In this document: one piece after another, positions 1 to 64,000 of the stretch
How positions within the stretch are numbered: position 1 is the first letter of the stretch
Layout: each line of letters starts with the position of its first letter
NCBI GenBank assembly: GCA_903872565.1
Contig: CAIQLG010000012.1
Coordinates: 18,337-82,336, forward strand
Direction of reading: 5' to 3'
DNA from: an uncultured Lentisphaerota bacterium
GTDB taxonomy: Bacteria; Verrucomicrobiota; Lentisphaeria; Victivallales; GWF2-50-93
Length of the DNA: 64,000 bases
Program-made: the position numbers and the translations under genes
Notes under the pieces: generated by a model
What the model saw: the letters and a program-made list of their open reading frames with translations, nothing else
What the model was told of the DNA's origin: nothing
Databases searched by the model: none

Positions 1-3000
1 GCGCACGCCCCAGGAGCCGAGCTGTGCCTTCAGCACCTCGCGGTTGGTGGCGTTGTCGTCCACCACCAGGATGTGTGTTCCGCGAATCTCTGTCGTAGGT
101 GTGGTGGCTTGTTTCCGCCCGGTCTGTTTTGCGAAACACGCAGTGAAGCAGAACTCCGAACCCGGTCCGCCCTCGTTTATCTTGTGCGGCGAAGGGCTTT
201 CAACGCCAATCTCTCCACCCATCAGTTCGGCGATCTGCTTGGAAATTGCCAGACCCAAGCCGGTACCGCCGTACCTGCGCGTGGTCGAGGAGTCCGCCTG
301 GGTGAACTTTTGGAATAGTTTGTCCTTCTTGTTTGTCGGGATGCCAATGCCGGTATCCCTGACGGAGAAGCGGATAACGGCGTTGGTGTCTGTTTCCTCC
401 ATGAGGTTTGCCCACACTGCGATCTCACCTTTCTGTGTGAACTTGATTGCATTGCCCACAATGTTGACGAGCACCTGGCGCAGGCGGCCGGGATCGCCGC
501 AAAGGTGGGGCGGCACGTCCGGTGCGATGGAGTATATGAATTCTAAATTCTTCTCATGTACTTGCAGTGCAATTGCTTCACAGAAATTATCCAGAATGTC
601 GCGCAGATCAAAGTCCAGCATTTCCATTTCTAGTTTGCCCGCCTCTATCTTCGAAAAGTCCAGGATGTCGTTTATGATTGTCATCAGTGATTCTCCGCTG
701 GAGCGAACTGTTTCGGCATATTTGCGCTGTTCGTCGCTGAGTTCCGTATCCAGCAGCAGCCCCGCCATTCCGATTACTCCATTCATGGGGGTGCGGATCT
801 CATGGCTCATGTTTGCGAGGAATTCGCTTTTGGCGGCATTTGCCTTGACGGCCTGGTCCAGTGCGGCCTCGAGCTGGTGGCTGCTTTCCTGCAGCACTTC
901 CTCCGCCCTCTTGAGTTTGGTTATGTCTCGCCATAGGCAATGAAGCACGTTTTTCCCCTTAATCGCGACTGGGGTGAGGGAGACTTCAACTGGAAAATCT
1001 TCTCCGCTGGCTTTCTGGTGCATCCATTCGAACCTATGGTATCCTTTTTCAAGGGCAATTCTCATCATCTCATTTGCTTTTTCAAAGGAGTTCTGTCCAT
1101 CAGGTTGCACGGTCGGAGAAAGTGCCGAGGGATGAGCCATTAAAACATGATTTTTATCGGGGTATCCGAGCATTTTTACGGTGGCTTCATTGCAATCCAC
1201 AAACGTCTCACCGTCAATCAGTAGAATGGCATCCCGTGAAGAATACAGGACATCCATGAATCGTTTTTCGCTATCCCTCAAGGCCGCTTCGGCCCTCTTG
1301 CGGTTGGTGATATCGGTGTCGGAGCCGCGGTAGCCCCGCAGAGTTCCATCGTTATTCATGAGTGGGATGCCGTTGGTGGAGACCCACATCTGGCGGCCAT
1401 CTTTGGCTTGTATTGTGTTTTCCAGATTTTGGAAGAGTTCCTTCCGCTCGAAGATTGCGAAGACATTTTTCTTGAACTCCTCGCGTCCGGATTCCGGATG
1501 CAGGTCGTAGAAATGCATTCGTCCCACCAGTTCGTCGGGGTGGTAGCCGATTACGGCACTGGCCACATTGCTGACATATGAATAGAGACCCTGAGCATCC
1601 ACTTCCCATGCGATGATTCGGCCATGCTGAGTCAATCGGTCTAATCGTGCTTCGCCCTCGCGCAATTCCATGACGGATGTTTCGAGTTGTCGTTCCACGG
1701 TGCCGGTAACAGACCAGAGCAGGATCAGGATACCTCCGAATAGGAGTGCCGTCAGGCTCAATCCAAGAAAAAGGGAGTCCTGTGTTTCTCCCAATTCGGT
1801 GCTTACATCATACAGTAAGATGAGTCCCGCCGTGTTACGGCCTGTGGCATCTGAAATAGGGATCATGCCACAGGCAAACCATTTTTCACCCAGGCTGGCA
1901 TCGAACATTTCGCTTAGCGTAGTCTGCTTGTTTCCATGCTCAAGCCAGCGTGTCAGCGCTTCTGGCAGGGCTGGAATCGTCTGGTGCGCCACCACGAAAT
2001 CTGGGTAGGCATTCCATTGCCCGGAAAAGCCAAACACCTGGCGGCCCGATTCGAATTTTTCTTTCGTAGTGTATTCTTTCCGGATGACTGTCAGTACGTC
2101 GAGGTTCATATCCTTGGCCAGTTGCGAACCCAGGTTATCCACTTCAATACCCAGTTCCAGGTAGCCAATCACATTGCCGTTCTGTTTCCACGGCCTTACA
2201 TAACGCAGAGTCAAAGATCCCATGGGGCCCAGTTCGACTCCCCAGGCATCCTCTCCGGTTTTTTCCGCCACGAGGAGTGTGTAGCGATCAATGATGTCGC
2301 CACGTCGGTCTGGCTGATGCACCCGGAGGAAGCAGTTATGGTCGGGTGCTATGAAGTAATAATGCGTGATCCCGAACTCCCGTTTCAAATGCTCAAAAAC
2401 AGGTTGGGTCTGCGATTTCAGCGCTGGGAGATCCCTCTGCTGCCAGGCCTTCAGCAGTGCAGGATCGCAGGCGATGTGATTCATCTGTGCCCTCAGGAGC
2501 GTGACATAGGCTCCGATGGCTTGATTATATTCGGTACGTGCCTGTTCCATGATGCGAAACATATTCTGGTGGGATTCTTCATCCAACTCCCTAAGCTCGA
2601 AGATACCATACAGCAGCAATCCGCCCAGCATTGCCAAGGCGGTGGGTGCAATAATCCATTTTCTGAATCTCAAAGTGTCTTGTCTCTTTCTCCGATTGCG
2701 CCAGCGTATGGCGATGATGCCGCATGCGAACAGCAGCATTATGGCGAGGGTGATGAGGAGCGGTTCCCGAACGGTGGCGTTGAGTTTTGACTGCCAGTCG
2801 CCGGCAATTATATCCACACCCAGGACCGCCAGCAGTTCGCCTGTCTGAGGATCGAGGACGGGGACAAAGGCTGAAACATAAGTTCCCCATTCGTCAACGT
2901 ATGGGCCGACTGTCGCCGGACATTTCTGTCTGATGGATTGCCATAGTTCCGGTGGGGGTTCCTTGTAATCGCCTCCGGGCGTTGTGTACTTAGGATCATT

Positions 3001-3354
3001 TGCATCCATATTGTCCGGCCCCCAGACAATCCGGTTCCCGCGTACTGCCATTAGATAAATCCATTTGGCATCTGGTTTCGCCTTGGCCGCATTAAGCATC
3101 TGTTTTCGGATGCACTCAAATGCCGGAGTTCCCGCATCTGCCGCAGTGAAGGTGAGTTTTCTTGCCAAGTCCGGGTTGAGTGTATTGGCAATCGCGACGG
3201 CTTGGCGGAGCAGGTGTTCCCTCATCTTGGTGTCCAGTCTTGCCGCCTTCCGATTTCCTTCCCACCATCCAAGGGCAAGCAGCAGCGTCAGCACTGACAG
3301 CACTGCCATGGTGCGTAGAACTGCGGTTCGGTTGATTTTCGGTTTATTGCTCAT
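1..3354 (-). CDS. Hybrid sensor histidine kinase, 3' end runs off the left edge (TM, Cache-like sensor regions, 2x PAS, HisKA, HATPase_c, start of receiver)
   Basis: Absent from the ORF track because no stop lies in the window. My reverse-complement translation is open from ATG 3354 (MSNKPKINRTAVLRTMAVLSVLTLLL...) down to base 1, in frame. It shows H-box [17 protein letters not shown]-lid [13 protein letters not shown] and, at the edge, [15 protein letters not shown]. The + ORF 44..943 is its antisense shadow. Confidence 0.85.
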   Translation of the reverse strand, partial: MSNKPKINRTAVLRTMAVLSVLTLLLALGWWEGNRKAARLDTKMREHLLRQAVAIANTLNPDLARKLTFTAADAGTPAFECIRKQMLNAAKAKPDAKWIYLMAVRGNRIVWGPDNMDANDPKYTTPGGDYKEPPPELWQSIRQKCPATVGPYVDEWGTYVSAFVPVLDPQTGELLAVLGVDIIAGDWQSKLNATVREPLLITLAIMLLFACGIIAIRWRNRRKRQDTLRFRKWIIAPTALAMLGGLLLYGIFELRELDEESHQNMFRIMEQARTEYNQAIGAYVTLLRAQMNHIACDPALLKAWQQRDLPALKSQTQPVFEHLKREFGITHYYFIAPDHNCFLRVHQPDRRGDIIDRYTLLVAEKTGEDAWGVELGPMGSLTLRYVRPWKQNGNVIGYLELGIEVDNLGSQLAKDMNLDVLTVIRKEYTTKEKFESGRQVFGFSGQWNAYPDFVVAHQTIPALPEALTRWLEHGNKQTTLSEMFDASLGEKWFACGMIPISDATGRNTAGLILLYDVSTELGETQDSLFLGLSLTALLFGGILILLWSVTGTVERQLETSVMELREGEARLDRLTQHGRIIAWEVDAQGLYSYVSNVASAVIGYHPDELVGRMHFYDLHPESGREEFKKNVFAIFERKELFQNLENTIQAKDGRQMWVSTNGIPLMNNDGTLRGYRGSDTDITNRKRAEAALRDSEKRFMDVLYSSRDAILLIDGETFVDCNEATVKMLGYPDKNHVLMAHPSALSPTVQPDGQNSFEKANEMMRIALEKGYHRFEWMHQKASGEDFPVEVSLTPVAIKGKNVLHCLWRDITKLKRAEEVLQESSHQLEAALDQAVKANAAKSEFLANMSHEIRTPMNGVIGMAGLLLDTELSDEQRKYAETVRSSGESLMTIINDILDFSKIEAGKLEMEMLDFDLRDILDNFCEAIALQVHEKNLEFIYSIAPDVPPHLCGDPGRLRQVLVNIVGNAIKFTQKGEIAVWANLMEETDTNAVIRFSVRDTGIGIPTNKKDKLFQKFTQADSSTTRRYGGTGLGLAISKQIAELMGGEIGVESPSPHKINEGGPGSEFCFTACFAKQTGRKQATTPTTEIRGTHILVVDDNATNREVLKAQLGSWGVR

Positions 3355-3443
3355 CAATTGTTGTTGCCTTATTTAATTCGAGGGACGCGAGGGACGCGAC
3401 CGGTAATCGGTGGTCTGTAATTACCTTTATTTTCTCTTCAATA

Positions 3444-3583
3444 ACTCCCATAGTTCTTATGATTCCCGTAATTCCCATTTCCCTCCCGCTGTTGGCGGGT
3501 ACCCCCCCGCCCTCCGTTGTATTTTTAAGGAGCGCGGGTTTTCCAACCCGCGATTTTCTCCCTGTTGGCGGGTACCCCCCGCC
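3444..3583. repeat. Composite intergenic repeat: C3/G3 9-nt periodic array, two copies of a ~26-nt unit and a GC hairpin
   Basis: The unit CTCCC(G)CTGTTGGCGGGTACCCCC(C)GCC occurs at 3483..3511 and 3558..3583, each with a GGCGGG/CCCGCC stem. Hairpin CGCGGGTT-ttcc-AACCCGCG at 3533..3552. The minus strand of 3465..3487 reads GGGAGGGAAATGGGAATTACGGG. Confidence 0.7.
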
Positions 3584-3647
3584 GTTGCTTTCGCAATTCC
3601 TCCTTGAATAACATATCCCTTTACGAGGGGAAAACAAACAGGATATC

Positions 3648-6554
3648 TTATGTGTTTAGCCCGAGCATTACAGATTTGACAGTTTTTTTCATTTCTTCAA
3701 TATCATAGGGTTTCTGAATGAAAATGAATCCTCTCTTGTGGATTGCCGCGATCCTTGATTTCTCGTCGGAATATCCGCTTGCGAGAATGACCTTTATCTC
3801 AGGATTTATCTTTTTGAATTCCTCGACAAGGTCCAGCCCATTGCAATCGGTGAGTACGACATCGCTTATCACAAGAGAAAATCTGCCCTTTTCCCTACTG
3901 AAAACTTCCCTGGCGACTTTGCCTGAATCCGCGCACACAATATTCCACCCGTCAGTTTCAAAGATTTCTTTCGCGAGATTTCTCAGTCCTGGTTCATCCT
4001 CTATGAAAAGTATTTTCACATTTTCACGAATGGTTGCAGTTGCAGTTTGTTCCGATATTACGTGAATGTCCTCATCAGCGTAATGGAATGGGAAATAGAT
4101 TTTGAAGGCTGTCCCCTTTCCCGGCGTGCTCTCAACGTCAACCCATCCTTTGTGGTGTTTGACGATTCCATAGACTACCGAGAGCCCGAGTCCCGTGCCC
4201 CTGCCCAAGCCTTTCGTGGTGAAGAACGGCTCGAAGATCCGATTTATCGTTTCCTTGTCCATCCCTGTTCCGTTGTCACAGACGGACAGTCGGACATATC
4301 TGCCCGGAACTGCGGAGATGTTGTCCGAGCATCCTTCCTCATCCACGGTGATATTTTCGGTCATTATAATCAGCGTTCCTCCATCCGGCATGGCATCATT
4401 GGCGTTCACAGCCAGGTTCATGATGATTTGCTCGATATTGGAGGGGTCACCGTTGATCGTCCAGACATCCGGGGTGGCCTTGATTTCGATTTTTATGTTC
4501 TCCGCGATGAGTCGCCTGAGAATTCTCTGCATGTTTAGGACGATGGAATTTATTTCGATAGTTTTAAATGCGACGGGCTGATTCCTGCTGAACATTAGGA
4601 TCTGCTTGGTGAGGCTTGCGGATGTGTCCGAGGCTTTTTTTATTTCGCCGAAATATTTTTTAAAAGGGCTTGAGGCGTCCGTTTTTTTAAGGCCGACCTG
4701 GGCGTATCCGCTTATGACGGTCAGAAGATTATTGAAGTCGTGGGCAATGCCGCCCGCGAGTTGTCCAATCGCCTCCATTTTCTGGGAATGTCTCAGCATT
4801 TCCTCCTTCCTGAGGCTTTCAGTTATATCCAGATCGGATCCCCTGTATCCGAGCAGATTTCCGTCACCGTCCAGGAACGGCACTCCATTTCTAGAAATCA
4901 ATTTTGTTTCACCGCTTTGGGAATTCACGGGCGTCACGAAATTTTTAAAGGCATCTTTGTTCATGAACACGTCGAGCTCTGCCCTTTTCATTTTTTCACT
5001 TTCATCTTCCGGATGGAAGTCGTAGAGGTGCATTTTTCCGACTATCTCCTCCGGTTTGTATCCGAGTATGAATTCAGCACCTTTGCTCACATAAGTGTAA
5101 AGTCCTCCGGCATCCACCTCCCATATCATTTCCCTTGTCTGTTCGGCAATCTGCTTGAATCTTTCCTTGCTCTGGTTCAGTGCCTTTTCAGAGCTGGAGA
5201 TTATGAGATTGGAAATCAACATTCTGTAGCTATACAGGAAAACCGACACGGTGACGGTCATGAAAAGGATTGTCAGGATAATCGGGATCAGCCTGTTCCG
5301 ATATATTGTGCTGTTCCATCTGGCGGCGCTCATGTCCATTCCGAGAATGGCTACAGTCTCGCCGGTTCTCGACATTTTGACGGGGGCGAAACAGCTTAGC
5401 CAAGTTCCCCACCTGTCCGTATATGGTCCGACAATTTTATATTCCCCGTCGCTGAACAAATCATTAACGCATCTCGGGGCATCGTTCCAGATCCGCCCCG
5501 GCGGAGAGCAGTCTTTTGAACCATGCGGTTCTGAATCCACCAGGAAGCTTACTCTGGAGTCATCTCCGACTTTCATCAGATATATGAATCTGTATTCGGA
5601 ACTGATTTCCTTTATTTTGGCGAGCTGTCTCTTAAGGCTCAAGTATGCCTCCGAACACAGATCCGTAGAATTTCCTTTCAGGGCGGGAATTCTTTCCATA
5701 TTTACGGCTTCAGCGACAACCCTGGCATTGGAAATGATGTCAAGTCTGAGTTCTTCATCGGTTCTCCTTCCCGAGATGTCTGTGGCAATTAGGCCTGCCA
5801 GCAGGATGCAAAAAATGATCGGCACATAAATTTTTTTAAACGGTATTCTACGGACCGTGGGCAGTAAATTGGGGGCGGGGATAGAAAAGGAGAAATAGTA
5901 CCATGTGAGACCGGCGGTCAAGGTCATCGCGCATATTCCGCTGGCGCCCTGGAGAGGCAGTCCGAAAAGTTCTCTGAACAATTCGCTGTTTATTGAACTT
6001 GCGGGGAAAAAGTTTGCCCTGGGGACAAAGACACCCATGAGGATTCCGTAGAGGAACATGGCGATGGAACTTAGAATCATGGGATATCGTTTCACATCGT
6101 TTTTTTCTCCTCTTTCCATATAGAATGCATACGATGCCGAAAAAGATCCTGTGATTAGAAAGACATATAGGCTTGCGGATTCATATCCCTTCGTACCGTC
6201 AATCCATCCGAGAGCGGAGAGGAGAAGCGGAAGAATGTATATCCATGCGCCGATACTTGTTATTTTCAGAACCGAAAGGGAACGCCTTCCGAATTCAAAG
6301 ATCGCCAACATTGAAACCGTATTGAAGAAGAACCGTACAATCTCGACATATTCCGGGAACAATGTGAATGGTTTGATGCAGATCGCCAATTCGGAGATTC
6401 CTGTTGAAAAGGTGAAAATTCCGAAGCAGAGGAACGGAAGTCTTTCAGCCTTGTTCTCGTGGAGGAAAAAACATATTATCGATAGAAAGATGAAGGAAAA
6501 TCCATACACGGCAAGCAGATAGTCCATTTGAAATTCGAATGTTACTTCCGGCAT
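3648..6554 (-). CDS. Hybrid sensor histidine kinase (multi-TM N-terminus, sensor region, PAS, HisKA, HATPase_c, C-terminal receiver)
   Basis: 968-aa ORF. Hydrophobic N-terminal ~250 aa. H-box GGIAHDFNNLLTVISGY, G-box GTGLGLSVVYGIV. Receiver ILFIEDEPGLRNL...ISDVVLTDCNG...ILASGY. Confidence 0.9.
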   Translation of the reverse strand: MPEVTFEFQMDYLLAVYGFSFIFLSIICFFLHENKAERLPFLCFGIFTFSTGISELAICIKPFTLFPEYVEIVRFFFNTVSMLAIFEFGRRSLSVLKITSIGAWIYILPLLLSALGWIDGTKGYESASLYVFLITGSFSASYAFYMERGEKNDVKRYPMILSSIAMFLYGILMGVFVPRANFFPASSINSELFRELFGLPLQGASGICAMTLTAGLTWYYFSFSIPAPNLLPTVRRIPFKKIYVPIIFCILLAGLIATDISGRRTDEELRLDIISNARVVAEAVNMERIPALKGNSTDLCSEAYLSLKRQLAKIKEISSEYRFIYLMKVGDDSRVSFLVDSEPHGSKDCSPPGRIWNDAPRCVNDLFSDGEYKIVGPYTDRWGTWLSCFAPVKMSRTGETVAILGMDMSAARWNSTIYRNRLIPIILTILFMTVTVSVFLYSYRMLISNLIISSSEKALNQSKERFKQIAEQTREMIWEVDAGGLYTYVSKGAEFILGYKPEEIVGKMHLYDFHPEDESEKMKRAELDVFMNKDAFKNFVTPVNSQSGETKLISRNGVPFLDGDGNLLGYRGSDLDITESLRKEEMLRHSQKMEAIGQLAGGIAHDFNNLLTVISGYAQVGLKKTDASSPFKKYFGEIKKASDTSASLTKQILMFSRNQPVAFKTIEINSIVLNMQRILRRLIAENIKIEIKATPDVWTINGDPSNIEQIIMNLAVNANDAMPDGGTLIIMTENITVDEEGCSDNISAVPGRYVRLSVCDNGTGMDKETINRIFEPFFTTKGLGRGTGLGLSVVYGIVKHHKGWVDVESTPGKGTAFKIYFPFHYADEDIHVISEQTATATIRENVKILFIEDEPGLRNLAKEIFETDGWNIVCADSGKVAREVFSREKGRFSLVISDVVLTDCNGLDLVEEFKKINPEIKVILASGYSDEKSRIAAIHKRGFIFIQKPYDIEEMKKTVKSVMLGLNT

Positions 6555-6565
6555 TTTATTCTCCC

Positions 6566-7885
6566 TTATTTCCAGTCATTTTCTCTGAAGAGAATGCTTC
6601 TGAATATTTTTTTTGTCAGCGAATGTCCCGATTTGAAGTCCTCGGGATTTGCCATGTAATGTGTTATGACCTTCGTCAGATCCAACATGGAGGCGAGGCG
6701 GTTGCCCGGGGTCTTGTCAAGCATTCTCGCCATTAGATCCTGTAGCCATTCCGGGATTTCCGGATTGATGCTTCTTGGTGCTGGAGGTTTTGCAGTTTTT
6801 ATTTTTTCCATGACCGCGTGAGCAGTTTTTCCCAAGAATGGCCTTTCTCCGGTAAATAGCTCATAGAGGAGGACTCCGAACGAGAAGATGTCTGACTTGG
6901 TGTCGCCTTGTGTTTCACCTCTAAGTATTTCCGGCGCCATGTAGGATGGCGATCCCCTGAGGGTGTCTGTCAAAGTGAGTGACGGGTCGAGAATTTTCGC
7001 TATGCCGAAATCTGTGATTTTCACGCGGATGTCTTCGGTCAGAAGGACATTTTCAGGCTTCAGGTCGCGGTGGAGTATCTTTTTTGAATGGATGTAGTCA
7101 AGTCCCGAAGCAATCTGAAGAGTCACTGAAAGTTTGTCCTCGTCTGTAAGATTTGCATTCTTTATGTAACTGGAGAGTGGTGCTCCGTGGACATATTCCA
7201 TGACGATATACGGCAGATCGTCGCCTTCAAAACCCCCCACGTCAAAAAGTTTGACCACATACGCATTGTCGAGAGACTTGAGGATCTCGGCTTCCCTGTT
7301 GAATCTTTTTTTTGCCAGCCTGTCAATTTCGGATCCTGAGTTGTTCAGAATCTTCATTGCGAAATAAGAGTCGTTTTTTTCAACGAGGAACACAGTTCCC
7401 GCGCCACCTGAGCCGATGGACTTGATCACGGAATATCCGTTTCTGATTTTTCCGACATTGCTGCCTTTCGTCTTTATCCGGCTCCCGTTTTTACGATCAA
7501 GGATAAGTCGGTTAATTTTTTTTTGCAGGTCATCGAGATTGAGTGGCTTGGGAAGATAGTCATAAGCTCCCTCCTTAATGGCTGTTACAGCCGCTTTGAA
7601 ATCAGGAACTCCTGTGACGAGGATGAAATCCGTCTTATTGTCCTTGCTTCTTACAGCTCTTAGAAGTTCGAGTCCAGACATATCCGGCATATTTATGTCG
7701 GAGATTACAAGATCGAAGTGCTTTGAGCTGAGTTTTTTCAGCGCCTCAGATGCCGATATGGCGGTATCAACCGCAAATCCGCTGTCGGCAAGGAAGAGTT
7801 CGAGCACCTGGAGGATTTCGTTCTGGTCATCCACAACAAGGATGGAAAGAAGAGGCAGGACTATTTTTTTTTTTTGCAGTCGCAT
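6566..7885 (-). CDS. Response-regulator receiver fused to Hanks-type Ser/Thr protein kinase (REC-STK 1)
   Basis: Receiver ILVVDDQNEIL...LVISDINMPDMSG...LPKPL. Kinase motifs GSGGAGTVF, AMK, HRDLKPENVLL, DFGIAK, SPSYMAPE. The start overlaps the stop of the upstream kinase across an A12 tract. Confidence 0.9.
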   Translation of the reverse strand: MRLQKKKIVLPLLSILVVDDQNEILQVLELFLADSGFAVDTAISASEALKKLSSKHFDLVISDINMPDMSGLELLRAVRSKDNKTDFILVTGVPDFKAAVTAIKEGAYDYLPKPLNLDDLQKKINRLILDRKNGSRIKTKGSNVGKIRNGYSVIKSIGSGGAGTVFLVEKNDSYFAMKILNNSGSEIDRLAKKRFNREAEILKSLDNAYVVKLFDVGGFEGDDLPYIVMEYVHGAPLSSYIKNANLTDEDKLSVTLQIASGLDYIHSKKILHRDLKPENVLLTEDIRVKITDFGIAKILDPSLTLTDTLRGSPSYMAPEILRGETQGDTKSDIFSFGVLLYELFTGERPFLGKTAHAVMEKIKTAKPPAPRSINPEIPEWLQDLMARMLDKTPGNRLASMLDLTKVITHYMANPEDFKSGHSLTKKIFRSILFRENDWK

Positions 7886-9486
7886 AGCACTTTGCGGAGC
7901 GTTGCGGACAATCCTTCTTCAGTGAAGGGTTTTTCAATGAAATTGATGCCCTTGTCGAGAATTCCACTGTTGGCCATCACATGGGATGTGTAGCCTGACA
8001 TGAATAGGCATTTGATTTTTGGGCGCATTGCGGTGATTCTCTTTCCGAGATCCTGTCCGTTCATTCCCGGAAGCACCACATCTGTCATCAGAAGATGAAT
8101 GTCTCCCTCGTCCTCCTTCGCCAGTTTGATTGCTTTGGCCGGGCTGTCCGCAGCCAGCACTGCATAGCCCATATGTTCAAGCTGCATTTTTGTAAGACAC
8201 AGCAAGGATGCCTCATCCTCTACCAGAAGGATAGTTTCATTTCCTCTGAGTATTTCGGAACTTCCAGGTGTCTCATCGGTTTCCTTATTTTCCGATTTGT
8301 ACCGCGGAAGATATATCTTGAATGTTGACCCCAGCCCAATTTCACTGTAAACATTGATGCATCCGTTGTTCTGCTTTACGATGCCGAAGACAGTGGAAAG
8401 ACCAAGGCCGGTTCCATTTTCGGTTTTTTTGGTGGTGAAAAACGGATCAAACAGGTGGGATATGGTCTCCTTGTCCATCCCGCATCCATTGTCTCCGACC
8501 GAGAGCACGACATATTCTCCTGGGACAAACTCGATGTGCGCCTTGCAATAGGCCGGGTCCAACTTGGAGTTGTAAGTCTCAATTGTCACCTTGCCGCCGT
8601 CGGCGACTGCATCACGGGCGTTGATGAGAAGGTTGGTAAGAATCTGATCAAGATGGGAGGAGTCCATCTTTACTGTCCAAAGTTTGGCGGCGGGTTTCCA
8701 TTGCAGTTCAATATTTTCACCAAGAAGCCTGTGCAGCATATTCAGCATGCTTTCAATGCTGTCGGCAATGTTCAGCTCTTTCATCGAGATGGGCTGTTTG
8801 CGGGCGAATGCGAGAAGCTGGTGGGTGAGGTCTGCGGAGCGTTGCCCTGCCTTTCTGATTTCCATCACACTGTCATACATCGGATTTGAAGAGGCAATCT
8901 CCTTTAGCAGCATCTGCGAATGTCCGTTGATGACAGCGAGCATATTGTTGAAATCGTGCGCGATACCGCCTGCCAGCTGACCTACAGCTTCCATCTTCTG
9001 AGCCTGACGAAGCTGAGATTCCAGATTTTCACGCTCCGCATTAAATGTCCGCTCCCATTCCTCCTTCGCTTTGAGCAGGCGCTCCATGGCCATATGGCGT
9101 CCCAGGGCGTAACACAGGACGCGCGCCAACAACAGCCCCGACACCTGGTCGCTCATGTGGCCTTTCATAATGTAGTCCTGCGCGCCTTCCTGTATTGCCG
9201 CCAGCCCCATTCTCTCATCGTCATTTCCGGTCAGCACGACAATTGGGATATCGGTGTCGGCTCTCCTCATTGCTCTCAAGGTTTCCAGCCCACTGCTGTC
9301 CGGCAGTTCCAAATTCAGAAGGATAATGTAGAATGGACCTTGCCTGGCGAGTTCAATGGCATCCGAAAGCCGCTGCACACATTTGATTTCAAACCTCGAC
9401 TCGCCGTCTGTTGCCAGCAACTCCCGTATCAAGCGGACATCGGCCGGGTTGTTTTCAACCAGCAGGACGTGTAACCTCTCAGTCAT
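7861..9486 (-). CDS. Hybrid histidine kinase with N- and C-terminal receiver domains (REC-HisKA-HATPase-REC)
   Basis: VLLVENNPADVRL...LLNLELPDSSG; H-box GGIAHDFNNMLAVINGH; GTGLGLSTVFGIV; second receiver ILLVEDEASL...LMTDVVLPGMNG. SD AAGGAG lies upstream of ATG 9486. Confidence 0.9.
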   Translation of the reverse strand: MTERLHVLLVENNPADVRLIRELLATDGESRFEIKCVQRLSDAIELARQGPFYIILLNLELPDSSGLETLRAMRRADTDIPIVVLTGNDDERMGLAAIQEGAQDYIMKGHMSDQVSGLLLARVLCYALGRHMAMERLLKAKEEWERTFNAERENLESQLRQAQKMEAVGQLAGGIAHDFNNMLAVINGHSQMLLKEIASSNPMYDSVMEIRKAGQRSADLTHQLLAFARKQPISMKELNIADSIESMLNMLHRLLGENIELQWKPAAKLWTVKMDSSHLDQILTNLLINARDAVADGGKVTIETYNSKLDPAYCKAHIEFVPGEYVVLSVGDNGCGMDKETISHLFDPFFTTKKTENGTGLGLSTVFGIVKQNNGCINVYSEIGLGSTFKIYLPRYKSENKETDETPGSSEILRGNETILLVEDEASLLCLTKMQLEHMGYAVLAADSPAKAIKLAKEDEGDIHLLMTDVVLPGMNGQDLGKRITAMRPKIKCLFMSGYTSHVMANSGILDKGINFIEKPFTEEGLSATLRKVLCDCKKKK

Positions 9487-9564
9487 CTATTTTGCTCCTT
9501 AAACTTAACCGGCTCCACCGGAGCTCAATATTTTTTGACGGGATTTACTGGATTATCAGGATAT

Positions 9565-9828
9565 TTAAAATATCAATATTCCAATCCTGTCCCAATTACA
9601 ATTACGGTCGGGGCTGCGAGGCTCGCACCTTTTTTTCAAGAGCTTTTCCATTCTCGCCCATTCAATTGCCATCCACTTGTGTTCACACTTATATTCTTTC
9701 ATCATAGTCTGAGTTTTTTCCGACAGTGCCGACACGTCATTACGGATATCACAGATTGATTTTGTCCGGGCATCATGCGCCGTCTTGATGTTTTCCGCGA
9801 TTTTGCATATTCTGCTAATTGTTTTCAT
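9565..9828 (-). CDS. Small helical hypothetical protein, possibly a short relative of the two coiled-coil proteins upstream
   Basis: The ORF-track entry 9565..9858 starts at TTG. An internal ATG at 9828 is preceded by AAGGA. The product is charged and helical (MKTISRICKIAENIKTAHDARTK...). No recognisable family. Confidence 0.35.
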   Translation of the reverse strand: MKTISRICKIAENIKTAHDARTKSICDIRNDVSALSEKTQTMMKEYKCEHKWMAIEWARMEKLLKKRCEPRSPDRNCNWDRIGILIF

Positions 9829-9863
9829 AATTTTCCTTGTCCATTTTTTTAACCCCAATATTA

Positions 9864-10550
9864 TCAGAAGGACATCGGAGCCAGTCCCGCAGCTTCGATC
9901 TTCATATTCTGTCCTTCCTTCCTTTTATCAGCCATGGTAGCGCTTAAGTCACGCCAGTGGGAAGCGCCCTGTTTTATCTCTTCCCTGCTCTGCATTCTTT
10001 TCGACCGGAGATTTTTCAGCATTATTTTCAGGTCCTGTATCCGTACCGCCGTTCCCTTCTCCAGGAGGCTCTGTAGCAATTCGGCTGCCATCTTGCGGTC
10101 GCGGTTGAAATCCGTCAGCATGTCACGAACCTCTTCTTCCCGTGATTTCTGGCTGGCCTGAATGTCCGTGATTATCTTTCGGAACTCATTTATTCTTTCC
10201 GATTCTCCTTCAAGGTGATCAGTCTTGTGCTTCTCGATGTTTTCCCTGATGGTCTTGGCGGCTTCCTTCTGTTCATCAAGATATGCCTTCAACAGATTTC
10301 TGGTTTCGCCTTCCCTTGATTCCTGTGATTCCAGTATCTCCTTCATCATAATATCAAAATCTTTTTTCCGCAGTGAGTCCTCCTTGGCCAGAGTTTCCCT
10401 CAGCTGTGTGCTCATGGCGCTTCGTTTTTCCCTGAAATCATCGAGCATCTGATGGGTATTGTCAATGATTGTGCAGACGGCCGAAATTCTGGATTCGTAG
10501 GAGGAGACTATTTCCTCCGTAAGTTTTCTCATATCTTCCGCATTGTTCAT
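9864..10550 (-). CDS. Coiled-coil protein of unknown function (paralog A), immediately downstream of gvpA genes
   Basis: 228 aa, rich in E/K/R/Q heptad-like sequence. AGGAG SD. N-terminus MNNAEDMRKLTEEIVSSYESRISAV matches its neighbour. Shared internal block YLDEQKEAAKTIR-N-I--HK-DH. Confidence 0.65.
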   Translation of the reverse strand: MNNAEDMRKLTEEIVSSYESRISAVCTIIDNTHQMLDDFREKRSAMSTQLRETLAKEDSLRKKDFDIMMKEILESQESREGETRNLLKAYLDEQKEAAKTIRENIEKHKTDHLEGESERINEFRKIITDIQASQKSREEEVRDMLTDFNRDRKMAAELLQSLLEKGTAVRIQDLKIMLKNLRSKRMQSREEIKQGASHWRDLSATMADKRKEGQNMKIEAAGLAPMSF

Positions 10551-10621
10551 AATGCCTACTCCTGTTTATAAAAAAATTGCCCGCTCTGTTTCGTGGGAAT
10601 TATCATTTTAAAAGCCCAGCG

Positions 10622-11347
10622 TCACGATCCCGTCTTCTCTATCTGTTTAAAATAATCCAGCATTATTATGGGAGATACTGTGAGAATTCTCCGCTGTGCC
10701 ATGTACATGTTCTGTCTGTCCGTGGCGATTAGTCCACGCCATTGGGATATCGTGTGCTTGAACACTTCCCACCATCCTTCGGAATGATGGCTCTTATGTC
10801 TTACCATTATTGTCGGACATTGGGTCTTGTCATCAGTTTCCTTCACCATGAAGATTTGAAGAAATTCAATTGTCATCTTATGTTTATTGTAGATAGTTTT
10901 CAGCATGTCGCGCAGTTCAATGTCGTGCTGTTTCTCGCTGACTCTCTGACTGGCATGGACATCGGCGATCCAGCTTCGGAATTCATTTATTCTTGCCGCA
11001 TCCACCTCAACGTGATCAATTTTGTGTCTTCCAATGTTTTTTCTGATAGTCTTAGCGGCTTCCTTCTGTTCATCGAGATAGATATTCAATAAAATTCTTG
11101 TTTCGTTTTCAATAGCCTCCTGGGGGCCAAGTATCTCCGTCATCATCCTGTCAAACTCTTTTTCGCAAAATGATTTTTCACGGGCGAACGTTTTCTTGAG
11201 CTGCATGCCCATAACACTGCGCTTTTCACTGAACCCGTCCAGTATCTGACGTGTATTGTCAACCATTGCACAGGCTGCCGAAACTCTGGATTCGCAGGAG
11301 GAGATTAATTCAGCCATCAGTTTTCTCATGTCTTCAGCATTGCTCAT
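10622..11347 (-). CDS. Coiled-coil protein of unknown function (paralog B)
   Basis: I trimmed the start to ATG 11347 (MSNAEDMRKLMAELISSCESRVSAA), which aligns with paralog A and has a GGGAG SD. The ORF-track start 11413 adds 22 unaligned residues. Confidence 0.65.
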   Translation of the reverse strand: MSNAEDMRKLMAELISSCESRVSAACAMVDNTRQILDGFSEKRSVMGMQLKKTFAREKSFCEKEFDRMMTEILGPQEAIENETRILLNIYLDEQKEAAKTIRKNIGRHKIDHVEVDAARINEFRSWIADVHASQRVSEKQHDIELRDMLKTIYNKHKMTIEFLQIFMVKETDDKTQCPTIMVRHKSHHSEGWWEVFKHTISQWRGLIATDRQNMYMAQRRILTVSPIIMLDYFKQIEKTGS

Positions 11348-11445
11348 AAAGATTGCTCCCGTTCTTAGGATATGGATTACTGGCGAACCATGCTTGGCAA
11401 CCGTCGGCTGCAAGGACGACTCGGCAGGTACCCATGTTTTGGTTT

Positions 11446-11652
11446 TTAGGCCGCTGTAGCTGTCAGACCGATAGCTTCAGCATACTTCAGATACGTTTCG
11501 ACTGACGCGACCACAACTCTGGCTTCAACTGCCAGAAGTTCTATCCCGACGAGGGATACCCTGACCCATGCGTCAACCACGATACCTTTGTCAAGTATGC
11601 GGTCCACAACTTCAACAAGACTCGAACTGCCGATTGTTTTTTCCACTGCCAT
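11446..11652 (-). CDS. gvpA: Gas vesicle structural protein GvpA (copy 1)
   Basis: The 68-aa product [68 protein letters not shown] is a textbook GvpA sequence. AGGAG SD. Confidence 0.95.
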
Positions 11653-11747
11653 TGTAGTAACTCCTGTTTTTGATTCCGATCCCCAGTTTTATTTTAGAGG
11701 ACAAGAACCGGTTTATTAATTCGACTCAACTAAACGATTTAACTTAC

Positions 11748-11954
11748 TTACGCTGCCGTAGCTGTCAGACCGATAGCTTCAGCATACTTCAGATACGTTT
11801 CGACCGACGCGACCACTACTCTAGCTTCAACTGCGAGAAGCTCGATACCAACCAGTGATACCCTGACCCATGCGTCAACAACGATACCCTTGTCCAATAT
11901 GCGGTCAACAACTTCGACCAGACTGGAACTTCCGATTGTTTTCTCCACTGCCAT
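11748..11954 (-). CDS. gvpA: Gas vesicle structural protein GvpA (copy 2, product identical to copy 1)
   Basis: Same 68-aa product. The ORF-track start 11963 is a GTG inside the SD GGGGGTGA, so ATG 11954 is preferred. Confidence 0.95.
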
Positions 11955-12017
11955 TTTACTCACCCCCTTTATTGCTGTTTAGTTTTGACTTTTCTGACTG
12001 TGACTGGGACTAGTATT

Positions 12018-12033
12018 AGCATGAAGGATGCCA
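12018..12033 (-). promoter_or_regulatory. Candidate sigma54 (-24/-12) promoter upstream of gvpA copy 2
   Basis: The minus strand reads TGGCATCCTTCATGCT (GG-N10-GC spacing), about 65 nt upstream of ATG 11954. Near-identical elements occur at three other sites in the window. Confidence 0.5.
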
Positions 12034-12192
12034 AAGGCTATAGCTGACTTTTAAAATAATTTCTATCATTTTAGTTATAAACGAGTTACATCTGCATTAA
12101 AAAAATAGACTGCTGGTAAATCAGATTTTATTGCATCGTTTTTTTGGGAATAATATGTGACAAAAACGGACAGAATTGAACGGAATTGCCAC

Positions 12193-12430
12193 AGTGGGGA
12201 ATGGGGAAGGGGAAAGAATGTGAGTTATGGGAAGCATGGGAGTTATTTTTTTGAGACCTTTGAGGGCAGGGGAAATATAGCTCTCATAATTCAATGTTGC
12301 TAAGTTAAGCCAAGTAACGCGGGATACCACCCCGCGACTTTCCTCGGGGAGATTCCCCGAGTTACTCGAATTCAGGCTTAACTTAGCAACATTCCTCTCA
12401 TAATTCACATAATTTCCATAGCTCCCATAA
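12193..12430. repeat. Inverted arrays of 9-nt GGGA(A/G)TTAT-type units, interrupted by a palindromic insertion
   Basis: 12193..12250 reads GTGGGGAATGGGGAAGGGGAAAGAATGTGAGTTATGGGAAGCATGGGAGTTAT. The reverse complement of 12385..12430 reads GGGAGCTATGGAAATTATGTGAATTATGAGAGG. The same unit type is seen at 18257..18305 and 3444..3487. Confidence 0.65.
12293..12393. repeat. 101-bp MITE-like palindromic element with 19-bp perfect terminal inverted repeats
   Basis: AATGTTGCTAAGTTAAGCC (12293..12311) is the exact reverse complement of 12375..12393. Two internal GC hairpins (CGCGGG..CCCGCG, CTCGGGG..CCCCGAG). Flanked by the direct repeat CTCTCATAATTC at 12281..12292 and 12395..12406. Confidence 0.7.
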
Positions 12431-12440
12431 ACGGTGATCA

Positions 12441-13769
12441 TCAGCTCCAAGTTTTGTGGAAGATTTCCTTAATGAAACTTTTCTTGTAGTTATTTTCGTA
12501 TTTGGTTTTTTCATACCTGTCGAGTTCCTGAATGATTTCGGAGACACTGCCATATCTGTTGTCAGGTAATTTCTCGAGCATTTTGCCGACGATATCACGG
12601 AGCATCATCGGCAACTTGTTGTTTAATTTCATTGGGTCTTCAGGTTTTGACTTCATGATGCTCTCTTTTATTCCGGAGAGGCCTGCGCCCGCAAAAGGCC
12701 TTTTCCCTGCGAGGATTTCATAGCTTATCACACCGAGGGAGAAAATGTCGGCTCTCTCGTCGATCTTGTTTATATTGTCGAAGCTTTCAGGCGCCATGTA
12801 TGTCGGCGAACCTAGCATTGCATTGGTCATCGTCAGTTCGGAGTCAAACACGCGAGCGACTCCGAAGTCTATGAGTTTGCATTCATCTTCTCTGGTTATA
12901 ATGACATTCTGAGGTTTGATGTCCCTGTGAAGTACCCCATAACTATGAACAATTTGAAGAGCTGATGCAATCTTTCTCATGATTGAAACAGCCTGTCCAG
13001 TCTGTATATGAGTTGATTTCATGTACTCATCGAGGGTGTTTCCTGGAAGATACTCCATTATTATGTAAGGTATCTCTCCCTGTTCCGAGAGTCCGTATTC
13101 AACTAATTTTATGATATTGGGATGGCTGATGCTTGAAATGATTTTTGCTTCTCTGAAAAATCTTTTGACTTTTTCAATCGAGAATGTTTTCGATCCGAAC
13201 ACCTTCATTGCATAATACACTTTTTCCTTTTCAACCAGGAAGACTTTGCAGATGCTTCCCGAACCTATTTCCTTAATGACCTTATAACCCGCAGGCGGGT
13301 AAAGAGTAATTCCGGCAAGAGTTTCCTTATTGTAAAAAAGAGCTTTGTCAAGGATGTCCTTGAATTTCTTGAGGTTAAGTGGTTTAGTGAGGACATCGAG
13401 GGCGCCTCCTATGAGTGCATCAAGGGCGGTGTCAGGAGCATTCTCAAGATCCTTCGCGTCGCAGACTATGATCATTTTTGTGCTCTGCGAGTTTTCTGTG
13501 CAGAAATGCAGAAGATCCATGGCTGTTGATTTCCCCTGGACGTTGTAATCGCAGAAGACAAGCGCGTAGTAGAAGTTCTTGAATAGCTTTAAGGCCTTTT
13601 CCGATCTGTCGCACGTCTGAATTTCATATCCGAGATGCCCCAGCTCCCTTTCAAGAAGCTGTACGATAAGATCCTCGTTTCCAATAACGAGTATCCTGGG
13701 GACAAAAGGGTCGCCCTTGTTTTCCAGTATCCTTGTCTTGACATTCGGATCGTCTTCTTCGCTGATCAT
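12441..13769 (-). CDS. Degenerate receiver domain fused to Hanks-type Ser/Thr protein kinase (REC-STK 2)
   Basis: Kinase motifs GSGSICKVF, AMK, HRDIKPQNVII, DFGVAR, SPTYMAPE. The N-terminal receiver-like fold keeps the phospho-acceptor position (LVFCDYN) and LTKPL, but the acidic pair is replaced (VIGNED). Confidence 0.85.
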   Translation of the reverse strand: MISEEDDPNVKTRILENKGDPFVPRILVIGNEDLIVQLLERELGHLGYEIQTCDRSEKALKLFKNFYYALVFCDYNVQGKSTAMDLLHFCTENSQSTKMIIVCDAKDLENAPDTALDALIGGALDVLTKPLNLKKFKDILDKALFYNKETLAGITLYPPAGYKVIKEIGSGSICKVFLVEKEKVYYAMKVFGSKTFSIEKVKRFFREAKIISSISHPNIIKLVEYGLSEQGEIPYIIMEYLPGNTLDEYMKSTHIQTGQAVSIMRKIASALQIVHSYGVLHRDIKPQNVIITREDECKLIDFGVARVFDSELTMTNAMLGSPTYMAPESFDNINKIDERADIFSLGVISYEILAGKRPFAGAGLSGIKESIMKSKPEDPMKLNNKLPMMLRDIVGKMLEKLPDNRYGSVSEIIQELDRYEKTKYENNYKKSFIKEIFHKTWS

Positions 13770-13831
13770 TTAGTGTCTTTATTTTAAAGTTCTATGTCTT
13801 GAGCGTATGCAAAAGTTAAATTTGTGGTTCA

Positions 13832-13963
13832 GGAAGTCAGGAGTCAGAATTCAGAATGAAAACAACTCAATTGCTTCTCAATTATTTTCTCTTTTGTTTT
13901 TGATATTATTCTGACTACTGTCTCCTGTCTTCTGACTTCTCTTGGGTTGCGGGCAAAGCCCGC
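13832..13963. repeat. Intergenic imperfect palindrome plus short GC hairpin between two REC-STK genes
   Basis: GGAAGTCAGGAGTCAGAAT (13832..13850) pairs imperfectly with ATTCTGACTACTGTCTCCTGTCTTCTGACTTC (13908..13939). Hairpin GCGGGC-aaa-GCCCGC at 13949..13963 sits just 3' of the stop at 13971 and has no U-tract. Confidence 0.5.
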
Positions 13964-13970
13964 CTATATA

Positions 13971-15293
13971 TCAACTCCATGGATTATCAATGAGCAGCAT
14001 GCTTTTCAGGAATTTTGATGTTATTGTATCATTCACAGGCGCCTTGTCATCCTCGTTTTTCTGATGGAATTCTATTGATTCAATGATTTTTCCGGCCGTC
14101 GGATAACGATTCTCCGGATTTTTCGTCATCATCTTTGCGATGGTATTCTGAAGCCAGGAGGGAATATCAGCATTGATTTTTTTTGGTTCGAGGGGCTTCC
14201 TTGTCTTTATCGCCTCCATTACCTGGAATACATTATCGCCTGGAAAGGCGCGCCGGGATGTCACGAGTTCATAGCAGAGCGATCCGAGAGAAAATATGTC
14301 GGACCTATTGTCTAGTGTCTTGGCGGAATCGAAGCTTTCGGGAGCCATATAATGGGGAGATCCCATCACATCATCCATCATCGTGAGCGATGATTCCTGC
14401 GTTTTAGAGATTCCGAAGTCGCTTATCTTCACCTGCGAGTTTTGTGTTATCATTATGTTGTCGGGCTTGATATCTCTGTGGATGAAGCCCAGACTGTGGA
14501 TATAATCAAGCACCGATGCAAGTTGCTTGATTATGTGAATGCGCAACTTGATGTCCATCGCAGTGTTTGCAATATAGTCCGAAAGCCGAGATCCATCTAT
14601 ATATTCCATGATTATGAAAGGAGTGCCGACATCCGGCAGGATACCATACTTATATACCTTGACAATGTTCCGATGATCCATTTCCTCCAAGATTTTAAAT
14701 TCGCGGAGAAATCTTTTCACGGATATTTCATGCTTTTCAGGGGAGTCTTTCTTCTTCATTATCTTCATCGCGTAACTGGCGCAATTTTTCTCGACTAGCA
14801 GAACTAGGCCGCTATTCCCTGAGCCAAGTGATTTCAATATCTTGTATTTTCCCGTCTGGAAAAAAACGGAGTCAAGGATCTGCTCCTCGGAGCTTTTCAC
14901 CTCGCTTCCCTGTTCCGCAAGTGCCGAATTTATTTTAGCGGCCAGATTATTCAGATCGATAGGCTTGGCTATATAATCTAAAGCGCCTTCCTTGATCGAA
15001 CTGACTGCATCTTTAAGATCCGGATGCCCAGTCATCAATATTATATGCATCGCAGGGCAGTGTTTTCTGCAGTAAGTAAGGAATTCAAGCCCGTTCATCC
15101 CCGCCATCCGGACATCAACCAGTGCAAGGCTAAATACGGTGTCTGCCATAAGTCCAAGCGCATCACTGCAATTTCCCGCAGTTGAAACCGAAAAAGATTC
15201 TGAAAGTGCGGTGTTCAGGAATTCACGAACATTATCCTCGTCATCAACAACGAGGATATTTTTCTTGACATTTGTTATCTCAGGATATAACAT
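13971..15293 (-). CDS. Response-regulator receiver fused to Hanks-type Ser/Thr protein kinase (REC-STK 3)
   Basis: Receiver ILVVDDEDNVREF...LALVDVRMAGMNG...IAKPI. Kinase GSGNSGLVL, AMK, HRDIKPDNIMI, DFGISK, SPHYMAPE. GAGGGAG SD. Confidence 0.9.
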   Translation of the reverse strand: MLYPEITNVKKNILVVDDEDNVREFLNTALSESFSVSTAGNCSDALGLMADTVFSLALVDVRMAGMNGLEFLTYCRKHCPAMHIILMTGHPDLKDAVSSIKEGALDYIAKPIDLNNLAAKINSALAEQGSEVKSSEEQILDSVFFQTGKYKILKSLGSGNSGLVLLVEKNCASYAMKIMKKKDSPEKHEISVKRFLREFKILEEMDHRNIVKVYKYGILPDVGTPFIIMEYIDGSRLSDYIANTAMDIKLRIHIIKQLASVLDYIHSLGFIHRDIKPDNIMITQNSQVKISDFGISKTQESSLTMMDDVMGSPHYMAPESFDSAKTLDNRSDIFSLGSLCYELVTSRRAFPGDNVFQVMEAIKTRKPLEPKKINADIPSWLQNTIAKMMTKNPENRYPTAGKIIESIEFHQKNEDDKAPVNDTITSKFLKSMLLIDNPWS

Positions 15294-15333
15294 CTGACTC
15301 CCTCTTCCGTATCAGATAATAAAGGAAAAAGGC

Positions 15334-15568
15334 ACACGCTAAAGCCGTGAACTCCAGCAAATTATTATCTTGACATAAGCATTCACTAAATAAAAATGGC
15401 ACTAAGTCAAGGGTTTCTTCTGAAGTAACTCGGGTCTATTGACCCGAGAATCGCGGGTCAGATAGACCCGCGCTACTCTGGGATGAGCCTTAACTTGGTG
15501 GCATTCCACTAAATAACGCATAGTTCACTCCTTTGAAACTGCCGTTGGAGTTCACGGCTTTAGCGTGT
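15334..15568. repeat. 235-bp palindromic element with 23-bp perfect terminal inverted repeats, carrying a second nested MITE-like element (15395..15505)
   Basis: ACACGCTAAAGCCGTGAACTCCA (15334..15356) is the exact reverse complement of 15546..15568. The inner element has imperfect ends (AATGGCACTAAGTCAAGGG / GCCTTAACTTGGTGGCATT). It carries the same two GC hairpins as 12293..12393 in opposite orientation. It is flanked by CACTAAATAA at 15384..15393 and 15507..15516. Confidence 0.7.
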
Positions 15569-15660
15569 TCTTTTCTTGGCAGTTTCATATTGACAAAACT
15601 GCGGACACCGCAGTAAAACGCTGAATACCTACGCTTCGTGTGTCTGTGAGATAATACTTT

Positions 15661-16413
15661 TTAACTTGCTGCAATTTTCAGATTGACAAAATTGAACGGA
15701 GGCACCTCACACACATATTTAAGTTTTATTCTCTTACCGTATTTTGTGTCAATATCGTTGACTTTCCTGTAAAACGCCTCCTCCTTGTCCACTTCCACAA
15801 GGAACGCGGCATTTATAATCATCCTCACGCCGAAAGCATTGTTGATTTTCACTTCTACGGCGAGAGGGGAAAGAATCCTCAATATCTCCTTCTTTAGAAT
15901 TTCAACTTCCGCCCGCAGCGCGGCCTCGACCATTTCCCCTATCTTCATCCGCTGTGGATAGGTTTTCTCTGGAGGCTTGGCAATTATAGACATTTTTAAT
16001 TTATTGATGTCCTTATGCTTTTCCAGGATATAGCTGTATATGGCTTCCTCAATGAAAACCGCTTTCACTCCCAGCTCTTTTTTATTGTCGAGCTTTTTCA
16101 GCAGTTCTTTGAATTTGACATTTTCTTTCCTCAATATTTCCAGTATCTCGACATCGGTTGCGATTATGCCGAATCTGACAGGAAGCACGCCTGCAAATTC
16201 CTTCATCACTACATCGATCACCTTTGCGTGAGCCAGCATATTTTCCCGGCTGGCGGTAATTTTGGCGATGGGATGACTGCTTGCGACCATTCTCATATCC
16301 TCATGGCCGATGGTTGAAACCTCATCTCCCCTGCCACCCACCCCGATTGGACCGAAACTTCTATCATGGATTGAAGGGATAATGCAATAAATATACTTTC
16401 CGTCCTGTGCCAT
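15661..16413 (-). CDS. gvpF: Gas vesicle assembly protein, GvpF/GvpL family
   Basis: 250 aa. The N-terminus MAQDGKYIYCIIPS...FGPIGVGG...V..I....MRMVAS and overall layout are typical of the GvpL_GvpF family. Located in a gvpA context. Confidence 0.85.
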   Translation of the reverse strand: MAQDGKYIYCIIPSIHDRSFGPIGVGGRGDEVSTIGHEDMRMVASSHPIAKITASRENMLAHAKVIDVVMKEFAGVLPVRFGIIATDVEILEILRKENVKFKELLKKLDNKKELGVKAVFIEEAIYSYILEKHKDINKLKMSIIAKPPEKTYPQRMKIGEMVEAALRAEVEILKKEILRILSPLAVEVKINNAFGVRMIINAAFLVEVDKEEAFYRKVNDIDTKYGKRIKLKYVCEVPPFNFVNLKIAAS

Positions 16414-16538
16414 AAAAAAACCTTTAATATGAGAAAATAATGGATGTTCGATTCATCTTGTCTGTTGGAAGTACCGCAGAGTCAAGGACAAGTGGCCTGG
16501 GATATCACACCCAGAAGCACTGCATTCATCCCTCCTGT

Positions 16539-17255
16539 TCAGCAGACAATCACTACGCTGTTGACAGAACAGAACACATTTGGCTCGAACCTTATGGCAT
16601 TAGGATCCGGTATCCATTGGCCGTCAACAATGAACTTGTATTGGTATTCTCCGGGTGCAAGTACCATCAAGGCCTGGAATTCCCTTCCCTGTCTTGTCAT
16701 CGGCTCCGGGATCCAGTTGTTAAAATCGCCAGCCAGGCAGACCTCTCCAGCTTCCGATTCGGCAGGCCAACTGAATTTGTGAGTTTTCCCAGTCTTTTTT
16801 TTCGTCTCGTAGCCGGACTGACATTTGCCCACGGAGCACTCCTTAGCCGTCGCCTTCTTCTGCGTCTTTTTCTTCCCCATCATTCCAACCTCCTTTTCCA
16901 CTTTAGCTGTTTGTATCATATTCTCGGATAATGACATAATCTTGTTAGATTTGACATCTTCTCCTATTTCATCACATAGAAGTCTCTTGAAAAACATCTT
17001 GATGGTGCTGATAGCCCTGGATGCGTCGGCACCAATCGCGGAGATGGTGAATATGGCACCTCCCGGGATGCCAAGCGTGATGATGTCCAGCAGGCTCTTG
17101 GCATCCGCCTTTCTATCATTGTATTCGATAAACACATCGGATTCGAACTGTCTTGACACCTTCACAAGCAGTGAAACAGGACGCATATGCATGGCGACAA
17201 TCTTGTCAAGGATTACCTCAATACTACATGTCGGGCAATTATACGGCAAGCCCAT
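16539..17255 (-). CDS. Fusion of HPr-like phosphocarrier domain and AMPK-beta/CBM48-type glycogen-binding domain
   Basis: I trimmed the start to ATG 17255 (strong GGAAGGAGAG SD). HPr-like VAMHMRPVSLLVK (His15 position) and NDRKADAKSLLDIITLG (Ser46 position). The C-terminus FSWPAESEAGEVCLAGDFNNWIPEPMTRQGREFQALMVLAPGEYQYKFIVDGQWIPDPNA resembles the AMPK beta-subunit glycogen-binding module. Lys-rich linker. Confidence 0.75.
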   Translation of the reverse strand: MGLPYNCPTCSIEVILDKIVAMHMRPVSLLVKVSRQFESDVFIEYNDRKADAKSLLDIITLGIPGGAIFTISAIGADASRAISTIKMFFKRLLCDEIGEDVKSNKIMSLSENMIQTAKVEKEVGMMGKKKTQKKATAKECSVGKCQSGYETKKKTGKTHKFSWPAESEAGEVCLAGDFNNWIPEPMTRQGREFQALMVLAPGEYQYKFIVDGQWIPDPNAIRFEPNVFCSVNSVVIVC

Positions 17256-17356
17256 CGTTACTCTCCTTCCAGTTAAATGATTTCTCTTTAAATCAGATTT
17301 TATTTCCGTTGCCCTCGGATGGCCATAAGCCTGCGGGATTTCTGGCAGATTGGTAT

Positions 17357-17713
17357 CTATATGCCACCCAATGAACATTTGGCATGTCCGGCCTCAAGAA
17401 GCGCCTCCCAAATTTTCATCATTTCAGGGGGGAGGCATTTGCTCATGATTCTTTCGGGATCCACCGGATCAATGAAATGAGCAAGTTCGTGTGCAATAAC
17501 AGGCACCAATCCAAGCCGATATTTAGGTTCAAGAATGCTACTATTGCTGTAATGCAGGACTACCTTGGTAGTTTTTCCAAAGAGAGCACGTCCCATTACT
17601 CCCTCGAAAGAATCATCGTACACGACTTCAAAGGAGATACCCTGAAGTTCCGGGAAATATTTATTCCGCACGGACTCCATAAAAGCAACAACTTCGAGTT
17701 CATTATCAGTCAC
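17357..17713 (-). CDS. Small putative zinc metallopeptidase-like protein (HExxH)
   Basis: 118 aa, GTG start with GAGAGGTGA SD. Single VIAHELAHFIDP motif. No further family recognised. Confidence 0.55.
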   Translation of the reverse strand: MTDNELEVVAFMESVRNKYFPELQGISFEVVYDDSFEGVMGRALFGKTTKVVLHYSNSSILEPKYRLGLVPVIAHELAHFIDPVDPERIMSKCLPPEMMKIWEALLEAGHAKCSLGGI

Positions 17714-17818
17714 TTAATCACCTCTCATCCGGTCTTAATGCGAGTATGCAAAACACCCCAGACCCACACTTTGCGCAGGCCTAAGGATTGATTTTTTCAG
17801 ATGGCCGCAGGGTTGGTT

Positions 17819-17977
17819 TCAGTCCTCTGCTGTTGCGAGTGCCACAGCTTCAGCATACTCCAGATAGATTTCGACCGAGGGCACAACAATTCTGGCCTCA
17901 ACCTCGATACCTTTGTCCATCACGCGATCCATAGCTTCGACCAGGCTTGGACTTCCGCTTGTTTTTTCCGCTGTCAT
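17819..17977 (-). CDS. 52-aa GvpA-like protein lacking the central beta-hairpin (in-frame 16-residue gap relative to GvpA)
   Basis: Below the ORF-track length cutoff; I translated it by hand: [52 protein letters not shown]. It aligns with GvpA residues 1-24 and 41-68. SD GGGGAATACC and a sigma54-like element lie upstream. Confidence 0.6.
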
Positions 17978-18074
17978 GGTATTCCCCTTGTTTTACAATT
18001 CCCTTTTTTTCAGAACAGAAGCACCATCTTTTCAGATTTTTAATGCTTTATTCTTCTTTTCCAGCATTATATAT

Positions 18075-18090
18075 AGCAGGATTGATGCCA
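18075..18090 (-). promoter_or_regulatory. Candidate sigma54 (-24/-12) promoter upstream of the short gvpA-like ORF
   Basis: The minus strand reads TGGCATCAATCCTGCT, preceded by CAGCTATA as at the gvpA copy 2 element. About 100 nt upstream of ATG 17977. Confidence 0.5.
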
Positions 18091-18256
18091 TAAGTTATAG
18101 CTGGTGTTTTCATAAGTTCCTATCTTTATTAATATAAACATCTTGCATATATACAAAAAAATAATATGTCAAAATATACGGTGTCTGAAGGCTTCCTATA
18201 TGGTGATTATATGGGACAAATCCGGGCAGAATGGTTGGATTTGCCACAGAAAAGAA

Positions 18257-18393
18257 GGGAGGGGAAAGAATGGGAATTATGGGAGGAACGGGAATTATGG
18301 GAATTATAATTTTGTGTCCCTAGATTTGCTTGGCGGAAGTCTTTCCGCACAAGCAAATCTATAAGTTTCCACAATTGGGAGAATTGTGGAAAC
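18257..18393. repeat. G3-N6 periodic array followed by a 41-nt nested hairpin and a 12-bp-stem hairpin
   Basis: GGGAGGGGAAAGAATGGGAATTATGGGAGGAACGGGAATTATGGG (18257..18301). TAGATTTGCTTG-GCGGAAGTCTTTCCGC-ACAAGCAAATCTA (18321..18361). GTTTCCACAATT-gggag-AATTGTGGAAAC (18365..18393). Confidence 0.75.
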
Positions 18394-18551
18394 GTCATCT
18401 GAATATTTTTCTATGCATGAACCGCATACCCGCATCCTTTTTACTCAAAAGATGGCGCGGAATGAAAAATGCGGCGGCATGGAGCAAGTGTCCAAGCTCC
18501 ATGTCAATGTCAGAATAAATATGTTTTATGGCCGGGATGCCGTCCGTGATC

Positions 18552-19073
18552 CTATGCGGTCAGCGGCAGACCTTTATATGTCCATCTGTACGGTTTCGCC
18601 ATAGTCCTGTTGAAATAGGAAATGAACATTTCCATCTTATCCCCGAGATCGCCTTCATGCCCGGTCAATTCCGCAACCATTCGGACAAGAGTTTCGGACA
18701 TATGGGTGTTGAGCTGGTCGCTGATGAATATCCATTGGTCTTTCCGCCTGTCTCCTATTGTAGAGGCTATATGCTCTGCGAAATCCTGTTCGTTCCGCGT
18801 CTCGCCAATATGATGACGGACTATTTTTCCTGTGGCTACTTCAAAAGAGGGTATCAAGGAAAGTGTGCCATGCCGCATGTATTCGAACTCGATCTTCTCG
18901 GGATGACCGGCTATCATCGGCTTCGTCGGCGCAACCCGCTCCAGCGCCTGGATGCCGGTCTTTTCATCTGTCGAGATCAAATGCGTGCCAGCATCATGAA
19001 GCTCGGAGGCATGTGAATAAAGGCCGCAGATCTCCGTCTCGCGGTCATGGCCGAGTTCGTCAAATGGGCAGGC
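18552..19073 (-). mobile_element. IS630-family transposase relic (pseudogene: N-terminal HTH region missing, internal deletion removing the end of the DDE domain)
   Basis: ...FDELGHDRETEICGLYSH...LISTDEKTGIQALER...EFEYMRHGTLSL...FISDQLNTHMSE... jumps directly to ...FISYFNRTMAKPYRWTYKG. The open frame extends upstream of the ORF-track TTG start to a stop at 19074..19076. No inverted repeats of an intact IS were recognised. Confidence 0.75.
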
Positions 19074-19171
19074 TTACGGAGCAGGGAAACAAAAAAAAAA
19101 CTGTTTTTTTAAGGAGATGAGCTCGAGTGGTTCATCGAAGATAGGAACACAATGATCCTCAGAAGGAAAAA

Positions 19172-19249
19172 GTTAAGGAGAATGGGGAATTTGGAATGTG
19201 ACTCTCAGTAGATAATCTCGTGCGGAAAGACTTCCGCCGAGATTATCTA
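19172..19249. repeat. Second copy of the 41-nt nested hairpin family with GGGGAATTTGGAATGTGA leader
   Basis: TAGATAATCTCG-TGCGGAAAGACTTCCGC-CGAGATTATCTA (19209..19249). The inner GCGGAAAGACTTCCGC is the reverse complement of the inner hairpin at 18332..18347. Confidence 0.7.
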
Positions 19250-19488
19250 GGGAATTGTATTTTCGCGTTTTTTGCGTGTTCAGCGGGAAAAATATGGTAC
19301 CAAGTTTCCGCCGCGGCGGATTAAGTCCAAATTTCCTGACTCGTGGCTTCAATGACTGGCTCTCCTGTGTCCGTTTCGGAAAAACGGACATACTGTGAAT
19401 ACTTACCAGTTCCTGCGAATCAGGAGTTCCAAAATTATTTTTAAAAGAAAATTAGTTTTGCGTCTTGAAAAATTATATTTGCCGAACA

Positions 19489-19498
19489 TGGTATACCA
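19489..19498. promoter_or_regulatory. Candidate GntR-family operator (palindrome TGGTATACCA)
   Basis: Perfect 10-bp palindrome about 100 nt upstream of 19601. An identical site lies at 21419..21428. Shared context ATGGTATACCAC. Confidence 0.4.
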
Positions 19499-19600
19499 CA
19501 TATGCCATTTCTTGGAATATGAAGCAAGAGTTTGGTCAAGTCATGTGTGAGATGCCCGCAATATTTTATAAAATGAACTTTTCAATAAGGAATATATGAT

Positions 19601-20335
19601 ATGTCAATCGCAGAAATTCCCATGCAGACGACACCGGCGGTCGCGCGGCGGCTGGGAGGATTCAAAATACGGATCGGCGAGCCATTTGTCATAGCCAGCC
19701 GGGAAGAGAGCCCGGATGAGGGCTCCCTCGTTCATCCCATGCTCTGGAAGTCGAACGATACCCTCTTTCTGAATTGGAACATTGATCGGGACATCCTCGA
19801 TGCCCTTTTGCCTGACCGACCCACCGGGCGCTTGAGCCGCGATGGTGGCCGCACCTGGCAACGGCAAACCGTGCTGGCACCGCCATGGTACGCTTGTACA
19901 ATAATGACTGGTCCGACGGAGTTAGCGTCCTGTTGGAAGAATTTTGAAATTCCCGGTTTTCCGGGACGGTATCGTATGGCGACTTGGCGATCGCCGGACA
20001 ACGGCCGATCCTGGGGCGACATGACCTGGACGGGACTGGAATACCCTGGAACGCGCGGATTGGATCCCTATGATCCGCCAGATGCTTACAAGCTGTATGA
20101 TCTCAACTATATCAGTGGCATGCAGCGTCCCGAGCCTCCGGCGTATATCGAATCACTCTATTGCAAGGCCGGATCGCGCAAACGTGGGCCCGGTTTTTGG
20201 CAAATTACCACCGATGCCAGGGGAACGCTCTACGGGCTGACTCACGCTCGATATCTTCCCGGTGGAGAAAATGTCGAGGATGAGCGCATCTTCTGGGCAA
20301 AGACTTCTGGAGCGTTGAATTACGCCTTCCGGTAG
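19601..20335 (+). pseudogene. Truncated BNR/sialidase-like paralog (N-terminal half only)
   Basis: The 244-aa product aligns with residues ~25-260 of the 465-aa protein at 24899..26296 (SRDGGRTW, SPDNGRSW BNR motifs) and then stops. The remaining propeller blades are missing. Adjacent to the IS relic. Confidence 0.55.
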
Positions 20336-20687
20336 TTGACAACAAGGGCGGACACTTTGATCCCCTACACGGAATAGCTGGAGAAAAACCGACCGATATC
20401 GCCCCTTGGTATTTCAATCTCTGCCGCCAGCGTACAAGAGGGCTGGAACGGACGATACAAGTCTTTTCTAAAATCGATTTTGGGTTGTTTCATGAGACGA
20501 CTGTGTTCGGAAGGCTGGTCGTAAGATAAATCAATCAATTGAGGCGTGCATTTCCTGCAAATGAAAATGATAAATACAAAGATAGGGTGATTATGGAATA
20601 TACAATGGTCTAAGTTGGATATGATTTGCATTGATTGAACAGAGAGTTTATGATGGAATAATATAACGGTAATGGTAAAAACAAATT

Positions 20688-21368
20688 ATGGGCACAATGA
20701 TGGATAAAGAAAATAATTATTCGTTGCTAACACAAAAAGAGTCTGCTTTTAAGAAAATAAAAGAAGGTATTTTATCTTCAAGATGGAGTCCTGGAAGCCG
20801 GCTGGTAGAAAGACAACTGTGTGCAGAATTAGGTGTGAGCAGAACTCCAATCCGAGAGGCTTTCAGCCGACTGGAAAGGGAAGGGCTAGTTGAACTTATA
20901 CCTCAGTGGGGTGTCTTTGTTAAAAAACTTAGTAAGAGTGACATCTTGGAAATATATGAAGTAAGGGATGCGCTAGAGGGTCTGGCTGTCAGATTAGCCG
21001 CTAAAAATGCGGAAGAGAATGATATTAAAACTATTCGGGATATGTTCCGGAAAATGGAAAAAGCTCTCGAAAATGCAAACTTCAAAGAACTTAACGAGGC
21101 GGACAACGCGTTTCATTTTTCAATAATAAAGGCCAGCCATAATAAGAAGCTTCTTGATTTTGTATCAATGTGCCATATAAATGTTTTCAACATGCCTGGC
21201 AACGGTAATCCTCCGGATTATGCATCACAGCAGAGGTCTATGGATGAACACCGCAAGATTCTTGAAAATCTGGTAAATAAAAAGGGGAAGGAAGCGGAAG
21301 AAGCACTGCGGAAGCATTTGAAAAATGCAAAAAACAGAGCTGAAGAACAGATCCATCAAGAGCCATAA
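20688..21368 (+). CDS. GntR-family transcriptional regulator (FadR/FCD-type C-terminal domain)
   Basis: Winged-helix signature LCAELGVSRTPIREAFSRLEREGLVELIPQWGVFV, followed by a helical effector domain. Confidence 0.9.
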   Translation: MGTMMDKENNYSLLTQKESAFKKIKEGILSSRWSPGSRLVERQLCAELGVSRTPIREAFSRLEREGLVELIPQWGVFVKKLSKSDILEIYEVRDALEGLAVRLAAKNAEENDIKTIRDMFRKMEKALENANFKELNEADNAFHFSIIKASHNKKLLDFVSMCHINVFNMPGNGNPPDYASQQRSMDEHRKILENLVNKKGKEAEEALRKHLKNAKNRAEEQIHQEP

Positions 21369-21418
21369 ATAAATCGAAAAAAAATAAAAAATAGTTGATC
21401 TTGTTGTTATGAATATTA

Positions 21419-21428
21419 TGGTATACCA
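21419..21428. promoter_or_regulatory. Candidate GntR-family operator (palindrome TGGTATACCA) upstream of the catabolic operon
   Basis: Identical palindrome to 19489..19498. About 150 nt upstream of the transketolase start, 50 nt downstream of the GntR gene. Confidence 0.45.
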
Positions 21429-21577
21429 CGTATTCCAGCAATGCCAAATGGCAATGTCGATGCGTATGAGGAATAGGATGCCAGCTGAGCTGATGCAGTT
21501 TTCATATGATGAAAAGCGTAAGCGGCAGAACAATTGACGCTCATGCAAAAATAAGTAAACTCGAAAGGAGAAGAACA

Positions 21578-22447
21578 ATGACAGATGAAGAAAAAGAAAT
21601 TTGCAAAAAGGCTCAGGAGATGCGCCTGATCCAGGCCGAGATGAGCAGGGAGTTTCCGTGTTATATCGGGTCGTCGCTCTCAATCACCGATGTCCTTGCA
21701 GTCCTGTATTTTTCGGTCATGAAAGTGGATCCCGAAAAACCAAAGGATCCGGACCGGGACATATTGGTTCTGAGCAAGGGGCATGCAAGCCCTGCGCTGT
21801 ATGCCGCACTTCACCTGCGGGGATACATGCCGAAGAAGAACCTTCTCCTGCACAGCACGTTGGAATCTCCGGTGTACTATCACCCCAGCGCGAAAATTCC
21901 AGGTATCGAGGTGTCCACCGGCTCTCTTGGGCATGGTCTGAATTTCGGCATTGGAACGGCCTTGGCCCAGAAGCAGGACGGCCGCAAGAGCCGCACGTTT
22001 GTCATTGTCGGGGACGGGGAGTTGAATGAGGGTTCCAACTGGGAGGCCATAATGTCGGCTCCCGCCTTCAAACTTGGGAATCTGGTTGCAATTGTCGATC
22101 GCAACGGTCTCCAGGCCAATAAACGCACAGAGGATTTGATTCCGATAGAAAATCTTAAAGACAAATGGGAATCCTTCGGATGGCGTGTGGCTGTAGTTGA
22201 CGGACACGATGTAGGGCAATTACGGGAAGTCCTCAAGATTTCAGGTACCCCTCAGTCGAAGCCGCTGGTGGTGATAGCCAAGACCGTCCGTAATAAAGGC
22301 ATTTCCTTCCAGGAAGACCAGGTGGACGCTTGGAATCTTCAGTTGAGCGAAGAAGATTTTCAACGGGCCTGCGCCGAAATCAGGGGTGGCATCAGGAAAT
22401 CATCAAAAAATGCAAAATCACAAAGTGTTGTTGGATTTAAAGAATAA
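21578..22447 (+). CDS. Transketolase, N-terminal (TPP-binding) subunit
   Basis: Start trimmed to ATG 21578 (GAAAGGAGAAG SD). LSKGHASPALYAAL, GSLGHGL, VIVGDGELNEGSNWEA are split-transketolase hallmarks. Confidence 0.9.
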   Translation: MTDEEKEICKKAQEMRLIQAEMSREFPCYIGSSLSITDVLAVLYFSVMKVDPEKPKDPDRDILVLSKGHASPALYAALHLRGYMPKKNLLLHSTLESPVYYHPSAKIPGIEVSTGSLGHGLNFGIGTALAQKQDGRKSRTFVIVGDGELNEGSNWEAIMSAPAFKLGNLVAIVDRNGLQANKRTEDLIPIENLKDKWESFGWRVAVVDGHDVGQLREVLKISGTPQSKPLVVIAKTVRNKGISFQEDQVDAWNLQLSEEDFQRACAEIRGGIRKSSKNAKSQSVVGFKE

Positions 22448-22466
22448 ACCAGGAAGGAGAATAAAC

Positions 22467-23381
22467 ATGTTATACGGCGATATTTTGAAATCAATAATGG
22501 AGCGGAATCCTAATGTGGTGGCTTTGACGGCCGAGGCACGCAAGGCTCTTGGGACAATCCCCGAGGAATACCCAAATCGATTTTGCGATTTTGGCATAGC
22601 GGAGCAGAATCTGGTGGGTGCCGCTGCAGGCATGGCGGCCATGGGCAAGATTCCTGTGATTCATGTGCCCCTGGCCGCATTTGTAACCATGCGTCCTTTT
22701 GAGTTTATCCGTACGAGCGTAGCCATGCAGGGGCGGAGTGTGAAGATCCCTGGGCTGCTTCCCGGATTCGCGGCTGGATTCCAGGGGCCAACCCATGTTG
22801 CGCTTGAGGATATCAGCCTGATGCGGGGCATCCCCGGCGTCACGGTCATGAGTGCATCCAGCATGGAGGAGCTGGAGGCTGTAATGGAACATGCGGCGGC
22901 AATCCCGGGCTGTGTCTATTTCCAGGTGCCTCCAGAGCTGCCTGAACGCCTCGAATATTGTGTTAAACCTTCGGACATCGCCCAGCCCCGCTGGTTGAGG
23001 AAAGGGAAGGACGGACTTGTGATCACCATGGGATTCATGACCCGGATTGCGATTGAAGCCGTTGAAATGCTGGCTGGGAAGGGCTTGGATTTGGCGTTGG
23101 TCAACCTGTGCATGTTGGATCCGATCCCCCAGGAAAAGCTGCTGCATATCATGAAAGGTTTTGCGAAGATCGCAACTGTAGAAGAACATTTCGTCACAGG
23201 TGGCCTTGGCAGCATCATTGCCGAGATCATGGCCGATAACGGCCTTGGAAAACAACTGAAGCGCATAGGTGTCGAAGACTGCTTCCCTGACCGCTACGTC
23301 ACGCACCTCGAGAACTTGGCCTATATCGGCCTTGACTCCAATGGCGTTGCAACTAAGCTGAAAAACTTTTTCAAAGGATAG
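22467..23381 (+). CDS. Transketolase, C-terminal (pyrimidine-binding) subunit
   Basis: Start trimmed to ATG 22467 (GGAAGGAGA SD). FGIAEQNLVGAAAGMA, GPTHVALEDISLMRGIPG. Confidence 0.9.
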   Translation: MLYGDILKSIMERNPNVVALTAEARKALGTIPEEYPNRFCDFGIAEQNLVGAAAGMAAMGKIPVIHVPLAAFVTMRPFEFIRTSVAMQGRSVKIPGLLPGFAAGFQGPTHVALEDISLMRGIPGVTVMSASSMEELEAVMEHAAAIPGCVYFQVPPELPERLEYCVKPSDIAQPRWLRKGKDGLVITMGFMTRIAIEAVEMLAGKGLDLALVNLCMLDPIPQEKLLHIMKGFAKIATVEEHFVTGGLGSIIAEIMADNGLGKQLKRIGVEDCFPDRYVTHLENLAYIGLDSNGVATKLKNFFKG

Positions 23382-23386
23382 CAGAA

Positions 23387-24811
23387 ATGAATAAGACAGT
23401 AGTAGAGCCCGAACGTAAGACGCCAGTATGGAAGGAATGCGACGTGCTGGTAGTGGGCGGCGGAGTTGCTGGGATTGTTGCCGCGCTGGCTGCGGCGCGG
23501 AACGGCGCCAGAACGGTGCTTGTAGAACAAAGCGGGGTGCTCGGCAACATGGCGGCATTCCATCTGCCGATTCTGAGCTTCTTCTCAACGAGCGGCAAAC
23601 GGCTCACCGGTGGCATTCCCGAGGAGATGGTTACACGCATGAAGGAATTGGGCGGATGCGCGGGGCACACGATGGATTGCGGCAACAAGTACAGTTCCGG
23701 TTCCGTCACGGTGGGCGATCCGGAGACATTTGAGTGCGTTGTGTTACAGATGCTGAAGGAGGCCGGAGTTGATGTCTGCCTCCATACATGGTTCGCCGCC
23801 CCATGGATGGATGGACGTATCGTGAAGGGTGCTTTCGTCGAGACCAAGAGCGGGCGGATGGCGATCTCCGCGAAAGTGACTGTTGACTGCTCAGGTGACG
23901 GCGATGTCGCGTTCCGGGCGGGCGCGCCCATGACGAAGCCTGGAGGAGAAAGCGGCGTGGTGCAGCCATCGACGATGCTTTTCACCATTGACGGCGTGGA
24001 TATGCTTCGCTTCGCCGAAGCCTCGCGGAAAAATCCGGATCTCTATCGTGTGCATCAGAAGATCGAAATCGTGGAGGGCACGGACGGACCGGAAGCAAGG
24101 CATTCCGAAGAATTGAGTGGACTTGAGCCGTTGATGGTGCCACTGCATGCTGCGGACAAACTCGGTTTTCCACAATCATTCATCATCCTTGCACGGACTG
24201 CGCGGAAAGGGCAATATCTGGTCAATATGGCCAAGGTGGATGATGTCGATGTTACCGACGCGGACAGTTTCAGCAAGGGGGAAATGACAGCCCGGATGCG
24301 GGTGTCGGCTGTGCTGAAGTTCCTCCGATCGTATGTGCCGGGTTTTGAAAATACACAGGTGGTCAGCACCCCTCCGCATCAACTTGGAATCCGGGAAGGG
24401 CGGATCTTGCTGGGCGAGCATATCCTGACGGTCGAAGAAATGGATGCTCGACAGAGTTATCCTGACACTGTCGCCATGGGTGGCCGCTATGTTGACATCC
24501 ACCGGTGCGAGGGGAAAGTCACGATGGCGGAGCGCAAAGTACCCAAGCTTCAGACTTTTCCGGACGGCTATTTCATCCCCTATCGCTGTCTCGTGCCGCG
24601 ACAGGTCGATGGGGTGCTTGTTGCTGGGCGCTGTATATCGACCACACGTGAGGCCATGGGCTCGGTGCGCGTCATGGGTTGCGTCCTGGCGCTGGGCCAG
24701 GCGGCAGGCGTGGCAGCGGCACTGTCTGCGAAGGGGAACGTTTCCGTGAAAAATCTTGATATCGGAAGATTGCAGGAGACTCTCAGAAAAGATGGCGCAA
24801 TTATAGAATAA
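23387..24811 (+). CDS. FAD-dependent oxidoreductase (PF12831-like)
   Basis: N-terminal dinucleotide fold CDVLVVGGGVAGIVAALAAARNGARTVLVEQ. C-terminal LVAGRCIS...MGCVLALGQAAGVAAA. No signal peptide. Confidence 0.8.
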   Translation: MNKTVVEPERKTPVWKECDVLVVGGGVAGIVAALAAARNGARTVLVEQSGVLGNMAAFHLPILSFFSTSGKRLTGGIPEEMVTRMKELGGCAGHTMDCGNKYSSGSVTVGDPETFECVVLQMLKEAGVDVCLHTWFAAPWMDGRIVKGAFVETKSGRMAISAKVTVDCSGDGDVAFRAGAPMTKPGGESGVVQPSTMLFTIDGVDMLRFAEASRKNPDLYRVHQKIEIVEGTDGPEARHSEELSGLEPLMVPLHAADKLGFPQSFIILARTARKGQYLVNMAKVDDVDVTDADSFSKGEMTARMRVSAVLKFLRSYVPGFENTQVVSTPPHQLGIREGRILLGEHILTVEEMDARQSYPDTVAMGGRYVDIHRCEGKVTMAERKVPKLQTFPDGYFIPYRCLVPRQVDGVLVAGRCISTTREAMGSVRVMGCVLALGQAAGVAAALSAKGNVSVKNLDIGRLQETLRKDGAIIE

Positions 24812-24898
24812 ATAGGAAGGTTGTAGAAAAATGAAAGAAGAAGTGACGGTCAAAAAGGCTGCCACGGAATCAGATAACAAGATAAGGAGGAGACTCAA

Positions 24899-26296
24899 AT
24901 GTTACATTACAATGGAATGCCTGTTCTGGCGAGCGAAGCCGCGGTAAGAAAAGATGCGGATGTGACGGTGGAAATCGGCCCACCGCAGATCGTCGCCGCC
25001 AGGGATGACTCGCCGGGCGAGGGGATTTTTACGGCACCCCATCTGCAGCGGTTCGGCAAAACAGTATATTTGAACTGGTCTTTCGACTGGGATGTTGTCG
25101 ACGGCGATGAGCCTGACAAGCCCAGTGGCCGCGTGAGCGAGGACGGTGGGTTGACCTGGGAAAAGCAGACATTGCTCATGCCGTCGGGCGCGAAATACCA
25201 AACCGGTGAGCGCGAGCTGACCGCCTGGTTCCACAATGCCTTTGAAGTTCCAGGCCAGACTGGGGCCTACAAGATCCCCACCTGGCGTTCGTCCGACCTG
25301 GGCCGGACGTGGAGCGGGCACACGTGGACAACCGTTGAGTATCCTGGGACCAAGGGATTGGATACCTACGATCCTCCCGAAGAATATCGGAAGAAGGACG
25401 GCAACTACCTCCGCGGGGGCGTAAAGTCCACCCCACCTGCTTCTCTCGAGCGATTTTTCCGAGAGGTTTCACGATTGAGAGGGGCCAGCCTTGGCCCCCA
25501 GGCAACCGATGCTGATGGAACCATATATAGTGTGGTGCATGCCCATTATCTCAAGGACACCAGCGGCATCCGGGACTGGGACCGCGAATACTGGCAACGT
25601 CTGAACTGGTACCGCACCGCCGTGCTCATGCAGGTGTCGCGCGACAATGGCCGTACCTGGACCTTCGGCGGCGTGCCGGTGGACGGGTCGGACTACGAGC
25701 CGCGCCTGGGCATAAAACCCGGCGGATCCCAGTACAACGAAGATTCGTTCGTGATCAATACTGACAATCAAATCGGAGCTGGTTATAAGGGGCGGGTGGA
25801 CTTCCAGCCAGGCGATGGCTTCACCGAACCATCGCTGGTGATTTTCCCAGACGGAGAAATGATCTGCGCCCTGCGCACGGGCAGCAGCAAGCCGCTGTAC
25901 TGTGTCCGCAGCTACGACCGTGGCCGCACCTGGACACGGGCCGAATTCTTGACGCCAAGGTATATTAGCCCTGTCTGCGGGGTGCTTCCCAAATTGGTAT
26001 TGCTCAAGAATGGCATCCTGGCGCTATGCACCGGCAGACCCGACTGTACTGTCCATTTATCGAAAGACCGTGGCCGCACCTGGTTCCTGAGCGAAACGCT
26101 GTTCGCCACCCCCTCACTTAGCTGGGACGGGATTTATTCGTCAAGTCACTGCAACAACTCCATGATCGCGGTGGACGACAACACGCTGCTCTATGTGCAT
26201 GATGCCTTACGGCCTGACCCTTCCGCGCCCAACGCCTGGCTGCGGAATGCCGGACATGGACTAATCATTGCTAGGAGGATACAGGTAAATGTCTGA
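24899..26296 (+). CDS. BNR-repeat (sialidase/exo-alpha-sialidase-like) beta-propeller protein, apparently cytoplasmic
   Basis: Five Asp-box motifs: SEDGGLTW, SSDLGRTW, SRDNGRTW, SYDRGRTW, SKDRGRTW. No N-terminal signal sequence. Confidence 0.8.
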   Translation: MLHYNGMPVLASEAAVRKDADVTVEIGPPQIVAARDDSPGEGIFTAPHLQRFGKTVYLNWSFDWDVVDGDEPDKPSGRVSEDGGLTWEKQTLLMPSGAKYQTGERELTAWFHNAFEVPGQTGAYKIPTWRSSDLGRTWSGHTWTTVEYPGTKGLDTYDPPEEYRKKDGNYLRGGVKSTPPASLERFFREVSRLRGASLGPQATDADGTIYSVVHAHYLKDTSGIRDWDREYWQRLNWYRTAVLMQVSRDNGRTWTFGGVPVDGSDYEPRLGIKPGGSQYNEDSFVINTDNQIGAGYKGRVDFQPGDGFTEPSLVIFPDGEMICALRTGSSKPLYCVRSYDRGRTWTRAEFLTPRYISPVCGVLPKLVLLKNGILALCTGRPDCTVHLSKDRGRTWFLSETLFATPSLSWDGIYSSSHCNNSMIAVDDNTLLYVHDALRPDPSAPNAWLRNAGHGLIIARRIQVNV

Positions 26297-26436
26297 GACC
26301 CCTAACGGGGATACATGGAGTCGTCAAATAGAATTCAAGAACCAGAATGGCATCCACTATGCCGAACCAGAAGGAGTAATGATTGAATCGTAAAGGAAAT
26401 TGTATTTTTCGAAGGAATGCCGTATGGCTTGAAACT

Positions 26437-26510
26437 TGTAGCCACGGCCATGTTGGCCGTGTCGCCTCCAACATGGAGGCGGCTACATTAGTTTCCGCCA
26501 CGGCGGATTA
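26437..26510. repeat. Nested three-way palindrome (GTAGCC ... GGCTAC enclosing two hairpins) plus TCCGCC-ac-GGCGGA hairpin
   Basis: TGTAGCC-ACGGCCAtgtTGGCCGT-gt-CGCCTCCAacaTGGAGGCG-GCTACA (26437..26487). GTTTCCGCCACGGCGGATTAA (26491..26510) recurs as GTTTCCGCCGCGGCGGATTAA near 19305..19325. Confidence 0.7.
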
Positions 26511-26540
26511 AATACAAACATTTATAGAAAGGGTAATTCA

Positions 26541-28853
26541 ATGCGTTTAGTTGAAGAACATTACGATGTGGTAGTGGTTGGTGGTGGAGTGGCGGGTGTA
26601 TGCGCGGCCATCGCGGCGGCACGACATGGATGTAAGACTTGTCTCGTTCAGGACCGCCCAGTCCTTGGCGGAAACAGCTCTCGCGAGATACGGGTGTATG
26701 TCGGCGGTGCCGACATGAATTTCCTCTGGGCCAGGGAATCGGGCATCATTGAAGAACTGCGGATGGAAGAGAGGTTCAGGAACAGGCATACACCATGCAA
26801 CCGGAATGGGTGGCTGGATTTCATGTGGGACACCATGCTGTACGAAGCCGTCAAGGAGGAAAAGCTCATTGACCTTTTTCTTAACACGAGCGCTCGAAAA
26901 GCAAGAACGGACGAGTCGGGAAAGATCACTGCCGTGGAAGCCTTTCAATTGGGGACGGAGAAAAACTTTGTCTTCAAAGGAGATTATTTCATAGATGCAA
27001 GTGGGGATGGAGCAATCGCTTATGACGCGGGCGCCGAATTCATGTACGGACGGGAAGGCAAAAGCGCCTACGGGGAAAGCCTGGCACCTGAAAAAGCTGA
27101 TGCCGCCACCATGGGAAGTTCGATACTCTTCAAGGCGGTGGACACGGGACATCCGGTGACTTTTGTCCCCCCCCCCTGGGCACATAAGTTCCCGACTGAC
27201 GCGGATATCCCCAAGGATCGGAAGCACAAGGATTTGAAGGGAGGCTATGCGTGGCTGGAGTCTGGAGGCTTGGATACCAACACTATTTCAGACAATGAAG
27301 CCATCCGTGATGAATTGTTGAAAATAGTTTTCGGGATATGGGACCACATCAAGAATCAGAGCGATCACGGCGCGGCGAACTGGGCGCTGGACTGGATTGG
27401 CGCAGTGCCTGGGAAGCGCGAATCACGGAGATTTTACGGAGACTATGTTCTCTCGCAAAATGATACCGGATGTGCATCAAGGTTCAGTGATGCCGTCGCC
27501 TATGCAGGCTGGGCTATGGACATACATACGCCGGGGGGATTCCATTCTAAGAAGGATGAGCCCATGGCGGCCATCCATGATTATCCGTTACCATTGCCGA
27601 TTCCATGGCGGAGCCTGTATTCGAAAAACGTGCCCAACCTGCTTCTGGGTGGCCGCAACATCAGCGCATCACACATTGCATTCTCCGCCACCCGTGTCAT
27701 GGGCACCTGCGCAATTATGGGGCAGGCGGTTGGCGCAGGAGCGGCCTTATGCCGGAAGAAAGGCGTTTCCCCCAGGGAACTTGGGCAGACTCACATAAAA
27801 GAACTACAGCAACAACTGCTTAAGGATGACTGCCACATTCCAGGAGTGAGGAACGAGGACGTGGAGGATATTGCCAGGCGCGCCACAGTCAGGGCATCCA
27901 GCGAGCAGGTGCTGTACTTCCCGCCGCCCAATCATGATTTCGAGTTGAAGTGTCCACATGCGGTTTTCCTGCCTGTGTCAGCCGACAGGATTGATACTGT
28001 CCGGCTGCCTCTCCGTTCAACTCTTGACAAAGGCGTTGAAATCACCGCCAGAATCATCTGTGCATGTGAAAACGACCATCTGCGGAACGAGTCAACTTCA
28101 TCTTTGATAAAACACGTCCAGTGCGACACCGAGTCCGCATGGAAAGGCTGTTTCGCCAGCAGTGCGCCGATAGCAGAAATCCGCAGCATAGTTTCTGCTG
28201 GATTTGACGGGGAGCTGTGCCTTGAATTCAATATCGGAGCGGTTCCAGGAAACTCCTACTGGCTTCTGCTGGACGAGGTGCCAGGGGTGTACTGGAAAGG
28301 CGTTGAGGAGCATCCCCACCATGATCAATTCCATCAGAGTATCGTCTCCAAGCCTGTGGGAGGCAAGGCCGCATTCAAATCCCCGGAAGCGGGCTGGGTG
28401 CTTTATCGCCGCTGTTGCCTGAATTACAGTCTCACGCCTCAGAGCTATCCGTATTCTCCTGGCAATGTGAATAATGGTTTCAGCCGTCCAGGACTATGGC
28501 CCAACCTATGGATATCCGACTCTTCACAGGCAATGCCACAGTGGATTGAACTGCTCCTGCCGGAGATGGCAACCGTCACTTGTGTCCACCTGGCATTTGA
28601 CACCAATCTTGACATCCTGGTGGAACTTGATCCAGTGCCAATGGAATGCGTCTCTGATTACGAAATCATGGCGCGCTCCGGCGGGAAATGGGTCACGCTC
28701 GTGAGGGAGACCGGCAATCATCTGCGGAAAAGAATCCATTCATTTCCGCCTATTGAAACGGATCGTTTGAAATTGCTTGTACATAAGACCAACGGTGATA
28801 GCTCGGCAAGAGTCTATGAGATCAGGATGTACAGACGAAAACATATGAATTGA
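26541..28853 (+). CDS. FAD-dependent oxidoreductase (PF12831-like) with C-terminal discoidin/F5-8 type C-like domain
   Basis: YDVVVVGGGVAGVCAAIAAARHGCKTCLVQD at the N-terminus. C-terminal ~150 aa (WIELLLPE...YEIMARSGGKWVTL...RVYEIRMY) resembles carbohydrate-binding discoidin domains. Contains a C10 tract. Confidence 0.8.
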   Translation: MRLVEEHYDVVVVGGGVAGVCAAIAAARHGCKTCLVQDRPVLGGNSSREIRVYVGGADMNFLWARESGIIEELRMEERFRNRHTPCNRNGWLDFMWDTMLYEAVKEEKLIDLFLNTSARKARTDESGKITAVEAFQLGTEKNFVFKGDYFIDASGDGAIAYDAGAEFMYGREGKSAYGESLAPEKADAATMGSSILFKAVDTGHPVTFVPPPWAHKFPTDADIPKDRKHKDLKGGYAWLESGGLDTNTISDNEAIRDELLKIVFGIWDHIKNQSDHGAANWALDWIGAVPGKRESRRFYGDYVLSQNDTGCASRFSDAVAYAGWAMDIHTPGGFHSKKDEPMAAIHDYPLPLPIPWRSLYSKNVPNLLLGGRNISASHIAFSATRVMGTCAIMGQAVGAGAALCRKKGVSPRELGQTHIKELQQQLLKDDCHIPGVRNEDVEDIARRATVRASSEQVLYFPPPNHDFELKCPHAVFLPVSADRIDTVRLPLRSTLDKGVEITARIICACENDHLRNESTSSLIKHVQCDTESAWKGCFASSAPIAEIRSIVSAGFDGELCLEFNIGAVPGNSYWLLLDEVPGVYWKGVEEHPHHDQFHQSIVSKPVGGKAAFKSPEAGWVLYRRCCLNYSLTPQSYPYSPGNVNNGFSRPGLWPNLWISDSSQAMPQWIELLLPEMATVTCVHLAFDTNLDILVELDPVPMECVSDYEIMARSGGKWVTLVRETGNHLRKRIHSFPPIETDRLKLLVHKTNGDSSARVYEIRMYRRKHMN

Positions 28854-28895
28854 AGATGACGGACGGAAACATTCTATAAAACAAGAGGAGCTTAT

Positions 28896-29675
28896 ATGAA
28901 CGGACAGAGAGTGACAATTGTTGCCGGGGCGGCTCGTGGCATTGGTCTGGGGGTGGCAAAAGCCTTGGCCAAGCGCGGAGACGAAGTAGTGCTGGCCGAT
29001 ATTCTTTTCAAGGATCAGAAATGTCAAGCCGCCGCACAAAAAGCAATAGGCAAAGCGGTTTTGACACTGGAGGTGGATGTTTCAAACACAGTACAGGTGG
29101 AACGACTGATTGCTTGTGTTATTGAACGATTTGGCCGGGTTGACTGCCTGGTGAATGCGGTTGGAATCAATCGTCCCGGGTTGATTCAGGACACAAGCGA
29201 TCAGGACTGGAATGCAGTAATGGCTGTAAATCTTACAGGGGCATTTTTGCTGTCGCGGGCCGCATCCAGGCCAATGCTCAAGCAGCACAGTGGCAGGATT
29301 GTCCATGTCGGATCCACAGCTTCGCACAGTTCGGCTGCCGGGTTGGCCGCCTATTCGGCATCCAAGCATGGACTGATCGGACTTGTGCGCGGCATGGCAT
29401 GCGATCTGACACCATATGGGATCACGGTAAATGCCGTATGCCCTGGGAACAATGATACCGAGATGCTCTCCGATGTCATTTCCGCACGCGCAAAACTACA
29501 GGGGCGCAGCCCCGGGGATGTGCGAGAGGATATGATTCGCAAAACTCCGGCAGGCCGGATTGGAACTCCCCAGGACGTTGCCGCCGCAGTATTGTTTCTG
29601 ACTTCCGATGATGCTGGATACATTACCGGACAGATGCTTACGGTGGATGGGGGACGGAGTCTGAACTTGGTTTGA
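28896..29675 (+). CDS. Short-chain dehydrogenase/reductase (SDR)
   Basis: GAARGIGLG cofactor motif, NAVGI, catalytic YSASKHG. 259 aa. Confidence 0.9.
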   Translation: MNGQRVTIVAGAARGIGLGVAKALAKRGDEVVLADILFKDQKCQAAAQKAIGKAVLTLEVDVSNTVQVERLIACVIERFGRVDCLVNAVGINRPGLIQDTSDQDWNAVMAVNLTGAFLLSRAASRPMLKQHSGRIVHVGSTASHSSAAGLAAYSASKHGLIGLVRGMACDLTPYGITVNAVCPGNNDTEMLSDVISARAKLQGRSPGDVREDMIRKTPAGRIGTPQDVAAAVLFLTSDDAGYITGQMLTVDGGRSLNLV

Positions 29676-29862
29676 AGGGACACTGCGGCCGGACATCCTG
29701 CCGGGACAATAGAGTCGGCAGCAGTAAAGACAAAGTTGAATGTCAACCAGGAATTTGAAACCAGTAAAGTGCCGGAGATGTTCAGAGAAGATGGTACAGT
29801 CATTGGGACTTATTGTTGTGATTGGTCAAACATAAAAAACAGGATAAGGAGGGGGAAATAAA

Positions 29863-30885
29863 ATGATGAAAGCTTTCACTATATCGGAACCATTTAAAAC
29901 CCGGATAGGGAATCAAGAGATGCCTGTGGCGAAAAAAGGAGAATCTCTCCTTAAGACCTTGTATGCTGGCATATGCGGTTCGGATGTCGCGGCATTCAAG
30001 GGGGAACAGCCATTTGTCACTTATCCGAGAATCCCTGGACACGAAGGCGTATATGAAGTCGTTGAAACTGATGATGAAGCAAAGGAGTTGAAGGCGGGAG
30101 ATATTGTCACAGTCGAGCCCTATTTCAATTGCGGCAAATGCTATCCGTGTCTGCATGGAAGAAGGAATTGCTGCATCGAAAATCAGACTATGGGGGTACA
30201 TCGCAACGGTGTAATGGCCGAGTATTTCTCCGTGCCCAATGAAAAAATATATAAGATTGGGGACAATACTGATGTCGATCCGTCAATGTCTTTGACCGAG
30301 CCTCTAGGCGTGGCTATGCACGCCGTTGCCCAGGCATGCATAACTCCGCTTGACAATGTTTTCATTGTAGGGGCCGGGCCGATTGGCTTGTGTATTGCCG
30401 TCCTGTGCAGATACTACGGTGCCGAGGCAATTATTACGGATATTGATCCTTTTCGATTGGGTATGGCTGCCAAGCTGGGCTTTGAACATGCGTTTATTGC
30501 TGGCAGTGAAGACGGAAAACAGCTTGTCCAGAAGATGACAGGCAAGTCGGGCTGTGACGCCGTCTTTGAAGCGACAGGCACACCGGAAGGGTTCATGTCA
30601 GCCATAGAGATGGCCGCCTCTTCGGGCAGGATTGTACTGGTGGGGAATGGCAAACGCGAAGTGAAATTCTGCCACAGTGTGCTGCTGAAAAAAGAACTGA
30701 GGCTTTTGGGAAGCCGGAACAGTCAAGGTTGTTTCCCTAAAATAATTGATTTGCTGAAAACACGTAAAATAGATGTCAAAGCCATTATAACCCATATCAT
30801 TGATTTTAAAGATGTGGAGAGAGCTTTCAAAATGATATCTGACATACAGGAACCTGTCGGCAAGGTGCTGATAAGATTCTCTTAA
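29863..30885 (+). CDS. Zinc-dependent medium-chain alcohol/polyol dehydrogenase
   Basis: GICGSDVAAFKG, GHEGVYEV, structural-zinc Cys cluster CGKCYPCLHGRRNCC, GAGPIGL Rossmann motif. Confidence 0.9.
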   Translation: MMKAFTISEPFKTRIGNQEMPVAKKGESLLKTLYAGICGSDVAAFKGEQPFVTYPRIPGHEGVYEVVETDDEAKELKAGDIVTVEPYFNCGKCYPCLHGRRNCCIENQTMGVHRNGVMAEYFSVPNEKIYKIGDNTDVDPSMSLTEPLGVAMHAVAQACITPLDNVFIVGAGPIGLCIAVLCRYYGAEAIITDIDPFRLGMAAKLGFEHAFIAGSEDGKQLVQKMTGKSGCDAVFEATGTPEGFMSAIEMAASSGRIVLVGNGKREVKFCHSVLLKKELRLLGSRNSQGCFPKIIDLLKTRKIDVKAIITHIIDFKDVERAFKMISDIQEPVGKVLIRFS

Positions 30886-30908
30886 ACAATTCAATAAAGA
30901 GGTAAAAA

Positions 30909-31976
30909 ATGCGTGATGTTAGAAAAACAGATTTCAACAGGATGCTTAAGACGTTGAGATGCGAAGAGCCGGATTTTGTGCCAATAGCTGAATTGAGCAT
31001 TGACGCCGCAGTGAAAGAAAAGTTTTTAGGAAGGCCAATAAAAACGATAAAAGATGATGTGGAATTTTGGTGCAAGGCCGGATACGATTATGTATATTTG
31101 CGTCCAAACTACGAATATCCCGGGCTGCCGGCCAGCGTTGCGGTGGGAACAACAATCAATAGGGAAAATGTGGCCAGCGCTGAAGAAGCCGCATCCGAAA
31201 TGGATTCATGGCAAAAGATTAGCACAGAGAAAGACATTGAAAACTTTCCTTGGCCCGATCCCGAAACCATAGACTATTCCAATCTTGTGGAAGCCGCCGG
31301 ATGTCTGCCCGAAGGCATGCAGATAATATCTGGAGTAGGGGGAATATTCACACGCACATGGATGTTGCTCGGATTTACTGAATTCTGCATGAAGCTGTCA
31401 GAGCATCCGGAGATTATCAAGAAAATGTTTGACCGCATTGGCGGCATTCAGTGCCAGGTATTGAGGAAGGTGGTGAAAATGAAGAAAGTCGGCGCTTTCT
31501 GGTATGGAGATGATCTTGCCTATACGGAAGGACTTATGGTTTCACCGGACATATATAGAAAATATCTGCTACCATGGCTTGAGGAGCTGTTCAGCATAGC
31601 CCATAAGGCCAAGCTGCCGGTCATTATGCATACGGATGGTGATGTCCAGCCACTGATTGACGATCTTGTCAAAATAGGACTGAACGCACTTCATCCCATA
31701 GAGCCGAAAGCGATGGACATCAACCTGCTGAAAAAGAAATATCAGAACAGATTATGCCTGATTGGCAATATAGACATGGCTGGTTCTCTGGGGCGTGGTA
31801 CTCCAGATGAAGTGAGGCAGGAAGTCAAGGAAAGGATTAGGAATGTCGCGCCCGGCGGCGGGTATGCTGTCGGTTCAAGTAATTCAGTCGCTTCTTACAT
31901 ACCGATTGAAAATTATAGGGCGATGATAGAGGCGACTTTTGAATATGGGCAATACCCTAAACATAAAGGAATATGA
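30909..31976 (+). CDS. Uroporphyrinogen decarboxylase (URO-D) family protein, paralog U1
   Basis: TIM-barrel URO-D-like layout. Closest in-window paralog is U5 (LHPIEPKAMDI..., GGGYAVGSSNSV). AGAGG SD. Confidence 0.8.
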   Translation: MRDVRKTDFNRMLKTLRCEEPDFVPIAELSIDAAVKEKFLGRPIKTIKDDVEFWCKAGYDYVYLRPNYEYPGLPASVAVGTTINRENVASAEEAASEMDSWQKISTEKDIENFPWPDPETIDYSNLVEAAGCLPEGMQIISGVGGIFTRTWMLLGFTEFCMKLSEHPEIIKKMFDRIGGIQCQVLRKVVKMKKVGAFWYGDDLAYTEGLMVSPDIYRKYLLPWLEELFSIAHKAKLPVIMHTDGDVQPLIDDLVKIGLNALHPIEPKAMDINLLKKKYQNRLCLIGNIDMAGSLGRGTPDEVRQEVKERIRNVAPGGGYAVGSSNSVASYIPIENYRAMIEATFEYGQYPKHKGI

Positions 31977-31979
31977 AAA

Positions 31980-33089
31980 ATGGATGCAATGACTCCGAGA
32001 GAACGTTTCGTAGCGTCTATGACTTTTAAACCAGTTGATCGCTGTTTTCTGAAGCCTTCCAATTTTTCGCCGTTGACGATAAAGAGATGGGAAAAAGAGG
32101 GACTTCCGAGCGGACTCGATCCTAACATCTATTTTGGAATGGATCCGCGGGAGTTCATACGGGTAAACATGGAGTGCTGTCCTGGCTTGCCGGAAAAAAT
32201 AATCGAGACGGATGATGAATATGTCACCAAGACCAACTCGGAAGGCATCACTCTGAAACAGCTCAAGTCTGACACGCTTTCGGCAATGCCTCATTTCGTT
32301 GACTGGCCGATCAAATGCCGTGATGATTTTAAACGAATCAAGGACCAGTATCAAGCAAGTGTAAAGGAACGGTATCCCAAGGATTACGAGGAGAAAGTGG
32401 ATTTCTGGAATAACCGCTGCACTGCTCCTGTTGTTTATGAATTCCGGGGAATGTTTTTCCACCGCTTGCGGATGTGGATGGGGCTGGAGGGGCTTAGCAT
32501 GGCAATGTATGATGATCCCGGATGGATACACGAAATGGTCGATTTTCTTGAAGATTTCCTGGTGAAAGTTTCAGCAAAGGTTTTATCGGAAGTTAAACTT
32601 AGCTATGTCTATGCATGTGATGACATAGCATATAAGAACGCTTCCCTTATCTCACCAAAACAGTTTTACGAGTTTTTCTTTGAACCTACGAGGAGAATGG
32701 TACGGAAGGTTCATGATGCAGGAGTGCCTGTCATCGTCATGGATTCAGATGGTAACCTTGATGAATTTGCGCAGATTTATCTTGATGCAGGTTTCAATAC
32801 CATCTGTCCAATAGAGGTTGCTGCAGGGAATGATTTGATAGCAATGCGTAAGCGCTTTGGCAAGAAATTGGCATTGCAGGGCGGATTTGACAAGAGAATT
32901 CTTACGATGGGTAAAGATGCCATCACCAAGGAAGTGATGCGTCTTTATCCAAGGATGATGTCAGAGGGGGGATTTACTCCTGAAATAGACCACGCGGTCC
33001 CTGAAAACGTCTCTTTTGAAAATTATAGGCACTATCAGGAAATTACCAGAAAAATAGCCGAGAATCCAGTGCATCATACAATAAAATAA
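31980..33089 (+). CDS. URO-D family protein, paralog U2
   Basis: MDAMTPRERFVASMTFKPVDRC... Highly similar throughout to U3. Starts 3 nt after the U1 stop. Confidence 0.8.
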   Translation: MDAMTPRERFVASMTFKPVDRCFLKPSNFSPLTIKRWEKEGLPSGLDPNIYFGMDPREFIRVNMECCPGLPEKIIETDDEYVTKTNSEGITLKQLKSDTLSAMPHFVDWPIKCRDDFKRIKDQYQASVKERYPKDYEEKVDFWNNRCTAPVVYEFRGMFFHRLRMWMGLEGLSMAMYDDPGWIHEMVDFLEDFLVKVSAKVLSEVKLSYVYACDDIAYKNASLISPKQFYEFFFEPTRRMVRKVHDAGVPVIVMDSDGNLDEFAQIYLDAGFNTICPIEVAAGNDLIAMRKRFGKKLALQGGFDKRILTMGKDAITKEVMRLYPRMMSEGGFTPEIDHAVPENVSFENYRHYQEITRKIAENPVHHTIK

Positions 33090-33163
33090 GAAAGGAATTT
33101 ATCGAATGAACAGCAGCAAACTCCTGAGCCCATTGAAACGTGCGCTCCTAAGGAATAAATAAA

Positions 33164-34270
33164 ATGAAAGCAATGACTCCGAGAGAACGTTTTGTTGCCA
33201 GCCTGACCTTTCAACCCGTTGACCGCTGTTTTGTGAAATCTGACAGTCCTATGCCTAGGACGCGAAAACGGTGGGAGAAGGAGGGGCTGCCGGAAGGCGT
33301 AGAGCCTAGCGTGCATCTGGGAATGGACGCTAGGGAATACGTGAAAGTTTACATGGAATGCTATCCCGGTTTTGAAGAACGGGTGATCAGCGAGGACTCT
33401 GAGTATGTCGTAAAGACGAACTCGGAAGGCATCGTGCTGAAACAGCCAAAGGAGGACGCTCTTTCGGTTATGCCCCAGTTCTTTGACTGGCCGGTAAAGG
33501 GTCGCAAGGATTTCGAACGCATGAAGGAGCAGTTTCTGCCAAGTATATCCGGGCGCTATTCCGCTGACTACGATCAGAAACTCGATTATTGGAACAATTT
33601 GTGCACCAATCCGGTTGGCTATGAGTTTCGCGGCGGCTTTTTCCATCGGCTGCATATGTGGATGGGGCTAGAGGGATTGTGTTTTGCCATGTTTGAAGAT
33701 CCGGACTGGGTGCATGAAATGGTCGCATTCCTGGAAGACTGGATGTTCAAGGTATCGGAAAAGGTGCTCTCAGAGGTGAAGCTGGATTTCGTATACATGT
33801 GCGACGACATCGCTTATAAAACTGCATCGCTCATTTCACCGGCGCATTTCCGTGAATTCTTTTTCGATGCGGAACGCAGGATAATTGATCGGGTTCGCCG
33901 TGCCGGCATACCGGTAATCATTATGGACACCGATGGCAATATCGATGAGTTTGCCGCAATATATGGAGAAGTGGGATTCAATGTGACAACCCCCATTGAG
34001 GTGGCCGCTGGCAATGATCTTATAAAGCTCAGGAAACGCTTTGGAAGGAATCTTGCACTACAGGGCGGCTTCGACAAGCGGGTGCTTGCCGCCGGACGCA
34101 AGGCAATACATACTGAGGTGATGCGCCTTTACCCGCGACTGATGGCTGAAGGGGGATTCATCCCTGGCATCGATCACCAGGTGCCGGAAGATGTCTCATG
34201 GGATTCATATCGATACTATGTGGAATTGACTCATCAGATTTCAGAAAATCCGGGGAGGTACGTAAAATGA
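33164..34270 (+). CDS. URO-D family protein, paralog U3
   Basis: MKAMTPRERFVASLTFQPVDRC... Tandem duplicate of U2. Confidence 0.8.
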   Translation: MKAMTPRERFVASLTFQPVDRCFVKSDSPMPRTRKRWEKEGLPEGVEPSVHLGMDAREYVKVYMECYPGFEERVISEDSEYVVKTNSEGIVLKQPKEDALSVMPQFFDWPVKGRKDFERMKEQFLPSISGRYSADYDQKLDYWNNLCTNPVGYEFRGGFFHRLHMWMGLEGLCFAMFEDPDWVHEMVAFLEDWMFKVSEKVLSEVKLDFVYMCDDIAYKTASLISPAHFREFFFDAERRIIDRVRRAGIPVIIMDTDGNIDEFAAIYGEVGFNVTTPIEVAAGNDLIKLRKRFGRNLALQGGFDKRVLAAGRKAIHTEVMRLYPRLMAEGGFIPGIDHQVPEDVSWDSYRYYVELTHQISENPGRYVK

Positions 34271-35331
34271 CAAGCATAGAACGGATAGAGAAAGTATTGA
34301 AACGGGAAAAGGCGGACAGGCCGGCATGTTCTCTGAGGTGCACACCGGAAGTATGGGATGATTTAATGCGGCATTTTGGAGTTGCCACAAAAGCGGATGT
34401 CCTGGATAAGTTGGATGTTGATCTTCGTTGGGTGTCTGTTCCGTTCTGCGGGCCAAATGATCGGTCAGCACCAACCATGGGAGGCGCGGGCACCGATCTT
34501 TGGGGCAACGTCATGGAGGCCTCAAAGAACGAGTTCAACACCTATTATGAAATTGTCAGGCACCCGCTGGCCAACTGCAAAACGGTAGACGAAATCATGG
34601 ACTATGCGTGGCCCAGTCTCGACTGGTGGGATTATTCCAAAATCAAAGATGATATAAAAGCCAACAATAAAAGCGGTGACAGGGCGATTTTGTATACCTG
34701 CGGCGGCGGTTTTGAACATGCATGGTATATGCGGGGGATGGAGCAATTCCTTGTTGACCTGTATGAAGATCCTGCAATTGTCACCGCCATTTTATCCAAG
34801 ATAATTGAGTACGCTTATAAAAAAGCCATGAGGGTGTTGGAAGCGGCCGACGGTAAAATAAATATTGTTGCTGCCGGAGGTGATATCGGCGGACAGGATG
34901 GGCTCATGCTTAGCCCTGAGATCTGGCGGGAGCTGATCAAGCCACATAGTGCAGGGCTGATTGTACCGTTCAAGAAAATGGGTTTTGGCACATTTTATCA
35001 TTCCTGTGGATCGGTCACAGAGGTGATCGACGATTTTATCGGGATGGGGCTTGATATGATTGATCCCATTCAGGTTACAGCGCGCAATATGCAGCCGGAA
35101 AACCTTTTCAATAGATTCGGAGACAGGATATCCTTTCACGGCGCTATTGACGAGCAGCACCTTTTACCGCACGCCTCGCCCAGAGAGGTCTACGATGAGA
35201 CGACAAGAATAATCTCGATACTTGGAGGAAACGGGGGCTATGTGGTTTCCCCTTCGCATCAGATACAGGGCGACACAAGCGTGGCGAACATCGTTGCAAT
35301 TTATAAGGCTGTTAAAGATTTTCGTTATTAG
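34267..35331 (+). CDS. URO-D family protein, paralog U4
   Basis: Start trimmed to ATG 34267 (MTSIERIEKVLKREKADRPA), giving an ATGA start/stop overlap with U3. Closest paralog is U6. Confidence 0.8.
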   Translation: MTSIERIEKVLKREKADRPACSLRCTPEVWDDLMRHFGVATKADVLDKLDVDLRWVSVPFCGPNDRSAPTMGGAGTDLWGNVMEASKNEFNTYYEIVRHPLANCKTVDEIMDYAWPSLDWWDYSKIKDDIKANNKSGDRAILYTCGGGFEHAWYMRGMEQFLVDLYEDPAIVTAILSKIIEYAYKKAMRVLEAADGKINIVAAGGDIGGQDGLMLSPEIWRELIKPHSAGLIVPFKKMGFGTFYHSCGSVTEVIDDFIGMGLDMIDPIQVTARNMQPENLFNRFGDRISFHGAIDEQHLLPHASPREVYDETTRIISILGGNGGYVVSPSHQIQGDTSVANIVAIYKAVKDFRY

Positions 35332-35530
35332 CGGGGGAATCTTCAGGCTTGAATCATAGTCATCCCACAGGATGACGGATTGATGGATTTTTGGATTGCC
35401 CGCCTTCGTCCAATTCGGACTACGGCGTGGCATGTTGGATTATTGGTTTTGAGTTAAGAAAAAGCAAAGACGCATGGAATTGGAATTGAAATAAAAAAAG
35501 GCATTTTGAAAAAAAATGAGGAAAATAAAT

Positions 35531-36514
35531 ATGATGACTTCACGTGAACGTGTATTGACAGCTCTCAAGGGCAAGGAGGCAGACAGGGTTCCATTCTGTG
35601 AACAGAGCATAGCGCAGAATGTGGTCATGTCAATAGCTGGAAGAGATAAGGAATTAACTCAAAAAGAAATCTCGAAACTTCTCAAAAGGGATAATGTCGC
35701 CTTTGACCTTACGCCTCCGATATTTGCCAGAAAAGAAATTTCCGATGATGGACAATCTTATTATACAGAAGGACTTATCAAGACACGGGATGATCTGAAA
35801 TTGATGAAGTTTCCTGATCCCAAGGATAAGGAACTTATCGCCAGGGCGAAAGAATTTGTCAAAGGCAAGGAGGATTATGCGGCAGCAGCATCTGTCAGGC
35901 TCGGGGCGGCAGGAATGTTGAACAGCATGGGGGTGGACAATTTCTGCATGGCGCTGGCGGATGATCCGTCGCTGGTTTCCGAGATCCTGGAGAAGTATGC
36001 GGAATGGACGATGTCACTCATGGAATGGGTCAATGAAATAGGTTTTGACCTTGTCTGGTCTTTCGATGATATCGCCTTTAGGACAGCCCCGCTTTTTTCC
36101 CCGGAAGTATTCCGCGAAATTTTTCTCCCTGTCTTGCGAAAGGCATCTTCAACCATAAAACTTCCATGGATTTATCACAGCGATGGAAACCTGATGCCCA
36201 TATTGGATGATCTGTTGACACTGGGCATGTCCGGATTGCATCCTGTTGAGCCTGAAGCGATGGATATAGAAAAACTCAAACTCGATTATGGTCGGCGTAT
36301 TTGCCTGCTTGGCAACATAAATGTCCACCACTTGGCCACGAGGAGCCCGGAAGAAATAGACGAAGAAGTCAAGGAGAGGATTAGTTGCATTGCCTTGGGA
36401 GGCGGTTATATTGTGTCAAGTTCAAACAGCATTCCGTCGTACGCAAAGCCTGAAAACTTTCTGGCGATGGCAAAGGCGATACAGAAGTATGGGAAATATC
36501 CGATTCATTTGTAA
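35531..36514 (+). CDS. URO-D family protein, paralog U5
   Basis: Start trimmed to ATG 35531 (MMTSRERVLTAL, GAGGA SD). The C-terminal half is close to U1. Confidence 0.8.
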   Translation: MMTSRERVLTALKGKEADRVPFCEQSIAQNVVMSIAGRDKELTQKEISKLLKRDNVAFDLTPPIFARKEISDDGQSYYTEGLIKTRDDLKLMKFPDPKDKELIARAKEFVKGKEDYAAAASVRLGAAGMLNSMGVDNFCMALADDPSLVSEILEKYAEWTMSLMEWVNEIGFDLVWSFDDIAFRTAPLFSPEVFREIFLPVLRKASSTIKLPWIYHSDGNLMPILDDLLTLGMSGLHPVEPEAMDIEKLKLDYGRRICLLGNINVHHLATRSPEEIDEEVKERISCIALGGGYIVSSSNSIPSYAKPENFLAMAKAIQKYGKYPIHL

Positions 36515-36612
36515 AAGCCTGAAGTTATAGAGAAAAACATGAGGAAGTGTAACCTCAAGAGCAGGAATAATTTTTGTGTCGGAAATTAAATTTATTCAGG
36601 GATTGCAGCAAA

Positions 36613-38199
36613 ATGCAAAGACTTAACTGTAAACTGCTAAAGAAAACGGACAAGTATTCTCAAAAAGTTGAAGCAGTCAAAATCAATGATTTCCCAGAGA
36701 AAGTCATCCAATTTGGAGAAGGTGCTTTCCTTAGGGGGTTTATGGATTACATGATAAACCGTATGAATGAAGCGGGCGTCTTCAAAGGGAGAGTGATTGT
36801 TGTTCAACCAATAGAGCAAGGTTTATCGGAGGCATTCAATGGTCAAGATTGCCTGTATACTCTTGTTCAAAGGGGAATGGAAGATGGTGGGATATATGAG
36901 AAAATTGAAATAATAACTGCGGGAAGCAGATGTATCAATCCATACACAAGATGGCAGGAGTATATTGCTTGTGCATCCCAATCGGAACTGAGGCTTGTCG
37001 TTTCCAATACAACAGAAGCAGGGATTGCGTTTGTAGATGAAAGAAAACCAGAGGACAATTGCCCGGCTTCCTTCCCTGCAAAGCTAACAGCGTTTTTACA
37101 TGAAAGATATCTTGTGTTTGATGGTGCGCATGACAAAGGCATGATTATGCTTCCATGCGAACTGATAGAACGGAACGGAGATCAATTGAAGGAAATTGTC
37201 TTAAAGCTTTCAGACCGATGGCTGCTCGGTTCCGGATTCAACCAATGGATTAAAGAGAGCAACTATTTCTTGAACACCCTGGTGGATAGTATTGTTCCAG
37301 GGTATCCGAAAGATGAGATAGAAGAAATTCAAACGGAATTGGGCTATGAGGATAAACTTCTGGTAGTTTCCGAGCCTTATCGCTTGCTTGTAATTGAAGG
37401 AGACAGCCGGTGCTCTGAAGAGTTGCCCTTTGCTGCCGCAGGTATAAATGCAGTTTGGACAGATGACATAAGCAAATATAGAAATCTGAAAGTAAGAATA
37501 CTGAATGGCTCACACACAATGACTGCGTTGGCAGCGTATTTGTGCGGCAAAGATACTTTCATTGAGTGCATGGAAGATGAGCTTGTAGGAAAATATATTC
37601 AAAAGGGGATATCCGAGGAAATTGTGCCTTCTATTGAACTTCCTGACAGTATTAAGATGGATTATGCCAACACTGTTATTTCAAGGTTTAAAAACCCATT
37701 TATCAAGCATCCACTATTAAATATTTCACTTAACTCGACTTCAAAATTCACCGTAAGAATTTTACCTTCCTTATTGGCCTACTCTCGCTTGAAAAAGAAA
37801 CTGCCTGACATTCTGTGTTTTTCGCTGGCGGCACTCATAAGATTTTACATGGGAACGGAAGTGGAGGGTTGTGCCTTGATTGGTAAGAGGAATGAAGAAG
37901 TGTATTTGATAAGGGATGATAAAAACAAACTTGAGTTAATGGCAAAGGAATGGAAAGCGTTTAAGAGCCACGGAGATATAAGATTACTTTGCGGCAGACT
38001 GCTGGCCGATGCGGAAATATGGGGAGTGAATCTGGATGGGATAGAGGGCCTGACCTGTAAGGTGGCAGAGCATTTTTCATATATCATGCAAAATGGTATA
38101 AAGGCCGCAATTCAGAAGGTGACTGGAACATGTGAAGTAGCGCCTGCACAGATTTGTGAATGTCAACCACAGATCGCAAACAGCATAGATTGCCATTAA
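36613..38199 (+). CDS. uxaB: Mannitol-dehydrogenase-family oxidoreductase, tagaturonate (altronate) reductase-like
   Basis: FPEKVIQFGEGAFLRGFMDYMINRMNEAGVFKGRVIVVQP matches the UxaB N-terminal signature. Start trimmed to ATG 36613. Symbol is tentative. Confidence 0.75.
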   Translation: MQRLNCKLLKKTDKYSQKVEAVKINDFPEKVIQFGEGAFLRGFMDYMINRMNEAGVFKGRVIVVQPIEQGLSEAFNGQDCLYTLVQRGMEDGGIYEKIEIITAGSRCINPYTRWQEYIACASQSELRLVVSNTTEAGIAFVDERKPEDNCPASFPAKLTAFLHERYLVFDGAHDKGMIMLPCELIERNGDQLKEIVLKLSDRWLLGSGFNQWIKESNYFLNTLVDSIVPGYPKDEIEEIQTELGYEDKLLVVSEPYRLLVIEGDSRCSEELPFAAAGINAVWTDDISKYRNLKVRILNGSHTMTALAAYLCGKDTFIECMEDELVGKYIQKGISEEIVPSIELPDSIKMDYANTVISRFKNPFIKHPLLNISLNSTSKFTVRILPSLLAYSRLKKKLPDILCFSLAALIRFYMGTEVEGCALIGKRNEEVYLIRDDKNKLELMAKEWKAFKSHGDIRLLCGRLLADAEIWGVNLDGIEGLTCKVAEHFSYIMQNGIKAAIQKVTGTCEVAPAQICECQPQIANSIDCH

Positions 38200-38238
38200 A
38201 AAATCAAGAACATTTTGCAATGAAGGTCTAATTACATT

Positions 38239-39378
38239 ATGAAGAAAGAATTTACGATGACTTCTAGAGAGAGAATGAGGGCTGCCGTGGCCCATAAAAT
38301 ACCTGACAGGGTGCCTGTTGATCTCAATGGCCGTGGATCGGCTATCGAGGAGGGCGCTTACAATGATCTGAAAAACTATCTTGGCATAGATGCAGATGTG
38401 CCAACAGTGAATTTTATCCGTTCACATGCCACAATTTCGGATGAGATACTGGATATGTTCAATGTTGATGTCCGCTATGTCCGTAGTGTGCCATCCGAAA
38501 GCTGGCGGAAAGAAGGCGGCGACGAGTTCTTTTTTGATCAGTGGAAAGTGCCGTGGAAAAAGGCGTCGGGCAGCCATTATTTTGATATAGACAGATTTAT
38601 CTTTAAGGACATTACTGAGGATGATATCGACAAGCTATCCTGGCCAGAACTTATTACCGACTGCATGATAGCCAACATCAAAAAGCAGGCAAAGCATTTG
38701 CATGAGACGACAGATTACAGCATTTATACCGACGTATTAGGTTCCGCCATTTTTGAGAGTGCCTGGTATCTCAGAGGCTTTGAACAGTTCATGATCGATA
38801 TGATGGTTGACGAAGGATTTGCCGCGAAATTTCTGCGCAAGGTGCTGGATTTGCAGCTTGATGCCTATGGTAAGCTCTTAAGCGAGACAGCACAATATAT
38901 AGACGGCATATTCGTGACCGACGACCTGGCATCCCAGGAAAGTTTATTAATGTCCAATGAGTTGTATAAAAAAATGATCCAACCCTACCAGAGGGAGCTT
39001 ATTGGCTTTATCCATTCAAAAGGCGTGAATGTGGTTTACCATAGTTGTGGCGCAATATCTCAGATGCTGCCTGATCTGATCGAAGCAGGCATCAATATTT
39101 TACACCCCGTACAGCTTTCTGCAAAAGGGATGGATCCGGACATCCTCAAGAGAGAGTATGGCGATAAGCTGACATTTTGGGGTGGGGGCTGCAATAGTCA
39201 AAAAACACTGCAGTTCGGCTCAGTCCAGGAGGTTAAGGATGAGGTGAAGTTCCGCCTTGAGAGGCTTGCGTCCGGAGGTGGATATGTATTTGCCCCAGAG
39301 CATTGCATCCAGTCAGGAACCCCTCCCAGAAATATTGTGGCCATGTTTGAAACGGTAAAAGAGTTCGGTGTGTATTGA
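38239..39378 (+). CDS. URO-D family protein, paralog U6
   Basis: MKKEFTMTSRERMRAAVAHKIPDRVPVDL... The C-terminal GGGYVFAPEHCIQSGTPPRNIVAMFETV is paralogous to U4. Confidence 0.8.
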   Translation: MKKEFTMTSRERMRAAVAHKIPDRVPVDLNGRGSAIEEGAYNDLKNYLGIDADVPTVNFIRSHATISDEILDMFNVDVRYVRSVPSESWRKEGGDEFFFDQWKVPWKKASGSHYFDIDRFIFKDITEDDIDKLSWPELITDCMIANIKKQAKHLHETTDYSIYTDVLGSAIFESAWYLRGFEQFMIDMMVDEGFAAKFLRKVLDLQLDAYGKLLSETAQYIDGIFVTDDLASQESLLMSNELYKKMIQPYQRELIGFIHSKGVNVVYHSCGAISQMLPDLIEAGINILHPVQLSAKGMDPDILKREYGDKLTFWGGGCNSQKTLQFGSVQEVKDEVKFRLERLASGGGYVFAPEHCIQSGTPPRNIVAMFETVKEFGVY

Positions 39379-39408
39379 TGAAAATAAAAAATTAAAAAAG
39401 GACATGAC

Positions 39409-40734
39409 ATGAACATCAAATTGAAGAAAAGTCTGGCGATGCAGGAAAAGGCGAAAAAGTTAATTCCAGGAATGACACAGCTTTTATCAAAACGCCCTGA
39501 TCAGTTTTCCCTGGGAGTGTGGCCTGGATACTACAGCAAGGCAAAAGGTGTTGAAGTATGGGATTTGGATGGAAACCGCTACGTTGACATGAGCATTGGC
39601 GGCATTGGCGCAAACGTCCTCGGCTATGCTGATCCTGACGTGGATTCCGCCGTCGTGGAGGCGATAAGGAATGGGAGCAGTTGCACTCTGAACTGTCCTG
39701 AAGAAGTGGAATTGGCTGAATTGCTGTGCGAGCTTCACCCGTGGGCAGGGATGGTACGTTATGCAAGGACTGGCGGCGAGGCAATGGCCATAGCAGTCAG
39801 GATCGCTCGTGCCCACACAGGAAAAGACAAGATTGCTTTCTGTGGATACCATGGCTGGCATGACTGGTATTTGTCGGCAAATGTGGGCACAGGAAATGCC
39901 TTGGGTGGACATTTGCTTCCGGGGCTTAATCCTTGTGGCGTGCCCAAAGCCCTGGCCGGAACGTCTTATCCCTTCCGTTATGATCATCTCGAAGAATTGG
40001 AGAAGATTGTGAAAGAACACGGAAAGGACTTGGGCGTTATTGTCATGGAGGCGGTACGGAAGGCGGAAAAACCTGCAGACGGATTTCTGGACGGGGTCCG
40101 TGCATTGGCCGACAAAACCGGAGCGGTCCTGGTTGTAGACGAAATATCTTCCGGATTCAGAATGAATACCGGAGGAGCCCATCTGGTGTTGGGACTGAAG
40201 CCGGACATCGCAGTTTTTTCAAAAGCCATTGGAAACGGTTATCCTATTGCGGCTGTAATAGGGAAGGCGGATATTATGCAGTCGGCACAGAAGACATTCA
40301 TCAGCAGCACATGCTGGACAGAACGCACAGGTCCTGCGGCAGCCATTGCAACAATAAGAAAACACAAGGCCGTCAATGCTGGAAAACATCTTATGTCGAT
40401 TGGCCAGAAGGTTCGCAACGGATGGGAGGAATGTGCAGTACGGCACGGTATGAATATTGAGATAGCCGGCATGTACCCCATGAGCCATTTTACATTCAAG
40501 CATGAGAAACATTTGTCTTTAAAGGCATTGCTCGTCCAGTGGATGCTAGAAAAAGGGTTTTTAGCTTCAACATCTTTCTATGCGATGTATGCTCACAAGG
40601 AAGAACATGTCAGCCTTTATCTGGACGCGGTTGACCAGGTCTTCGCAAAAATCAGTGATGCCATAAAGGATAACAAAATCGACGAACAGCTTGTAGGACT
40701 TCCATCTACAGCTGGATTCAAGAGATTGACATAA
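39409..40734 (+). CDS. Class-III (PLP) aminotransferase, glutamate-1-semialdehyde aminomutase (HemL)-like
   Basis: LVVDEISSGFR and the PLP-lysine context AVFSKAIGNGYPIAAV. Overall HemL-like length and order. Confidence 0.85.
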   Translation: MNIKLKKSLAMQEKAKKLIPGMTQLLSKRPDQFSLGVWPGYYSKAKGVEVWDLDGNRYVDMSIGGIGANVLGYADPDVDSAVVEAIRNGSSCTLNCPEEVELAELLCELHPWAGMVRYARTGGEAMAIAVRIARAHTGKDKIAFCGYHGWHDWYLSANVGTGNALGGHLLPGLNPCGVPKALAGTSYPFRYDHLEELEKIVKEHGKDLGVIVMEAVRKAEKPADGFLDGVRALADKTGAVLVVDEISSGFRMNTGGAHLVLGLKPDIAVFSKAIGNGYPIAAVIGKADIMQSAQKTFISSTCWTERTGPAAAIATIRKHKAVNAGKHLMSIGQKVRNGWEECAVRHGMNIEIAGMYPMSHFTFKHEKHLSLKALLVQWMLEKGFLASTSFYAMYAHKEEHVSLYLDAVDQVFAKISDAIKDNKIDEQLVGLPSTAGFKRLT

Positions 40735-40746
40735 GGAGGCAATATT

Positions 40747-42024
40747 ATGAAAATCGGATTAGGCTCAACAGATATCACTCCGCCTATGGGAATAGAAATG
40801 GTCGGATATCATTATGACCGGCATGCGGAGGATGTCCATGACAAATTATGGGCAAGGACAATCTGCTTTGATGACGGACGGAAGAAGGCGGCCATAATAT
40901 CATGCGACATTTGTTTTTTTGAGAAAAAGACTGTCGATTTGGTAAAGGAAGAAATTGCCGCGCAGAATTTACTGCCATGGAAAAATATCATACTATGCGC
41001 TTGTCATACCCATACCGGCCCGGTGGTTTCCGGTGATTATGAGCGATATCTGGTGAAAAAGATAGCTGAATCATTGAAAACCGCACAGGCCTCCCTAACT
41101 AACGCGACTCTGAGCGCAGGGACTTTCCCTTTGCCCAAGGTGTGTTTCAACAGACGGTATTGGATGAAGGACGGAACGGTTGTCACCAATCCGGGGAAAT
41201 GCAACCCGGGGATAGTCAGACCTGCCGGCCCGGCTCCCACAGAAGCGCCATTTGTCATAATGAACCTGGAGAAGAACAACGGCGCATCCTGTCTTCTTGT
41301 CAATATACCGCTTCATCCTGATACGATCGCAGGGAATCTAATCTCCGCCGACTATCCATATTACATCGCGGATGAAATCAAGAAGAGAATGCCTTCCATC
41401 TCCGAAGTAATATATGCGAACGGAACCAGCGGCAATATTAATCACTGGGATGTGGCAGATCCTGGGCTCCAGCGTGGCTTTGATGAAGCAGAACGGATTG
41501 GCAGGGCGATAGGAAATGCTCTGCTTGCTTCATGCCCAACAGTAAAACCTGCTAAATCCGATTGTATTGCCGTTGAACGGCAGAAAATAAAACTGCCTGT
41601 CATAAAAGTTTCAAAAGAGGAATTGCTCGAGGCAGAAAGGATTTTGCTAAAACCATATCCTCCAGGAGTGGATTTCACGATGGAAGTGGTCCATGCTAAA
41701 AAACTGATCAGGGCAGTTGGAATCAAAGATGACAGTGTCGATGCCGAAATTACCGCTGTTGGAGTAGGAGATATCGTTTTCATAGGGATGCCTGCAGAAC
41801 TGTTTGTCGAACTTGGAATTGAAATAACAAGGAAATCACCATTTCTGACAACTGTCATCATGGATCTTTCTTATGGCTGTATCGGATATATCGCAACACC
41901 TGAAGCATATGAACAGGGCGGCTATGAAGTCGTTTCAAACATCTACAAGCCGGAAGCAGGAAGCATTGTTGTAGATGCGACACTTCAGGTGCTGAATCGT
42001 CTTCGCAGCAAAATCTTGGTGTAG
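40747..42024 (+). CDS. Neutral/alkaline ceramidase N-terminal-domain-like hydrolase
   Basis: MKIGLGSTDITPPMGIEMVGY...DKLWARTICFDDG...CACHTHTGP are motifs typical of this family. No signal peptide. Confidence 0.6.
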   Translation: MKIGLGSTDITPPMGIEMVGYHYDRHAEDVHDKLWARTICFDDGRKKAAIISCDICFFEKKTVDLVKEEIAAQNLLPWKNIILCACHTHTGPVVSGDYERYLVKKIAESLKTAQASLTNATLSAGTFPLPKVCFNRRYWMKDGTVVTNPGKCNPGIVRPAGPAPTEAPFVIMNLEKNNGASCLLVNIPLHPDTIAGNLISADYPYYIADEIKKRMPSISEVIYANGTSGNINHWDVADPGLQRGFDEAERIGRAIGNALLASCPTVKPAKSDCIAVERQKIKLPVIKVSKEELLEAERILLKPYPPGVDFTMEVVHAKKLIRAVGIKDDSVDAEITAVGVGDIVFIGMPAELFVELGIEITRKSPFLTTVIMDLSYGCIGYIATPEAYEQGGYEVVSNIYKPEAGSIVVDATLQVLNRLRSKILV

Positions 42025-42104
42025 ATGAGCACCACCCATCATCCATAATGCTGAAGGTGAGCGGTTCAAGGCAATTTAATAAATCATAAAGGAGCAATGG
42101 AGAA

Positions 42105-42854
42105 ATGATTATTGATGCGCACACACATATGCCAAGCCCTGGCTGGCCAGGACATAACGATTTTTTCCCCACCGTTGGATCTGCGGTGGAATATCTGAAA
42201 AACAAGGAAATTGGCGCTGCACTTTTTAACACATGGCAAGGAGTGTTTGCCGAAACGGCGGACGATGTCAACCGCGCCAATACCGAGGCGTTGCAATTAT
42301 ATGACACATATCAGGGATTTCTTTATCCTGGGGCGGTAATACATCCATCGTTTCCTGAAATATCCAAGCAATGGCTGGACCGTTTCCGCGATCATGGTTT
42401 TATGTGGGTCGGAGAACTAATCCAATACAAATGCAATATCGAATTTAACGAACCCTCATGGCTGTCGCTTTTCGAGTACTGTGCAAAACACGGACATGCG
42501 GTACAATTACATGGAAGCAAAAGCTTAAACGACGTTGCCGCCAGATTCCCTGACATGCAGGTTGTCTGCTCCCATATCAATCTGGATTTGCTCAATGAAC
42601 TCGCTAACAACCGAAATGTGTGGCTGGATGTCAGCGGATCGGTCGGGGGACTTTACCTTGGAGCGATAGAGGCGGCATTGAAATCTTTCGGCGAGAAACG
42701 CATGCTCTTCGGCACCGATTTCACTGGTTATGAGCCGGACGTGTTTATTGCAAGAATTAACCTGGCCATTAAAGACATGAATGCGAGGGAGGCTGTTTTT
42801 TCTAGAAATATAACGGGATTATTGGCAAAAATAGGAAGTCGCCCGATAGGCTGA
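42105..42854 (+). CDS. Metal-dependent amidohydrolase (Amidohydro_2-like TIM barrel)
   Basis: MIIDAHTHM N-terminal metal-binding motif, later HG.. and ..FGTDF. 249 aa. Confidence 0.7.
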   Translation: MIIDAHTHMPSPGWPGHNDFFPTVGSAVEYLKNKEIGAALFNTWQGVFAETADDVNRANTEALQLYDTYQGFLYPGAVIHPSFPEISKQWLDRFRDHGFMWVGELIQYKCNIEFNEPSWLSLFEYCAKHGHAVQLHGSKSLNDVAARFPDMQVVCSHINLDLLNELANNRNVWLDVSGSVGGLYLGAIEAALKSFGEKRMLFGTDFTGYEPDVFIARINLAIKDMNAREAVFSRNITGLLAKIGSRPIG

Positions 42855-42916
42855 GGAAGGTGGTTAAAGTGGGTGAACTCGCCAGTATTTACATGATTAT
42901 TTCTATAGTCATTAGA

Positions 42917-43059
42917 GCTGATTTCAAAATTCTGATTTGCAGTCGCCCCCCGTTGGAGTTCACAACTTTAGTGTGCTTTTTATAGCCTCAATAAGACACG
43001 CTGACCTGTCTGCGTGCAGCGCACAGGCAGAAGCCGTGAACTCCAACATTGAAATCAGC
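42917..43059. repeat. Nested palindromic repeat of the GTGAACTCCA family
   Basis: GCTGATTTCAA (42917..42927) pairs with TTGAAATCAGC (43049..43059). Inner arms TTGGAGTTCACAACTTTAGTGTG and CACGCT...AAGCCGTGAACTCCAA are homologous to the termini of 15334..15568. Confidence 0.65.
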
Positions 43060-43122
43060 TCAAAGAGGCAATTTTGAAATTGCCTCATCATATTAACCCC
43101 TTTAGATTTACAAAGCAAAGGA

Positions 43123-45000
43123 ATGGAGCAAATAAAGATGAAGATCGAAACGGGACTTTTCGACCACATGGTGTTGCAGCGCAACGAGAAAAATGTCAGT
43201 GAAGCCAGGTTTACCGGAACATGCGGCACTGAAGGAGTTGTCACCGCGACAGTAAAATGCGGAAGCGGAACATTGAAAGGCTTTTCAGGTGTCAGAGTTG
43301 GCATAGCCTCACGTGGCCGCATGAACGGATGCATAACTGGTCTTCCGGCAGGCGGACCATACGAAATAGGACTCAAGGTCGGAAGTGAAAATCTTGTCGC
43401 AAAGGATGTCCTGGTTGGAGACATGTGGCTGCTCGGAGGCCAGTCAAACATGCATGGCTGCAGCCTATTTCCTAAAAAACGGCTTCCCCATGATCCGCTG
43501 GTGCGCGCCTTCTACATGGATGACCGCTGGGCTGTGGCGAAAGATCCCGTCCACAACATGTGGGAATGCGTCGATCAGGTGCATATCGACATCAATGGCG
43601 GAATACGCATGCCGAAACCTCCTCCTGACTGGGGCGTATGCCCCGGCCCAGCATTTGCGAACGAAATGCATCGTCTCACCGGAGTACCCCAGGGAATCAT
43701 CCCCTGCGCCCATGGCGGCACATCAATGACACAGTGGGATACTGGCCGCAAGAACGAAGGAGGCAAAACCCTTTATGGCGCACTTGTCAGAAGACTTAAA
43801 AAGAACGGTGGACGCGTGGCTGGAATGATCTGGTACCAGGGCTGCAGCGATACCAATGCCGACAATGCGAAACTCTACACAGAGAGAATGAAGAGGCTTG
43901 TCTCGTCCCTGCGGAGCGACTGTGCTGACAAGGCTCTTCCGGTGGCGATAGTCCAGATCACCCGTGTCATTGGACGGAGCGCTGAGGCGGCAGTCCACTG
44001 GAATTCAATCCAGGAGCAACAGCGGCTATTGCCCCGGTCAATCGGGAACCTTGCAACAGTTCCAGCGATAGATCTGCCTCTTGAAGACTTCATCCACATA
44101 AACGGCGCAGCGCAGTATGTTCTCGGTGTGCGCCTGGCACAGGCTATGGATGTGCTGCGCAAGGGACGGAAAGCCGGACTTCCACAAATAGCATTTAAAA
44201 AAGTTTCAGTGGAAAATGACCACGACCTGGGAACTGCGGTTGTAGAGTTTGAAAATGTAGTCGGCGCCTTGCGCTCTGGTTCCAGACCCGCCGGATTCAC
44301 TATTGTCAATGAGAATGGCTCTGCCAACCACTTTGATGTCGAGCTCGATGGAAAACGTGTCCGCATCCGCAGCATTATTCCTCCGGAGATCTTGGGAACG
44401 GCATTTATCCATTACGGTTATGGGACGGATACTTACTGCAACATCACAGATGAAGCTGGCAGATCACTTCCGGTGTTTGGTCCCATCCGCATTGGACAGC
44501 CTCGGGCCATCACACCGTTCATACGTGAATTAAGAGTGAGCTCCTTCCAGGCTTCTGAAGGCAAGCTCAATAAACTGAAATATCCTGCAAATCTTGACTC
44601 GCTGAATATGCAAAAACGATGTTTTGCCAACGACTTCCTCAATCTCCGTATGGAAATTGCAAGTCAAGGTGCCATTGACAAAGTTGTGTACTACGCCTGC
44701 AAGTTCTCTTGTGTTGAGTCAATGCGTCTTTCTCTGATTCTCGGCTATGACGGACCGCTAAAGGCTTGGGTCGATGGGAAGCAGATATCCCACGATCCAA
44801 ATGGCCGCAATCCAGTAGCATCTTCAAGAGGCCAGGCAAAATTTTCAGCGGCTGCCGGCGCTCACGAGATTCTTGTAGCCCTTGGAACGAATCATGGCAC
44901 TGCATGGGGAATCTTTGCCCGCCTCGAACGACTTGACGTGAAAAAACAGCTGCTGCTCAAGGGGAAAGAACACTATGCAATGCCCGCACTCATGGGGTAA
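43123..45000 (+). CDS. SASA-family carbohydrate esterase (sialate O-acetylesterase-like) with C-terminal extension
   Basis: GDMWLLGGQSNMHG nucleophile motif, later WYQGCSD and IHI. ATG 43138 (MKIETGL) is an alternative start. Confidence 0.75.
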   Translation: MEQIKMKIETGLFDHMVLQRNEKNVSEARFTGTCGTEGVVTATVKCGSGTLKGFSGVRVGIASRGRMNGCITGLPAGGPYEIGLKVGSENLVAKDVLVGDMWLLGGQSNMHGCSLFPKKRLPHDPLVRAFYMDDRWAVAKDPVHNMWECVDQVHIDINGGIRMPKPPPDWGVCPGPAFANEMHRLTGVPQGIIPCAHGGTSMTQWDTGRKNEGGKTLYGALVRRLKKNGGRVAGMIWYQGCSDTNADNAKLYTERMKRLVSSLRSDCADKALPVAIVQITRVIGRSAEAAVHWNSIQEQQRLLPRSIGNLATVPAIDLPLEDFIHINGAAQYVLGVRLAQAMDVLRKGRKAGLPQIAFKKVSVENDHDLGTAVVEFENVVGALRSGSRPAGFTIVNENGSANHFDVELDGKRVRIRSIIPPEILGTAFIHYGYGTDTYCNITDEAGRSLPVFGPIRIGQPRAITPFIRELRVSSFQASEGKLNKLKYPANLDSLNMQKRCFANDFLNLRMEIASQGAIDKVVYYACKFSCVESMRLSLILGYDGPLKAWVDGKQISHDPNGRNPVASSRGQAKFSAAAGAHEILVALGTNHGTAWGIFARLERLDVKKQLLLKGKEHYAMPALMG

Positions 45001-45162
45001 ATTCATTAATGCAAATTACTCTATATTTCAACATCTATGAAAAATCATTGTTGTTGATTTTCCCCCTTAATGATCCTTGAAAGTTTGCCTGCGGGAACTT
45101 ATGTTAACAAACTGAATATATACCTTTGATCTTCAAAATGCTCAAAAGTAAGGGAAGTTAAT

Positions 45163-46275
45163 ATGACGCGTCTATTCACATTGATACTGTCAGTCGTGCT
45201 ATTGCTTCAGGTGGCACTTGAAACTCATGCAAAGGACGGGAAGTGGAAGATTGCTGTGGTAAGCAGTTATCACAAGGAGTATCTGTGGTCGCAGGACACA
45301 AATTCCGGGGTCATTGCAGGACTCCTGGAGTTCAAGTACCTTGATTCTCGGGAGGAGGCCGACAGATACACGAAGGACGACTTTGTCGAAAGCCCGAGGG
45401 CGATCATCAGGAAATTCTGGATGGACACGAAACGCAAGAGCAGTACAAAAGACATGTCCATGGCTGTCCAGCGCATAGCTTCTGAAATCAACCAGTTCAA
45501 GCCGGACATCATACTGCTTGGAGATGACAATGCCGCCAACTACATCGGAAACATGTATCTTGACACCGAAACACCCGTAGTCTTCTGGGGCATAAACGGT
45601 CTTCCTCTGAAATATGGGCTGCTTGATACGCTCGAAAAGCCTGGGCACAATGTCACGGGAATATTCCAGGCAGGCTATCTCCTTGAATGCGTGGATTATC
45701 TGAAGAGACTGCTCCCCGAAGTCAAAACCATGGCGATATTGTCGGACGATTCCGAAACCGGAAGGTCAAAGGCGAAGGAGCTGAACAATCTGTACGACGC
45801 TGGCAAGCTGCCTCTCCGAATCACCGGAACAGTCATCACAAATTCATATCGCGAATGGAAGGAGAAGGCGCTGGAGTTCGCAAAGAAATCGGACTCGTTT
45901 TTTGTCCTGAACCATAATACGCTCAAGGACGAGAATGGAATGCCAGTGGACCAGCTCGATGCCGGTGCCTGGTATTTGAAGAACATCAGCAAGCCAGATG
46001 TGGGGCATGAGAAGCAGTTTGTAGAGGAGGGGGTTTTGCTGGTCGTTGACGATTCTGGCTTCAAACAGGGGTATGAGGCTGTCAAAGTGGCGCATCAAAT
46101 TCTTGAGAAGGTCAGAAAAGTCTCCGAGATTCCACCCTATGCGCCGGGCAGGGGTGCTGTCATTGTAAACAGGCAGAGGGCGAAAATGCTTGGACTTGAA
46201 AAACGAATAGAGGGCACTCCGCTTGTGGAGGAATACATTGAGAATGCACTCGCACTTGAGAAGAAGCATGATTAG
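45163..46275 (+). CDS. Periplasmic ABC-type substrate-binding-like protein (PF04392-like), probable sensor partner
   Basis: Signal peptide MTRLFTLILSVVLLLQVALETHA. KIAVVSSYH...ILLGDDNAANY...VVFWGI...NVTGI pattern. Its stop overlaps the start of the kinase. Confidence 0.7.
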   Translation: MTRLFTLILSVVLLLQVALETHAKDGKWKIAVVSSYHKEYLWSQDTNSGVIAGLLEFKYLDSREEADRYTKDDFVESPRAIIRKFWMDTKRKSSTKDMSMAVQRIASEINQFKPDIILLGDDNAANYIGNMYLDTETPVVFWGINGLPLKYGLLDTLEKPGHNVTGIFQAGYLLECVDYLKRLLPEVKTMAILSDDSETGRSKAKELNNLYDAGKLPLRITGTVITNSYREWKEKALEFAKKSDSFFVLNHNTLKDENGMPVDQLDAGAWYLKNISKPDVGHEKQFVEEGVLLVVDDSGFKQGYEAVKVAHQILEKVRKVSEIPPYAPGRGAVIVNRQRAKMLGLEKRIEGTPLVEEYIENALALEKKHD

Positions 46276-49200
46276 AAGATTTCCAATATCATACTGCCTA
46301 TTTGCGCTGATGCTGGCTGTTGCCGTGATAGCCGCATCGGTGTCCGGATATGTACAGTTTGTCTCGGCGAAAAAAAATGCCGAGGAATCGCTTTCGAAGC
46401 GGCTCAGGGGTGACATGTCCAATTGCATCGAGCATTTCGCTCACGAGTACTCCATGGGAATCGAAAGGGCGCTGGCGGACATCGAGTCATCTCCGGGGCT
46501 TGACCGGTTCCTTTCATCGCCCGCCGAAGAGTCCATCATATATCTGCTTGACGAGGAGAGGAAGTTCCAGTGGCTTGCAAAGCAGACTCCTGGCTGTATA
46601 TCGATCAGCTTCATCGACCGTGATGGCAAGGAAGTGATATCCGTAAGCGGGGGCAAGAGGATTAGGAATCTTGTTTACATATTTGACTCGAAGGAAGAAT
46701 ATTACAAAAGGGTGGCAAATCTTTTCGGGACACTGAAGGCGATACCCTTGGGCAATGTATTGTTTGACAAGCCTTTCAAGTCACGAGGCAGAATGGAATT
46801 CGTCGCCGGCATGGCGAAATCCGACCCTGAAGTCGGCGGATTCGCCGGTGTGATAATGATACGGATGGATCTTTCCATGTATGTCGCCTATCTGTCATCA
46901 AAAAAGGAGGTGGACAATTCCCTGCTCTGGCTTTTCGATGCGGAAGGCGGCACCATCCTTGCCCCGGAAAACCGGACGGTCTCGCCGGATCCCAGCCCTG
47001 TAATATTCGGAAAAATACAGCATCCCAAGAACAATATGATCCTTCCAGGAGATGTCATGGCCGGGCAGCCGGAACACATTTTCCTCAAGCTTGCCTTCAG
47101 TGCATCCCAAAAGGTCTTCTCCTCTCTGACTGCGAACATCGTCAAAAACACTCTCGTGGTGATCCTGCTGGCGCTGGCCGTATCCTCGCTCATATCGTAT
47201 TTTGCATCCAGGTGGTTCACAAGACCCATTGTAAGCCTTGCACATGCCTGCAAAGGGATAGGGAAAGGTGATTTCAGCGGGAAAATTCCTGCAATTGGCG
47301 GCATGGAGATGCAGGAACTTGCGGACTCGTTCAACCAGATGACGGAAAATCTCGGCAGCATGACCGTCTCAAGGGACATTTTCCAGAAGGAGAAGGACAT
47401 GGCGCAGAACTATCTCGATATTACCGAAGTCATGCTTGTCGCACTCGACTGCCAGGGCAAGGTGTCCATGATAAACAGGAGGGGCTGCGAGATCCTTGGA
47501 TATCCGGAATCCGACATAATCGGGAAGAGCTGGTTCGAATCCTTTCTGCCTGAGAATTTTAAACTTAATGCCGAGCAAAACTTCTCCAAGTTGCTCAGGA
47601 AGGAGACGGAGCATGTCAAGTATGTGGAGAATTCCATCTTGTCGAGGGGCGGCGAGGAAAAAATCATCGCATGGCACAATGCTGTTCTTTCGGACAAGGA
47701 CGGGAATGCGATCGGAACCCTGAGCTCCGGCGAGGACATCACCAAGCGCAAGCGGGCGGAGGAATTGTTGCGGGAGACCAATCGCAAACTCGAAGCCGCC
47801 ACGGAGCAGGCAGTGCAGGCCAATGCTGCCAAGAGCGACTTCCTTGCCAATATGAGCCATGAGATCCGCACACCCATGAACGGAGTCATCGGAATGACCG
47901 GGCTTCTGCTGGATACGGAACTCAGCTACGAGCAACGCAAGTATGCTGAGACACTGCGTGCCAGCGGAGAGTCACTGCTGACGATCATAAACGACATCCT
48001 GGATTTTTCAAAGATCGAGGCGGGTAAGCTAGAACTGGAAATTATGGACTTTGATCTGCGTGCCATATTGGATGATTTCGCCGCCTCCCTTGCACTGCAA
48101 GTCCAGAAGAAGGGGCTCGAATTCATCTGCGCCATTTCGCCGGACGTGCCGCCCCGCCTTTGTGGCGATCCCGGACGCCTGCGCCAGGTGCTAGTCAATA
48201 TTGCGGGCAACGCGATCAAGTTTACACATAAAGGCGAGATCGCAGTGCTGGCAGGCCTGGTGTCGGAATCCGATGTGAAAGCCGTGATCCGCTTCTCCAT
48301 CCGGGATACCGGCATTGGAATTCCGGCAGGCAAGCGGGACTGTCTGTTCCAGAAGTTCACGCAGGCGGACTCCTCGACTACGCGCAGGTATGGCGGAACC
48401 GGCCTCGGACTGGCCATTTCCAAGCAAATCGTTGAACTGATGGGCGGCGAGATTGGCGTTGAGAGCCCTTCCATGTCGCTCAGGACGGGCGAGGGCGGGC
48501 CAGGGTCGGAATTCTGGTTCACTGCGTGTTTCGCAAAACAGACCGGAGAAGGGGGACGTAACGTCATGCCATTGACAGATATTTGCGGGACACACATACT
48601 GGTGGTGGACGACAACGCCACAAACCGCGAGGTGCTGAAAGCTCAGCTCCGGTCCTGGGGCGTACGCTCGGAGGAAGTCCCGGATGGACCCAGTGCATTG
48701 CGGGAACTGCATAGGGCATTGAATGCAGGCGATCCATTCCGGGCGGCCATTCTCGACATGCAAATGCCAGACATGGACGGCATCACATTAGCCTGTTCCA
48801 TCAAGGCCGATGCAAAATTGAAGGATATCTATATGGTGCTGCTGACCTCCATGGGCCAGTTGGGCGATGCCCGGAAAATAGCGGAGATTGGATTTTCCGC
48901 CTGCCTGAGCAAGCCTGTGCGCTCGTCGGATCTCTTTGACAGTCTGGCCGCTGTCCTGGCGGGTCAGAAAATGCGGCTGGCGGCGCCACTTTTCACACGC
49001 CAGGCGATACTCGAGATAAATCGTGGGATGACGGTTCGCATACTGCTAGCCGAAGACAACATCGTAAACCAGATGGTGGCAGTTGGCATTCTCAAGAAAC
49101 TGGGATTGCGTGCGGATGCCGTGGCCAATGGCGCGGAAGCCGTCGATGCGCTTAAAACTATCCCATACGATCTGGTGCTGATGGATGTGCAGATGCCTGT

Positions 49201-49411
49201 AATGGACGGACTGGAGGCTACGCGCCGAATCCGCAATCCCCATTCCGCAGTGCTGAATCACCAGATCCCCATCATTGCAATGACTGCCGGTGTCATGCAG
49301 GAAGACAGGGATCGCTGTCTGAATGCGGGCATGAACGACTACGTCACCAAGCCGGTATCACCCCAGGCACTGGCGGAGGCACTGGAAGAATGGCTGCCAA
49401 AACCGGAGTGA
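46268..49411 (+). CDS. Hybrid sensor histidine kinase (TM, Cache-like, TM, HAMP, PAS, HisKA, HATPase_c, two receivers)
   Basis: Start trimmed to ATG 46268 ([22 protein letters not shown]). [54 protein letters not shown]...[11 protein letters not shown]. Confidence 0.9.
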
Positions 49412-49510
49412 GGAGGGCAGGGGGGGCACAAAAAGATATAAATCACATTCATATGTAATAGATTTATAGTCAATATGATATATACTATTAATGATATTGG
49501 CTTTAGTCTC

Positions 49511-49526
49511 TGGCATCCTTCCTGCT
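49511..49526 (+). promoter_or_regulatory. Candidate sigma54 (-24/-12) promoter upstream of the secreted peptidase gene
   Basis: TGGCATCCTTCCTGCT on the + strand, one mismatch from the gvpA copy 2 element. About 88 nt upstream of ATG 49614. Confidence 0.5.
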
Positions 49527-49613
49527 GTTACTAGACCCAATTGCACCGTTACGGTTAAGAATGGTGCCGTCCGGGCGCTGTCGCTGCAACATTACAATTA
49601 AGGAGAAATAGAA

Positions 49614-51029
49614 ATGAAATGGAAAATGTTTTTTGCAGTCCTGTCAGTCATGTATGTCGTCTCATCGGTTCAGGCTCAGGAAAATGACCTGCCATATGGC
49701 GTAATGAGACCTGATGCGAAAACCCTCAAAAAATGGAATGAGAACTTTCTCCGGCAGCCACTTGCGGAAGTCTCTTCCACCCGTGCAAGCAAACGTGGGA
49801 ATTTTTCACTTCTCGGCCACTTGAATTTTGATCCTGTCCTGCGCGATCAGGGGCGTACCGGGACCTGCTGGATATGGGCTGGCACAGGTTGCCTTTCCAT
49901 CGCTCTTGATATCCAGAAGTCTGTCGCGTCAGAGCTCATGAACGGCCTTTCTGTCCAGTTTCTGGCATCGAACGAGGCGCTTGTTGGTGCCACCTACGAA
50001 TCAGGCGGCGATATGCCGCAGATCATTGATTTTTACTCACGTGTCGGATATTCCATCGCCTGGACAAACACCAGCGCCGAATGGCAGGACGGTGACGGAG
50101 TACAGAATTGCCCGAGCTCATGGATCCACACCAATCCGCGCTATCCGATCAGCGCAATAAGCTTGTCGGCAGTTTCAACCACTGGCGTTGATCAGGCGAC
50201 GGCCATAGCAAACATCAAAGACGCCCTGAACCAGGACAATCCGATATCTTTGGCATTTTATATGCCGACCGATAAGGACTGGCTTGGCTTTTCCACATTT
50301 TGGAGCAATGACCCCGAGACCACGATCATAAATCTGGATAAATATCCTGTCGCCCCCTGGGATAATGGCGCAGGACACGGTGTCGTGTGCGTCGGCTATA
50401 ATGATGACGCACCGGAACTCGAAAACCAGTACTGGATAATCCTCAACAGCTGGGGAGATGCCGACGGGAAACGCCCGGACGGATGCTTCCGACTCTCGAT
50501 GAATCTCGACTATTCAAAACAGCTCACCCAGGGAAGTTCAACTTTTTACGCCTACCAATGGAGCATATTCAATGTCAAATTTTCAGATGTCATGAACAAG
50601 CGTTTTGACAGCGTGTCATTCAATTTCAACAATGCCAGGACGGACGCGGACACGTGCACAATATCGAAATACACCTTCTCGGGTTCAGCTCCCACGGCCA
50701 TATCGAATGCGGTTCTGCGCATGAACGGGTATGACATCACTTGCAATAGCAGCACCGGAACGTGGAGCGCAAATGGAAAAATCTTCAAATTCAAAAGCAA
50801 GCCCAATGGCGGTGCGAAGGTTGAGATTACAGTTGACGGCAATAAAAATTTCTGGAGCTCAAAGGTTACTAAAAGCGACATCAACAGATATGTGAACTAT
50901 TACGATGCGCTTGATTTTGACCTTTCGACTTCTCCCAACGAATCGGCACCGGTGGTTCTCGGCAATTCATGCACCCTGATGTTTGACGATCTCTGCCCTA
51001 AAGCCTCCGGAAAGGCAAAGAAAAAATAA
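49614..51029 (+). CDS. Secreted papain-like (C1-family-like) cysteine peptidase with C-terminal beta-rich domain
   Basis: Signal peptide MKWKMFFAVLSVMYVVSSVQA. Catalytic-Cys context DQGRTGTCWIWAG, His context GAGHGVVCVGY, YWIILNSWG. Confidence 0.65.
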   Translation: MKWKMFFAVLSVMYVVSSVQAQENDLPYGVMRPDAKTLKKWNENFLRQPLAEVSSTRASKRGNFSLLGHLNFDPVLRDQGRTGTCWIWAGTGCLSIALDIQKSVASELMNGLSVQFLASNEALVGATYESGGDMPQIIDFYSRVGYSIAWTNTSAEWQDGDGVQNCPSSWIHTNPRYPISAISLSAVSTTGVDQATAIANIKDALNQDNPISLAFYMPTDKDWLGFSTFWSNDPETTIINLDKYPVAPWDNGAGHGVVCVGYNDDAPELENQYWIILNSWGDADGKRPDGCFRLSMNLDYSKQLTQGSSTFYAYQWSIFNVKFSDVMNKRFDSVSFNFNNARTDADTCTISKYTFSGSAPTAISNAVLRMNGYDITCNSSTGTWSANGKIFKFKSKPNGGAKVEITVDGNKNFWSSKVTKSDINRYVNYYDALDFDLSTSPNESAPVVLGNSCTLMFDDLCPKASGKAKKK

Positions 51030-51146
51030 GGAAACAGTCTGCCGCAGAACTGCGTCCAGTAATAGGTTTGCGTGGCGGAATATCTGCGGGGGACTGAATA
51101 TTTTCAACGGATTGTATTCCGGAAATGTTTCCTTCTCGCCTGGATG

Positions 51147-51410
51147 TCAGCACGCCAGACTGCCCATAGGATCCCAGGGAGGCAGGACGATAGGAGGCAT
51201 CGCGAGCGCATTTTGAAGATGCTTCGGAAGCGCGTTCCTGCGGACTGATATCTCGAACATATACTCGTCAAACCATGAATCGTTCATGACAAAGAAACCC
51301 TTGCGTCCGCATTTTTCCTCTCCCCGTCTGTTTTCTACGCGCAAGCGCCTCGGGCGGCGGTTGACCACATCAACTCCGGTGAAGAGCATTGCATGCGACA
51401 TGCAGGTCTG
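51147..51410 (-). pseudogene. Aminopeptidase C / bleomycin-hydrolase (C1B) C-terminal relic
   Basis: MSHAMLFTGVD...LRVENRRGEEKCGRKGFFVMNDSWFDEYMFEISV...PPIVLPPWDPMGSLA matches only the last ~90 residues of PepC-type enzymes. NSWG is degraded to NRRG. No upstream catalytic Cys region. Confidence 0.7.
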
Positions 51411-51509
51411 GTGATAGATCAGGCGGGCAGCCTTGTCCAGCGTGAACTTCAAACAGTTTAAAATCCGAGAATAACATGTAAACATGTAAATCCAAGGAGG
51501 GGAATATGT

Positions 51510-52565
51510 CTATTTTTTCGGGGTGGCGAATCTAGTTCCACATTTCGCCATTTCTGTGATTCTGACAACTTCGACGCCCTCGTCAATTGTGATCGGATAA
51601 GGTTTGCCCTTGCGGATTGCCTCGTAAAGCCCTTTCCATATATGGTGGACATCGCAGGCGGCCTTAGGCGCGACCGGAATGGTCTTTTCAACCCACTTGA
51701 GCACTTCCGGGTTGGCGAAACCACCGCTCGAAGGATTGCCAGCATATGCCTGGATTTTTATCAGCTTCTGCTTCGGGTCAATATATTTCATCGTGATCGT
51801 ATTGCCCTGGCAAGTCAATGCGCCTTTGCTTCCGAAAATCACATATTCCGGCTGTGAAATGGCGGTGCCGCCGCTTATCTCAAGATCTACGATCCGTCCA
51901 TTTTTCCCGGTGAGCACTATTTTGAAATGATCTTCGGCATCGCCTGCTGCGGCAATATTTTTCAAGTCGCTCCAGATTTTAGCGACCGGGGATTCCAGGA
52001 AGCGCAGTGCGTGGTCGATGATGTGCGGCCCCCAGTTGTTAAGCTGTCCGCCACCGCAACCCATGATTGTCTGCCAGTCGTTGCGGCGCTGATAGCTGTG
52101 ACGGTGCAGTTTGACTTCATAAATATCACCTAGTACGCCGCTTGCAATTATTTCACGTATGTGATTGAACGGAGCCTCGTATCGGCGGTTATGTCTCAGA
52201 TACAGTTTTCCTGGATATTTCTCGGAAGCCTTTTTCAGTTTTTTAGCGTCCGCATAAGTCAGTGCTATTGGCTTTTCCAGGGACACATACTTCCCGGCGG
52301 CAAGCGCCCTGAGGGCGTGGGCGGTATGGTCCGGAGAGCGGGTGGCTATGGATATCAATTCAACTTCAGCATCCTTCAGTAATTTTTGCGGGTCGCCGTA
52401 AAAACGGCAAGAGGGCAGTTCTTTTTTTGTCAAATTGATCCGCGTCTCCTCAATGTCACAGCCCGCGACGAGTTCAAACATCTCCGGGAAAAATGCAATC
52501 TCACGGATGTGCATCCCGTAACCGGCTCGCCCGAGACCCCATATGCCAACTTTAATCTTTTTCAT
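51510..52565 (-). CDS. Gfo/Idh/MocA-family NAD(P)-dependent oxidoreductase
   Basis: MKKIKVGIWGLGRAGYGMH Rossmann start, EKPIALT motif. 351 aa. Confidence 0.85.
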   Translation of the reverse strand: MKKIKVGIWGLGRAGYGMHIREIAFFPEMFELVAGCDIEETRINLTKKELPSCRFYGDPQKLLKDAEVELISIATRSPDHTAHALRALAAGKYVSLEKPIALTYADAKKLKKASEKYPGKLYLRHNRRYEAPFNHIREIIASGVLGDIYEVKLHRHSYQRRNDWQTIMGCGGGQLNNWGPHIIDHALRFLESPVAKIWSDLKNIAAAGDAEDHFKIVLTGKNGRIVDLEISGGTAISQPEYVIFGSKGALTCQGNTITMKYIDPKQKLIKIQAYAGNPSSGGFANPEVLKWVEKTIPVAPKAACDVHHIWKGLYEAIRKGKPYPITIDEGVEVVRITEMAKCGTRFATPKK

Positions 52566-52671
52566 TTATTCTCCTGTCTGGTTATGTTTTCTAAATTATA
52601 TGATTATACTATATGCATGTTCTTTCACTTGTGAAATAGACATTTTGAGCAAAATACTGGACTATTTGATC

Positions 52672-53484
52672 ATGAAATATTTTAAAGGCATAAGTTTCAT
52701 ATGTTGTGGAGACTGCCCGCAATATGCGTCGATCCAGAATCGCGTCTTTGACGGATACTATGGAATCCAATACAACCATGAAGGCCCCATGGATTTTGCC
52801 GTGAGAGACGATCCGCGCCGTCATGTCGAAGTCCCATGCGCCTTCATCAGCCAGCCCCGCCTGAAGTTCTACTATGGAGCCCCCCCGGGAAAAACCAGAC
52901 ATCATGTCTTTGTGTGCTTCAAAGGGCCGCGTGCGGACAAATTCATCAGGGACCGACTAATGGTGCTTGACCGCAGGCAGCCACTGATAAAAATCATAAA
53001 TCCAGAACGATTCCTCTACACATTCCGCGAACTGATTGCAAAGGTAGGGAACAGTAATCATCAGGGGGATTATGACCGCGCTGTGCTATTGCTTGAGGAC
53101 CTCCTCCTGCAGATGCATGAACAGCCCATGGACAAGCCGGAAATCAACAGCTATTTTATGCCAGGACTGAAAAAACTGAAGAATGCGCTGATGCAAGACC
53201 CGCAGTTAAAATGGGATTTCATGAGAGAGTCTTCATCTCTTGGAATATCCTATCCGCACTTCCGCCGTATTTTTCGGCAATATACCGGTATCTCTCCTAT
53301 GAATTACCTGATCAAGTGCCGATTGCAGGTCGCGGAACGGCTGCTGCTATATTCCGGAGACCAGATCCGCTCAATCTCGGAAAAATGCGGCATTGCCGAC
53401 GAATTTTATTTTTCCAGGCTGTTCAAGAAATATTACAAGTTGTCTCCCAATACCTACAGGAAGGAATTCAAAAGCCTGCATTAG
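52672..53484 (+). CDS. AraC-family transcriptional regulator
   Basis: Start trimmed to ATG 52672, avoiding overlap with the divergent gene. C-terminal HTH pair ...LGISYPHFRRIFRQYTGISPMNYLIKCRLQVAERLL...IRSISEKCGIADEFYFSRLFKKYYKLSP. Confidence 0.85.
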   Translation: MKYFKGISFICCGDCPQYASIQNRVFDGYYGIQYNHEGPMDFAVRDDPRRHVEVPCAFISQPRLKFYYGAPPGKTRHHVFVCFKGPRADKFIRDRLMVLDRRQPLIKIINPERFLYTFRELIAKVGNSNHQGDYDRAVLLLEDLLLQMHEQPMDKPEINSYFMPGLKKLKNALMQDPQLKWDFMRESSSLGISYPHFRRIFRQYTGISPMNYLIKCRLQVAERLLLYSGDQIRSISEKCGIADEFYFSRLFKKYYKLSPNTYRKEFKSLH

Positions 53485-53538
53485 CACTTGAACTGTTTTT
53501 CCTTTAGCCCTCGCAAAGCGTCTCTGTTATTGCATTAG

Positions 53539-53657
53539 CTGCAGCCACGGCTACCTGTCCTACGAAGCCTTGGTATAGTAGGATTTTGGCCGTGGTCGCC
53601 CCCAGCATCCGCCTACGCAAAGAAGCTACATGGCGAGATATGTGGGGGCGGCTACAG
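53539..53657. repeat. Expanded copy of the GTAGCC nested-palindrome family at a convergent gene junction
   Basis: CTGCAGCC-ACGGC[...]GCCGTGG-TCGCCCCCA[...]TGGGGGCG-GCTACAG. Same three-way architecture as 26437..26487, with both inner loops enlarged to ~35-40 nt. Confidence 0.6.
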
Positions 53658-53659
53658 TA

Positions 53660-56600
53660 CTATTTGTCTTTAATCTGGTCAAATCCTGTGATGCGGCTGC
53701 CGCTGAATTTTGCGCGATAAAGCAAATCCGAGCTCGTGTCCTTGAATATGACTTCATCCCTTCCGTCCCCGTCCGAATCGGATGATTGGATGAACTCGAA
53801 GTTTTTCAGTGCGAGCCTCTGTCCTTTCGGTGCCATATCCCATCCGACAATTCCTCTGTCTATGCGGATTTCGCAGTTCTGTGAATTGAACCAGACGATT
53901 TCGGAGGTACCGTCGCCATCGAAATCTCCAGTGGCGACCACCATCACCGATTTGTCGAGTCCGTGCCAGAGGAGACGTTTCTTGCCTGTAAGCGGGCTGT
54001 AAATCCAGAACGGTCCTGAATCCGCGCCACTTCTCGATATTACCTCCGAGGCTCCGTCGCCGTCGAAATCTCCGGAACCTATTATCTGGCAGGGGGCCAC
54101 AGGATCAAGTAGCAGAGAACCCATTTCACTGCCTTTCAAACTGTCGCTTCCCGAAGCGAAATGTCTTCCGTCGTCGGCTGTCCACAGGGAGTCGCTTTTT
54201 CCGTCGCCATCGAAGTCGTCTCTTGGCACGATTTGCCTGGCGTGGAAGACTAGTTCGACATCCGTGGCATCATTAACTTCCTTTGTGCCGGGACGGAACT
54301 TGAATCCATCAAACGATGGAGCAACCACGTATTTGTCCTGCGGGACTCTTGTGAATTTGAAATTGCCATTGGCATCGGTCTGAACCATGCCAAGAACTCC
54401 ACTTCTCATATGCAGGCGGACAATTGCGGTCTTGGATGCTGGAAGATCTTCGACCCGCCCGGTAATATTGATAAAAGTGTTGGTCGCGGATTTTTTGATC
54501 GTGAAATTAACGTCTTCGATGTCTTTGTTGGTCATTTTTTTGCTTATTGAAACCGGGTCGAACACAAATCCTGTTTTCGAAGGAGTGAAGGTATATGTCG
54601 CCGGTGTGAGCATGAAGGAGAATTTTCCGTCCTTGTCGGTCATCGCGGACTGATCAGCTCCGTTAGGCGACTTCACTGTTATTTTCACGCCGTCGGCATC
54701 GCTTTGCGTCACCTGCCCCTTGGCGGCGAAGACGGAGACAGGATCCGCGTTGAAAATAAGATTGGGATATTTGTCGTAGCCCATGGATGAAGTCAGATCG
54801 AAAGTGTAGCTCTTGTCCTTGTCTTTCGAAGATTCGAACTGATATGCGGAATATGATGGAGTGATGGTGTAGTTCCCGGTGTCGAGGGCATCGAACTGGA
54901 ACGTCCCGTCCCTTTCACTCGTGAAAGTCACTCTCTTGTAACCACTCTTGTCATTTTTCACAAGGGTGACCATCGCTCCGCCGAAAGGTTCCCATGAGGC
55001 GCCATTCTTGCTGCGGATTTTCCCGAATGCCAGATTCTTCGCATTCTCCGAGGAAGTCGTGTTGAAATCAACACCTGAAATGTCCTTGTCCACAATCTCA
55101 AGCTCCCTGCTGACCGGGGTGAAAGTTTTTTTGTTGAAACTCGGGACAAGCGTATATTTCCCCGGGCGCAAACCGGTGATTTTATACATTCCCAGCTCCT
55201 TGTCCTCCATGTATACCAGTCTGCTGAATTTTTCGCCGATTACTGCAATTGCGGCACCGGATGTCTTGTTTCCCTGTCCATCGGTAAGCCCTAGAATGTT
55301 CCCGGAAATGTCGTAGGAATATCTTGCCACAATGGTCCGATTTGTCTTTATGGGAAGAGCGGATAGTACGGGATTTGTCGGATCTATGAATCCAGAGGAA
55401 TCGCCCTGGCTGTCGGTCCATTTTGCGAACTTCGCAGAGCCGAACTGCGCTGGCGCGGAAACGGTCACTGTCTCTCCCGTCTTGAAGATTCTCGAGAATG
55501 GAGCACGTCCGGAACCGTATCCATTCTGGTCGATCTTGTCGAAGAGAATGGTGGGGGAAATTCCTTCGTCTGACTTCACGATAAGCTCGGAAATGGAAGA
55601 ATCCTGTTTGAGCATCGAATATTTGATATTAACTTTGAGGCTCTTGATGCTGAAGCTGTCTTCCGAGTCGGATGGTGCACCTTTCATGGCTGTTCTGCCG
55701 GATCCCTCGCCTCTGAGGGATTTGCTTTCCTTGTTCTCCATGGATTTTTTGATGTTTATCGTGGCATTCGCTGAGGGCCAGCAAAATATCGGCATTTCCG
55801 CATCAGTGACTGCAAGCTTCTTGTCGGTAAGTATGGTCTTAAGCAGAGACGCCTCGGCCACGCTTGGGACAATTTGAGTGATACTTTTCGTCGTATATGT
55901 GTATTTGCCGCCCCAAACTATCTTATTGTCGCCCGAAGTGGAATTGTAGTGTCGGAAACGATAGGCGTTGCCCTTTGCCGTGCTGAGGTCGGAAACGCCG
56001 TCATGAGTGAAGAACACTGAGAAGTTGGCGTTCTTGGTCGAAGGCGCCCATGGCGCGAGCCCGACATTCATCTCGGTCACTTCGATACTTCTGATGCGCA
56101 GTCCCTGTTCGCTGCCGAACAATCCGGTTTTTTGAAAATTGATCTCGAGTGTTTCGCCCCGGTTTAGGGCATCGAGCTGGTTCGGGTGGAACTCATAGGT
56201 GGTTTCGGTATCGCTTTCGCTCGATTTGCGCATGTTTATGATTTCATCGTAGAGTTGAGCGCACATCTTCCAGATCACATCGGAATAGAGAGTCTTGAGC
56301 TGTTTGAACTGACCTTCATTGAGTGTGGAGCCGGCATTGTCAACCTCGACGAGTTTGATGATGCTGTTCTTGAGATCGCTCAGATCGAGCGGGGTGGTAT
56401 ATTCCTTGAGCATGCGGTATTCGTAGGCCTTCTTCATGTAGTAATGATATTTGATGAGGTTGTCCTCCGCCCGCTTCGAGAGTTCGTCGAGATAGCTGTC
56501 AAGTCTCGGGTCAATCGCACCCTGCCGCAGCAGGACTTGATTCTGGATGCTGTCTATGGCGTTCAGGGATGCGGTCATCTGGTTCGTGTAGAATGCGACG

Positions 56601-59428
56601 CTGGCACAAGCCTGGGCGATTTGTGCGGCGACATCCTTCTTCTTTTCCACCAGCTTGGCAACTTTATCTCCAAGTTCCCTGAATTCAGGGGTTTGCTCCT
56701 GCAGCTTTTTGATTTCAGCCTGGACTTCCGGATCGCTGACGGCGTTCTGGCCGGTCGCGCTGGCCAGGGATTTTATCGAATTTGCAAGACCACCACCGGC
56801 GGTCGCAATCCCGTTGAGGTGTTCGCCAATAGGATCCTTGTCCCTGTATTTATTTTCCCATGCTATCCAGTTGTCATCTCCCTGTTCCGGCCCGTTGGAA
56901 TAATATTTCTTTATTTCTCCACTTTTGAACTTACTTACCAGGCTGCTGTTCCAACCCTTGACTCCAGCCTTGTTGAATGCCTTGCCGAGGCCGCCAAGAC
57001 CTGCGGTTACAGCGCCAGCCGCATCGCCGTTGACTGCGCTCGAAACCACATCTCCCAGAGTGCCGCCAATCTGTCCGAGCATTGGCTGCCCCACGGGGAT
57101 TATGGAGCAAATTGTGCCGAGCACCTTGAAGACTGTGCTGAGTATCCGCTTGTTCTTGACAGTTTCCGCGGCCTGCCTCTGTAATTCACTGTTTAGAGCG
57201 GCCAAGCTGGATCTTGTCTGCGCCTCGAGATTGTCAGTATCGTTCGCCTCTCTTTGGAGCTGCGGCATTATCTTGTCAAGTTCCTCGAGTTTATTGAGTG
57301 ACTCCTTGACTTTTTCTCCGGTTTTGTTCCTGAGACGCCACAGGCCAGCGAGTTTGCTCTGATTATTTGCCGAAGTCTTTTTCAGCCAGTATGTCAGGTA
57401 CATGGTGTCTATCGAGTGGTCTATCTGCTGGCTGAAGGCCACGATGCTCAGTTCGAAGGAAATCATGGGTGTCCAGCCCGCGGGATTGCCGTAGTAGTCA
57501 AGTCCGTTGCCGATATTTGAAAGAACGGACTGGAACTCGCCTGACTGCTGGGTTATCTCAGTTTTCGCCTGGTTTTCAAGTTTCTGCTCTTCTCTCTTTT
57601 TAAGTTCAGTGTCGAATGACGGGGAATAATATTGGAACCAGACATCCTCCTCGATGGCCTTCTGCGTGTATCCCGCCCAGCGGTCGGCCAGAGTTTTCGC
57701 ATAGTCAATCTTTCCGTTCAGACATGCGGCTTTGATATATTTCATCGCCTGTGCCGCCGAAAGGGGATGTATCCAGGCCATCGTCTTGGCTTTATTCAAC
57801 ATGTACTTCTGCCCACTTTTTCCCGGATTCGCAGGACTGGGAACGTCTGAATCTGCCCCGGGTGTCGATTCGTGTATTCCAGTGATATTACTGTAGTCAT
57901 CGTAGTACGCAGGGGCCCGCCTGCCAAGACGTCTGGATAATTTAGTGCCTTTATAGAAAAAAACACAATTACCCAAGAAGAACCCTGATTCAGTTCCTCC
58001 TTCCATGGCGAAAGCCGGATTTGGATTTCCGCATGCTCCGCCCTTCGGCAACGGTGTCTGAACAGCGCCGGCGGCACCCCCTGATAATCCGACGATTGAA
58101 TTGATTGACGGGTAGCTCGACTCGATGTTTCCCCCTACGCCCCCATGTCCGCCAGCACCGGCATTTCTCGCCTTTGTCCCGTTGCCGGGCTGCCACTTTT
58201 CGAACTCAAATTTATCGTTGACTGCTCCACATGCCTTCCAGCCACCGATGCCTGGTTTGAAGAGTGCAGCAGTGGTATGTTCCTTAAGATATTTGTCAAT
58301 AGCAACGTAGTAGGGACCGTTTTCCGGGACGACAAGGTAAATCCCATATTTTAACCCATTGAGATTCGCGCGAAGAAATGGATTGCTCGCATAGGCGTAG
58401 ACATAGGGTTTGCTCGGCCAGTCCCAGACCTTATTGGTACTATTCTTGGCCATCGTATCCCGTGATTCCCCGTCCATACCGTTTGCGCCACGCCCGCCTT
58501 CCTGTCCCGCGGAACCTAAAGATGAAAACAATGTTTTCCCAGAGGAGCTCGGTGTTATACTGCTGACGAAAAGGCTGATATTGCCGCCGGTTTCGCCATC
58601 GTGGCCTTTCTGTGCCTCGGCGCCTGAACTACAATCAGCGGCGCGGATTGAAAATGGCAGCGGGGTGGTGTCAATGACAGCACCGTTCTCGAAAACAAGT
58701 TCCTTGGCGAAAAGCAGCAAGTTTGTCTTCGGGAAGGATGCATTACTTCTCACTATGATTTTTTCGGCGGCGATAGTAAGCTTCTTAAGGTCGACGTTGA
58801 GATCGGTCTGCCCCTCCTTGTAAGAACAGAATTTCTCATAAATACCATTGTCATGCCCCTTCTGGATTACAATTGTGAGGCCGGAGACGGTGGCCGTCCG
58901 GGGCTTCCGGTTCGTGGTATTGAAGAATTCCTCGACATCGGACTTGCTTTCCGTTACGAGTATGTAATCCTTGGATTCGGTGTCCGGTGCCGGAAATGAC
59001 GAGCTGACAGTGTTGAAGCATTTGACATCATCCGGAATTTTCATTGTCGGAAGAATCAGAAAGCTCTGGGTTTCGAAAAGTTCGTTGGCGGTCGCCTTTA
59101 CATTCACTTCGATCGTGGTATTAGAGGTTGCTGCAGGGATATATTTGAAAAGTCCATTGGCGCTTATCGTGCAGCCTACTGGTGCATTTTCGAGTGAAAA
59201 TGCAGGAGATGTAAGCAGAGATGATCTTATTTCGAGCTGAAACGCCTTTGGAGCCGCTGGATCGAAATAATGGATCTGATCAGGAATCGAACCAATATAA
59301 ACTGCCGGCACCTTGTCCTGGGCGCTGGTGTTGAAAACAAGACAAAGTGAGATTAGCGCAAAAAACGCCGCAATGTGATTCCTGAAAAACGTATTCGTGC
59401 AGATTGAAGGAAGTGAGAGATTTTTCAT
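53660..59428 (-). CDS. Giant (1922 aa) secreted multidomain protein: Ig-like N-terminus, Gly-rich region, long helical region with hydrophobic Gly-zipper segment, CarboxypepD_reg/Cna-B-like beta-sandwich repeats, C-terminal FG-GAP/VCBS repeats
   Basis: Signal-like N-terminus ...AAFFALISLCLVFNTSAQD. Repeated beta-sandwich units (GKYTLVPSF.., GNYTITPSY.., ATYTFTPSK.., DKYVVAPSF..). DFDGDGKSD, GDFDGDGASE, GDFDGDGTSE, DSDGDGRDE at the C-terminus. GGGAGAG SD. Confidence 0.85.
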   Translation of the reverse strand: MKNLSLPSICTNTFFRNHIAAFFALISLCLVFNTSAQDKVPAVYIGSIPDQIHYFDPAAPKAFQLEIRSSLLTSPAFSLENAPVGCTISANGLFKYIPAATSNTTIEVNVKATANELFETQSFLILPTMKIPDDVKCFNTVSSSFPAPDTESKDYILVTESKSDVEEFFNTTNRKPRTATVSGLTIVIQKGHDNGIYEKFCSYKEGQTDLNVDLKKLTIAAEKIIVRSNASFPKTNLLLFAKELVFENGAVIDTTPLPFSIRAADCSSGAEAQKGHDGETGGNISLFVSSITPSSSGKTLFSSLGSAGQEGGRGANGMDGESRDTMAKNSTNKVWDWPSKPYVYAYASNPFLRANLNGLKYGIYLVVPENGPYYVAIDKYLKEHTTAALFKPGIGGWKACGAVNDKFEFEKWQPGNGTKARNAGAGGHGGVGGNIESSYPSINSIVGLSGGAAGAVQTPLPKGGACGNPNPAFAMEGGTESGFFLGNCVFFYKGTKLSRRLGRRAPAYYDDYSNITGIHESTPGADSDVPSPANPGKSGQKYMLNKAKTMAWIHPLSAAQAMKYIKAACLNGKIDYAKTLADRWAGYTQKAIEEDVWFQYYSPSFDTELKKREEQKLENQAKTEITQQSGEFQSVLSNIGNGLDYYGNPAGWTPMISFELSIVAFSQQIDHSIDTMYLTYWLKKTSANNQSKLAGLWRLRNKTGEKVKESLNKLEELDKIMPQLQREANDTDNLEAQTRSSLAALNSELQRQAAETVKNKRILSTVFKVLGTICSIIPVGQPMLGQIGGTLGDVVSSAVNGDAAGAVTAGLGGLGKAFNKAGVKGWNSSLVSKFKSGEIKKYYSNGPEQGDDNWIAWENKYRDKDPIGEHLNGIATAGGGLANSIKSLASATGQNAVSDPEVQAEIKKLQEQTPEFRELGDKVAKLVEKKKDVAAQIAQACASVAFYTNQMTASLNAIDSIQNQVLLRQGAIDPRLDSYLDELSKRAEDNLIKYHYYMKKAYEYRMLKEYTTPLDLSDLKNSIIKLVEVDNAGSTLNEGQFKQLKTLYSDVIWKMCAQLYDEIINMRKSSESDTETTYEFHPNQLDALNRGETLEINFQKTGLFGSEQGLRIRSIEVTEMNVGLAPWAPSTKNANFSVFFTHDGVSDLSTAKGNAYRFRHYNSTSGDNKIVWGGKYTYTTKSITQIVPSVAEASLLKTILTDKKLAVTDAEMPIFCWPSANATINIKKSMENKESKSLRGEGSGRTAMKGAPSDSEDSFSIKSLKVNIKYSMLKQDSSISELIVKSDEGISPTILFDKIDQNGYGSGRAPFSRIFKTGETVTVSAPAQFGSAKFAKWTDSQGDSSGFIDPTNPVLSALPIKTNRTIVARYSYDISGNILGLTDGQGNKTSGAAIAVIGEKFSRLVYMEDKELGMYKITGLRPGKYTLVPSFNKKTFTPVSRELEIVDKDISGVDFNTTSSENAKNLAFGKIRSKNGASWEPFGGAMVTLVKNDKSGYKRVTFTSERDGTFQFDALDTGNYTITPSYSAYQFESSKDKDKSYTFDLTSSMGYDKYPNLIFNADPVSVFAAKGQVTQSDADGVKITVKSPNGADQSAMTDKDGKFSFMLTPATYTFTPSKTGFVFDPVSISKKMTNKDIEDVNFTIKKSATNTFINITGRVEDLPASKTAIVRLHMRSGVLGMVQTDANGNFKFTRVPQDKYVVAPSFDGFKFRPGTKEVNDATDVELVFHARQIVPRDDFDGDGKSDSLWTADDGRHFASGSDSLKGSEMGSLLLDPVAPCQIIGSGDFDGDGASEVISRSGADSGPFWIYSPLTGKKRLLWHGLDKSVMVVATGDFDGDGTSEIVWFNSQNCEIRIDRGIVGWDMAPKGQRLALKNFEFIQSSDSDGDGRDEVIFKDTSSDLLYRAKFSGSRITGFDQIKDK

Positions 59429-59438
59429 GTTTCTCTCC

Positions 59439-60215
59439 CTACTTCATCAGTTTTATGTTGATTCCGCTTATTGCTCCCTGGCTGTCCGCTGTCATGTTCG
59501 TCACCTCCCAGGTCTGTGCCTTCTGAACGCCCACTGGCGCGATGGAAAGGTAATAGCCATTGGCACTGAATTCCTTGAGCTTCTTCGACAGTTTAAGGTC
59601 GTATATTTGAACGGTGAGGGTCTGTTTATTCTCCGCATCGGGAACTGAGCTCGTCGAAATAATCAGATCACCACCCAGGAGTTCGGCACTTATCTGAGTG
59701 TCAAACTGGAGCTGGCCGACCTTCTCAAAACCTTTTTTCGCGAGCTTACAGCTGGTCAGGCAATATTTACCGCCCACGCTGGTCATGAAAAATGCATGAT
59801 TCTTCCCATAGGCCAGAAGTTGCGGGATTGCGATTTCGTTTTGAAGATCGACTGTGCCTGTGACAATTGTCTTGGAATCCTTGCCGAGGACTGTCATGGT
59901 TGTTACGCCGAGATAGGCGCCGTCCACGTTCGAGAGAAGGTAGTCGACGACGAGCAGTGTCTTATTGTCGCAGGCCATGTCTGCAACAGGCATTTCTCCA
60001 AGAACGAGATTCCATTCCGCGATTACACGCGAAGCGTTTGTGGCATCTTTACTTTCCGCAGGCGCATCCCAGGGGAAACAGATCAATCCGGCAATGGATG
60101 CAGCAGCCGCGAATTTCTGGAACATTTTCCTGTGCTGCACAATCCCTTCGCAATGTATCATCCGGTCAACAACTCCGAGCAAGCTTGAGCATCCGACTGT
60201 TTTTTCAGTTGCCAT
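59439..60215 (-). CDS. Hypothetical exported protein whose ORF begins with a GvpA N-terminal module (alternative start at 60125 gives a plain signal peptide)
   Basis: The first 30 codons, MATEKTVGCSSLLGVVDRMIHCEGIVQHRK, parallel Gvp[26 protein letters not shown]. Then MFQKFAAAASIAGLICFPWDAPAES looks like a signal peptide. SD AGAGG serves ATG 60215; only AGGA at short spacing serves ATG 60125. Confidence 0.6.
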   Translation of the reverse strand: MATEKTVGCSSLLGVVDRMIHCEGIVQHRKMFQKFAAAASIAGLICFPWDAPAESKDATNASRVIAEWNLVLGEMPVADMACDNKTLLVVDYLLSNVDGAYLGVTTMTVLGKDSKTIVTGTVDLQNEIAIPQLLAYGKNHAFFMTSVGGKYCLTSCKLAKKGFEKVGQLQFDTQISAELLGGDLIISTSSVPDAENKQTLTVQIYDLKLSKKLKEFSANGYYLSIAPVGVQKAQTWEVTNMTADSQGAISGINIKLMK

Positions 60216-60290
60216 TTTCTTACCTCTTTTTTTGCTGGTTGAGTTTTATTCTTTCAACCTTAACTGTAACGCGCAATGAGGCCTAGTACA

Positions 60291-60306
60291 AGCAGGAGGG
60301 ATGCCC
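60291..60306 (-). promoter_or_regulatory. Candidate sigma54 (-24/-12) promoter upstream of the gvpA-module ORF / giant protein operon
   Basis: The minus strand reads GGGCATCCCTCCTGCT (GG-N10-GC). About 75 nt upstream of ATG 60215. Confidence 0.45.
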
Positions 60307-60405
60307 AAAGACTGAGACGATATTTTATAATTTCTTTAACATCTTAATGATTAATATGTTAGATATAAAATAAAACATGAAATTAATCTGAATAAATTTA
60401 TGCCC

Positions 60406-60480
60406 TAGACAATCTCGGCGGAAGCCTCTCCGCACGAGATCATCTGCTGGAATCACATTTCAAACTCCAAATTTCGCAAT
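60406..60480. repeat. Third (inverted, imperfect) copy of the 41-nt nested hairpin family
   Basis: TAGACAATCTCG-GCGGAAGCCTCTCCGC-ACGAGATCATCT followed by TCACATTTCAAACTCCAAATTTCGC. The latter resembles the reverse complement of the 19172..19200 leader. Confidence 0.55.
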
Positions 60481-60564
60481 TCTGAAACTTTCTCGCGTTT
60501 TTTTACAAGGCTTTCCTTATGGGATTTGCTTTTTGTCTTTGAAGGTATATTTTCCACGTGTGAT

Positions 60565-60640
60565 GCCCGGGTAGCTCAGGGGATAGAGCAGCAGTTTCCT
60601 AAACTGTTGGTCGGAGGTTCGATTCCTCTCCCGGGTACCA
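60565..60640 (+). tRNA. tRNA-Arg (anticodon CCT), CCA encoded
   Basis: Hand-folded cloverleaf. Acceptor GCCCGGG/CCCGGGT (G1-U72 wobble), D arm GCTC-aggggata-GAGC. Anticodon arm GCAGT-ttCCTaa-ACTGT, T arm GGAGG-ttcgatt-CCTCT. 76 nt. Confidence 0.9.
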
Positions 60641-60787
60641 TTCTTTAAAGTCCGGATTTATCAACGATGTTGTTTCAATTCTCGCTCTGTGAGCGACTGG
60701 CTCCACTGCCGCCGGAGGCAGGCAGTGCTTGCCCTGCACCTTTAGATGCTAACGCATTCTCCATCAATATTCTTATCGGAATCACCA

Positions 60788-61633
60788 TCATCCGAGCTCG
60801 AATGAAGTGACCCCGAAGATCTTGTCCAATGGCAGTTCCGGAGTTGCGCCAAGATACATCCTTGCAGTGGAAAAAACCTCTGTCATCCGGTATTTCACGG
60901 CAAGGGCAAGCGCGTCTTTGTTCGGTTCCGGCAGATCGAGGTAGAACGGATCTCCTTCAGGGGCGAAATTCGCAAGCCCAAGCAGAATCCTCTCAGATAT
61001 TTCAGATGAATCCGCGAAGAGCGGACCTATTTTATAACCCCTCTCGCATTTTCTTATCACTCCATAGCCTGAAAGATGATTTTCCGCATCAAATGTCCCC
61101 AGGGCAAGGCTTTGTGGCTGTGATATCCATTTTTTAAGGAAGCTTGCCCTTTGGGCCGGAAAATGAAGATTGTCGTATCTGCACACCTCCCGGAATGGAA
61201 CTTGGGAAAGCGGAACCAAGCCGCCATTTGCTTCCGGAGTTTTGCTGGCAATTCCTTCGTGTCGAATATTCCTGTATGCCATATTGAAACCGAAGTGTTC
61301 GTAGCTTTTCACTTTCTTGAGAACCCCGTCCTGGCCGATGCGGCGGCTGCCAAGATAGTTTAACGCAGCCCTGCCAAGCTCAACCCCTATGTGATGTCCC
61401 CTGAGATCATTCCTGACAATGAAGAATCCGATGAACCCAAAGTCTTCATCATAGGCGACCGCCGAGATGCAGCCGAGAGGAGTCTCCCCTTCGAAAGCCA
61501 TGAAAAAACCATGGGGATCAGCGGAATAAAAACATTCTGCATCGCTGATTCCCGGGTTCCAGCCTTCCACCCCGGCCCAGGCTACCGCACACCTCAGATC
61601 GGAAATTGTCATCTCCCTGATTTCAAACGACAT
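60788..61633 (-). CDS. GNAT-family N-acetyltransferase (two-domain, YitH-like)
   Basis: Start trimmed to ATG 61633 (MSFEIREMTISDL), 8 nt after the upstream stop. Acetyl-CoA motif region FFIVRNDLRGHHIGVELGRAAL. Confidence 0.7.
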   Translation of the reverse strand: MSFEIREMTISDLRCAVAWAGVEGWNPGISDAECFYSADPHGFFMAFEGETPLGCISAVAYDEDFGFIGFFIVRNDLRGHHIGVELGRAALNYLGSRRIGQDGVLKKVKSYEHFGFNMAYRNIRHEGIASKTPEANGGLVPLSQVPFREVCRYDNLHFPAQRASFLKKWISQPQSLALGTFDAENHLSGYGVIRKCERGYKIGPLFADSSEISERILLGLANFAPEGDPFYLDLPEPNKDALALAVKYRMTEVFSTARMYLGATPELPLDKIFGVTSFELG

Positions 61634-61641
61634 AAAAATGC

Positions 61642-64000
61642 CTATTGCTTTCCCATTTTCGCCTTGACTTTTACTGATATGCTCCAAAGCGTCTGCGATC
61701 CGGCATAGCGGACAACGTTGTCGTCCTTGCCAGAGACTGTGAATCCGACCGGAATGCTCTCCAATGGATTGATGCTCGCGCAGTCGCCGCCGTAGGTCAG
61801 AGACCAGGCGCACTTTGAATTGACCTTGAATCTGATTGCCGGCGAGACACCTGCTTTTGTTTTGTAGACATATGAACCACCCTGCTTGACAGGTTCGAAA
61901 GAGATAGGGATGCCGCCGACATTCAAATCAATCCGACTGCCCTCAAGCGAAGCCATGCTCAAACCGCCAGCCACCGCTTTGCTAATCACAATGCTGTCTT
62001 TCGCGTGATTGGCGGAATTTGTCTTTCCATTTGCCGAAAACACGTTAAAATCCCCGGACGCAGTTTTCTCTCTGTAATCCCACGACATGTCACCGGCGTA
62101 GGAAACCACTGCACGTACCGGGAACTCGGCAAGGTTCAGGACAATCGGACTCTCTCCTGAAAAGTTAACGAACAGATTAAGACCTGTCCTCTTGATGCTG
62201 GCTCTCCATTCATTCGTGTTGAAGTCTAGCACGAGAGCTATAGACGGCACGCTGCCGTTTGACGTATATGTGTGGACGCCGGAGTCTGAAGTCCATTTCC
62301 CAAGATCCGTATGAATCGCGAAATATTTGTCCTGCAGACGGAGCGTGCCCGTCTTGTTTGCCACGAAACGATTTTCCGTCAGACCTCCAAGACCCGCATC
62401 GCCGATAACAATCTTGTCCGAGTTTGCGGCACCGGAGTTCATTTTGACTGAAATGGCTCCGAGAGTCGAGTCCACCGGTTTTGTGTAGATACAGCCCATT
62501 AGCCGCAGACGCTCCTGGGCGAAATCGTTGACCTCGGCGCGCATGGCCTCTCCCTTGTTGCGCCCGAGCCCCATCACGTAGCCGAGGGTGTCGGAAGAAG
62601 CGGAGACGACCAGCTTGGTCATCCAGGATGCGAGCAGGGCGCTGTCTTTCCGGGCAAGCGTCAAGGTCAAGGGAGTCAAACGCATGAATGCTGGTATCAG
62701 GAGAGATATGTCATCCTTGTTGACATTCACTATTTCGTAGTCACCTAGGCGTGCAATCCATGCGGCTGGAAGTTCGACCGGGACATAGCGGCAGCCAAGG
62801 AGCGCGGACTCCGCGACCTTCCAGGTAGGATCAATATAATGCTGCATGATGGCAAGATATCCCTGCGCCGCTTTGAATTCGAGTTGAATGTCCTGCGAGT
62901 CAGCCTTCGAGAACCAGCCGTTGGCGCGCGGAACCATGATCGTTGACGACGGAGACTCCGTGTCCGCCCCACTGATCCACTCGAGACTTCCAGGTTTTGC
63001 GTTGATGATGTCGTAGCCGGAACGTTTCACATAAATGCCGGCAAGCGCATCCAGTGTCTCCTGCGGCACTGTGACTGTCTCGGAAAATGAAGGAACATAG
63101 GGATCTGGCGGCTGAAGCCCCGATTTCGCGGCGACCGCGAGACGGAGACATTTTATGACCGCCTCTGTGGAAAGCCCTGATTGCGAGTTGTTGCTGGCGA
63201 AAGCCGCAAGTCCTTGGTCGACAAGGATTATGAGCTGGGAGCTGAAATAGACCGTGCCTCCATCGTGCCAGCAGAGTTTGCCTGCATACGACAGTGCTGG
63301 ATGCGAAAGAAGCCATGAGAGGCCGTTGTTGTAGGTGTCGAATGGACAGCCGCCGTTCTGGACGGTCAGCATCTCCCCGAGAGTTTCGCTTTTTATGACA
63401 TTTCCCGCCGGTGTCGCACCGCTCGCAAGAACCATCTTGGCATATTTCGCCATGTCGTTGGCGGTCGAGGTGATGGAGCCCGCAGTGCTCATGCTGCAGT
63501 ACTCCTGCGGAAAAAGTATCCCGGAAATGTAGGGTTTTGAGAGCCTCTTTTTCAGTTGAGCGTCAGAGTAGTAGCTCAGAGAGAACGAGGAATCATTCAT
63601 CCCCATGACATCAAACAGTTTCGCCCGGGCGTAGCTGTCATAGTCGGTGCCGGCGACACTCGCGACGAGTTCGGAGAGAATGGCGAACCCGCTGTTGTTG
63701 TAGGCGAATACAAAATTGACGGGTGCGGCGCTATCTTCCGTCTTGAGCCAGCCTAAAAGCCAATTTGTGAAATCAGACGTGGACGACGGCACGCTCGTGA
63801 ATCCGCCATTGAAGATGTCGCCCGGAATCCCCGAGTGGTGGTCGAGTATTGTGCGAAGTGTTATGATGGAGCCGGGAAATCGCTGGGTTATGCTGAAGGC
63901 CGGAAAGACTTTTTCTACGGGATCGTCAATGCTGAGACTGTTCTGCTCCGCCAATTGCATTACAGATGTCGCCGCAAAGGTTTTCGATATGGATCCGATC
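61642..64000 (-). CDS. Beta-lactamase-family serine hydrolase with ~400-aa C-terminal beta-rich extension; 5' end runs off the right edge
   Basis: The frame stays open upstream of the ORF-track Met. 63961..64000 encodes IGSISKTFAATSV (SxxK motif). YNN (YxN) and HDG motifs follow. Confidence 0.8.
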   Translation of the reverse strand, partial: IGSISKTFAATSVMQLAEQNSLSIDDPVEKVFPAFSITQRFPGSIITLRTILDHHSGIPGDIFNGGFTSVPSSTSDFTNWLLGWLKTEDSAAPVNFVFAYNNSGFAILSELVASVAGTDYDSYARAKLFDVMGMNDSSFSLSYYSDAQLKKRLSKPYISGILFPQEYCSMSTAGSITSTANDMAKYAKMVLASGATPAGNVIKSETLGEMLTVQNGGCPFDTYNNGLSWLLSHPALSYAGKLCWHDGGTVYFSSQLIILVDQGLAAFASNNSQSGLSTEAVIKCLRLAVAAKSGLQPPDPYVPSFSETVTVPQETLDALAGIYVKRSGYDIINAKPGSLEWISGADTESPSSTIMVPRANGWFSKADSQDIQLEFKAAQGYLAIMQHYIDPTWKVAESALLGCRYVPVELPAAWIARLGDYEIVNVNKDDISLLIPAFMRLTPLTLTLARKDSALLASWMTKLVVSASSDTLGYVMGLGRNKGEAMRAEVNDFAQERLRLMGCIYTKPVDSTLGAISVKMNSGAANSDKIVIGDAGLGGLTENRFVANKTGTLRLQDKYFAIHTDLGKWTSDSGVHTYTSNGSVPSIALVLDFNTNEWRASIKRTGLNLFVNFSGESPIVLNLAEFPVRAVVSYAGDMSWDYREKTASGDFNVFSANGKTNSANHAKDSIVISKAVAGGLSMASLEGSRIDLNVGGIPISFEPVKQGGSYVYKTKAGVSPAIRFKVNSKCAWSLTYGGDCASINPLESIPVGFTVSGKDDNVVRYAGSQTLWSISVKVKAKMGKQ

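Follow-up and report, generated by a model that had tools for sequence, protein, structure and literature searches.

A stretch of genome from an uncultured freshwater Victivallales bacterium (Lentisphaerota) sets gvp genes among Hanks-type Ser/Thr kinases and phosphorelay proteins, and raises the question of whether this is a gas-vesicle system of a new kind or a piece of a familiar one. The window, meaning the whole 64,000 nucleotides that were analysed, holds a minus-strand block at 3648-18090, and all features described here lie on that strand. ORF calls, Pfam and motif inspection bear out the genes and gene order listed in an earlier note on this DNA, with two gvpA genes for the shell, three helical-repeat proteins, an extra gvpF, a hairpin-less mini-GvpA and a signalling module. 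The block extends left beyond 3648 into a further hybrid kinase gene (1-3357) that is cut by the end of the window. Its ORFs are all intact, with no signs of decay, and positions 9958-18836 are reproduced by three independent metagenome assemblies at 99.9-100% identity. Window positions 1-18090 are probably the distal part of a large gas-vesicle supercluster, roughly 40-45 kb in size, and not a self-sufficient reduced system. The cluster is otherwise ordinary, and its peculiarity is the incorporation of three receiver-domain Ser/Thr kinases and a shortened GvpA. The sister genome has no conserved counterpart of the 106-109-aa ORF at 12121-12450, which is probably no gene.

Pfam scans of the main ORFs across the window (55 greedily chosen, non-overlapping ORFs of at least 70 aa, minus some short ones) gave no match to GvpN, GvpJ/M, GvpK, GvpG or GvpO, as the earlier note had reported for the block, and besides the block's own gvp genes the 64 kb contains no further gvp gene. 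The standard genes are instead known from relatives. Contig Mreo0HSN encodes identical GvpF', GvpA and mini-GvpA proteins in the same run of gene lengths as the window, and upstream of them it carries GvpF-DnaJ, GvpF, Volactin, GvpF, GvpG and GvpL, then a 69-aa Gas_vesicle protein, GvpF, GvpK, an NtrC-type sigma-54 activator, MazE and an intact IS630, after which the 52-aa ORF follows. The contig was viewed as far as GvpF-DnaJ, a part that does not include gvpN, and a search for GvpN singled out no conspecific protein. In another strain (contig M-m_8ATT) the NtrC gene lies 413 bp upstream of the 52-aa ORF without an IS. A 28-kb contig of a sister Victivallis MAG (CAZION010000080.1) carries GvpN, a GvpJ-like protein, HSP20, ArsA, CDC48, GvpG, GvpK, NtrC and four to five GvpF/L together with a mini-gvpA-HExxH-gvpF'-REC-STK-REC-STK module, whose members are 58% (mini-gvpA), 83% (HExxH), 72% (gvpF'), 69% (STK1) and 80% (STK2) identical to those of the window. 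A third species, recognised by a syntenic GvpF of 72% identity, has the order 51aa-118aa-GvpF-REC:STK-REC:STK after Volactin, a CHASE kinase and a REC protein, with GvpN...GvpG on a separate contig of the same sample. Both gvpN and the gvpJ-like gene were seen in the two sister species. Judged by these gene orders, the ancestral arrangement appears to be one with the accessory assembly genes and an NtrC-type activator immediately upstream of the block. In the window, the upstream accessory genes (gvpN, gvpJ-like, gvpG, gvpK, gvpL/F, HSP20, ArsA, CDC48) are cut off at an IS630 remnant.

The two gvpA copies (11748-11954 and 11446-11652, 68 aa each) encode identical proteins from DNA that is about 88% identical. 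The protein scores 131.6 bits against NCBIfam GvpA, where the cutoff is 100 (scored on the copy 2 sequence, which equals copy 1), copy 2 scores 58.9 bits against Pfam Gas_vesicle, and both match at 100% identity the GvpA at the head of the sister MAG's standard cluster. The extra GvpF paralog, GvpF' (15661-16413; Pfam GvpL_GvpF, 185 bits), is closer to its syntenic sister-MAG copy than to the main cluster's standard GvpF (62-63% identity). The mini-gvpA gene (17819-17977, 52 aa) gives a partial match to NCBIfam GvpA and 19 bits against Pfam Gas_vesicle, where the cutoff is 25 bits; the low score is due to the loss of 16 residues. Alignment to GvpA shows that these residues are beta1 and half of beta2, and that the N-terminus, helix alpha1, the end of beta2 and helix alpha2 are retained. 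Four orthologs of 51-52 aa have intact ORFs and share the deletion, with dN/dS of 0.17-0.48 at dS of 0.5-0.95. By this measure mini-GvpA is a conserved, beta-hairpin-less protein under purifying selection, and no conserved GvpA without the beta-hairpin was found in the literature searched. Taking the roles of the GvpA structural elements from PMC9994262, a protein without the rib-forming hairpin would be unable to build a normal shell. Mini-GvpA would keep alpha1, alpha2 and the N-terminal inter-rib contact, and its position and sequence suggest that its most likely role is to modulate the assembly of GvpA, for example as a cap, as a competitor or through binding to GvpF'.

Directly after the gvpA copies lie three helical paralogs, CC1 (10622-11347, 241 aa), CC2 (9864-10550, 228 aa) and CC3 (9565-9828, 87 aa). 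CC1 and CC2 share about 50% identity, and the CC1 subfamily has a 'GWWEVFK' C-terminal region conserved in P0020 and P0022. CC2 is built from four helices, each about 50 residues long, and carries internal repeats (repeat z-scores up to 7.2); its AF2 model is all-helical (pLDDT 75). By tblastn, CC3 has relatives in the 124-aa gene that follows gvpA at locus L009 of the sister MAG and in a portion of the third gene, 198 aa long, of that MAG's main cluster. No family match was found for CC1 in Pfam or NCBIfam, for CC2 in Pfam, NCBIfam or PDB, or for CC3 in Pfam. The helical-repeat family comprises 53 clusters, none of them functionally annotated (three have generic JGI labels), and in about 20 of 20 loci having both, across many phyla, one of its genes immediately follows gvpA. 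The family is not a known Gvp family and has no detectable sequence homology to GvpC, but it occupies the gvpC position in standard clusters of many phyla, an occurrence not found in the literature searched. From their position and sequence, these proteins would most likely be a GvpC analogue, coating and stiffening the shell.

The HExxH protein (17357-17713, 118 aa) has no match in Pfam, NCBIfam, PHROG or PADLOC, and its AF2 model (pLDDT 70) matches no PDB fold. Its family is rare, with ten representatives among 1.8 billion proteins. Copies at least 82% identical adjoin mini-gvpA, two of the three contigs being too short to reach gvpF, while copies 40-74% identical have no gvp or kinase gene nearby, and the three longest contigs of the latter carry phage genes. 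The family is common to the cluster and to phages. The HPr-CBM48 fusion (16539-17255, 238 aa, or 279 aa if translation begins at 17378) matches Pfam PTS-HPr (61.5 bits), AMPK1_CBM (54.2 bits) and an NCBIfam HPr family and has His15-like and Ser46-like motifs; it is missing from the equivalent position in two sister species. Because the HExxH gene occurs in phages too and HPr-CBM48 is species-specific, the block is partly mosaic and not functionally coherent throughout. A MITE-like element was also observed in the same stretch as the IS and the phage-shared HExxH gene.

The kinases are kept in place. REC-STK1 (13971-15293; Pfam REC and Pkinase) has intact DD, D, T and K receiver residues and intact K, HRD, DFG and APE kinase motifs, and its sister-MAG ortholog sits at the same position. 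STK2 (12441-13769) has a weak Pfam REC match, a degenerate receiver in which the acidic DD pair is GN, and an intact Hanks kinase; the receiver of its sister-MAG ortholog is likewise degenerate (GS). REC-STK3 (6566-7885) combines a standard receiver with a Hanks kinase and overlaps by 25 nt the upstream REC-HisKA-HATPase-REC gene (7861-9486), which is without a sensor domain. The catalytic motifs of the Ser/Thr kinases are intact, as are two of the three receiver domains. The membrane hybrid sensor kinase HK968 (3648-6554, 968 aa) is predicted by hydropathy to have about six TM segments, an extracytoplasmic loop and one more TM before PAS-HisKA-HATPase-REC. To its left, the first 1119 codons of a dCache-PAS-PAS-HisKA-HATPase-REC-Hpt kinase (1-3357) are present, a protein of 1521 aa in the gene tables of conspecific contigs. 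In the sister MAG (locus L009) the order is gvpA, a CC3-like gene, a single 1098-aa ORF in which REC-HK-REC and REC-STK3, separate in the window, are fused, an HK968 ortholog (73% identity) and an HK1533 ortholog of the dCache kinase, which is part of the same conserved block. Compared with 80 gvpF loci from other phyla, Hanks kinases near gvpF were found only in the present clade, where three or more species-level lineages have the REC-STK pair between gvpF' and gvpA with unchanged order and orientation. The link within the cluster between gvp genes and Hanks kinases with phosphorelay proteins is real and conserved to the same extent; REC-bearing Hanks kinases conserved within a gvp cluster were not found in the literature searched. 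No kinase substrate, phosphatase or FHA protein was identified.

Sequence motifs also point to shared transcriptional control. Sigma-54-type -24/-12 motifs lie at 18076-18090 (TGGCAT-N5-CTGC), 113 nt upstream of the mini-gvpA ATG and matched in the sister MAG at 119 nt, and at 12019-12033 (TGGCAT-N5-ATGC), about 65 nt upstream of gvpA copy 1. The 64 kb contain 5 matches to the strict pattern, where 1.65 would be expected, and four loci (L004, L005, L006, L010) that differ from the window in DNA or gene content have equivalent motifs 79-130 nt before gvpA. The predicted first promoter would drive mini-gvpA-HExxH-HPr:CBM48-gvpF'-STK1-STK2, and the second gvpA-gvpA-CC1-CC2-CC3-REC:HK:REC-STK3-HK968-HK1521. 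Directly after mini-gvpA, a terminator-like hairpin of 14 pairs and a T-rich run (17756-17786, a consensus match only) may be a candidate attenuator. Both promoters would be activated by the cluster's NtrC-type regulator, like GvrA in Serratia, where gvpA1 depends on sigma-54 and GvrA (PMC4982088). NtrC/sigma-54 logic is established in Serratia, and the REC-Hanks kinases add to it without replacing it; the new regulatory logic proposed in the earlier note holds for the conserved kinase link and not as a substitute for NtrC.

Against this background, a self-sufficient assembly set, much reduced or novel and needing no gvpN, gvpJ, gvpK, gvpG or gvpL, is very improbable. The absence of other gvp families from the 64 kb and the several ORFs without family assignment speak for it, but synteny largely refutes it: the standard genes stand directly upstream on the same contig in every relative with upstream DNA or a gene table, the boundary in the window is a degraded IS, and the unassigned ORFs are the phage-shared HExxH protein, the species-specific HPr-CBM48 and proteins in the gvpC position of full standard clusters. 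The complete canonical cluster that the earlier note would have looked for elsewhere in the genome was found in relatives and not in the window's own genome. Recruitment of GvpA and GvpF for a structure other than classical gas vesicles can be given hardly any credence; the hairpin-less mini-GvpA could be read that way, yet full-length GvpA is above the family cutoff and the same as that of the sister's standard cluster, and in relatives the block is contiguous with a full standard cluster. It is also unlikely that the REC-Ser/Thr kinases are passengers, whether PD-T4-6- or MADS-type anti-phage kinases or regulators of unrelated processes, that ended up in a variable part of the cluster. Their kinase domains do match the PADLOC PD-T4-6 and mad6 models (224-274 bits), and the IS, the HExxH gene and the MITE-like element share their stretch. 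These models are, however, matched by any Hanks kinase domain and cover that domain alone, and no partner defence genes are present; the constant order and strand, the fusion of STK3 to the cluster's REC-HK-REC in the sister species and the apparent position of both kinase units behind sigma-54 motifs common to gvp genes all argue for residents.

Why the block lacks its upstream neighbours in the window turns on the IS630-family remnant (18552-18980, 142 codons), the island's right boundary in the window, beyond which lie unrelated metabolic genes. It matches Pfam DDE_3 at 38.9 bits over profile positions 5-102 of 146, is without the N-terminal HTH and an internal piece, and has IS630-type transposases as its tblastn relatives; Mreo0HSN has an intact 363-aa HTH_32+DDE_3 gene at the same site. 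Independent contigs end at the remnant from both sides, and positions 18836-18931 are bridged by the window itself and by no independent assembly. The island may have been split from the standard genes by IS630 recombination, with those genes moved elsewhere or lost, a reading that is possible without being favoured. Consistent with it are the decayed transposase against the intact copy in the sister strain, an identical internally deleted remnant on gvp-side contigs from three samples, an IS remnant flanking the metabolic side in the independent assembly L116, and gvp-side and metabolic-side contigs that both end facing the repeat in ERZ27313089 and ERZ18625568. Against it stand the lack of any independent bridge, the flanks of ERZ1426827, which lie on different contigs with the gvp flank continuing into the standard cluster, the DNA past the remnant in L116, which is unrelated to the gvp side, and the undecayed ORFs. 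Loss of the standard genes would make the block a non-functional remnant. The join could also be an assembly chimera through the shared repeat, the real genome having the standard cluster upstream, and this too is possible without being favoured. It draws on the same observations as the rearrangement: the bridge is unique to the window, the remnant is identical to gvp-side contigs on its left and to metabolic-side contigs on its right, and one MAG-level sample puts each flank on a contig of its own. Against a chimera, the repeat that the flanks share is short, and in two samples both contig types end within 265-400 bp of each other facing the same remnant, as would be expected of a true adjacency broken by a multi-copy repeat.

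With the block read as the distal part of a standard supercluster, its gene content, synteny and motifs provide the base from which we infer how the signalling module would work. The two membrane hybrid kinases would sense external or periplasmic cues, and phosphoryl groups would pass through REC and Hpt domains to the receivers of REC-HK-REC and of the three REC-Hanks kinases. Phosphorylation of a receiver would gate Ser/Thr kinase activity, and the REC-Hanks kinases would then phosphorylate Gvp proteins or regulators. If this mechanism is true, these bacteria would have a post-translational layer of buoyancy control on top of transcription.

The genes that the earlier note had read on the minus strand at 3648-18090 are all present, as ORF listing, translation and scans against Pfam and NCBIfam confirm. 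First in transcription order is mini-gvpA, a gvpA-like ORF of 52 aa (17819-17977), followed by genes for an HExxH protein of 118 aa (17357-17713), an HPr-CBM48 fusion (16539-17255) and GvpF', an extra GvpF paralog (15661-16413; Pfam GvpL_GvpF, 185 bits). Next come two Hanks kinases joined to receiver (REC) domains, STK1 (REC-Pkinase by Pfam; 13971-15293) and STK2 (a degenerate REC with Pkinase; 12441-13769), and then a pair of gvpA genes (11748-11954 and 11446-11652) that encode one and the same 68-aa protein from DNA that is only ~88% identical (Pfam Gas_vesicle, 58.9 bits; NCBIfam GvpA, 131.6 bits against a cutoff of 100). Lying 3' of the gvpA pair are three helical proteins, CC1, CC2 and CC3 (241, 228 and 87 aa), a REC-HisKA-HATPase-REC protein (REC-HK-REC; 7861-9486), a third REC-Pkinase, STK3 (6566-7885), whose gene has a 25-nt overlap with the preceding one, and HK968, a 968-aa sensor kinase with ~7 TM segments followed by PAS-HK-REC (3648-6554). 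The block continues leftward, on the same strand, into a dCache-PAS-HK hybrid kinase (1-3357) that is truncated by the window end. Three independent metagenome contigs match 9958-18836 at 99.9-100% identity, and this sequence is therefore real. The names under which the identical contigs are recorded (BUCK21-1..., ERZ1426xxx) suggest that they come from lake metagenomes. A further ORF of 106-109 aa at 12121-12450 was rejected as a gene, having neither a family match nor a tblastn match in the sister MAG (uncultured Victivallis sp. GCA_964540865.1); it overlaps the likely gvpA promoter, and the region is treated as non-coding promoter DNA. The 367-bp spacer between gvpF' and STK1 is occupied by a ~247-bp element (15328-15574) with 29-nt inverted repeats (93% complementary) and an inner 16-nt hairpin, which looks MITE-like.

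Pfam scans of the main ORFs across all 64 kb of the window found no gvpN (AAA_5 ATPase), and the same scans found no gvpG, gvpK or minor gvpA homologs of the gvpJ/M/S type. The main ORFs at 19.6-64 kb contain no Gvp family and code, among others, for sugar and redox metabolism, seven URO-D-like paralogs, another hybrid kinase and a giant surface protein. The earlier note had taken the block for a reduced, non-canonical assembly set, a reading that does not survive comparison with relatives, where standard gvp genes adjoin the module. Exact-protein look-ups led to a conspecific 70.4-kb contig, Mreo0HSN (sample ERZ1426827), whose GvpF, GvpA and mini-GvpA are identical to those of the window and whose series of gene lengths also matches. 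Upstream of its 52-aa ORF are genes for GvpF-DnaJ, GvpF, a 167-aa protein, Volactin, GvpF, GvpG, GvpL, a 69-aa Gas_vesicle protein, GvpF, GvpK, an NtrC-type sigma-54 activator, MazE and an intact 363-aa IS630 transposase; GvpG, GvpK and the 69-aa Gas_vesicle protein all lie <7 kb upstream. In another strain, the contig M-m_8ATT lacks the IS, and its NtrC gene lies 413 bp upstream of an identical 52-aa ORF.

The same arrangement can be followed into other species. The closest genome in the species-representative collection is the sister MAG, and other top GvpF matches are to MAGs of Lentisphaeria/Lentisphaerota. The locus of the sister MAG, the 28,456-bp contig CAZION010000080.1, was assembled from three fetched loci and encodes, all in one direction, GvpA, CC1, CC2, proteins of 198 and 110 aa, a zinc-ribbon protein, GvpN (AAA_5), a GvpJ-like protein, HSP20, ArsA, CDC48, GvpF-DnaJ, GvpF, GvpF, GvpG, GvpL, a 72-aa Gas_vesicle protein, GvpF/L, GvpK, NtrC, Volactin, a CHASE-PAS-HK-REC-REC-Hpt kinase and a REC protein. 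It ends with a 51-aa mini-GvpA, the HExxH protein (83% identical), GvpF' (72%), REC-STK1 (69%) and REC-STK2 (80%). A third species, with a syntenic GvpF 72% identical, carries the series 51aa-118aa-GvpF-REC:STK-REC:STK, preceded by Volactin, the CHASE kinase and the REC protein, and has GvpN through GvpG on a different contig of the same sample. Querying with the sister GvpN for the conspecific protein gave >7000 matches at 77-95% identity, none of them on Mreo0HSN; the best candidate, P0176, is from the species with the 72%-identical syntenic GvpF. Since relatives carry the standard genes and the kinase module together, the ancestral arrangement is one large supercluster, of which the window shows the distal half only. 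A self-sufficient minimal system, and a use of GvpA for something other than vesicles, were weighed as rival readings and are very unlikely.

Much of this supercluster follows a widespread bacterial type, gvpA-(helical protein)-...-gvpN-...-gvpJ-HSP20-ArsA-CDC48-gvpF:DnaJ-gvpF-gvpG-gvpL-gvpS-gvpK, observed in Cloacimonadota, Planctomycetota, Nitrospirota, Elusimicrobiota and others. The series gvpA-gvpA-CC1-CC2-CC3 of the window is the head of such a cluster, GvpF' is a paralog of the GvpF found there, and the remainder of the cluster lies upstream in the window's relatives. Unlike the widespread type, however, the window has the unit mini-gvpA-HExxH-gvpF', which is seen only in its Victivallales clade. 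Superclusters of this Lentisphaerota clade also share a conserved gene for a protein of 347-348 aa that matches Pfam Volactin, an actin-like family (315 bits for the copy of the sister MAG); it stands in locus L015 (16045-17091), in locus L013 (1311-2354) and in the gene tables of both Mreo0HSN and UE7L1T6p. An unannotated gene of ~170 aa always precedes it, and an actin-like protein encoded among gas-vesicle genes may have to do with how vesicles are positioned.

On its right side the island is bounded by a 142-codon fragment of IS630 (DDE_3), the complete HTH + DDE_3 transposase being absent there, whereas the Mreo0HSN copy is intact. One possible account is a true IS-mediated rearrangement in the window's strain that severed the gvp island from the standard genes. 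Alternatively, the join between the gvp and metabolic sides may be a chimera formed through the IS630 repeat; the two accounts are about equally conceivable, and each is somewhat doubtful. One contig (L116) shares window positions 18931-26492 together with a 123-bp piece of the remnant, past which its DNA is unrelated. The gvp-side contigs of three samples all terminate inside the remnant, at 18700-18836, the metabolic-side contigs of those samples begin at 19101-19154, sample ERZ1426827 has the two flanks on separate contigs, and 18836-18931 is bridged by the window only. Under either account, the lack of gvpN, gvpJ, gvpK and gvpG in the window comes from its boundary and does not characterise the system itself. 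Care must be taken with any reduced-looking gene set that stands beside an IS remnant at a contig-level boundary, and sister assemblies should be compared before such a set is called novel. An intergenic REP-like element of ~35-70 nt with an internal palindrome also occurs in the window (18317-18350, 19186-19255, 26490-26518 and 60400-60468); two of its copies flank the IS remnant, and related copies turn up elsewhere in these metagenomes, on contigs L006 and L007.

The wiring of the cluster to kinases, as claimed in the earlier note, holds as conserved synteny in the window, the sister MAG and the third species. All three kinase domains score 182-197 bits against Pfam Pkinase, and the Gly-loop, catalytic Lys, HRD, DFG and APE are complete in all three and in their orthologs. 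The receivers of STK1 and STK3 have the acidic pair, the phospho-acceptor Asp, the Thr/Ser and the Lys. STK2 retains the Asp and Lys, with GN instead of DD and Cys instead of Thr, and its ortholog is likewise degenerate; because the acidic pair and Thr are replaced, it is a pseudo-receiver in both species examined. REC-HK-REC and REC-STK3 form a single 1098-aa polypeptide in the sister MAG, a fusion which argues for a pathway common to the two. Of the hybrid kinases downstream, both of them ~73-75% conserved, one has an Hpt domain. Bacterial Hanks-type kinases joined to two-component domains are known, for example the cyanobacterial HstK proteins. Like these and other hybrid His-Asp phosphorelays, the present system brings receiver, HisKA/HATPase, Hpt and Pkinase domains together in a single pathway, which in the sister species goes as far as a single polypeptide. 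Unlike them, its output would be tied to gas-vesicle genes, a link for which no case was found in the literature searched. Literature searches also returned no natural Ser/Thr kinase in gvp clusters and nothing on gas vesicles in Victivallales/Lentisphaerae, and none of 80 gvpF loci from other phyla had a Hanks kinase within 10 kb of gvpF. As far as has been searched, the kinase wiring of a gvp cluster is new. A role of the kinases in defence was considered and rejected, the PADLOC matches being generic kinase-domain ones.

Two further features of these signalling proteins were observed. The C-termini of the REC-kinases (13971-15293, 12441-13769 and 6566-7885) and of their orthologs share a conserved short tail with a W-S or W-K end (…NPWS, …KTWS, …NDWK), which may be a docking motif. 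Stand-alone receiver genes stand directly beside gvpA in clusters that differ in gene content from that of the window (L006, 10001-10693; L007, 527-1219; L011, 9245-9886; L012, 8376-9839), the receiver of L006/L007 being 68% identical to the REC of REC-STK3. Given these differing clusters, receiver domains beside gvpA may be a wider theme than kinases.

For sigma-54, the window contains five matches to the strict promoter pattern TGGCAY-N6-TGC where 1.65 are expected, and a relaxed pattern allowing 2 mismatches is not enriched (56 observed, 64 expected); only the strict pattern is informative. Elements of the -24 GG/-12 GC form, TGGCAT-N5-xTGC, lie on the minus strand at 18076-18090 and 12019-12033, 113 nt before mini-gvpA and ~65 nt before gvpA1, respectively. 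A strict motif also precedes mini-gvpA in the sister MAG, as well as gvpA in four loci differing from the window in DNA or gene content. An NtrC-type activator gene is absent from the window and is found directly upstream in the conspecific and sister contigs. This has a precedent in Serratia sp. ATCC 39006, whose gvpA1 carries a sigma-54 site and requires the NtrC-like GvrA (PMC4982088). As in Serratia, with its gvpA1 operon and gvrA-gvrC operon, gas-vesicle genes and regulators are encoded together, several gvpA and gvpF paralogs are present, an NtrC-family activator belongs to the cluster (here upstream in relatives) and a sigma-54 site precedes gvpA (here as predicted motifs). However, Serratia is without a Hanks-type kinase, a REC-kinase fusion or a hairpin-less GvpA, all three of which the window cluster has, and it has a recognisable GvpC where an unrelated helical-repeat family stands here. 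The signalling module is also far larger than that of Serratia, for it comprises three REC-kinases and REC-HK-REC as well as two or three hybrid kinases. The match of the motifs to the Serratia precedent thus points to known NtrC logic with an added kinase layer. Strict motifs are also found on the plus strand at 26348-26362 and 49511-49525, ~100-190 nt upstream of genes for an FAD-dependent oxidoreductase and a papain-like peptidase, which suggests wide use of sigma-54 in this organism.

The helical proteins belong to a small family of 53 clusters, none of them functionally annotated. A member begins 120-400 bp 3' of gvpA in ~20 of 20 loci, from Elusimicrobiota, Planctomycetota, Nitrospinota, Atribacterota, Cloacimonadota, Chlamydiota, Ignavibacteria, Syntrophorhabdales and others. 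An AlphaFold model built on a 27-sequence alignment (pLDDT 75) predicts four helices of ~50 residues, and helices 1-3 are mutually similar to a significant degree, with z-scores up to 7.2. GvpC is a strengthening protein of the outer surface of the vesicle, and it binds helix alpha2 along the ribs (PMC9994262). Like cyanobacterial GvpC, the family is encoded directly after gvpA and is all-alpha with tandem repeats; unlike it, the repeat is ~50-55 residues long and not 33. No likeness to GvpC in sequence, profile or fold was found with Pfam, NCBIfam, hmmsearch against PDB or Foldseek on the pLDDT-75 model, and homology to GvpC was rejected, these searches returning generic coiled-coil noise only. 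The proteins are therefore positional and architectural analogues, filling the slot of GvpC without being GvpC. They are the obvious unannotated candidate for the missing "GvpC" in the clusters of many uncultured phyla, and are relevant to the mining and expression of new gas-vesicle types.

Mini-GvpA scores 19.1 bits against the GvpA family (Pfam PF00741), under the cutoff of 25. Aligned to GvpA, the 52-aa protein is short by exactly 16 residues, corresponding to beta1 and the first half of beta2, and retains the N-terminus, alpha1, the end of beta2 and alpha2. The same deletion and intact frames are found in all four orthologs, which come from the window, the sister MAG and a pair of JGI contigs, with dS of 0.5-0.95 and dN/dS of 0.17-0.48; the shared deletion, the intact frames and these ratios indicate a selected gene and not a pseudogene. 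Within the GvpA shell, the hairpin is the rib core and together with alpha1 forms the hydrophobic lumen, while alpha2 is the GvpC-binding face and the N-terminus joins adjacent ribs (PMC9994262). Judged from its sequence, mini-GvpA is a GvpA derivative that is not competent to build a shell. With the contacts kept but the core gone, it could plausibly act as a cap, a competitor or a ligand of GvpF'. It can also serve as a natural mutant for probing the contributions of the hairpin, alpha1 and alpha2 to assembly.

The family of the HExxH protein is very rare, with ten representatives among 1.8 billion proteins, and the motif is kept in 8 of 9 members. Copies at >=82% identity adjoin mini-gvpA, two of those three contigs being too short to reach gvpF, and copies at 40-74% identity have no gvp or kinase gene in their neighbourhood. 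The three longest contigs of the latter (61-74% identity) carry phage genes, namely a terminase, HNH endonucleases, a DnaD-like loader and a methyltransferase, which argues for a phage-shared gene fixed in the cluster of this clade and not a Gvp family. A single-sequence AF2 model (pLDDT 70), examined for the zincin fold of HExxH metallopeptidases, predicts the order alpha-beta-beta-beta-alpha(HExxH)-alpha-alpha and has no significant fold match in PDB. On the four longer phage-like contigs examined, an ORF of ~100-130 aa with a conserved 'IPPANRR...SSMRAAT' motif precedes the HExxH gene (L104, 5637-5945; L107, 3165-3473; L102, 819-1220; L109, 9690-10004), a partner that is absent from the gvp island. 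HPr-CBM48 is confined to the window's species when compared with the syntenic loci of relatives. The earlier note had allowed that its unassigned ORFs might be known Gvp families; they are not, the HExxH protein being phage-shared and the helical proteins unmatched in Pfam and NCBIfam.

Outside the island, an Rfam scan gave only a tRNA (60565-60637). An unusual array of seven URO-D-family paralogs with an interspersed mannitol-dehydrogenase-like gene occupies 30909-39378, with genes for a zinc alcohol dehydrogenase, a short-chain dehydrogenase and two FAD_oxidored proteins just upstream. The minus strand at 53660-59428 encodes a protein of 1922 aa that contains CarboxypepD_reg, SpaA-like and FG-GAP repeats and is probably a giant adhesin or surface protein.

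Taken together, the gene content, the synteny, the motifs and the fusion suggest how the system might work. The membrane hybrid kinases would sense cues and, by way of REC and Hpt domains, hand phosphoryl groups on to the receivers of REC-HK-REC and of the REC-kinases; the kinases may in turn phosphorylate Gvp proteins or regulators. Transcription would be set by NtrC and sigma-54, the shell would be coated by the helical-repeat proteins, and assembly could be tuned by mini-GvpA and GvpF'. A more ambitious joint reading, which we consider unlikely, is that vesicle formation in the Victivallales clade is switched post-translationally, with sensed signals passing via hybrid kinases to three receiver-gated Hanks kinases that phosphorylate shell or assembly proteins, and with mini-GvpA and its own GvpF as a dedicated capping or inhibiting subunit. 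If true, the organism could start, stop and reshape vesicle growth faster than transcription allows, and the cluster would represent a gas-vesicle system that is naturally under kinase control and brings its own modulator of assembly. Gas-vesicle regulation is understood in few organisms, through GvpD/E in haloarchaea and through GvrA-C and quorum sensing in Serratia, and kinase-responsive acoustic reporters are being built through the engineering of GvpC. An in-cluster phosphorelay onto Ser/Thr kinases would be a new control layer for gas vesicles and a natural precedent for such engineered reporters.

Follow-up and report, generated by a model that had tools for sequence, protein, structure and literature searches.

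The locus described here encodes three cytoplasmic response regulators, STK1, STK2 and STK3, whose output domain is predicted to be a catalytically competent Hanks-type Ser/Thr kinase. They appear to belong to two modules, STK1 being fed by a phosphorelay and the STK3–STK2 pair lying in an operon of gas-vesicle (gvp) genes, a reading that is given an even chance of being correct. The kinases are most likely switched on by a His-Asp phosphorelay, and STK3 and STK2 would then most likely act on gas-vesicle-related targets. The window, that is, the whole stretch of 64,000 nucleotides analysed, derives from a lake bacterium related to Lentisphaerota, and the locus mixes receiver-kinase fusions, histidine kinases and gas-vesicle genes (Table 1).

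Table 1. Features of the locus, in window coordinates
Feature	Position	Strand	Description
HK3	1..3354	-	Membrane sensor histidine kinase: dCache_3, 2 PAS, HisKA, HATPase_c (Pfam; stop-free frame)
HK968	3648..6554	-	Multi-TM PAS-HisKA-HATPase_c-REC hybrid histidine kinase (Pfam, TM scan)
STK1	6566..7885	-	Receiver + Hanks Ser/Thr kinase, 439 aa, tail ...ILFRENDWK
HK541	7861..9486	-	Cytoplasmic REC-HisKA-HATPase_c-REC hybrid kinase (Pfam); overlaps STK1 start
Small helical protein	9565..9858	-	97-aa ORF; called 87 aa in sister contigs
cc228	9864..10550	-	Charged, repeat-like protein of gvpA operon; paralogue of cc241; repeat family D1
cc241	10622..11347	-	Paralogue of cc228, 51-54% identical
gvpA copy 2	11446..11652	-	68 aa; NCBIfam NF006874; Pfam Gas_vesicle
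gvpA copy 1	11748..11954	-	68 aa from ATG at 11954; protein identical to copy 2
Sigma-54-type -24/-12 candidate	12019..12033	-	TGGCATCCTTCATGC; ~65 nt upstream of gvpA copy 1
Structured spacer STK2/gvpA	12120..12440	-	Long hairpin 12293-12393, inverted repeat I5
STK2	12441..13769	-	Pseudo-receiver + Hanks kinase, 442 aa
STK3	13971..15293	-	Receiver + Hanks kinase, 440 aa, canonical receiver
MITE-like insertion	15328..15574	.	gvpF-STK3 spacer; 29-nt inverted ends, 93% complementary (I2)
gvpF	15661..16413	-	GvpL/GvpF family, 250 aa; Pfam E = 2.5e-54; also NCBIfam
HPr-CBM48 fusion	16539..17255	-	238 aa from internal Met; HPr + AMPK1_CBM
118-aa protein	17357..17713	-	HELAH (HExxH) motif; kept just upstream of gvpF in second species
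gvpA remnant	17819..17977	-	52 aa, core deleted internally; repeats D3, D4
Sigma-54-type -24/-12 candidate	18076..18090	-	TGGCATCAATCCTGC; upstream of gvpA remnant, within ~260-nt duplicate of gvpA promoter region
IS630-type element, internally deleted	18317..19253	.	45-nt terminal inverted repeats (I1), truncated DDE_3 ORF

The receiver-kinase fusions

The first-pass annotation had described three fusions of a receiver to a complete Hanks kinase; the reading frames lie exactly where it placed them, and Pfam recognises both domains in each (Pkinase E-values of 4.9e-58, 2.4e-53 and 2.0e-54 and Response_reg E-values of 4.5e-29, 1.7e-9 and 4.5e-24 for STK1, STK2 and STK3), the receiver of STK2 passing narrowly at 38.2 bits against a cut-off of 30.2. 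All three kinase domains contain the G-loop, the A-M-K lysine, the αC glutamate, HRD(L/I)KPxN, DFG and (A)PE. Across 109 family members the K, E, HRD, N, DFG and PE residues are invariant or nearly so, and the three proteins carry them all. The receiver pocket D-D-D-T-K is found in STK1 (D19, D20, D63, T91, K113), in STK3 and in more than 95% of the family.

Metagenome genomes of Lentisphaerota and Kiritimatiellota commonly encode proteins of this family, which are about 440 residues long, and each genome has several paralogues (P0007 and P0022 bear locus tags of one MAG). On their sequences STK1, STK2 and STK3 are ancient paralogues rather than recent duplicates, because they share only 33-41% identity pairwise and STK1 and STK3 are each closer to relatives in other organisms, as with the STK3 orthologue P0073 (77.5% identity). 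The similar endings remarked on earlier, ...FRENDWK, ...FHKTWS and ...LIDNPWS, were quoted correctly and are family-wide: 79 of the 109 members end in Trp followed by 0-2 residues, and the tail is amphipathic. This basic helix ending in Trp probably docks the kinases on a surface, either the membrane or a partner.

The best sequence and fold matches of the kinase domain are kinases of the PknB/Stk1/StkP type, with which it shares all catalytic motifs and a Thr-containing activation loop. In AF2 models (pLDDT 84 and 83) the kinase domain superposes on PknB/Stk1 with TM values of 0.83-0.90 normalised to the target. Unlike these kinases, the three proteins show no transmembrane segment in a TM scan and lack extracellular sensors such as PASTA; their input would be the fused receiver. 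Response regulators with enzymatic outputs are known, in which REC is fused to GGDEF, HD-GYP, PP2C or methylesterase domains, and the REC-Pkinase architecture appears in response-regulator censuses. The proteins of this family resemble them in having a CheY-like receiver (with the full D-D-D-T-K set in STK1 and STK3), a flexible linker and an enzyme domain, and in being encoded next to histidine kinases, but differ in the Hanks-type output and in the conserved amphipathic tail. The locus is thus a variant of an architecture already catalogued though uncharacterised; no experimentally characterised bacterial REC-Hanks kinase was found in the literature searched.

STK2 is the outlier of the family, and its earlier description as a pseudo-receiver holds. 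It reads ILVIGNED where STK1 and STK3 read ILVVDD(Q/E), so that the acid pair DD is replaced by GN, and the conserved Thr is replaced by Cys; the phospho-acceptor Asp and the Lys are retained. The third Gly of its G-loop (GSGSIC) is also Cys. Each of these changes is unique or nearly so among the 109 members, and a small subfamily of similar pseudo-receivers comprises P0321, P0325 and P0334. AF2 models both of its domains with confidence, and the receiver is still predicted to fold. As in aspartate-less receiver (ALR) domains (PMC4395418), residues of Mg-dependent phosphotransfer are lost while the fold is kept, and the relative P0321 also lacks the acceptor Asp; STK2 itself keeps Asp and Lys, hence is not aspartate-less, and the output partner of its receiver is a protein kinase. 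The loss of the metal-binding pair and the Thr, together with the altered G-loop and the rarity of all three substitutions, might suggest that one or more copies, STK2 above all, serve as a non-catalytic scaffold, being a pseudokinase, a pseudo-receiver protein or both. This is very improbable, as the Lys, Glu, HRD, Asn, DFG and APE of STK2 are all preserved, both domains are modelled with confidence, and many active kinases tolerate loss of the third G-loop Gly. As a kinase, STK2 would not be switchable by normal Asp phosphorylation and is probably a partner of STK3 or acts downstream of it.

Histidine kinases and the STK1 module

Three adjacent hybrid histidine kinases had been proposed; HK968 and HK541 are indeed hybrids, and HK3, whose C-terminus is cut off at the window start, is a putative one. 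The C-terminal half of HK3 is 48-55% identical to CHASE hybrid kinases of two Lentisphaerota gvp clusters, L098 and L099, that of L099 having REC and Hpt listed in its Pfam table. The TM scan shows several segments each in HK3 and HK968 and none in HK541. The STK1 gene overlaps that of HK541 by 25 nt and is separated from that of HK968 by 11 nt, and STK1 forms a tight operon with the two hybrids.

The proposed phosphorelay input is plausible from gene order, as an STK1-like gene adjoins a same-strand histidine kinase in the window and in four of four other, independent organisms sampled (L001, L004/5, L007, L010), none of these four contexts containing gvp genes. HK968 orthologues (62% in L007, 43% in L001 and L010) adjoin STK1-like genes outside gvp loci, where the module of STK1 and a PAS hybrid kinase is kept beside unrelated genes, such as those for CTP synthase or an SNF transporter. 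HK541, STK1 and HK968, possibly with HK3, would form a self-contained phosphorelay unit, one that is also found at other loci in Lentisphaerota.

In such a unit phosphate would reach Asp63 of STK1 from two membrane sensors, HK968 and HK3, and from HK541, a cytoplasmic REC-HK-REC relay. Hybrid kinases normally require an Hpt domain, and domain searches found none within the window; transfer would be direct or via an Hpt domain outside it. Neither a PP2C-type phosphatase nor an FHA protein was found nearby. PknB-type kinases are activated through dimerisation and trans-autophosphorylation of an activation-loop Thr. Phosphorylation of the receiver Asp would likewise promote dimerisation, and the dimer would permit trans-autophosphorylation of the conserved Thr (LT-x-T, T304 in STK1).

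The gas-vesicle operon of STK3 and STK2

As in the first-pass annotation, gvpA and gvpF are neighbours of the kinases, gvpA being present in two copies, and STK3–STK2 lies between gvpF and gvpA. Copy 2 of gvpA scores 131.6 bits with NF006874 (cut-off 100). Neither cc228 nor the 118-aa protein matched a Pfam or NCBIfam family; a cc228 orthologue (67%) lies at the beginning of the gvp cluster of L099, whose head also carries a 198-aa protein related in part to the small helical protein (tblastn, 47% over 47 aa). The spacer between STK2 and gvpA is strongly structured (MFE -105.9 kcal/mol, z = -6.9), and a 106-109-aa ORF within it, matching no protein family, is probably no gene.

STK3 and STK2 would be the last genes of an operon consisting of the gvpA remnant, the 118-aa protein, (HPr-CBM48), gvpF, STK3 and STK2. 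Over ~260 nt, the sequence preceding the remnant matches that preceding gvpA with about 73% identity, and a GG-N10-GC element lies in register in both. Sigma-54-like matches are no commoner than chance across the window, so the two candidates are supported by position and duplication only. This duplicated gvpA-type sigma-54 promoter probably drives the operon, so that STK3 and STK2 would be co-produced with gas-vesicle proteins. The metatranscriptome contigs checked contained gvpA and no kinase transcripts, an uninformative result not counted as negative.

In a second species (GvpF 72% identical) the order is 51-aa protein, 118-aa protein, GvpF, STK (440) and STK (446), with gaps of 15, 98 and 7 nt. 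The 51-aa protein is its gvpA remnant, which is conserved in sister strains as well. Gvp genes flank the kinases on both sides in this species, as they flank the trio in contigs of the window's own species. In the more distant clusters L098 and L099 the available sequence ends before the expected kinase position. The link of the kinases to gas vesicles is thus suggested by synteny in two related species, that of the window and one other. Wide occurrence of the trio away from gvp genes had been named as evidence against such a link: the family is indeed widespread and mostly apart from them, and conserved linkage is seen for the STK3–STK2 pair only, in just one further related species.

Mobile elements are also present. 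The MITE-like insertion, where depth is raised and contig ends are loose (15528/15574), occupies the gvpF–STK3 spacer; the second species has just 98 nt there. The multi-copy IS630-type element bounds the gvp/signalling locus in the window, and the sister contig ERZ1426827 has an intact 363-aa transposase at this position, followed by the remaining gvp cluster. Some of the adjacency could thus come from rearrangement. Taken further, the kinases may be general-purpose signalling proteins with no gvp-specific role, in a signalling island that has come to have gvp genes beside or within it by duplication and IS-mediated rearrangement. The abundance of family paralogues, the gvp-free surroundings of the STK1 module elsewhere, the IS and MITE elements, and the gvpA remnant and extra gvpF, which resemble segmental-duplication products, all fit this possible but doubtful explanation; it is opposed by the short-gap gvpF-STK-STK order kept at such GvpF divergence, by gvp genes on both sides in the second species and the window's sister strain, and by the copy of the gvpA promoter region at the operon head.

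Candidate targets and relation to known systems

Known regulators of gas vesicles include GvpD/GvpE in haloarchaea and, in Serratia, GvrA/GvrB/GvrC, which comprise an NtrC-type activator and proteins resembling kinases; to our knowledge there is no Ser/Thr kinase among them. The locus is similar in that two-component-type and sigma-54-type regulators are encoded within gvp clusters, related Lentisphaerota clusters having a sigma-54 activator and a large hybrid kinase. In the literature searched no natural link between a Ser/Thr kinase and gas vesicles was found, the sole match being an engineered reporter (PMC13602928).

The sequence assigns no substrate to the kinases. The HPr-CBM48 protein had been called an obvious candidate, and this did not hold up. 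Its H23 and S54 align with His15 and Ser46 of HPr, and the fusion is rare. Its CBM matches that of AMPK β best and retains the sugar-binding equivalents of β1 W100/K126/W133, and in L004-L006 a stand-alone CBM48 protein is encoded at a distance of two genes from an STK. Unlike AMPK, in which an α kinase is joined by a CBM48-bearing β subunit, there is no γ/CBS subunit and no β C-terminal scaffold, and the CBM is fused to HPr. Homologues of the HPr-CBM48 protein elsewhere adjoin KaiC/KaiB or PAS kinases, not STKs. Judged by gene content, it is not a core partner of the STK operon, because the second species' operon lacks it.

As to targets, the most economical guesses would be accessory gas-vesicle proteins, namely GvpF, cc228 and cc241, or else the sigma-54 activator of the cluster. 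Phosphorylation may be directed solely at Ser/Thr residues of this NtrC-type activator or of the histidine kinases, tuning gvp transcription and leaving structural proteins aside. A sigma-54 activator response regulator occurs in every related gvp cluster seen, a sigma-54-type promoter candidate precedes gvpA, and Hanks kinases phosphorylate response regulators in other bacteria. Such a restriction is nonetheless unlikely, as the activator gene is not within the window and the restriction would explain neither the conserved C-terminal tail nor why one kinase of the pair has a pseudo-receiver. Regulation of transcription by bacterial Ser/Thr kinases is covered in two reviews (PMC4601284, PMC12189002).

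For the organism, gene order suggests that, with response-regulator/protein-kinase fusions encoded among its gvp genes, it may use protein phosphorylation to adjust its buoyancy.

Domains, residues and family of the receiver–kinase proteins

The first-pass annotation described three genes, here called STK1, STK2 and STK3, as encoding an N-terminal CheY-like receiver joined to a complete Hanks kinase. The three minus-strand reading frames and their translations were recovered exactly as reported, and in each protein Pfam places Response_reg ahead of a full Pkinase domain. The receiver (PF00072) scores 101.3 bits in STK1, 38.2 in STK2 and 85.2 in STK3, with a curated cut-off of 30.2. AlphaFold models of STK1 and STK2, made with family alignments as input, have a mean pLDDT of 84.4 and 83.2, respectively, with both domains confident; the receivers show alternating strands and helices at pLDDT 85–97, that of STK2 at 85–96, and only the N-terminus, the linker between the domains, the activation loop and the C-terminal tail have low confidence. 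A Foldseek search of the PDB matched the kinase domain alone, the best hits being PknB from S. aureus and M. tuberculosis, and returned no solved receiver and kinase arrangement for comparison. No transmembrane segments are predicted in any of the three proteins.

Coordinates of the features discussed (window positions)
Feature	Position	Strand	Details
HK3	1–3354		Sensor kinase with dCache domain; continues past window start
HK968	3648–6554		PAS-HisKA-HATPase-REC hybrid histidine kinase (Pfam)
STK1	6566–7885	−	Response_reg E = 4.5e-29, Pkinase E = 4.9e-58 (Pfam)
HK541	7861–9486		REC-HisKA-HATPase-REC hybrid histidine kinase (Pfam)
cc228	9864–10550	−	Highly charged, paralogous to cc241, after gvpA genes; no family match
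cc241	10622–11347	−	Highly charged, paralogous to cc228, after gvpA genes; no family match
STK2–gvpA spacer	12120–12440		MFE −105.9 kcal/mol, z = −6.9; long hairpin 12293–12393
STK2	12441–13769	−	Response_reg E = 1.7e-9, Pkinase E = 2.4e-53 (Pfam)
STK3	13971–15293	−	Response_reg E = 4.5e-24, Pkinase E = 2.0e-54 (Pfam)
247-nt element in gvpF–STK3 spacer	15328–15574		29-nt inverted ends, 93% complementary
118-aa protein	17357–17713	−	HELAH (HExxH, metalloprotease-like) motif; no Pfam/NCBIfam match
52-aa gvpA remnant and upstream region	17819–17977, 17978–18330	−	gvpA copy, central core deleted
IS630-type element	18317–19253		Internally deleted; 45-nt inverted ends, multi-copy
Sugar dehydrogenase and BNR/sialidase-like genes	24899–26296, 19601–20335		
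URO-D-family genes	30909–31976, 33164–34270, 35516–36514	+	
Further hybrid kinase	46223–49411	+	HAMP-PAS-HisKA-HATPase-REC-REC

Residues were compared in an alignment of the three proteins with 106 homologues of 400–520 amino acids (n = 109). The kinase Lys, the αC Glu, HRD, Asn, DFG, PE, the subdomain IX Asp and the subdomain XI Arg are invariant or nearly so in the family, and the claim of a complete motif set holds for all three window proteins (G-loop, VAIK Lys, αC Glu, HRDxKxxN, DFG, APE, IX Asp and XI Arg); their sole deviation is a Gly to Cys replacement at the third G-loop position of STK2. By domain and motif the three are Hanks-type Ser/Thr protein kinases (PF00069) in their predicted activity and specificity. 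The activation-loop Thr (T304 in the L-T-x-T of STK1) is found in 106 of the 109 members. The receiver pocket of STK1 consists of D19, D20, D63, T91 and K113, with equivalents in STK3; individual pocket residues are kept in 103–108 of the 109 members and the full D-D-D-T-K in more than 95% of the family. On this basis, the receivers of STK1 and STK3 have the complete residue set predicted for a phosphorylatable CheY-like receiver.

STK2 had been noted to lack the acidic pair, and the family alignment bears this out, with Gly-Asn where Asp-Asp is expected. No other member has Gly at the first acidic position, Cys in place of the conserved receiver Thr, or Cys at the third glycine of the G-loop, while Asn at the second acidic position is shared with one other member. 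The acceptor Asp and the Lys are both kept. Since the changes DD to GN and T to C depart from the residue set of a functional receiver, STK2 is classed as a pseudo-receiver, and judged by these residues it cannot be expected to bind the catalytic metal normally. Its closest relatives in a search over 1.84 billion representatives are only 42–44% identical. Distant relatives have similarly degenerate receivers (IVGTEE in P0321, where the acceptor Asp is also replaced by Pro; IVGDED in P0325; IVGDAK in P0334), and therefore a pseudo-receiver branch exists within the family.

The combination of a receiver with Pkinase is a catalogued architecture. At E ≤ 1e-20 a search with STK1 returned over 2,600 proteins, of which the best ~110 are nearly all Response_reg and Pkinase proteins of 420–460 amino acids. 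Named sources are Lentisphaeria, Victivallales, Kiritimatiellota and one Chitinispirillaceae genome, and the current annotation of these proteins is only “protein kinase” or “hypothetical”. Two members, P0007 and P0022, have locus tags from one MAG, so genomes carry several paralogues. STK1, STK2 and STK3 are 33–41% identical to one another. STK1 is closer to proteins from elsewhere (P0003, 57%; P0004, 48%), as is STK3 (P0073, 77.5%, followed by others at ~46%), and the trio therefore represents old paralogues rather than a local triplication. A profile scan of genome contigs with generic kinase motifs gave unrelated kinases at all 80 loci among the matches listed, with no Lentisphaerota. The scan of metagenome contigs with STK3 gave one true match, an identical 2.4-kb fragment (L101), the remainder being generic kinases.

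The resemblance between the tails of the three copies is real and extends to the whole family, 79 of the 109 members ending in Trp plus 0–2 residues. The Trp is preceded by a basic amphipathic stretch, for example GITRKLLRTLLLRKPTWD. The hydrophobic moments of these tails lie within the range calculated for the helices that target MinD and FtsA to the membrane, a likeness that we take as a lead only.

The STK1 module and its histidine kinases

HK541 and STK1 overlap by 25 nt and STK1 and HK968 are 11 nt apart, the tight packing of an operon; HK968 has six predicted transmembrane segments. Of the three hybrid histidine kinases originally assigned to this neighborhood, HK968 and HK541 are hybrids; the third, HK3, is seen in the window as a sensor kinase, the C-terminus of which lies beyond the window start.

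The association of STK1 with histidine kinases recurs in other organisms. In a MAG from a sulfidic cave (L001), the gene after the STK1-like one (48%) encodes a 971-aa PAS hybrid kinase 43% identical to HK968, and the next a MASE1 hybrid kinase with a core 46% identical to HK541. At L007, an STK gene (57%) lies between a CTP synthase gene and an HK968 orthologue (62%), the latter after the STK. A histidine kinase precedes the STK at L010, and two kinases precede it at L004–L006. None of these loci contains gvp genes, and thus the STK1 module appears as a portable phosphorelay unit. That a kinase gene lies beside the STK in each locus sampled is the strongest evidence, drawn from gene order, that the STK1-type receiver would be a genuine phospho-acceptor.

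Hybrid kinase relays are expected to need an Hpt domain. No window protein scanned gave a match to Hpt (PF01627), a domain found in related gvp clusters as part of their large CHASE kinases. The domain for this relay may be located in the missing C-terminus of HK3, outside the window; HK3 homologues in the related clusters carry one. A further hybrid kinase, encoded 28 kb away, shares 66.5% identity in its core with the CHASE kinase from the L099 gvp cluster, a closer match than HK3, and may be a displaced orthologue of the gvp cluster's kinase.

STK3 and STK2 in a probable gas-vesicle operon

The neighbors are as had been described, namely two gvpA genes, which encode identical proteins, gvpF and a gene for a fusion of HPr with an AMPK1_CBM domain (HPr-CBM48). 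Contigs of the same species were found by exact-match look-up with the window GvpF. The gene order of one of them, a 70-kb sister contig, begins with Volactin, GvpF, GvpG, GvpF, GvpA-like, GvpF, GvpK and a sigma-54 activator response regulator, continues with an intact IS630-type transposase, the 52-aa gvpA remnant, the 118-aa protein, HPr-CBM48, GvpF, STK3 and STK2, and ends with two gvpA, cc241, cc228, an 87-aa protein, HK541, STK1 and HK968. Gvp genes thus flank the kinases of that strain on both sides. A second species encodes a GvpF with 72% identity to that of the window, and its order begins with a sigma-54 activator, Volactin, a CHASE hybrid kinase with Hpt and a REC protein, and its last block contains a 51-aa protein, the 118-aa protein, GvpF and two STKs of 440 and 446 amino acids, separated by gaps of 15, 98 and 7 nt; HPr-CBM48 is absent. 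Conservation thus extends to the order gvpF-STK-STK but not to HPr-CBM48. The first-pass annotation had tied its reading to linkage of the trio with gvp genes; the STK1-like genes sampled elsewhere are unlinked, and STK3-STK2 follow gvpF in the window's species and in one relative.

Two distant Lentisphaerota clusters, L098 and L099, encode GvpF 62–63% identical to that of the window, together with GvpN, HSP20, ArsA, CDC48, several GvpF/L, GvpG, GvpK, a sigma-54 activator, Volactin and a CHASE kinase; the comparison reaches only into the CHASE kinase, short of the expected STK position. The Volactin-family gene (actin-like, PF25216) is constant in these Lentisphaerota clusters (e.g. L098:1311-2354 and L099:16051-17094), and we know of no actin homologue as a regular component of gvp clusters. 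An orthologue of cc228 (67%) stands at the head of the L099 cluster (L099:2-634), and cc228 is therefore a genuine gvp-cluster protein; cc228 and cc241 may be functional analogues of GvpC. The 118-aa protein is kept immediately upstream of gvpF in the second species, and this conserved position makes it a candidate new gas-vesicle accessory protein.

The operon that ends in STK3-STK2 may have acquired its promoter from a gvpA gene. An element with GG-N10-GC spacing, TGGCATCCTTCATGC, is located ~65 nt upstream of gvpA copy 1, and the gvpA remnant is preceded by a similar one, TGGCATCAATCCTGC. Over ~260 nt the sequences ahead of the two genes are 73% identical, an alignment that spans both elements, the imperfect palindrome CTGTGGCAA...TTTGTCaCATAT and the GGGAaTTATGGGA repeats. 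Given this duplication, the remnant is a decayed gvpA copy that has retained its promoter, and its candidate promoter would now head the operon. Sigma-54-like matches across the window are no more frequent than expected by chance; the assignment to sigma-54 is suggested by where the elements lie, by their duplication and by the sigma-54 activators that all related clusters encode. The remnant is kept in sister strains and, as a 51-aa gene, in the second species; it may have been retained to provide the gvpF-STK operon with a leader or a promoter.

The spacer between gvpF and STK3 is 367 nt long in the window. In metagenomes, depth rises and contigs break off at its 247-nt element, which looks like a MITE inserted in a former spacer of ~100 nt. 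The strongly structured spacer between STK2 and gvpA could be an insulator or terminator, or a repeat element, and the 106-aa ORF of no known family called in it in sister contigs is probably spurious.

The window gvp locus stops at the IS630-type element, where the sister contig has an intact transposase and then the remaining gvp cluster. Tblastn with the L099 cluster proteins found no homologues of GvpN, GvpG, GvpK, Volactin, HSP20, ArsA or CDC48 in the 64 kb. In lake metagenomes the depth of the element is 10–20-fold above its flanks and contigs break at its ends; the end of the locus represents either a true separation of the cluster halves in this strain or an assembly join. Glycan and sugar metabolism genes on the opposite strand lie beyond it. 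Among the ORFs scanned in 30909–36514, three are of the URO-D family, an unusual run of paralogues amid sugar dehydrogenase and BNR/sialidase-like genes. Window DNA was recovered in lake-water and freshwater metagenomes, and one lake metatranscriptome contained short gvpA contigs at high depth, which were the only ones to appear; no kinase contigs came up there, an outcome that speaks neither for nor against kinase transcription.

HPr-CBM48 had been put forward as a kinase substrate through its Ser46-type site. The HPr part scores 57.6 bits with TIGR01003 (cut-off 47.9), and in an ungapped match to solved HPr structures (query 21–85 to chain 13–77) H23 corresponds to His15 and S54 to Ser46, so that the proposed site is present; the partnership with the kinases, however, is not conserved. 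The absence of HPr-CBM48 from the operon of the second species rules it out as a core STK partner. The CBM part is best matched by the AMPK beta CBM and keeps the sugar-binding positions in FNNW, YKF and DGQW. AMPK is a heterotrimer of a kinase, a CBM-bearing beta scaffold and a CBS-domain gamma subunit, whereas the window locus has no CBS protein, the HPr-fused CBM is without the beta-type C-terminal domain, and HPr-CBM48 is not conserved alongside the kinases; an AMPK-like heterotrimer was rejected for these reasons. The fusion is rare, with eight proteins (P0160–P0166 and P0168, as fusions or fragments) among 5.8 billion clusters. Homologues are found with KaiC-KaiB-KaiB and a PAS kinase (L094) or with PAS kinases (L095–L097), and L004–L006 have a stand-alone CBM48 protein two genes from the STK. 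HPr-CBM48 looks like a signaling accessory, which could report glycogen or PTS state. At L094:10001-13550, in the sample that also gave the sister strain, a 65% identical paralogue is located beside KaiC, two KaiB and a large PAS kinase; it is unusual for an HPr that binds glycogen to adjoin a Kai-type timer.

Proposed mechanism and significance

The best-supported reading of the trio is that of response regulators with Ser/Thr phosphorylation as their output. The membrane sensors HK3 and HK968 and the cytoplasmic REC-HK-REC relay would pass phosphate to the receivers of STK1 and STK3, presumably through an Hpt step. Receiver phosphorylation commonly leads to dimerization, and PknB-type kinases are activated by dimerization and trans-autophosphorylation of an activation-loop Thr. 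The STKs may be switched on likewise, by receiver-driven dimerization and then trans-autophosphorylation, a model that fits because the L-T-x-T loop is conserved and the linker is flexible. STK2 would, speculatively, probably depend on STK3 as its heterodimer partner or as its substrate.

A role in gas vesicles is argued for most strongly by the conserved placement of STK3-STK2 and their probable co-transcription with gvpF from a putative gvpA-type promoter, and most strongly against by the lack of gvp linkage in the family at large. The description itself is secure; the functional link to buoyancy relies on gene order shared by two related species. STK3, STK2 and GvpF would be co-produced from a gvpA-type sigma-54 promoter, the His-Asp relay would switch STK3, STK3 would phosphorylate assembly or shell-associated proteins (GvpF, or cc228/cc241), and HPr-CBM48, as a glycogen-binding protein, would signal carbohydrate ballast or energy state to the STK3 circuit. 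That the formation or behavior of gas vesicles is under such post-translational control is, in our estimation, rather unlikely. If the link is merely positional, the locus is an ordinary signaling island in a signaling-rich phylum.

The literature searched yielded no characterized receiver-kinase fusion and no natural link between a Ser/Thr kinase and gas vesicles. An engineered kinase-responsive gas-vesicle reporter exists (PMC13602928), and phosphorylation control of gas vesicles, if true, would be its natural counterpart and would give a receiver-kinase response regulator a defined function for the first time. In receiver-kinase fusions a single polypeptide combines the two main systems of bacterial phosphorylation. 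The family is tractable: its members are compact (~440 amino acids), the candidates for cognate kinases are clear, a pseudo-receiver variant occurs naturally and the tail is conserved. These traits make it a good system for studying how Asp phosphorylation switches a Hanks kinase. The gas-vesicle link, if real, would provide the first natural buoyancy organelles under Ser/Thr-kinase control, and would bear on the ecology of plankton in stratified lakes and on the use of gas vesicles as acoustic reporters.

Follow-up and report, generated by a model that had tools for sequence, protein, structure and literature searches.

A gas-vesicle promoter cassette with a probable sigma-54 core, and its copies upstream of a peptidase gene and a giant-protein operon in an uncultured freshwater bacterium

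In classical sigma-54 promoters of the NtrC/NifA type, a TGGCAC-N5-TTGCW element is paired with an activator site farther upstream, and the DNA between the two is bent. To our knowledge, Serratia sp. ATCC 39006 is the only organism in which control of gas-vesicle genes by sigma-54 and an NtrC-type activator has been worked out. There, the gvpA1 operon has a sigma-54 consensus upstream of a transcription start mapped by 5'-RACE and depends on the NtrC-like protein GvrA, itself encoded in the cluster (PMC4982088), and an rpoN mutant forms no gas vesicles (PMC11778176). GvrA homologues have also been noted in Thiodictyon (PMC5944118). As for the reuse of promoters, putative mobile promoters have been surveyed across prokaryotes (PMC3575422). 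The locus described here lies in a 64,000-nt stretch of DNA (hereafter the window) from an uncultured freshwater bacterium. It resembles the Serratia system in having a -24/-12 element before the first gvpA, an NtrC-family activator encoded in or next to the cluster (here seen on sibling contigs and in locus L012 of Ca. Theseobacter exili, the sole named organism with the same promoter layout), and further two-component proteins encoded in the gas-vesicle cluster.

A partial gas-vesicle cluster occupies the minus strand from 18.1 kb to the left end of the window. Read from 18.1 kb, it consists of a 52-aa ORF, a 118-aa ORF, an HPr/AMPK-CBM fusion, GvpF/L, two receiver/Ser-Thr kinase fusions, two gvpA genes, two paralogous proteins without a family match, a REC-HK-REC protein, a third receiver/Ser-Thr kinase fusion, a PAS-HK-REC kinase and a sensor kinase. 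The first gvpA (copy 2, 11748..11954, minus strand) encodes a 68-aa protein that matches Pfam Gas_vesicle and NCBIfam GvpA; copy 1 (11446..11652, minus strand) encodes the identical 68-aa protein from DNA that is 89% identical. The 52-aa ORF (17819..17977, minus strand) had been labelled a short gvpA-like ORF in the initial annotation, and the label is apt: it is GvpA minus 16 internal residues in the beta-hairpin region, and NCBIfam GvpA matches it in two stretches with a score under the cut-off. Carbohydrate-metabolism genes fill 19.6-46 kb, followed by a hybrid kinase and then by a gene for a papain-family (C1) peptidase (49614..51029, plus strand). Further to the right, a 258-aa ORF (59439..60215, minus strand) is followed after 10 nt by the start of the gene for a 1922-aa protein with CarboxypepD_reg and FG-GAP repeats (53660..59428, minus strand), a pairing that is kept in relatives.

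Four 16-nt elements of the sigma-54 type had been reported in this DNA, and all of them were found on the strands and at the coordinates claimed. TGGCATCCTTCATGCT (12018..12033, minus strand) precedes the gvpA2-gvpA1 operon. TGGCATCAATCCTGCT (18075..18090, minus strand) precedes the degenerate 52-aa gvpA, with the 118-aa ORF, the HPr-CBM fusion, GvpF/L and further genes behind it. TGGCATCCTTCCTGCT (49511..49526, plus strand) stands before the Peptidase_C1 gene, and GGGCATCCCTCCTGCT (60291..60306, minus strand) before the operon of the 258-aa ORF and the 1922-aa protein. All four obey the GG-N10-GC rule, as had been stated, and transcription is predicted to start about 12 nt past the GC, near 12007, 18064, 49537 and 60280, respectively. 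Every element is intergenic and oriented toward its downstream gene, whose ATG has a Shine-Dalgarno sequence. Counted from the last base of the 16-mer, the ATG, initially placed 65-100 nt away, lies at 63-97 nt: 63 nt for gvpA copy 2 (true ATG at 11954), 97 for the 52-aa ORF, 87 for the peptidase and 75 for the 258-aa ORF. The AT-rich DNA noted upstream of the cores is likewise present in all four cases (73-81% A+T over 64 nt). The pattern GGCATCNNTCNTGCT has four matches in the 64-kb window, counting both strands, where 0.02 would be expected from dinucleotide-preserving shuffles (none of 100 shuffles reached four), and there were zero extra copies of the 16-mer in the window, whether within coding DNA or in the wrong orientation.

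To quantify their fit to sigma-54, the elements were scored with a generic matrix derived from the published consensus TGGCACG-N4-TTGCW, the frequencies being our own approximation of it. The scores were 14.1 for the core at 12018, 14.9 for 18075, 15.2 for 49511 and 12.3 for 60291. When both strands of the whole window were scanned, the cores at 49511, 18075 and 12018 ranked first to third and the core at 60291 ranked eighth, in keeping with the closeness to the RpoN consensus asserted earlier. The cores differ from the textbook consensus in having TC for CG at -21/-20 and A or C for T at -15, and in the 60291 core a G replaces the T ahead of GG (GGG vs TGG). Matches to a sigma-70 promoter were also considered and rejected as an alternative, being neither enriched (19 vs 13.7 +/- 4.0; 19 vs 12.5 +/- 3.7) nor consistently placed at the four sites.

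We then compared the gvpA promoters of relatives, whose loci were found by exact look-up of the window GvpA; the same 68-aa protein is encoded in L006/L007, in L008/L009 and in L012. Third codon positions of these gvpA genes are 46-49% (L006), 55-57% (L012) and 80-86% (L008) identical to those of the window. The element before the first gvpA reads TGGCATGAATTCTGCT in L006/L007, TGGCATCCTTTCTGCT in L008/L009 and TGGCATTCTTGTTGCT in L012. All of these promoters have TGGCAT-N6-TGCT and differ in the spacer, as a -24/-12 promoter would lead one to expect. Ranked by matrix score within their own loci, the gvpA-promoter sites of L006 and L012 come first and that of L008 second. The members of the GvpA protein cluster come from several phyla. 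The aminotransferase encoded in the window has homologues in several phyla, at about 70% identity.

One might still suppose that the element merely resembles GG-N10-GC and serves some other DNA-binding protein as its operator, or a different sigma factor as its promoter. The letters at -21/-20 and -15 are off the textbook consensus, and conservation reaches past the core (TACTAGNCC in three copies), as such a reading would have it. However, the letters critical for sigma-54 are exactly the invariant ones, at an evolutionary distance where synonymous sites are only 46-57% identical; the core element is not palindromic; and in relatives a gene for a sigma-54-dependent activator with the GAFTGA motif (L012) adjoins the cluster. 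We regard this explanation as extremely unlikely, and conclude from the sequence comparisons that the four elements are very probably sigma-54 promoters.

The initial annotation had found no AAA+ enhancer-binding protein in the window, and a Pfam scan of all large ORFs agrees, with zero Sigma54_activat matches; window ORFs of the right size (465-474 aa) are in fact FAD oxidoreductase and BNR proteins. It had gone on to place the activator elsewhere or to call it unconventional. A candidate is encoded next to the cluster on sibling contigs, and it is a conventional one, with the receiver-AAA+-HTH_8 architecture of the NtrC type. The sibling contig Mreo0HSN (70 kb) shares the gene set of the window and carries, past the 52-aa ORF, an intact IS630, a small MazE-like ORF, the activator, GvpK and the remainder of a large gvp cluster. 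Its activator, beside gvpK, is a 452-aa protein with Response_reg, Sigma54_activat and HTH_8 domains. In contig M-m_8ATT, the activator gene lies directly 5' of the 52-aa ORF without an insertion. A further sibling contig, L017, is 99% identical to window positions 17786-18254, and 5' of the shared stretch it encodes the C-terminus of the activator (GGNKVKAAALLRLDRKSLYRKMDKLGIS, then stop) with a Fis-type HTH_8, followed by an inverted repeat and then by TGGCATCAATCCTGCT; the activator gene ends about 310 nt upstream of this 18075-type core. The L012 locus, which belongs to Ca. Theseobacter exili (Ca. Auribacterota, PVC group), encodes an activator of 464 aa that keeps GAFTGA intact, with 517 nt between the end of its gene and the downstream gvpA. 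The source annotation of this protein is sigma-54-dependent regulator, and NCBIfam places it as generically AtoC/NtrC/ZraR-like, under every equivalog cut-off. It was in this protein that GAFTGA was seen; for the sibling contigs, the assignment comes from Pfam domains and, in L017, from the HTH_8 C-terminus. Since an activator of this type is useful only together with sigma-54, rpoN is very likely present in these organisms.

Several proteins that could supply a signal to such an activator are encoded at the left end of the window, all on the minus strand. They are a sensor kinase ORF with its start at 3354 and its end beyond the left edge of the window (its counterpart in a sibling contig has 1521 aa and the architecture dCache-PAS-HK-REC-Hpt), a PAS-HK-REC kinase (3648-6554), a receiver/Ser-Thr kinase fusion (6566-7885) and a REC-HK-REC protein (7861-9486). 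The kinases within 1..9486 are the probable signal input of the cluster and would feed the receiver of the activator.

The resemblance among the four sites extends well beyond their cores. Directly upstream of each lies a 64-nt A+T-rich module, at 12034..12097 (minus strand; it includes ATGTAA..TTTATA..ATGATAG), at 18091..18154 (minus strand), at 49447..49510 before the peptidase (plus strand; partly palindromic) and at 60307..60370 before the giant-protein operon (minus strand). Set in register and compared pairwise without gaps, these modules are identical at 33-40 of 64 positions vs about 20 expected (z 3.5-5.7). Local alignment to the 12018 promoter, with positions counted relative to its first core base, runs from -213 to +162 for the 18075 copy (76% identity), from -69 to +135 for the giant-operon copy at 60291 (78% identity) and from -64 to +29 for the peptidase copy at 49511 (76% identity). 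About 93 nt (-64..+29) are common to all four in register, at ~75% identity. Judged by these alignments, the four elements are copies of one gvpA promoter cassette of ~93 nt or longer. Their near-identity is therefore largely a matter of common descent, so that the four do not count as independent evidence and their mutual similarity is a weaker sign of function than it might seem. Within the cassette, on the other hand, pairwise identity is 13-15/16 (81-94%) in the core vs 52-63% upstream and 17-57% downstream (30 nt). The core is better kept than its flanks and so is under stronger constraint than the remaining copied DNA.

The conserved block of the A+T-rich module can be written approximately as ATGYAA-N4-TTWATAG-N5-ATGATA. 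The distance from ATGATA to the core is 29 nt in the first three copies of the window and in L008, 17 nt in L006 and 40 nt in L012. These spacings step by about one helical turn, which fits a bend, or a factor that acts on a single helical face. By eye, the module showed no recognisable canonical IHF consensus. Downstream of the cores, we looked for structure in the leader RNAs. Three of the leaders fold no better than shuffled sequences (z = -0.06, -0.45 and +1.4), the 18075 leader shows mild structure (z = -2.3 vs shuffles), and an Rfam scan gave one tRNA as its sole match and no structured leader.

Two copies of the cassette precede genes that have no evident connection to gas vesicles. The peptidase (471 aa, Peptidase_C1) has a hydrophobic, signal-peptide-like N-terminus. 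The cassette is absent from the loci of its orthologues, both at 75-77% identity (L024, L027) and at 51% (L025/L026), and in L025 and L027 a sigma-70-like promoter, TTGAAW-N17-TAGATT, is found in its place. At the giant-protein locus the gvpA sequence reaches into the coding region: the 258-aa ORF begins with MATEKTVGCSSLLGVVDRMIHCEGIV, the N-terminus of GvpA, and nucleotide similarity to gvpA spans its first 26 codons (60138-60215). Behind this remnant, Met31 opens a signal-peptide-like stretch and marks the start of the ancestral protein. In homologues at 71% and 55% identity to the 258-aa protein, the N-terminus is ordinary and signal-peptide-like, and the GvpA-like part is absent; no sigma-54 site occurs in the 541 nt upstream of the 71% homologue (L022). 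A 96%-identical variant (L023), preceded by the core TGGCATTCTTCCTGCT, has a more gvpA-like remnant. Between it and the window, 6 of the 30 N-terminal residues differ vs 5 of 228 elsewhere (p = 5e-4), a rate ~9 times faster. Because the remnant is the part that changes fastest, it seems to be decaying rather than serving as a domain. The description of this gene as a gvpA-module ORF is accordingly right in that the first ~26 residues are GvpA-like, and wrong in so far as it implies a conserved domain; what is present is a fast-decaying copy of the gvpA 5' end. Taken together, the orthologues without a cassette and the gvpA remnant indicate that in this lineage the gvpA control region was copied to sites upstream of two unrelated genes for apparently secreted proteins, and the peptidase and giant-operon copies are, on the loci compared, lineage-specific.

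Copying by itself need not create working promoters, and the three copies outside the gvpA2-gvpA1 operon could be non-functional relics, the trace of segmental duplication and nothing else. The four elements are demonstrably paralogous, the 52-aa ORF is a damaged gvpA, and the gvpA-derived codons of the 258-aa ORF are the fast-evolving ones described above, all of which such relics would show. But relics would not be expected to retain a core so much better conserved than the flanks of the same cassette, and every copy is followed, after 63-97 nt, by a start codon that has a good ribosome-binding site. The peptidase locus, moreover, has no other consistent promoter, its lone sigma-70-like match being weak (9/12). 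We therefore consider it very unlikely that the copies are mere relics, and prefer to read them as promoters.

Insertion-sequence DNA is found close to the cassettes. An IS630-derived element (18317..19253), made up of a 45-nt inverted-repeat pair flanking a truncated transposase ORF (18552-18980, minus strand), lies directly upstream of the 18075 promoter region, where sibling strains have the activator gene. A palindromic element associated with IS630 abuts two of the cassette copies, and may have had a role in their copying. It is within the IS630-derived repeat that the gvp half-cluster is joined to the remainder of the window: in independent assemblies, contigs from the gvp side (L013-L015) end at 18700-18836, and contigs from the other side (L032, L036) diverge at 18931. 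The linkage of the two halves of the window would thus be strain-specific, unless it results from the assembly. Even so, through its gvpA remnant (60138-60215) the giant-protein locus is connected with a genome in which this gvpA is present.

Farther upstream, ~120-160 nt from the core, two of the promoters carry an inverted repeat. It reads TGTGGCAA-N22-TTGTCACA at 12156..12193 (minus strand) and TGTGGCAA-N21-TTGTCCCA at 18212..18248 (minus strand), and the latter is conserved in L017, directly behind the activator gene. The pattern TGTGGCAA-N21/22-TTGYCMCA has these 2 matches in the window, with 0 expected, and in L008 the repeat is a perfect 8-bp one. We take this repeat as the leading candidate for the activator site. 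A further copy was sought at 49511 and at 60291 and was absent from both.

This distribution bears on whether the four promoters belong to a single regulon. All of them could be sigma-54 promoters and yet be regulated separately, with the gvpA-type copies responding to the activator of the cluster and the non-gvp copies, their upstream activator site lost, driven by a different enhancer-binding protein, or weak or silent. The restriction of the inverted repeat to the two gvp sites would be in keeping with this; at 60291, a palindromic IS-associated element sits where L023 has the repeat, and the peptidase copy follows a sensor-kinase gene and has no more than ~100 nt of intergenic DNA. Against it, the 64-nt A+T-rich module is in register in all four copies, which suggests a common upstream factor, and L023, where the repeat is present, shows that the giant-operon copy once had it too. 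In addition, sigma-54 activators can act from sites within neighbouring genes, or from solution if they are abundant. We judge separate regulation to be unlikely, if less so than the readings discussed above, and a single regulon of all four promoters to be plausible. An attempt to find more members of it with the extended motif GGCATCCNTCNTGCTNNTACTAG in genome and metagenome collections yielded none that were related. The one match in the genome collection, in a Bdellovibrionota MAG, lies between genes, upstream of one for a lipoprotein, and is probably a sigma-54 site with no relation to these; of four metagenome matches, three lie in 70%-GC DNA and one lacks both the AT-rich upstream module and a downstream gene start.

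Our working model is as follows. The original cassette would have comprised the inverted repeat, the ~64-nt A+T-rich module at a fixed distance, the TGGCAT-N6-TGCT core and the leader. Sigma-54 RNA polymerase would hold the core as a closed complex. The cluster-adjacent NtrC-type activator (receiver, AAA+, HTH_8), probably phosphorylated by the hybrid kinases and Hpt of the cluster, would bind upstream, loop across the A+T-rich and probably bent segment and drive promoter opening with ATP, so that transcription would begin at the predicted start sites. The cassette would have been copied to sites upstream of the C1 peptidase gene and of the operon of the 258-aa and 1922-aa proteins, and the second of these copies would have brought the first 26 gvpA codons with it. 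We consider this model as a whole, namely sigma-54 promoters that are all copies of one gas-vesicle promoter cassette and are activated by an NtrC-type protein, to be likely, and are more confident still in the sigma-54 promoter identity taken alone. Sigma-54 dependence, the activator site, the phosphorelay and the start sites are all inferred from sequence. The weakest step is the proposed co-regulation of the non-gvp genes with gas vesicles, because the peptidase and 60291 copies are without the inverted repeat in the window. A more speculative extension, which we put forward only tentatively, is that the whole gvpA control region, from the activator site to the first 26 codons, was copied to give a young "float and attach/digest" regulon, possibly with the help of the IS630-associated palindrome. 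If so, the FG-GAP/CarboxypepD_reg protein of 1922 aa and the C1 peptidase would be turned on, together with buoyancy, by one phosphorelay and one sigma-54 activator.

Control of gvpA by sigma-54 and an NtrC-type activator is already known from Serratia, and the new element here is that the promoter has been copied to other genes. The likeness to Serratia is one of layout. Unlike Serratia, which has GvrB and GvrC, this cluster encodes three receiver/Ser-Thr kinase fusions and large hybrid kinases, and its promoter has also been copied to non-gvp genes. The same control logic nevertheless appears in this locus and its relatives, uncultured anaerobic lake bacteria that include a member of the PVC group, suggesting that this mode of control is probably widespread. 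The practical value is modest and lies in the predicted start sites, the candidate activator site and the candidate co-regulated genes.

Compared with NtrC/NifA promoters, those described here share the 10-nt separation of GG and GC and, at the two gvpA-type copies, an inverted repeat ~120-160 nt upstream with an A+T-rich segment in between; they differ in a core flavour of their own, TGGCATC....CTGCT, and in the lack of an IHF consensus that could be recognised by eye. The closest parallel to the copying itself is offered by the mobile promoters surveyed earlier (PMC3575422): as there, homologous promoter DNA stands before non-homologous genes of one genome, and orthologues of those genes elsewhere are without it. 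In contrast to the surveyed cases, the reused unit here would be an activator-dependent sigma-54 promoter, and a remnant of gvpA coding sequence names the donor. The locus may present a clear and datable case of regulatory rewiring by the copying of a whole activator-dependent promoter, with relatives that show the state before capture.

Comparing the gvpA genes, we found the same 68-aa GvpA at window positions 11446-11652 and in the comparison loci L006-L012. At the DNA level, third codon positions are 46-57% identical when L006 and the Ca. Theseobacter exili locus (L012) are compared with the window. Clustering of GvpA at 90% identity places proteins from MAGs labelled Victivallales, Sedimentisphaerales, Atribacteria and Actinomycetota among the members of one cluster. 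Such identity of GvpA on diverged DNA reflects extreme conservation of the protein, horizontal spread, or both. An additional gvpA locus encoding the identical protein, L008/L009 (gvpA at 10001-10207 of L008), came from samples in which contigs that match the window were found as well. Its DNA is 93-95% identical to that of the window, its gvpA promoter is 86% identical, inverted repeat included, and gvpA is then followed by the gene for a 114-aa receiver protein. This locus may be an extra copy in the same genome, or it may belong to a close relative.

Two further ORFs, both on the minus strand, contain sequence derived from gvpA. The first (17819-17977, 52 aa) heads an operon and encodes a GvpA with a 16-residue internal deletion, through which the beta-hairpin region is missing; the GvpA model matches it in two stretches, with a score below the cut-off. 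Several samples yielded contigs with the identical 52-aa sequence, at least 18 contigs in all. The second, of 258 aa (59439-60215), has a 5' remnant of gvpA (60138-60215) as its codons 1-26; the remnant continues in frame into a stretch that resembles a signal peptide and starts at Met31. When two variants of the 258-aa protein were compared, the remnant showed about nine times the divergence of the rest.

The window has three copies of a palindromic element of about 45 nt whose core is GCGGAAGNCTYTCCGC. Two copies (18317-18361 and 19209-19253) bracket a truncated IS630 transposase ORF, and the third (about 60403-60444) lies directly upstream of the promoter cassette at 60291, a placement that gives a hint of rearrangement assisted by an IS element close to the promoter copies. 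A tRNA-Arg(CCT) gene (60565-60640), the only RNA family match within the window, is located on the opposite (plus) strand, some 260 nt upstream of the 60291 promoter. None of the independent assemblies spans 18700-18931: contigs from the gvp side stop at 18700-18836, while those from the side of the 244-aa gene diverge at 18931. Because contigs from both sides end or diverge within this interval, the join of the gvp half-cluster to the remaining window is either specific to the strain or the product of assembly through a repeat.

Outside the window, a second sigma-54-like site in the Ca. Theseobacter exili locus, TGGTATGATTATTGCT (L012 6911-6926, plus strand), lies 79 nt upstream of the gene for the NtrC-type activator, and its position before that gene suggests autoregulation. 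The extended motif had a sole match in the genome collection, CTGGCATCCCTCTTGCTCATACTAG (L005 1026-1048, minus strand), in a Bdellovibrionota MAG. This match is intergenic and directed at a lipoprotein gene, ending about 45 nt upstream of it, and is probably an unrelated sigma-54 promoter.

Elsewhere in the window, six consecutive URO-D-family (uroporphyrinogen-decarboxylase-like) paralogues on the plus strand (30909-39378), broken by one mannitol-dehydrogenase-like gene, have the look of an array of methyltransferase or decarboxylase genes. Adjoining the C1 peptidase gene, a 112-aa ORF (51147-51485, minus strand) matches only the last ~100 of the 438 positions of the Peptidase_C1_2 (bleomycin-hydrolase-like) model and is probably a gene fragment.

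The remaining observations concern other genes of the gas-vesicle cluster, all on the minus strand. Three paralogues inside it (6566-7885, 12441-13769 and 13971-15293) combine a response-regulator receiver domain with a Ser/Thr protein kinase domain, which is an unusual signalling architecture in a gvp locus. The 367-nt gap from GvpF/L to the next kinase gene contains two near-identical 23-nt hairpin sequences in inverted orientation (15337-15359, minus strand; 15543-15565, plus strand). Directly 3' of the gvpA pair are genes for two charged paralogous proteins of 228 aa and 263 aa (9864-10550 and 10622-11413), with no family match in Pfam or NCBIfam; judged by position, these could have a GvpC-like role. 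The operon downstream of the 18075 promoter includes a gene (16539-17378) that fuses a PTS HPr domain to an AMPK-type glycogen-binding module. In Proteobacteria, HPr/NPr-like proteins are classically linked with rpoN operons.
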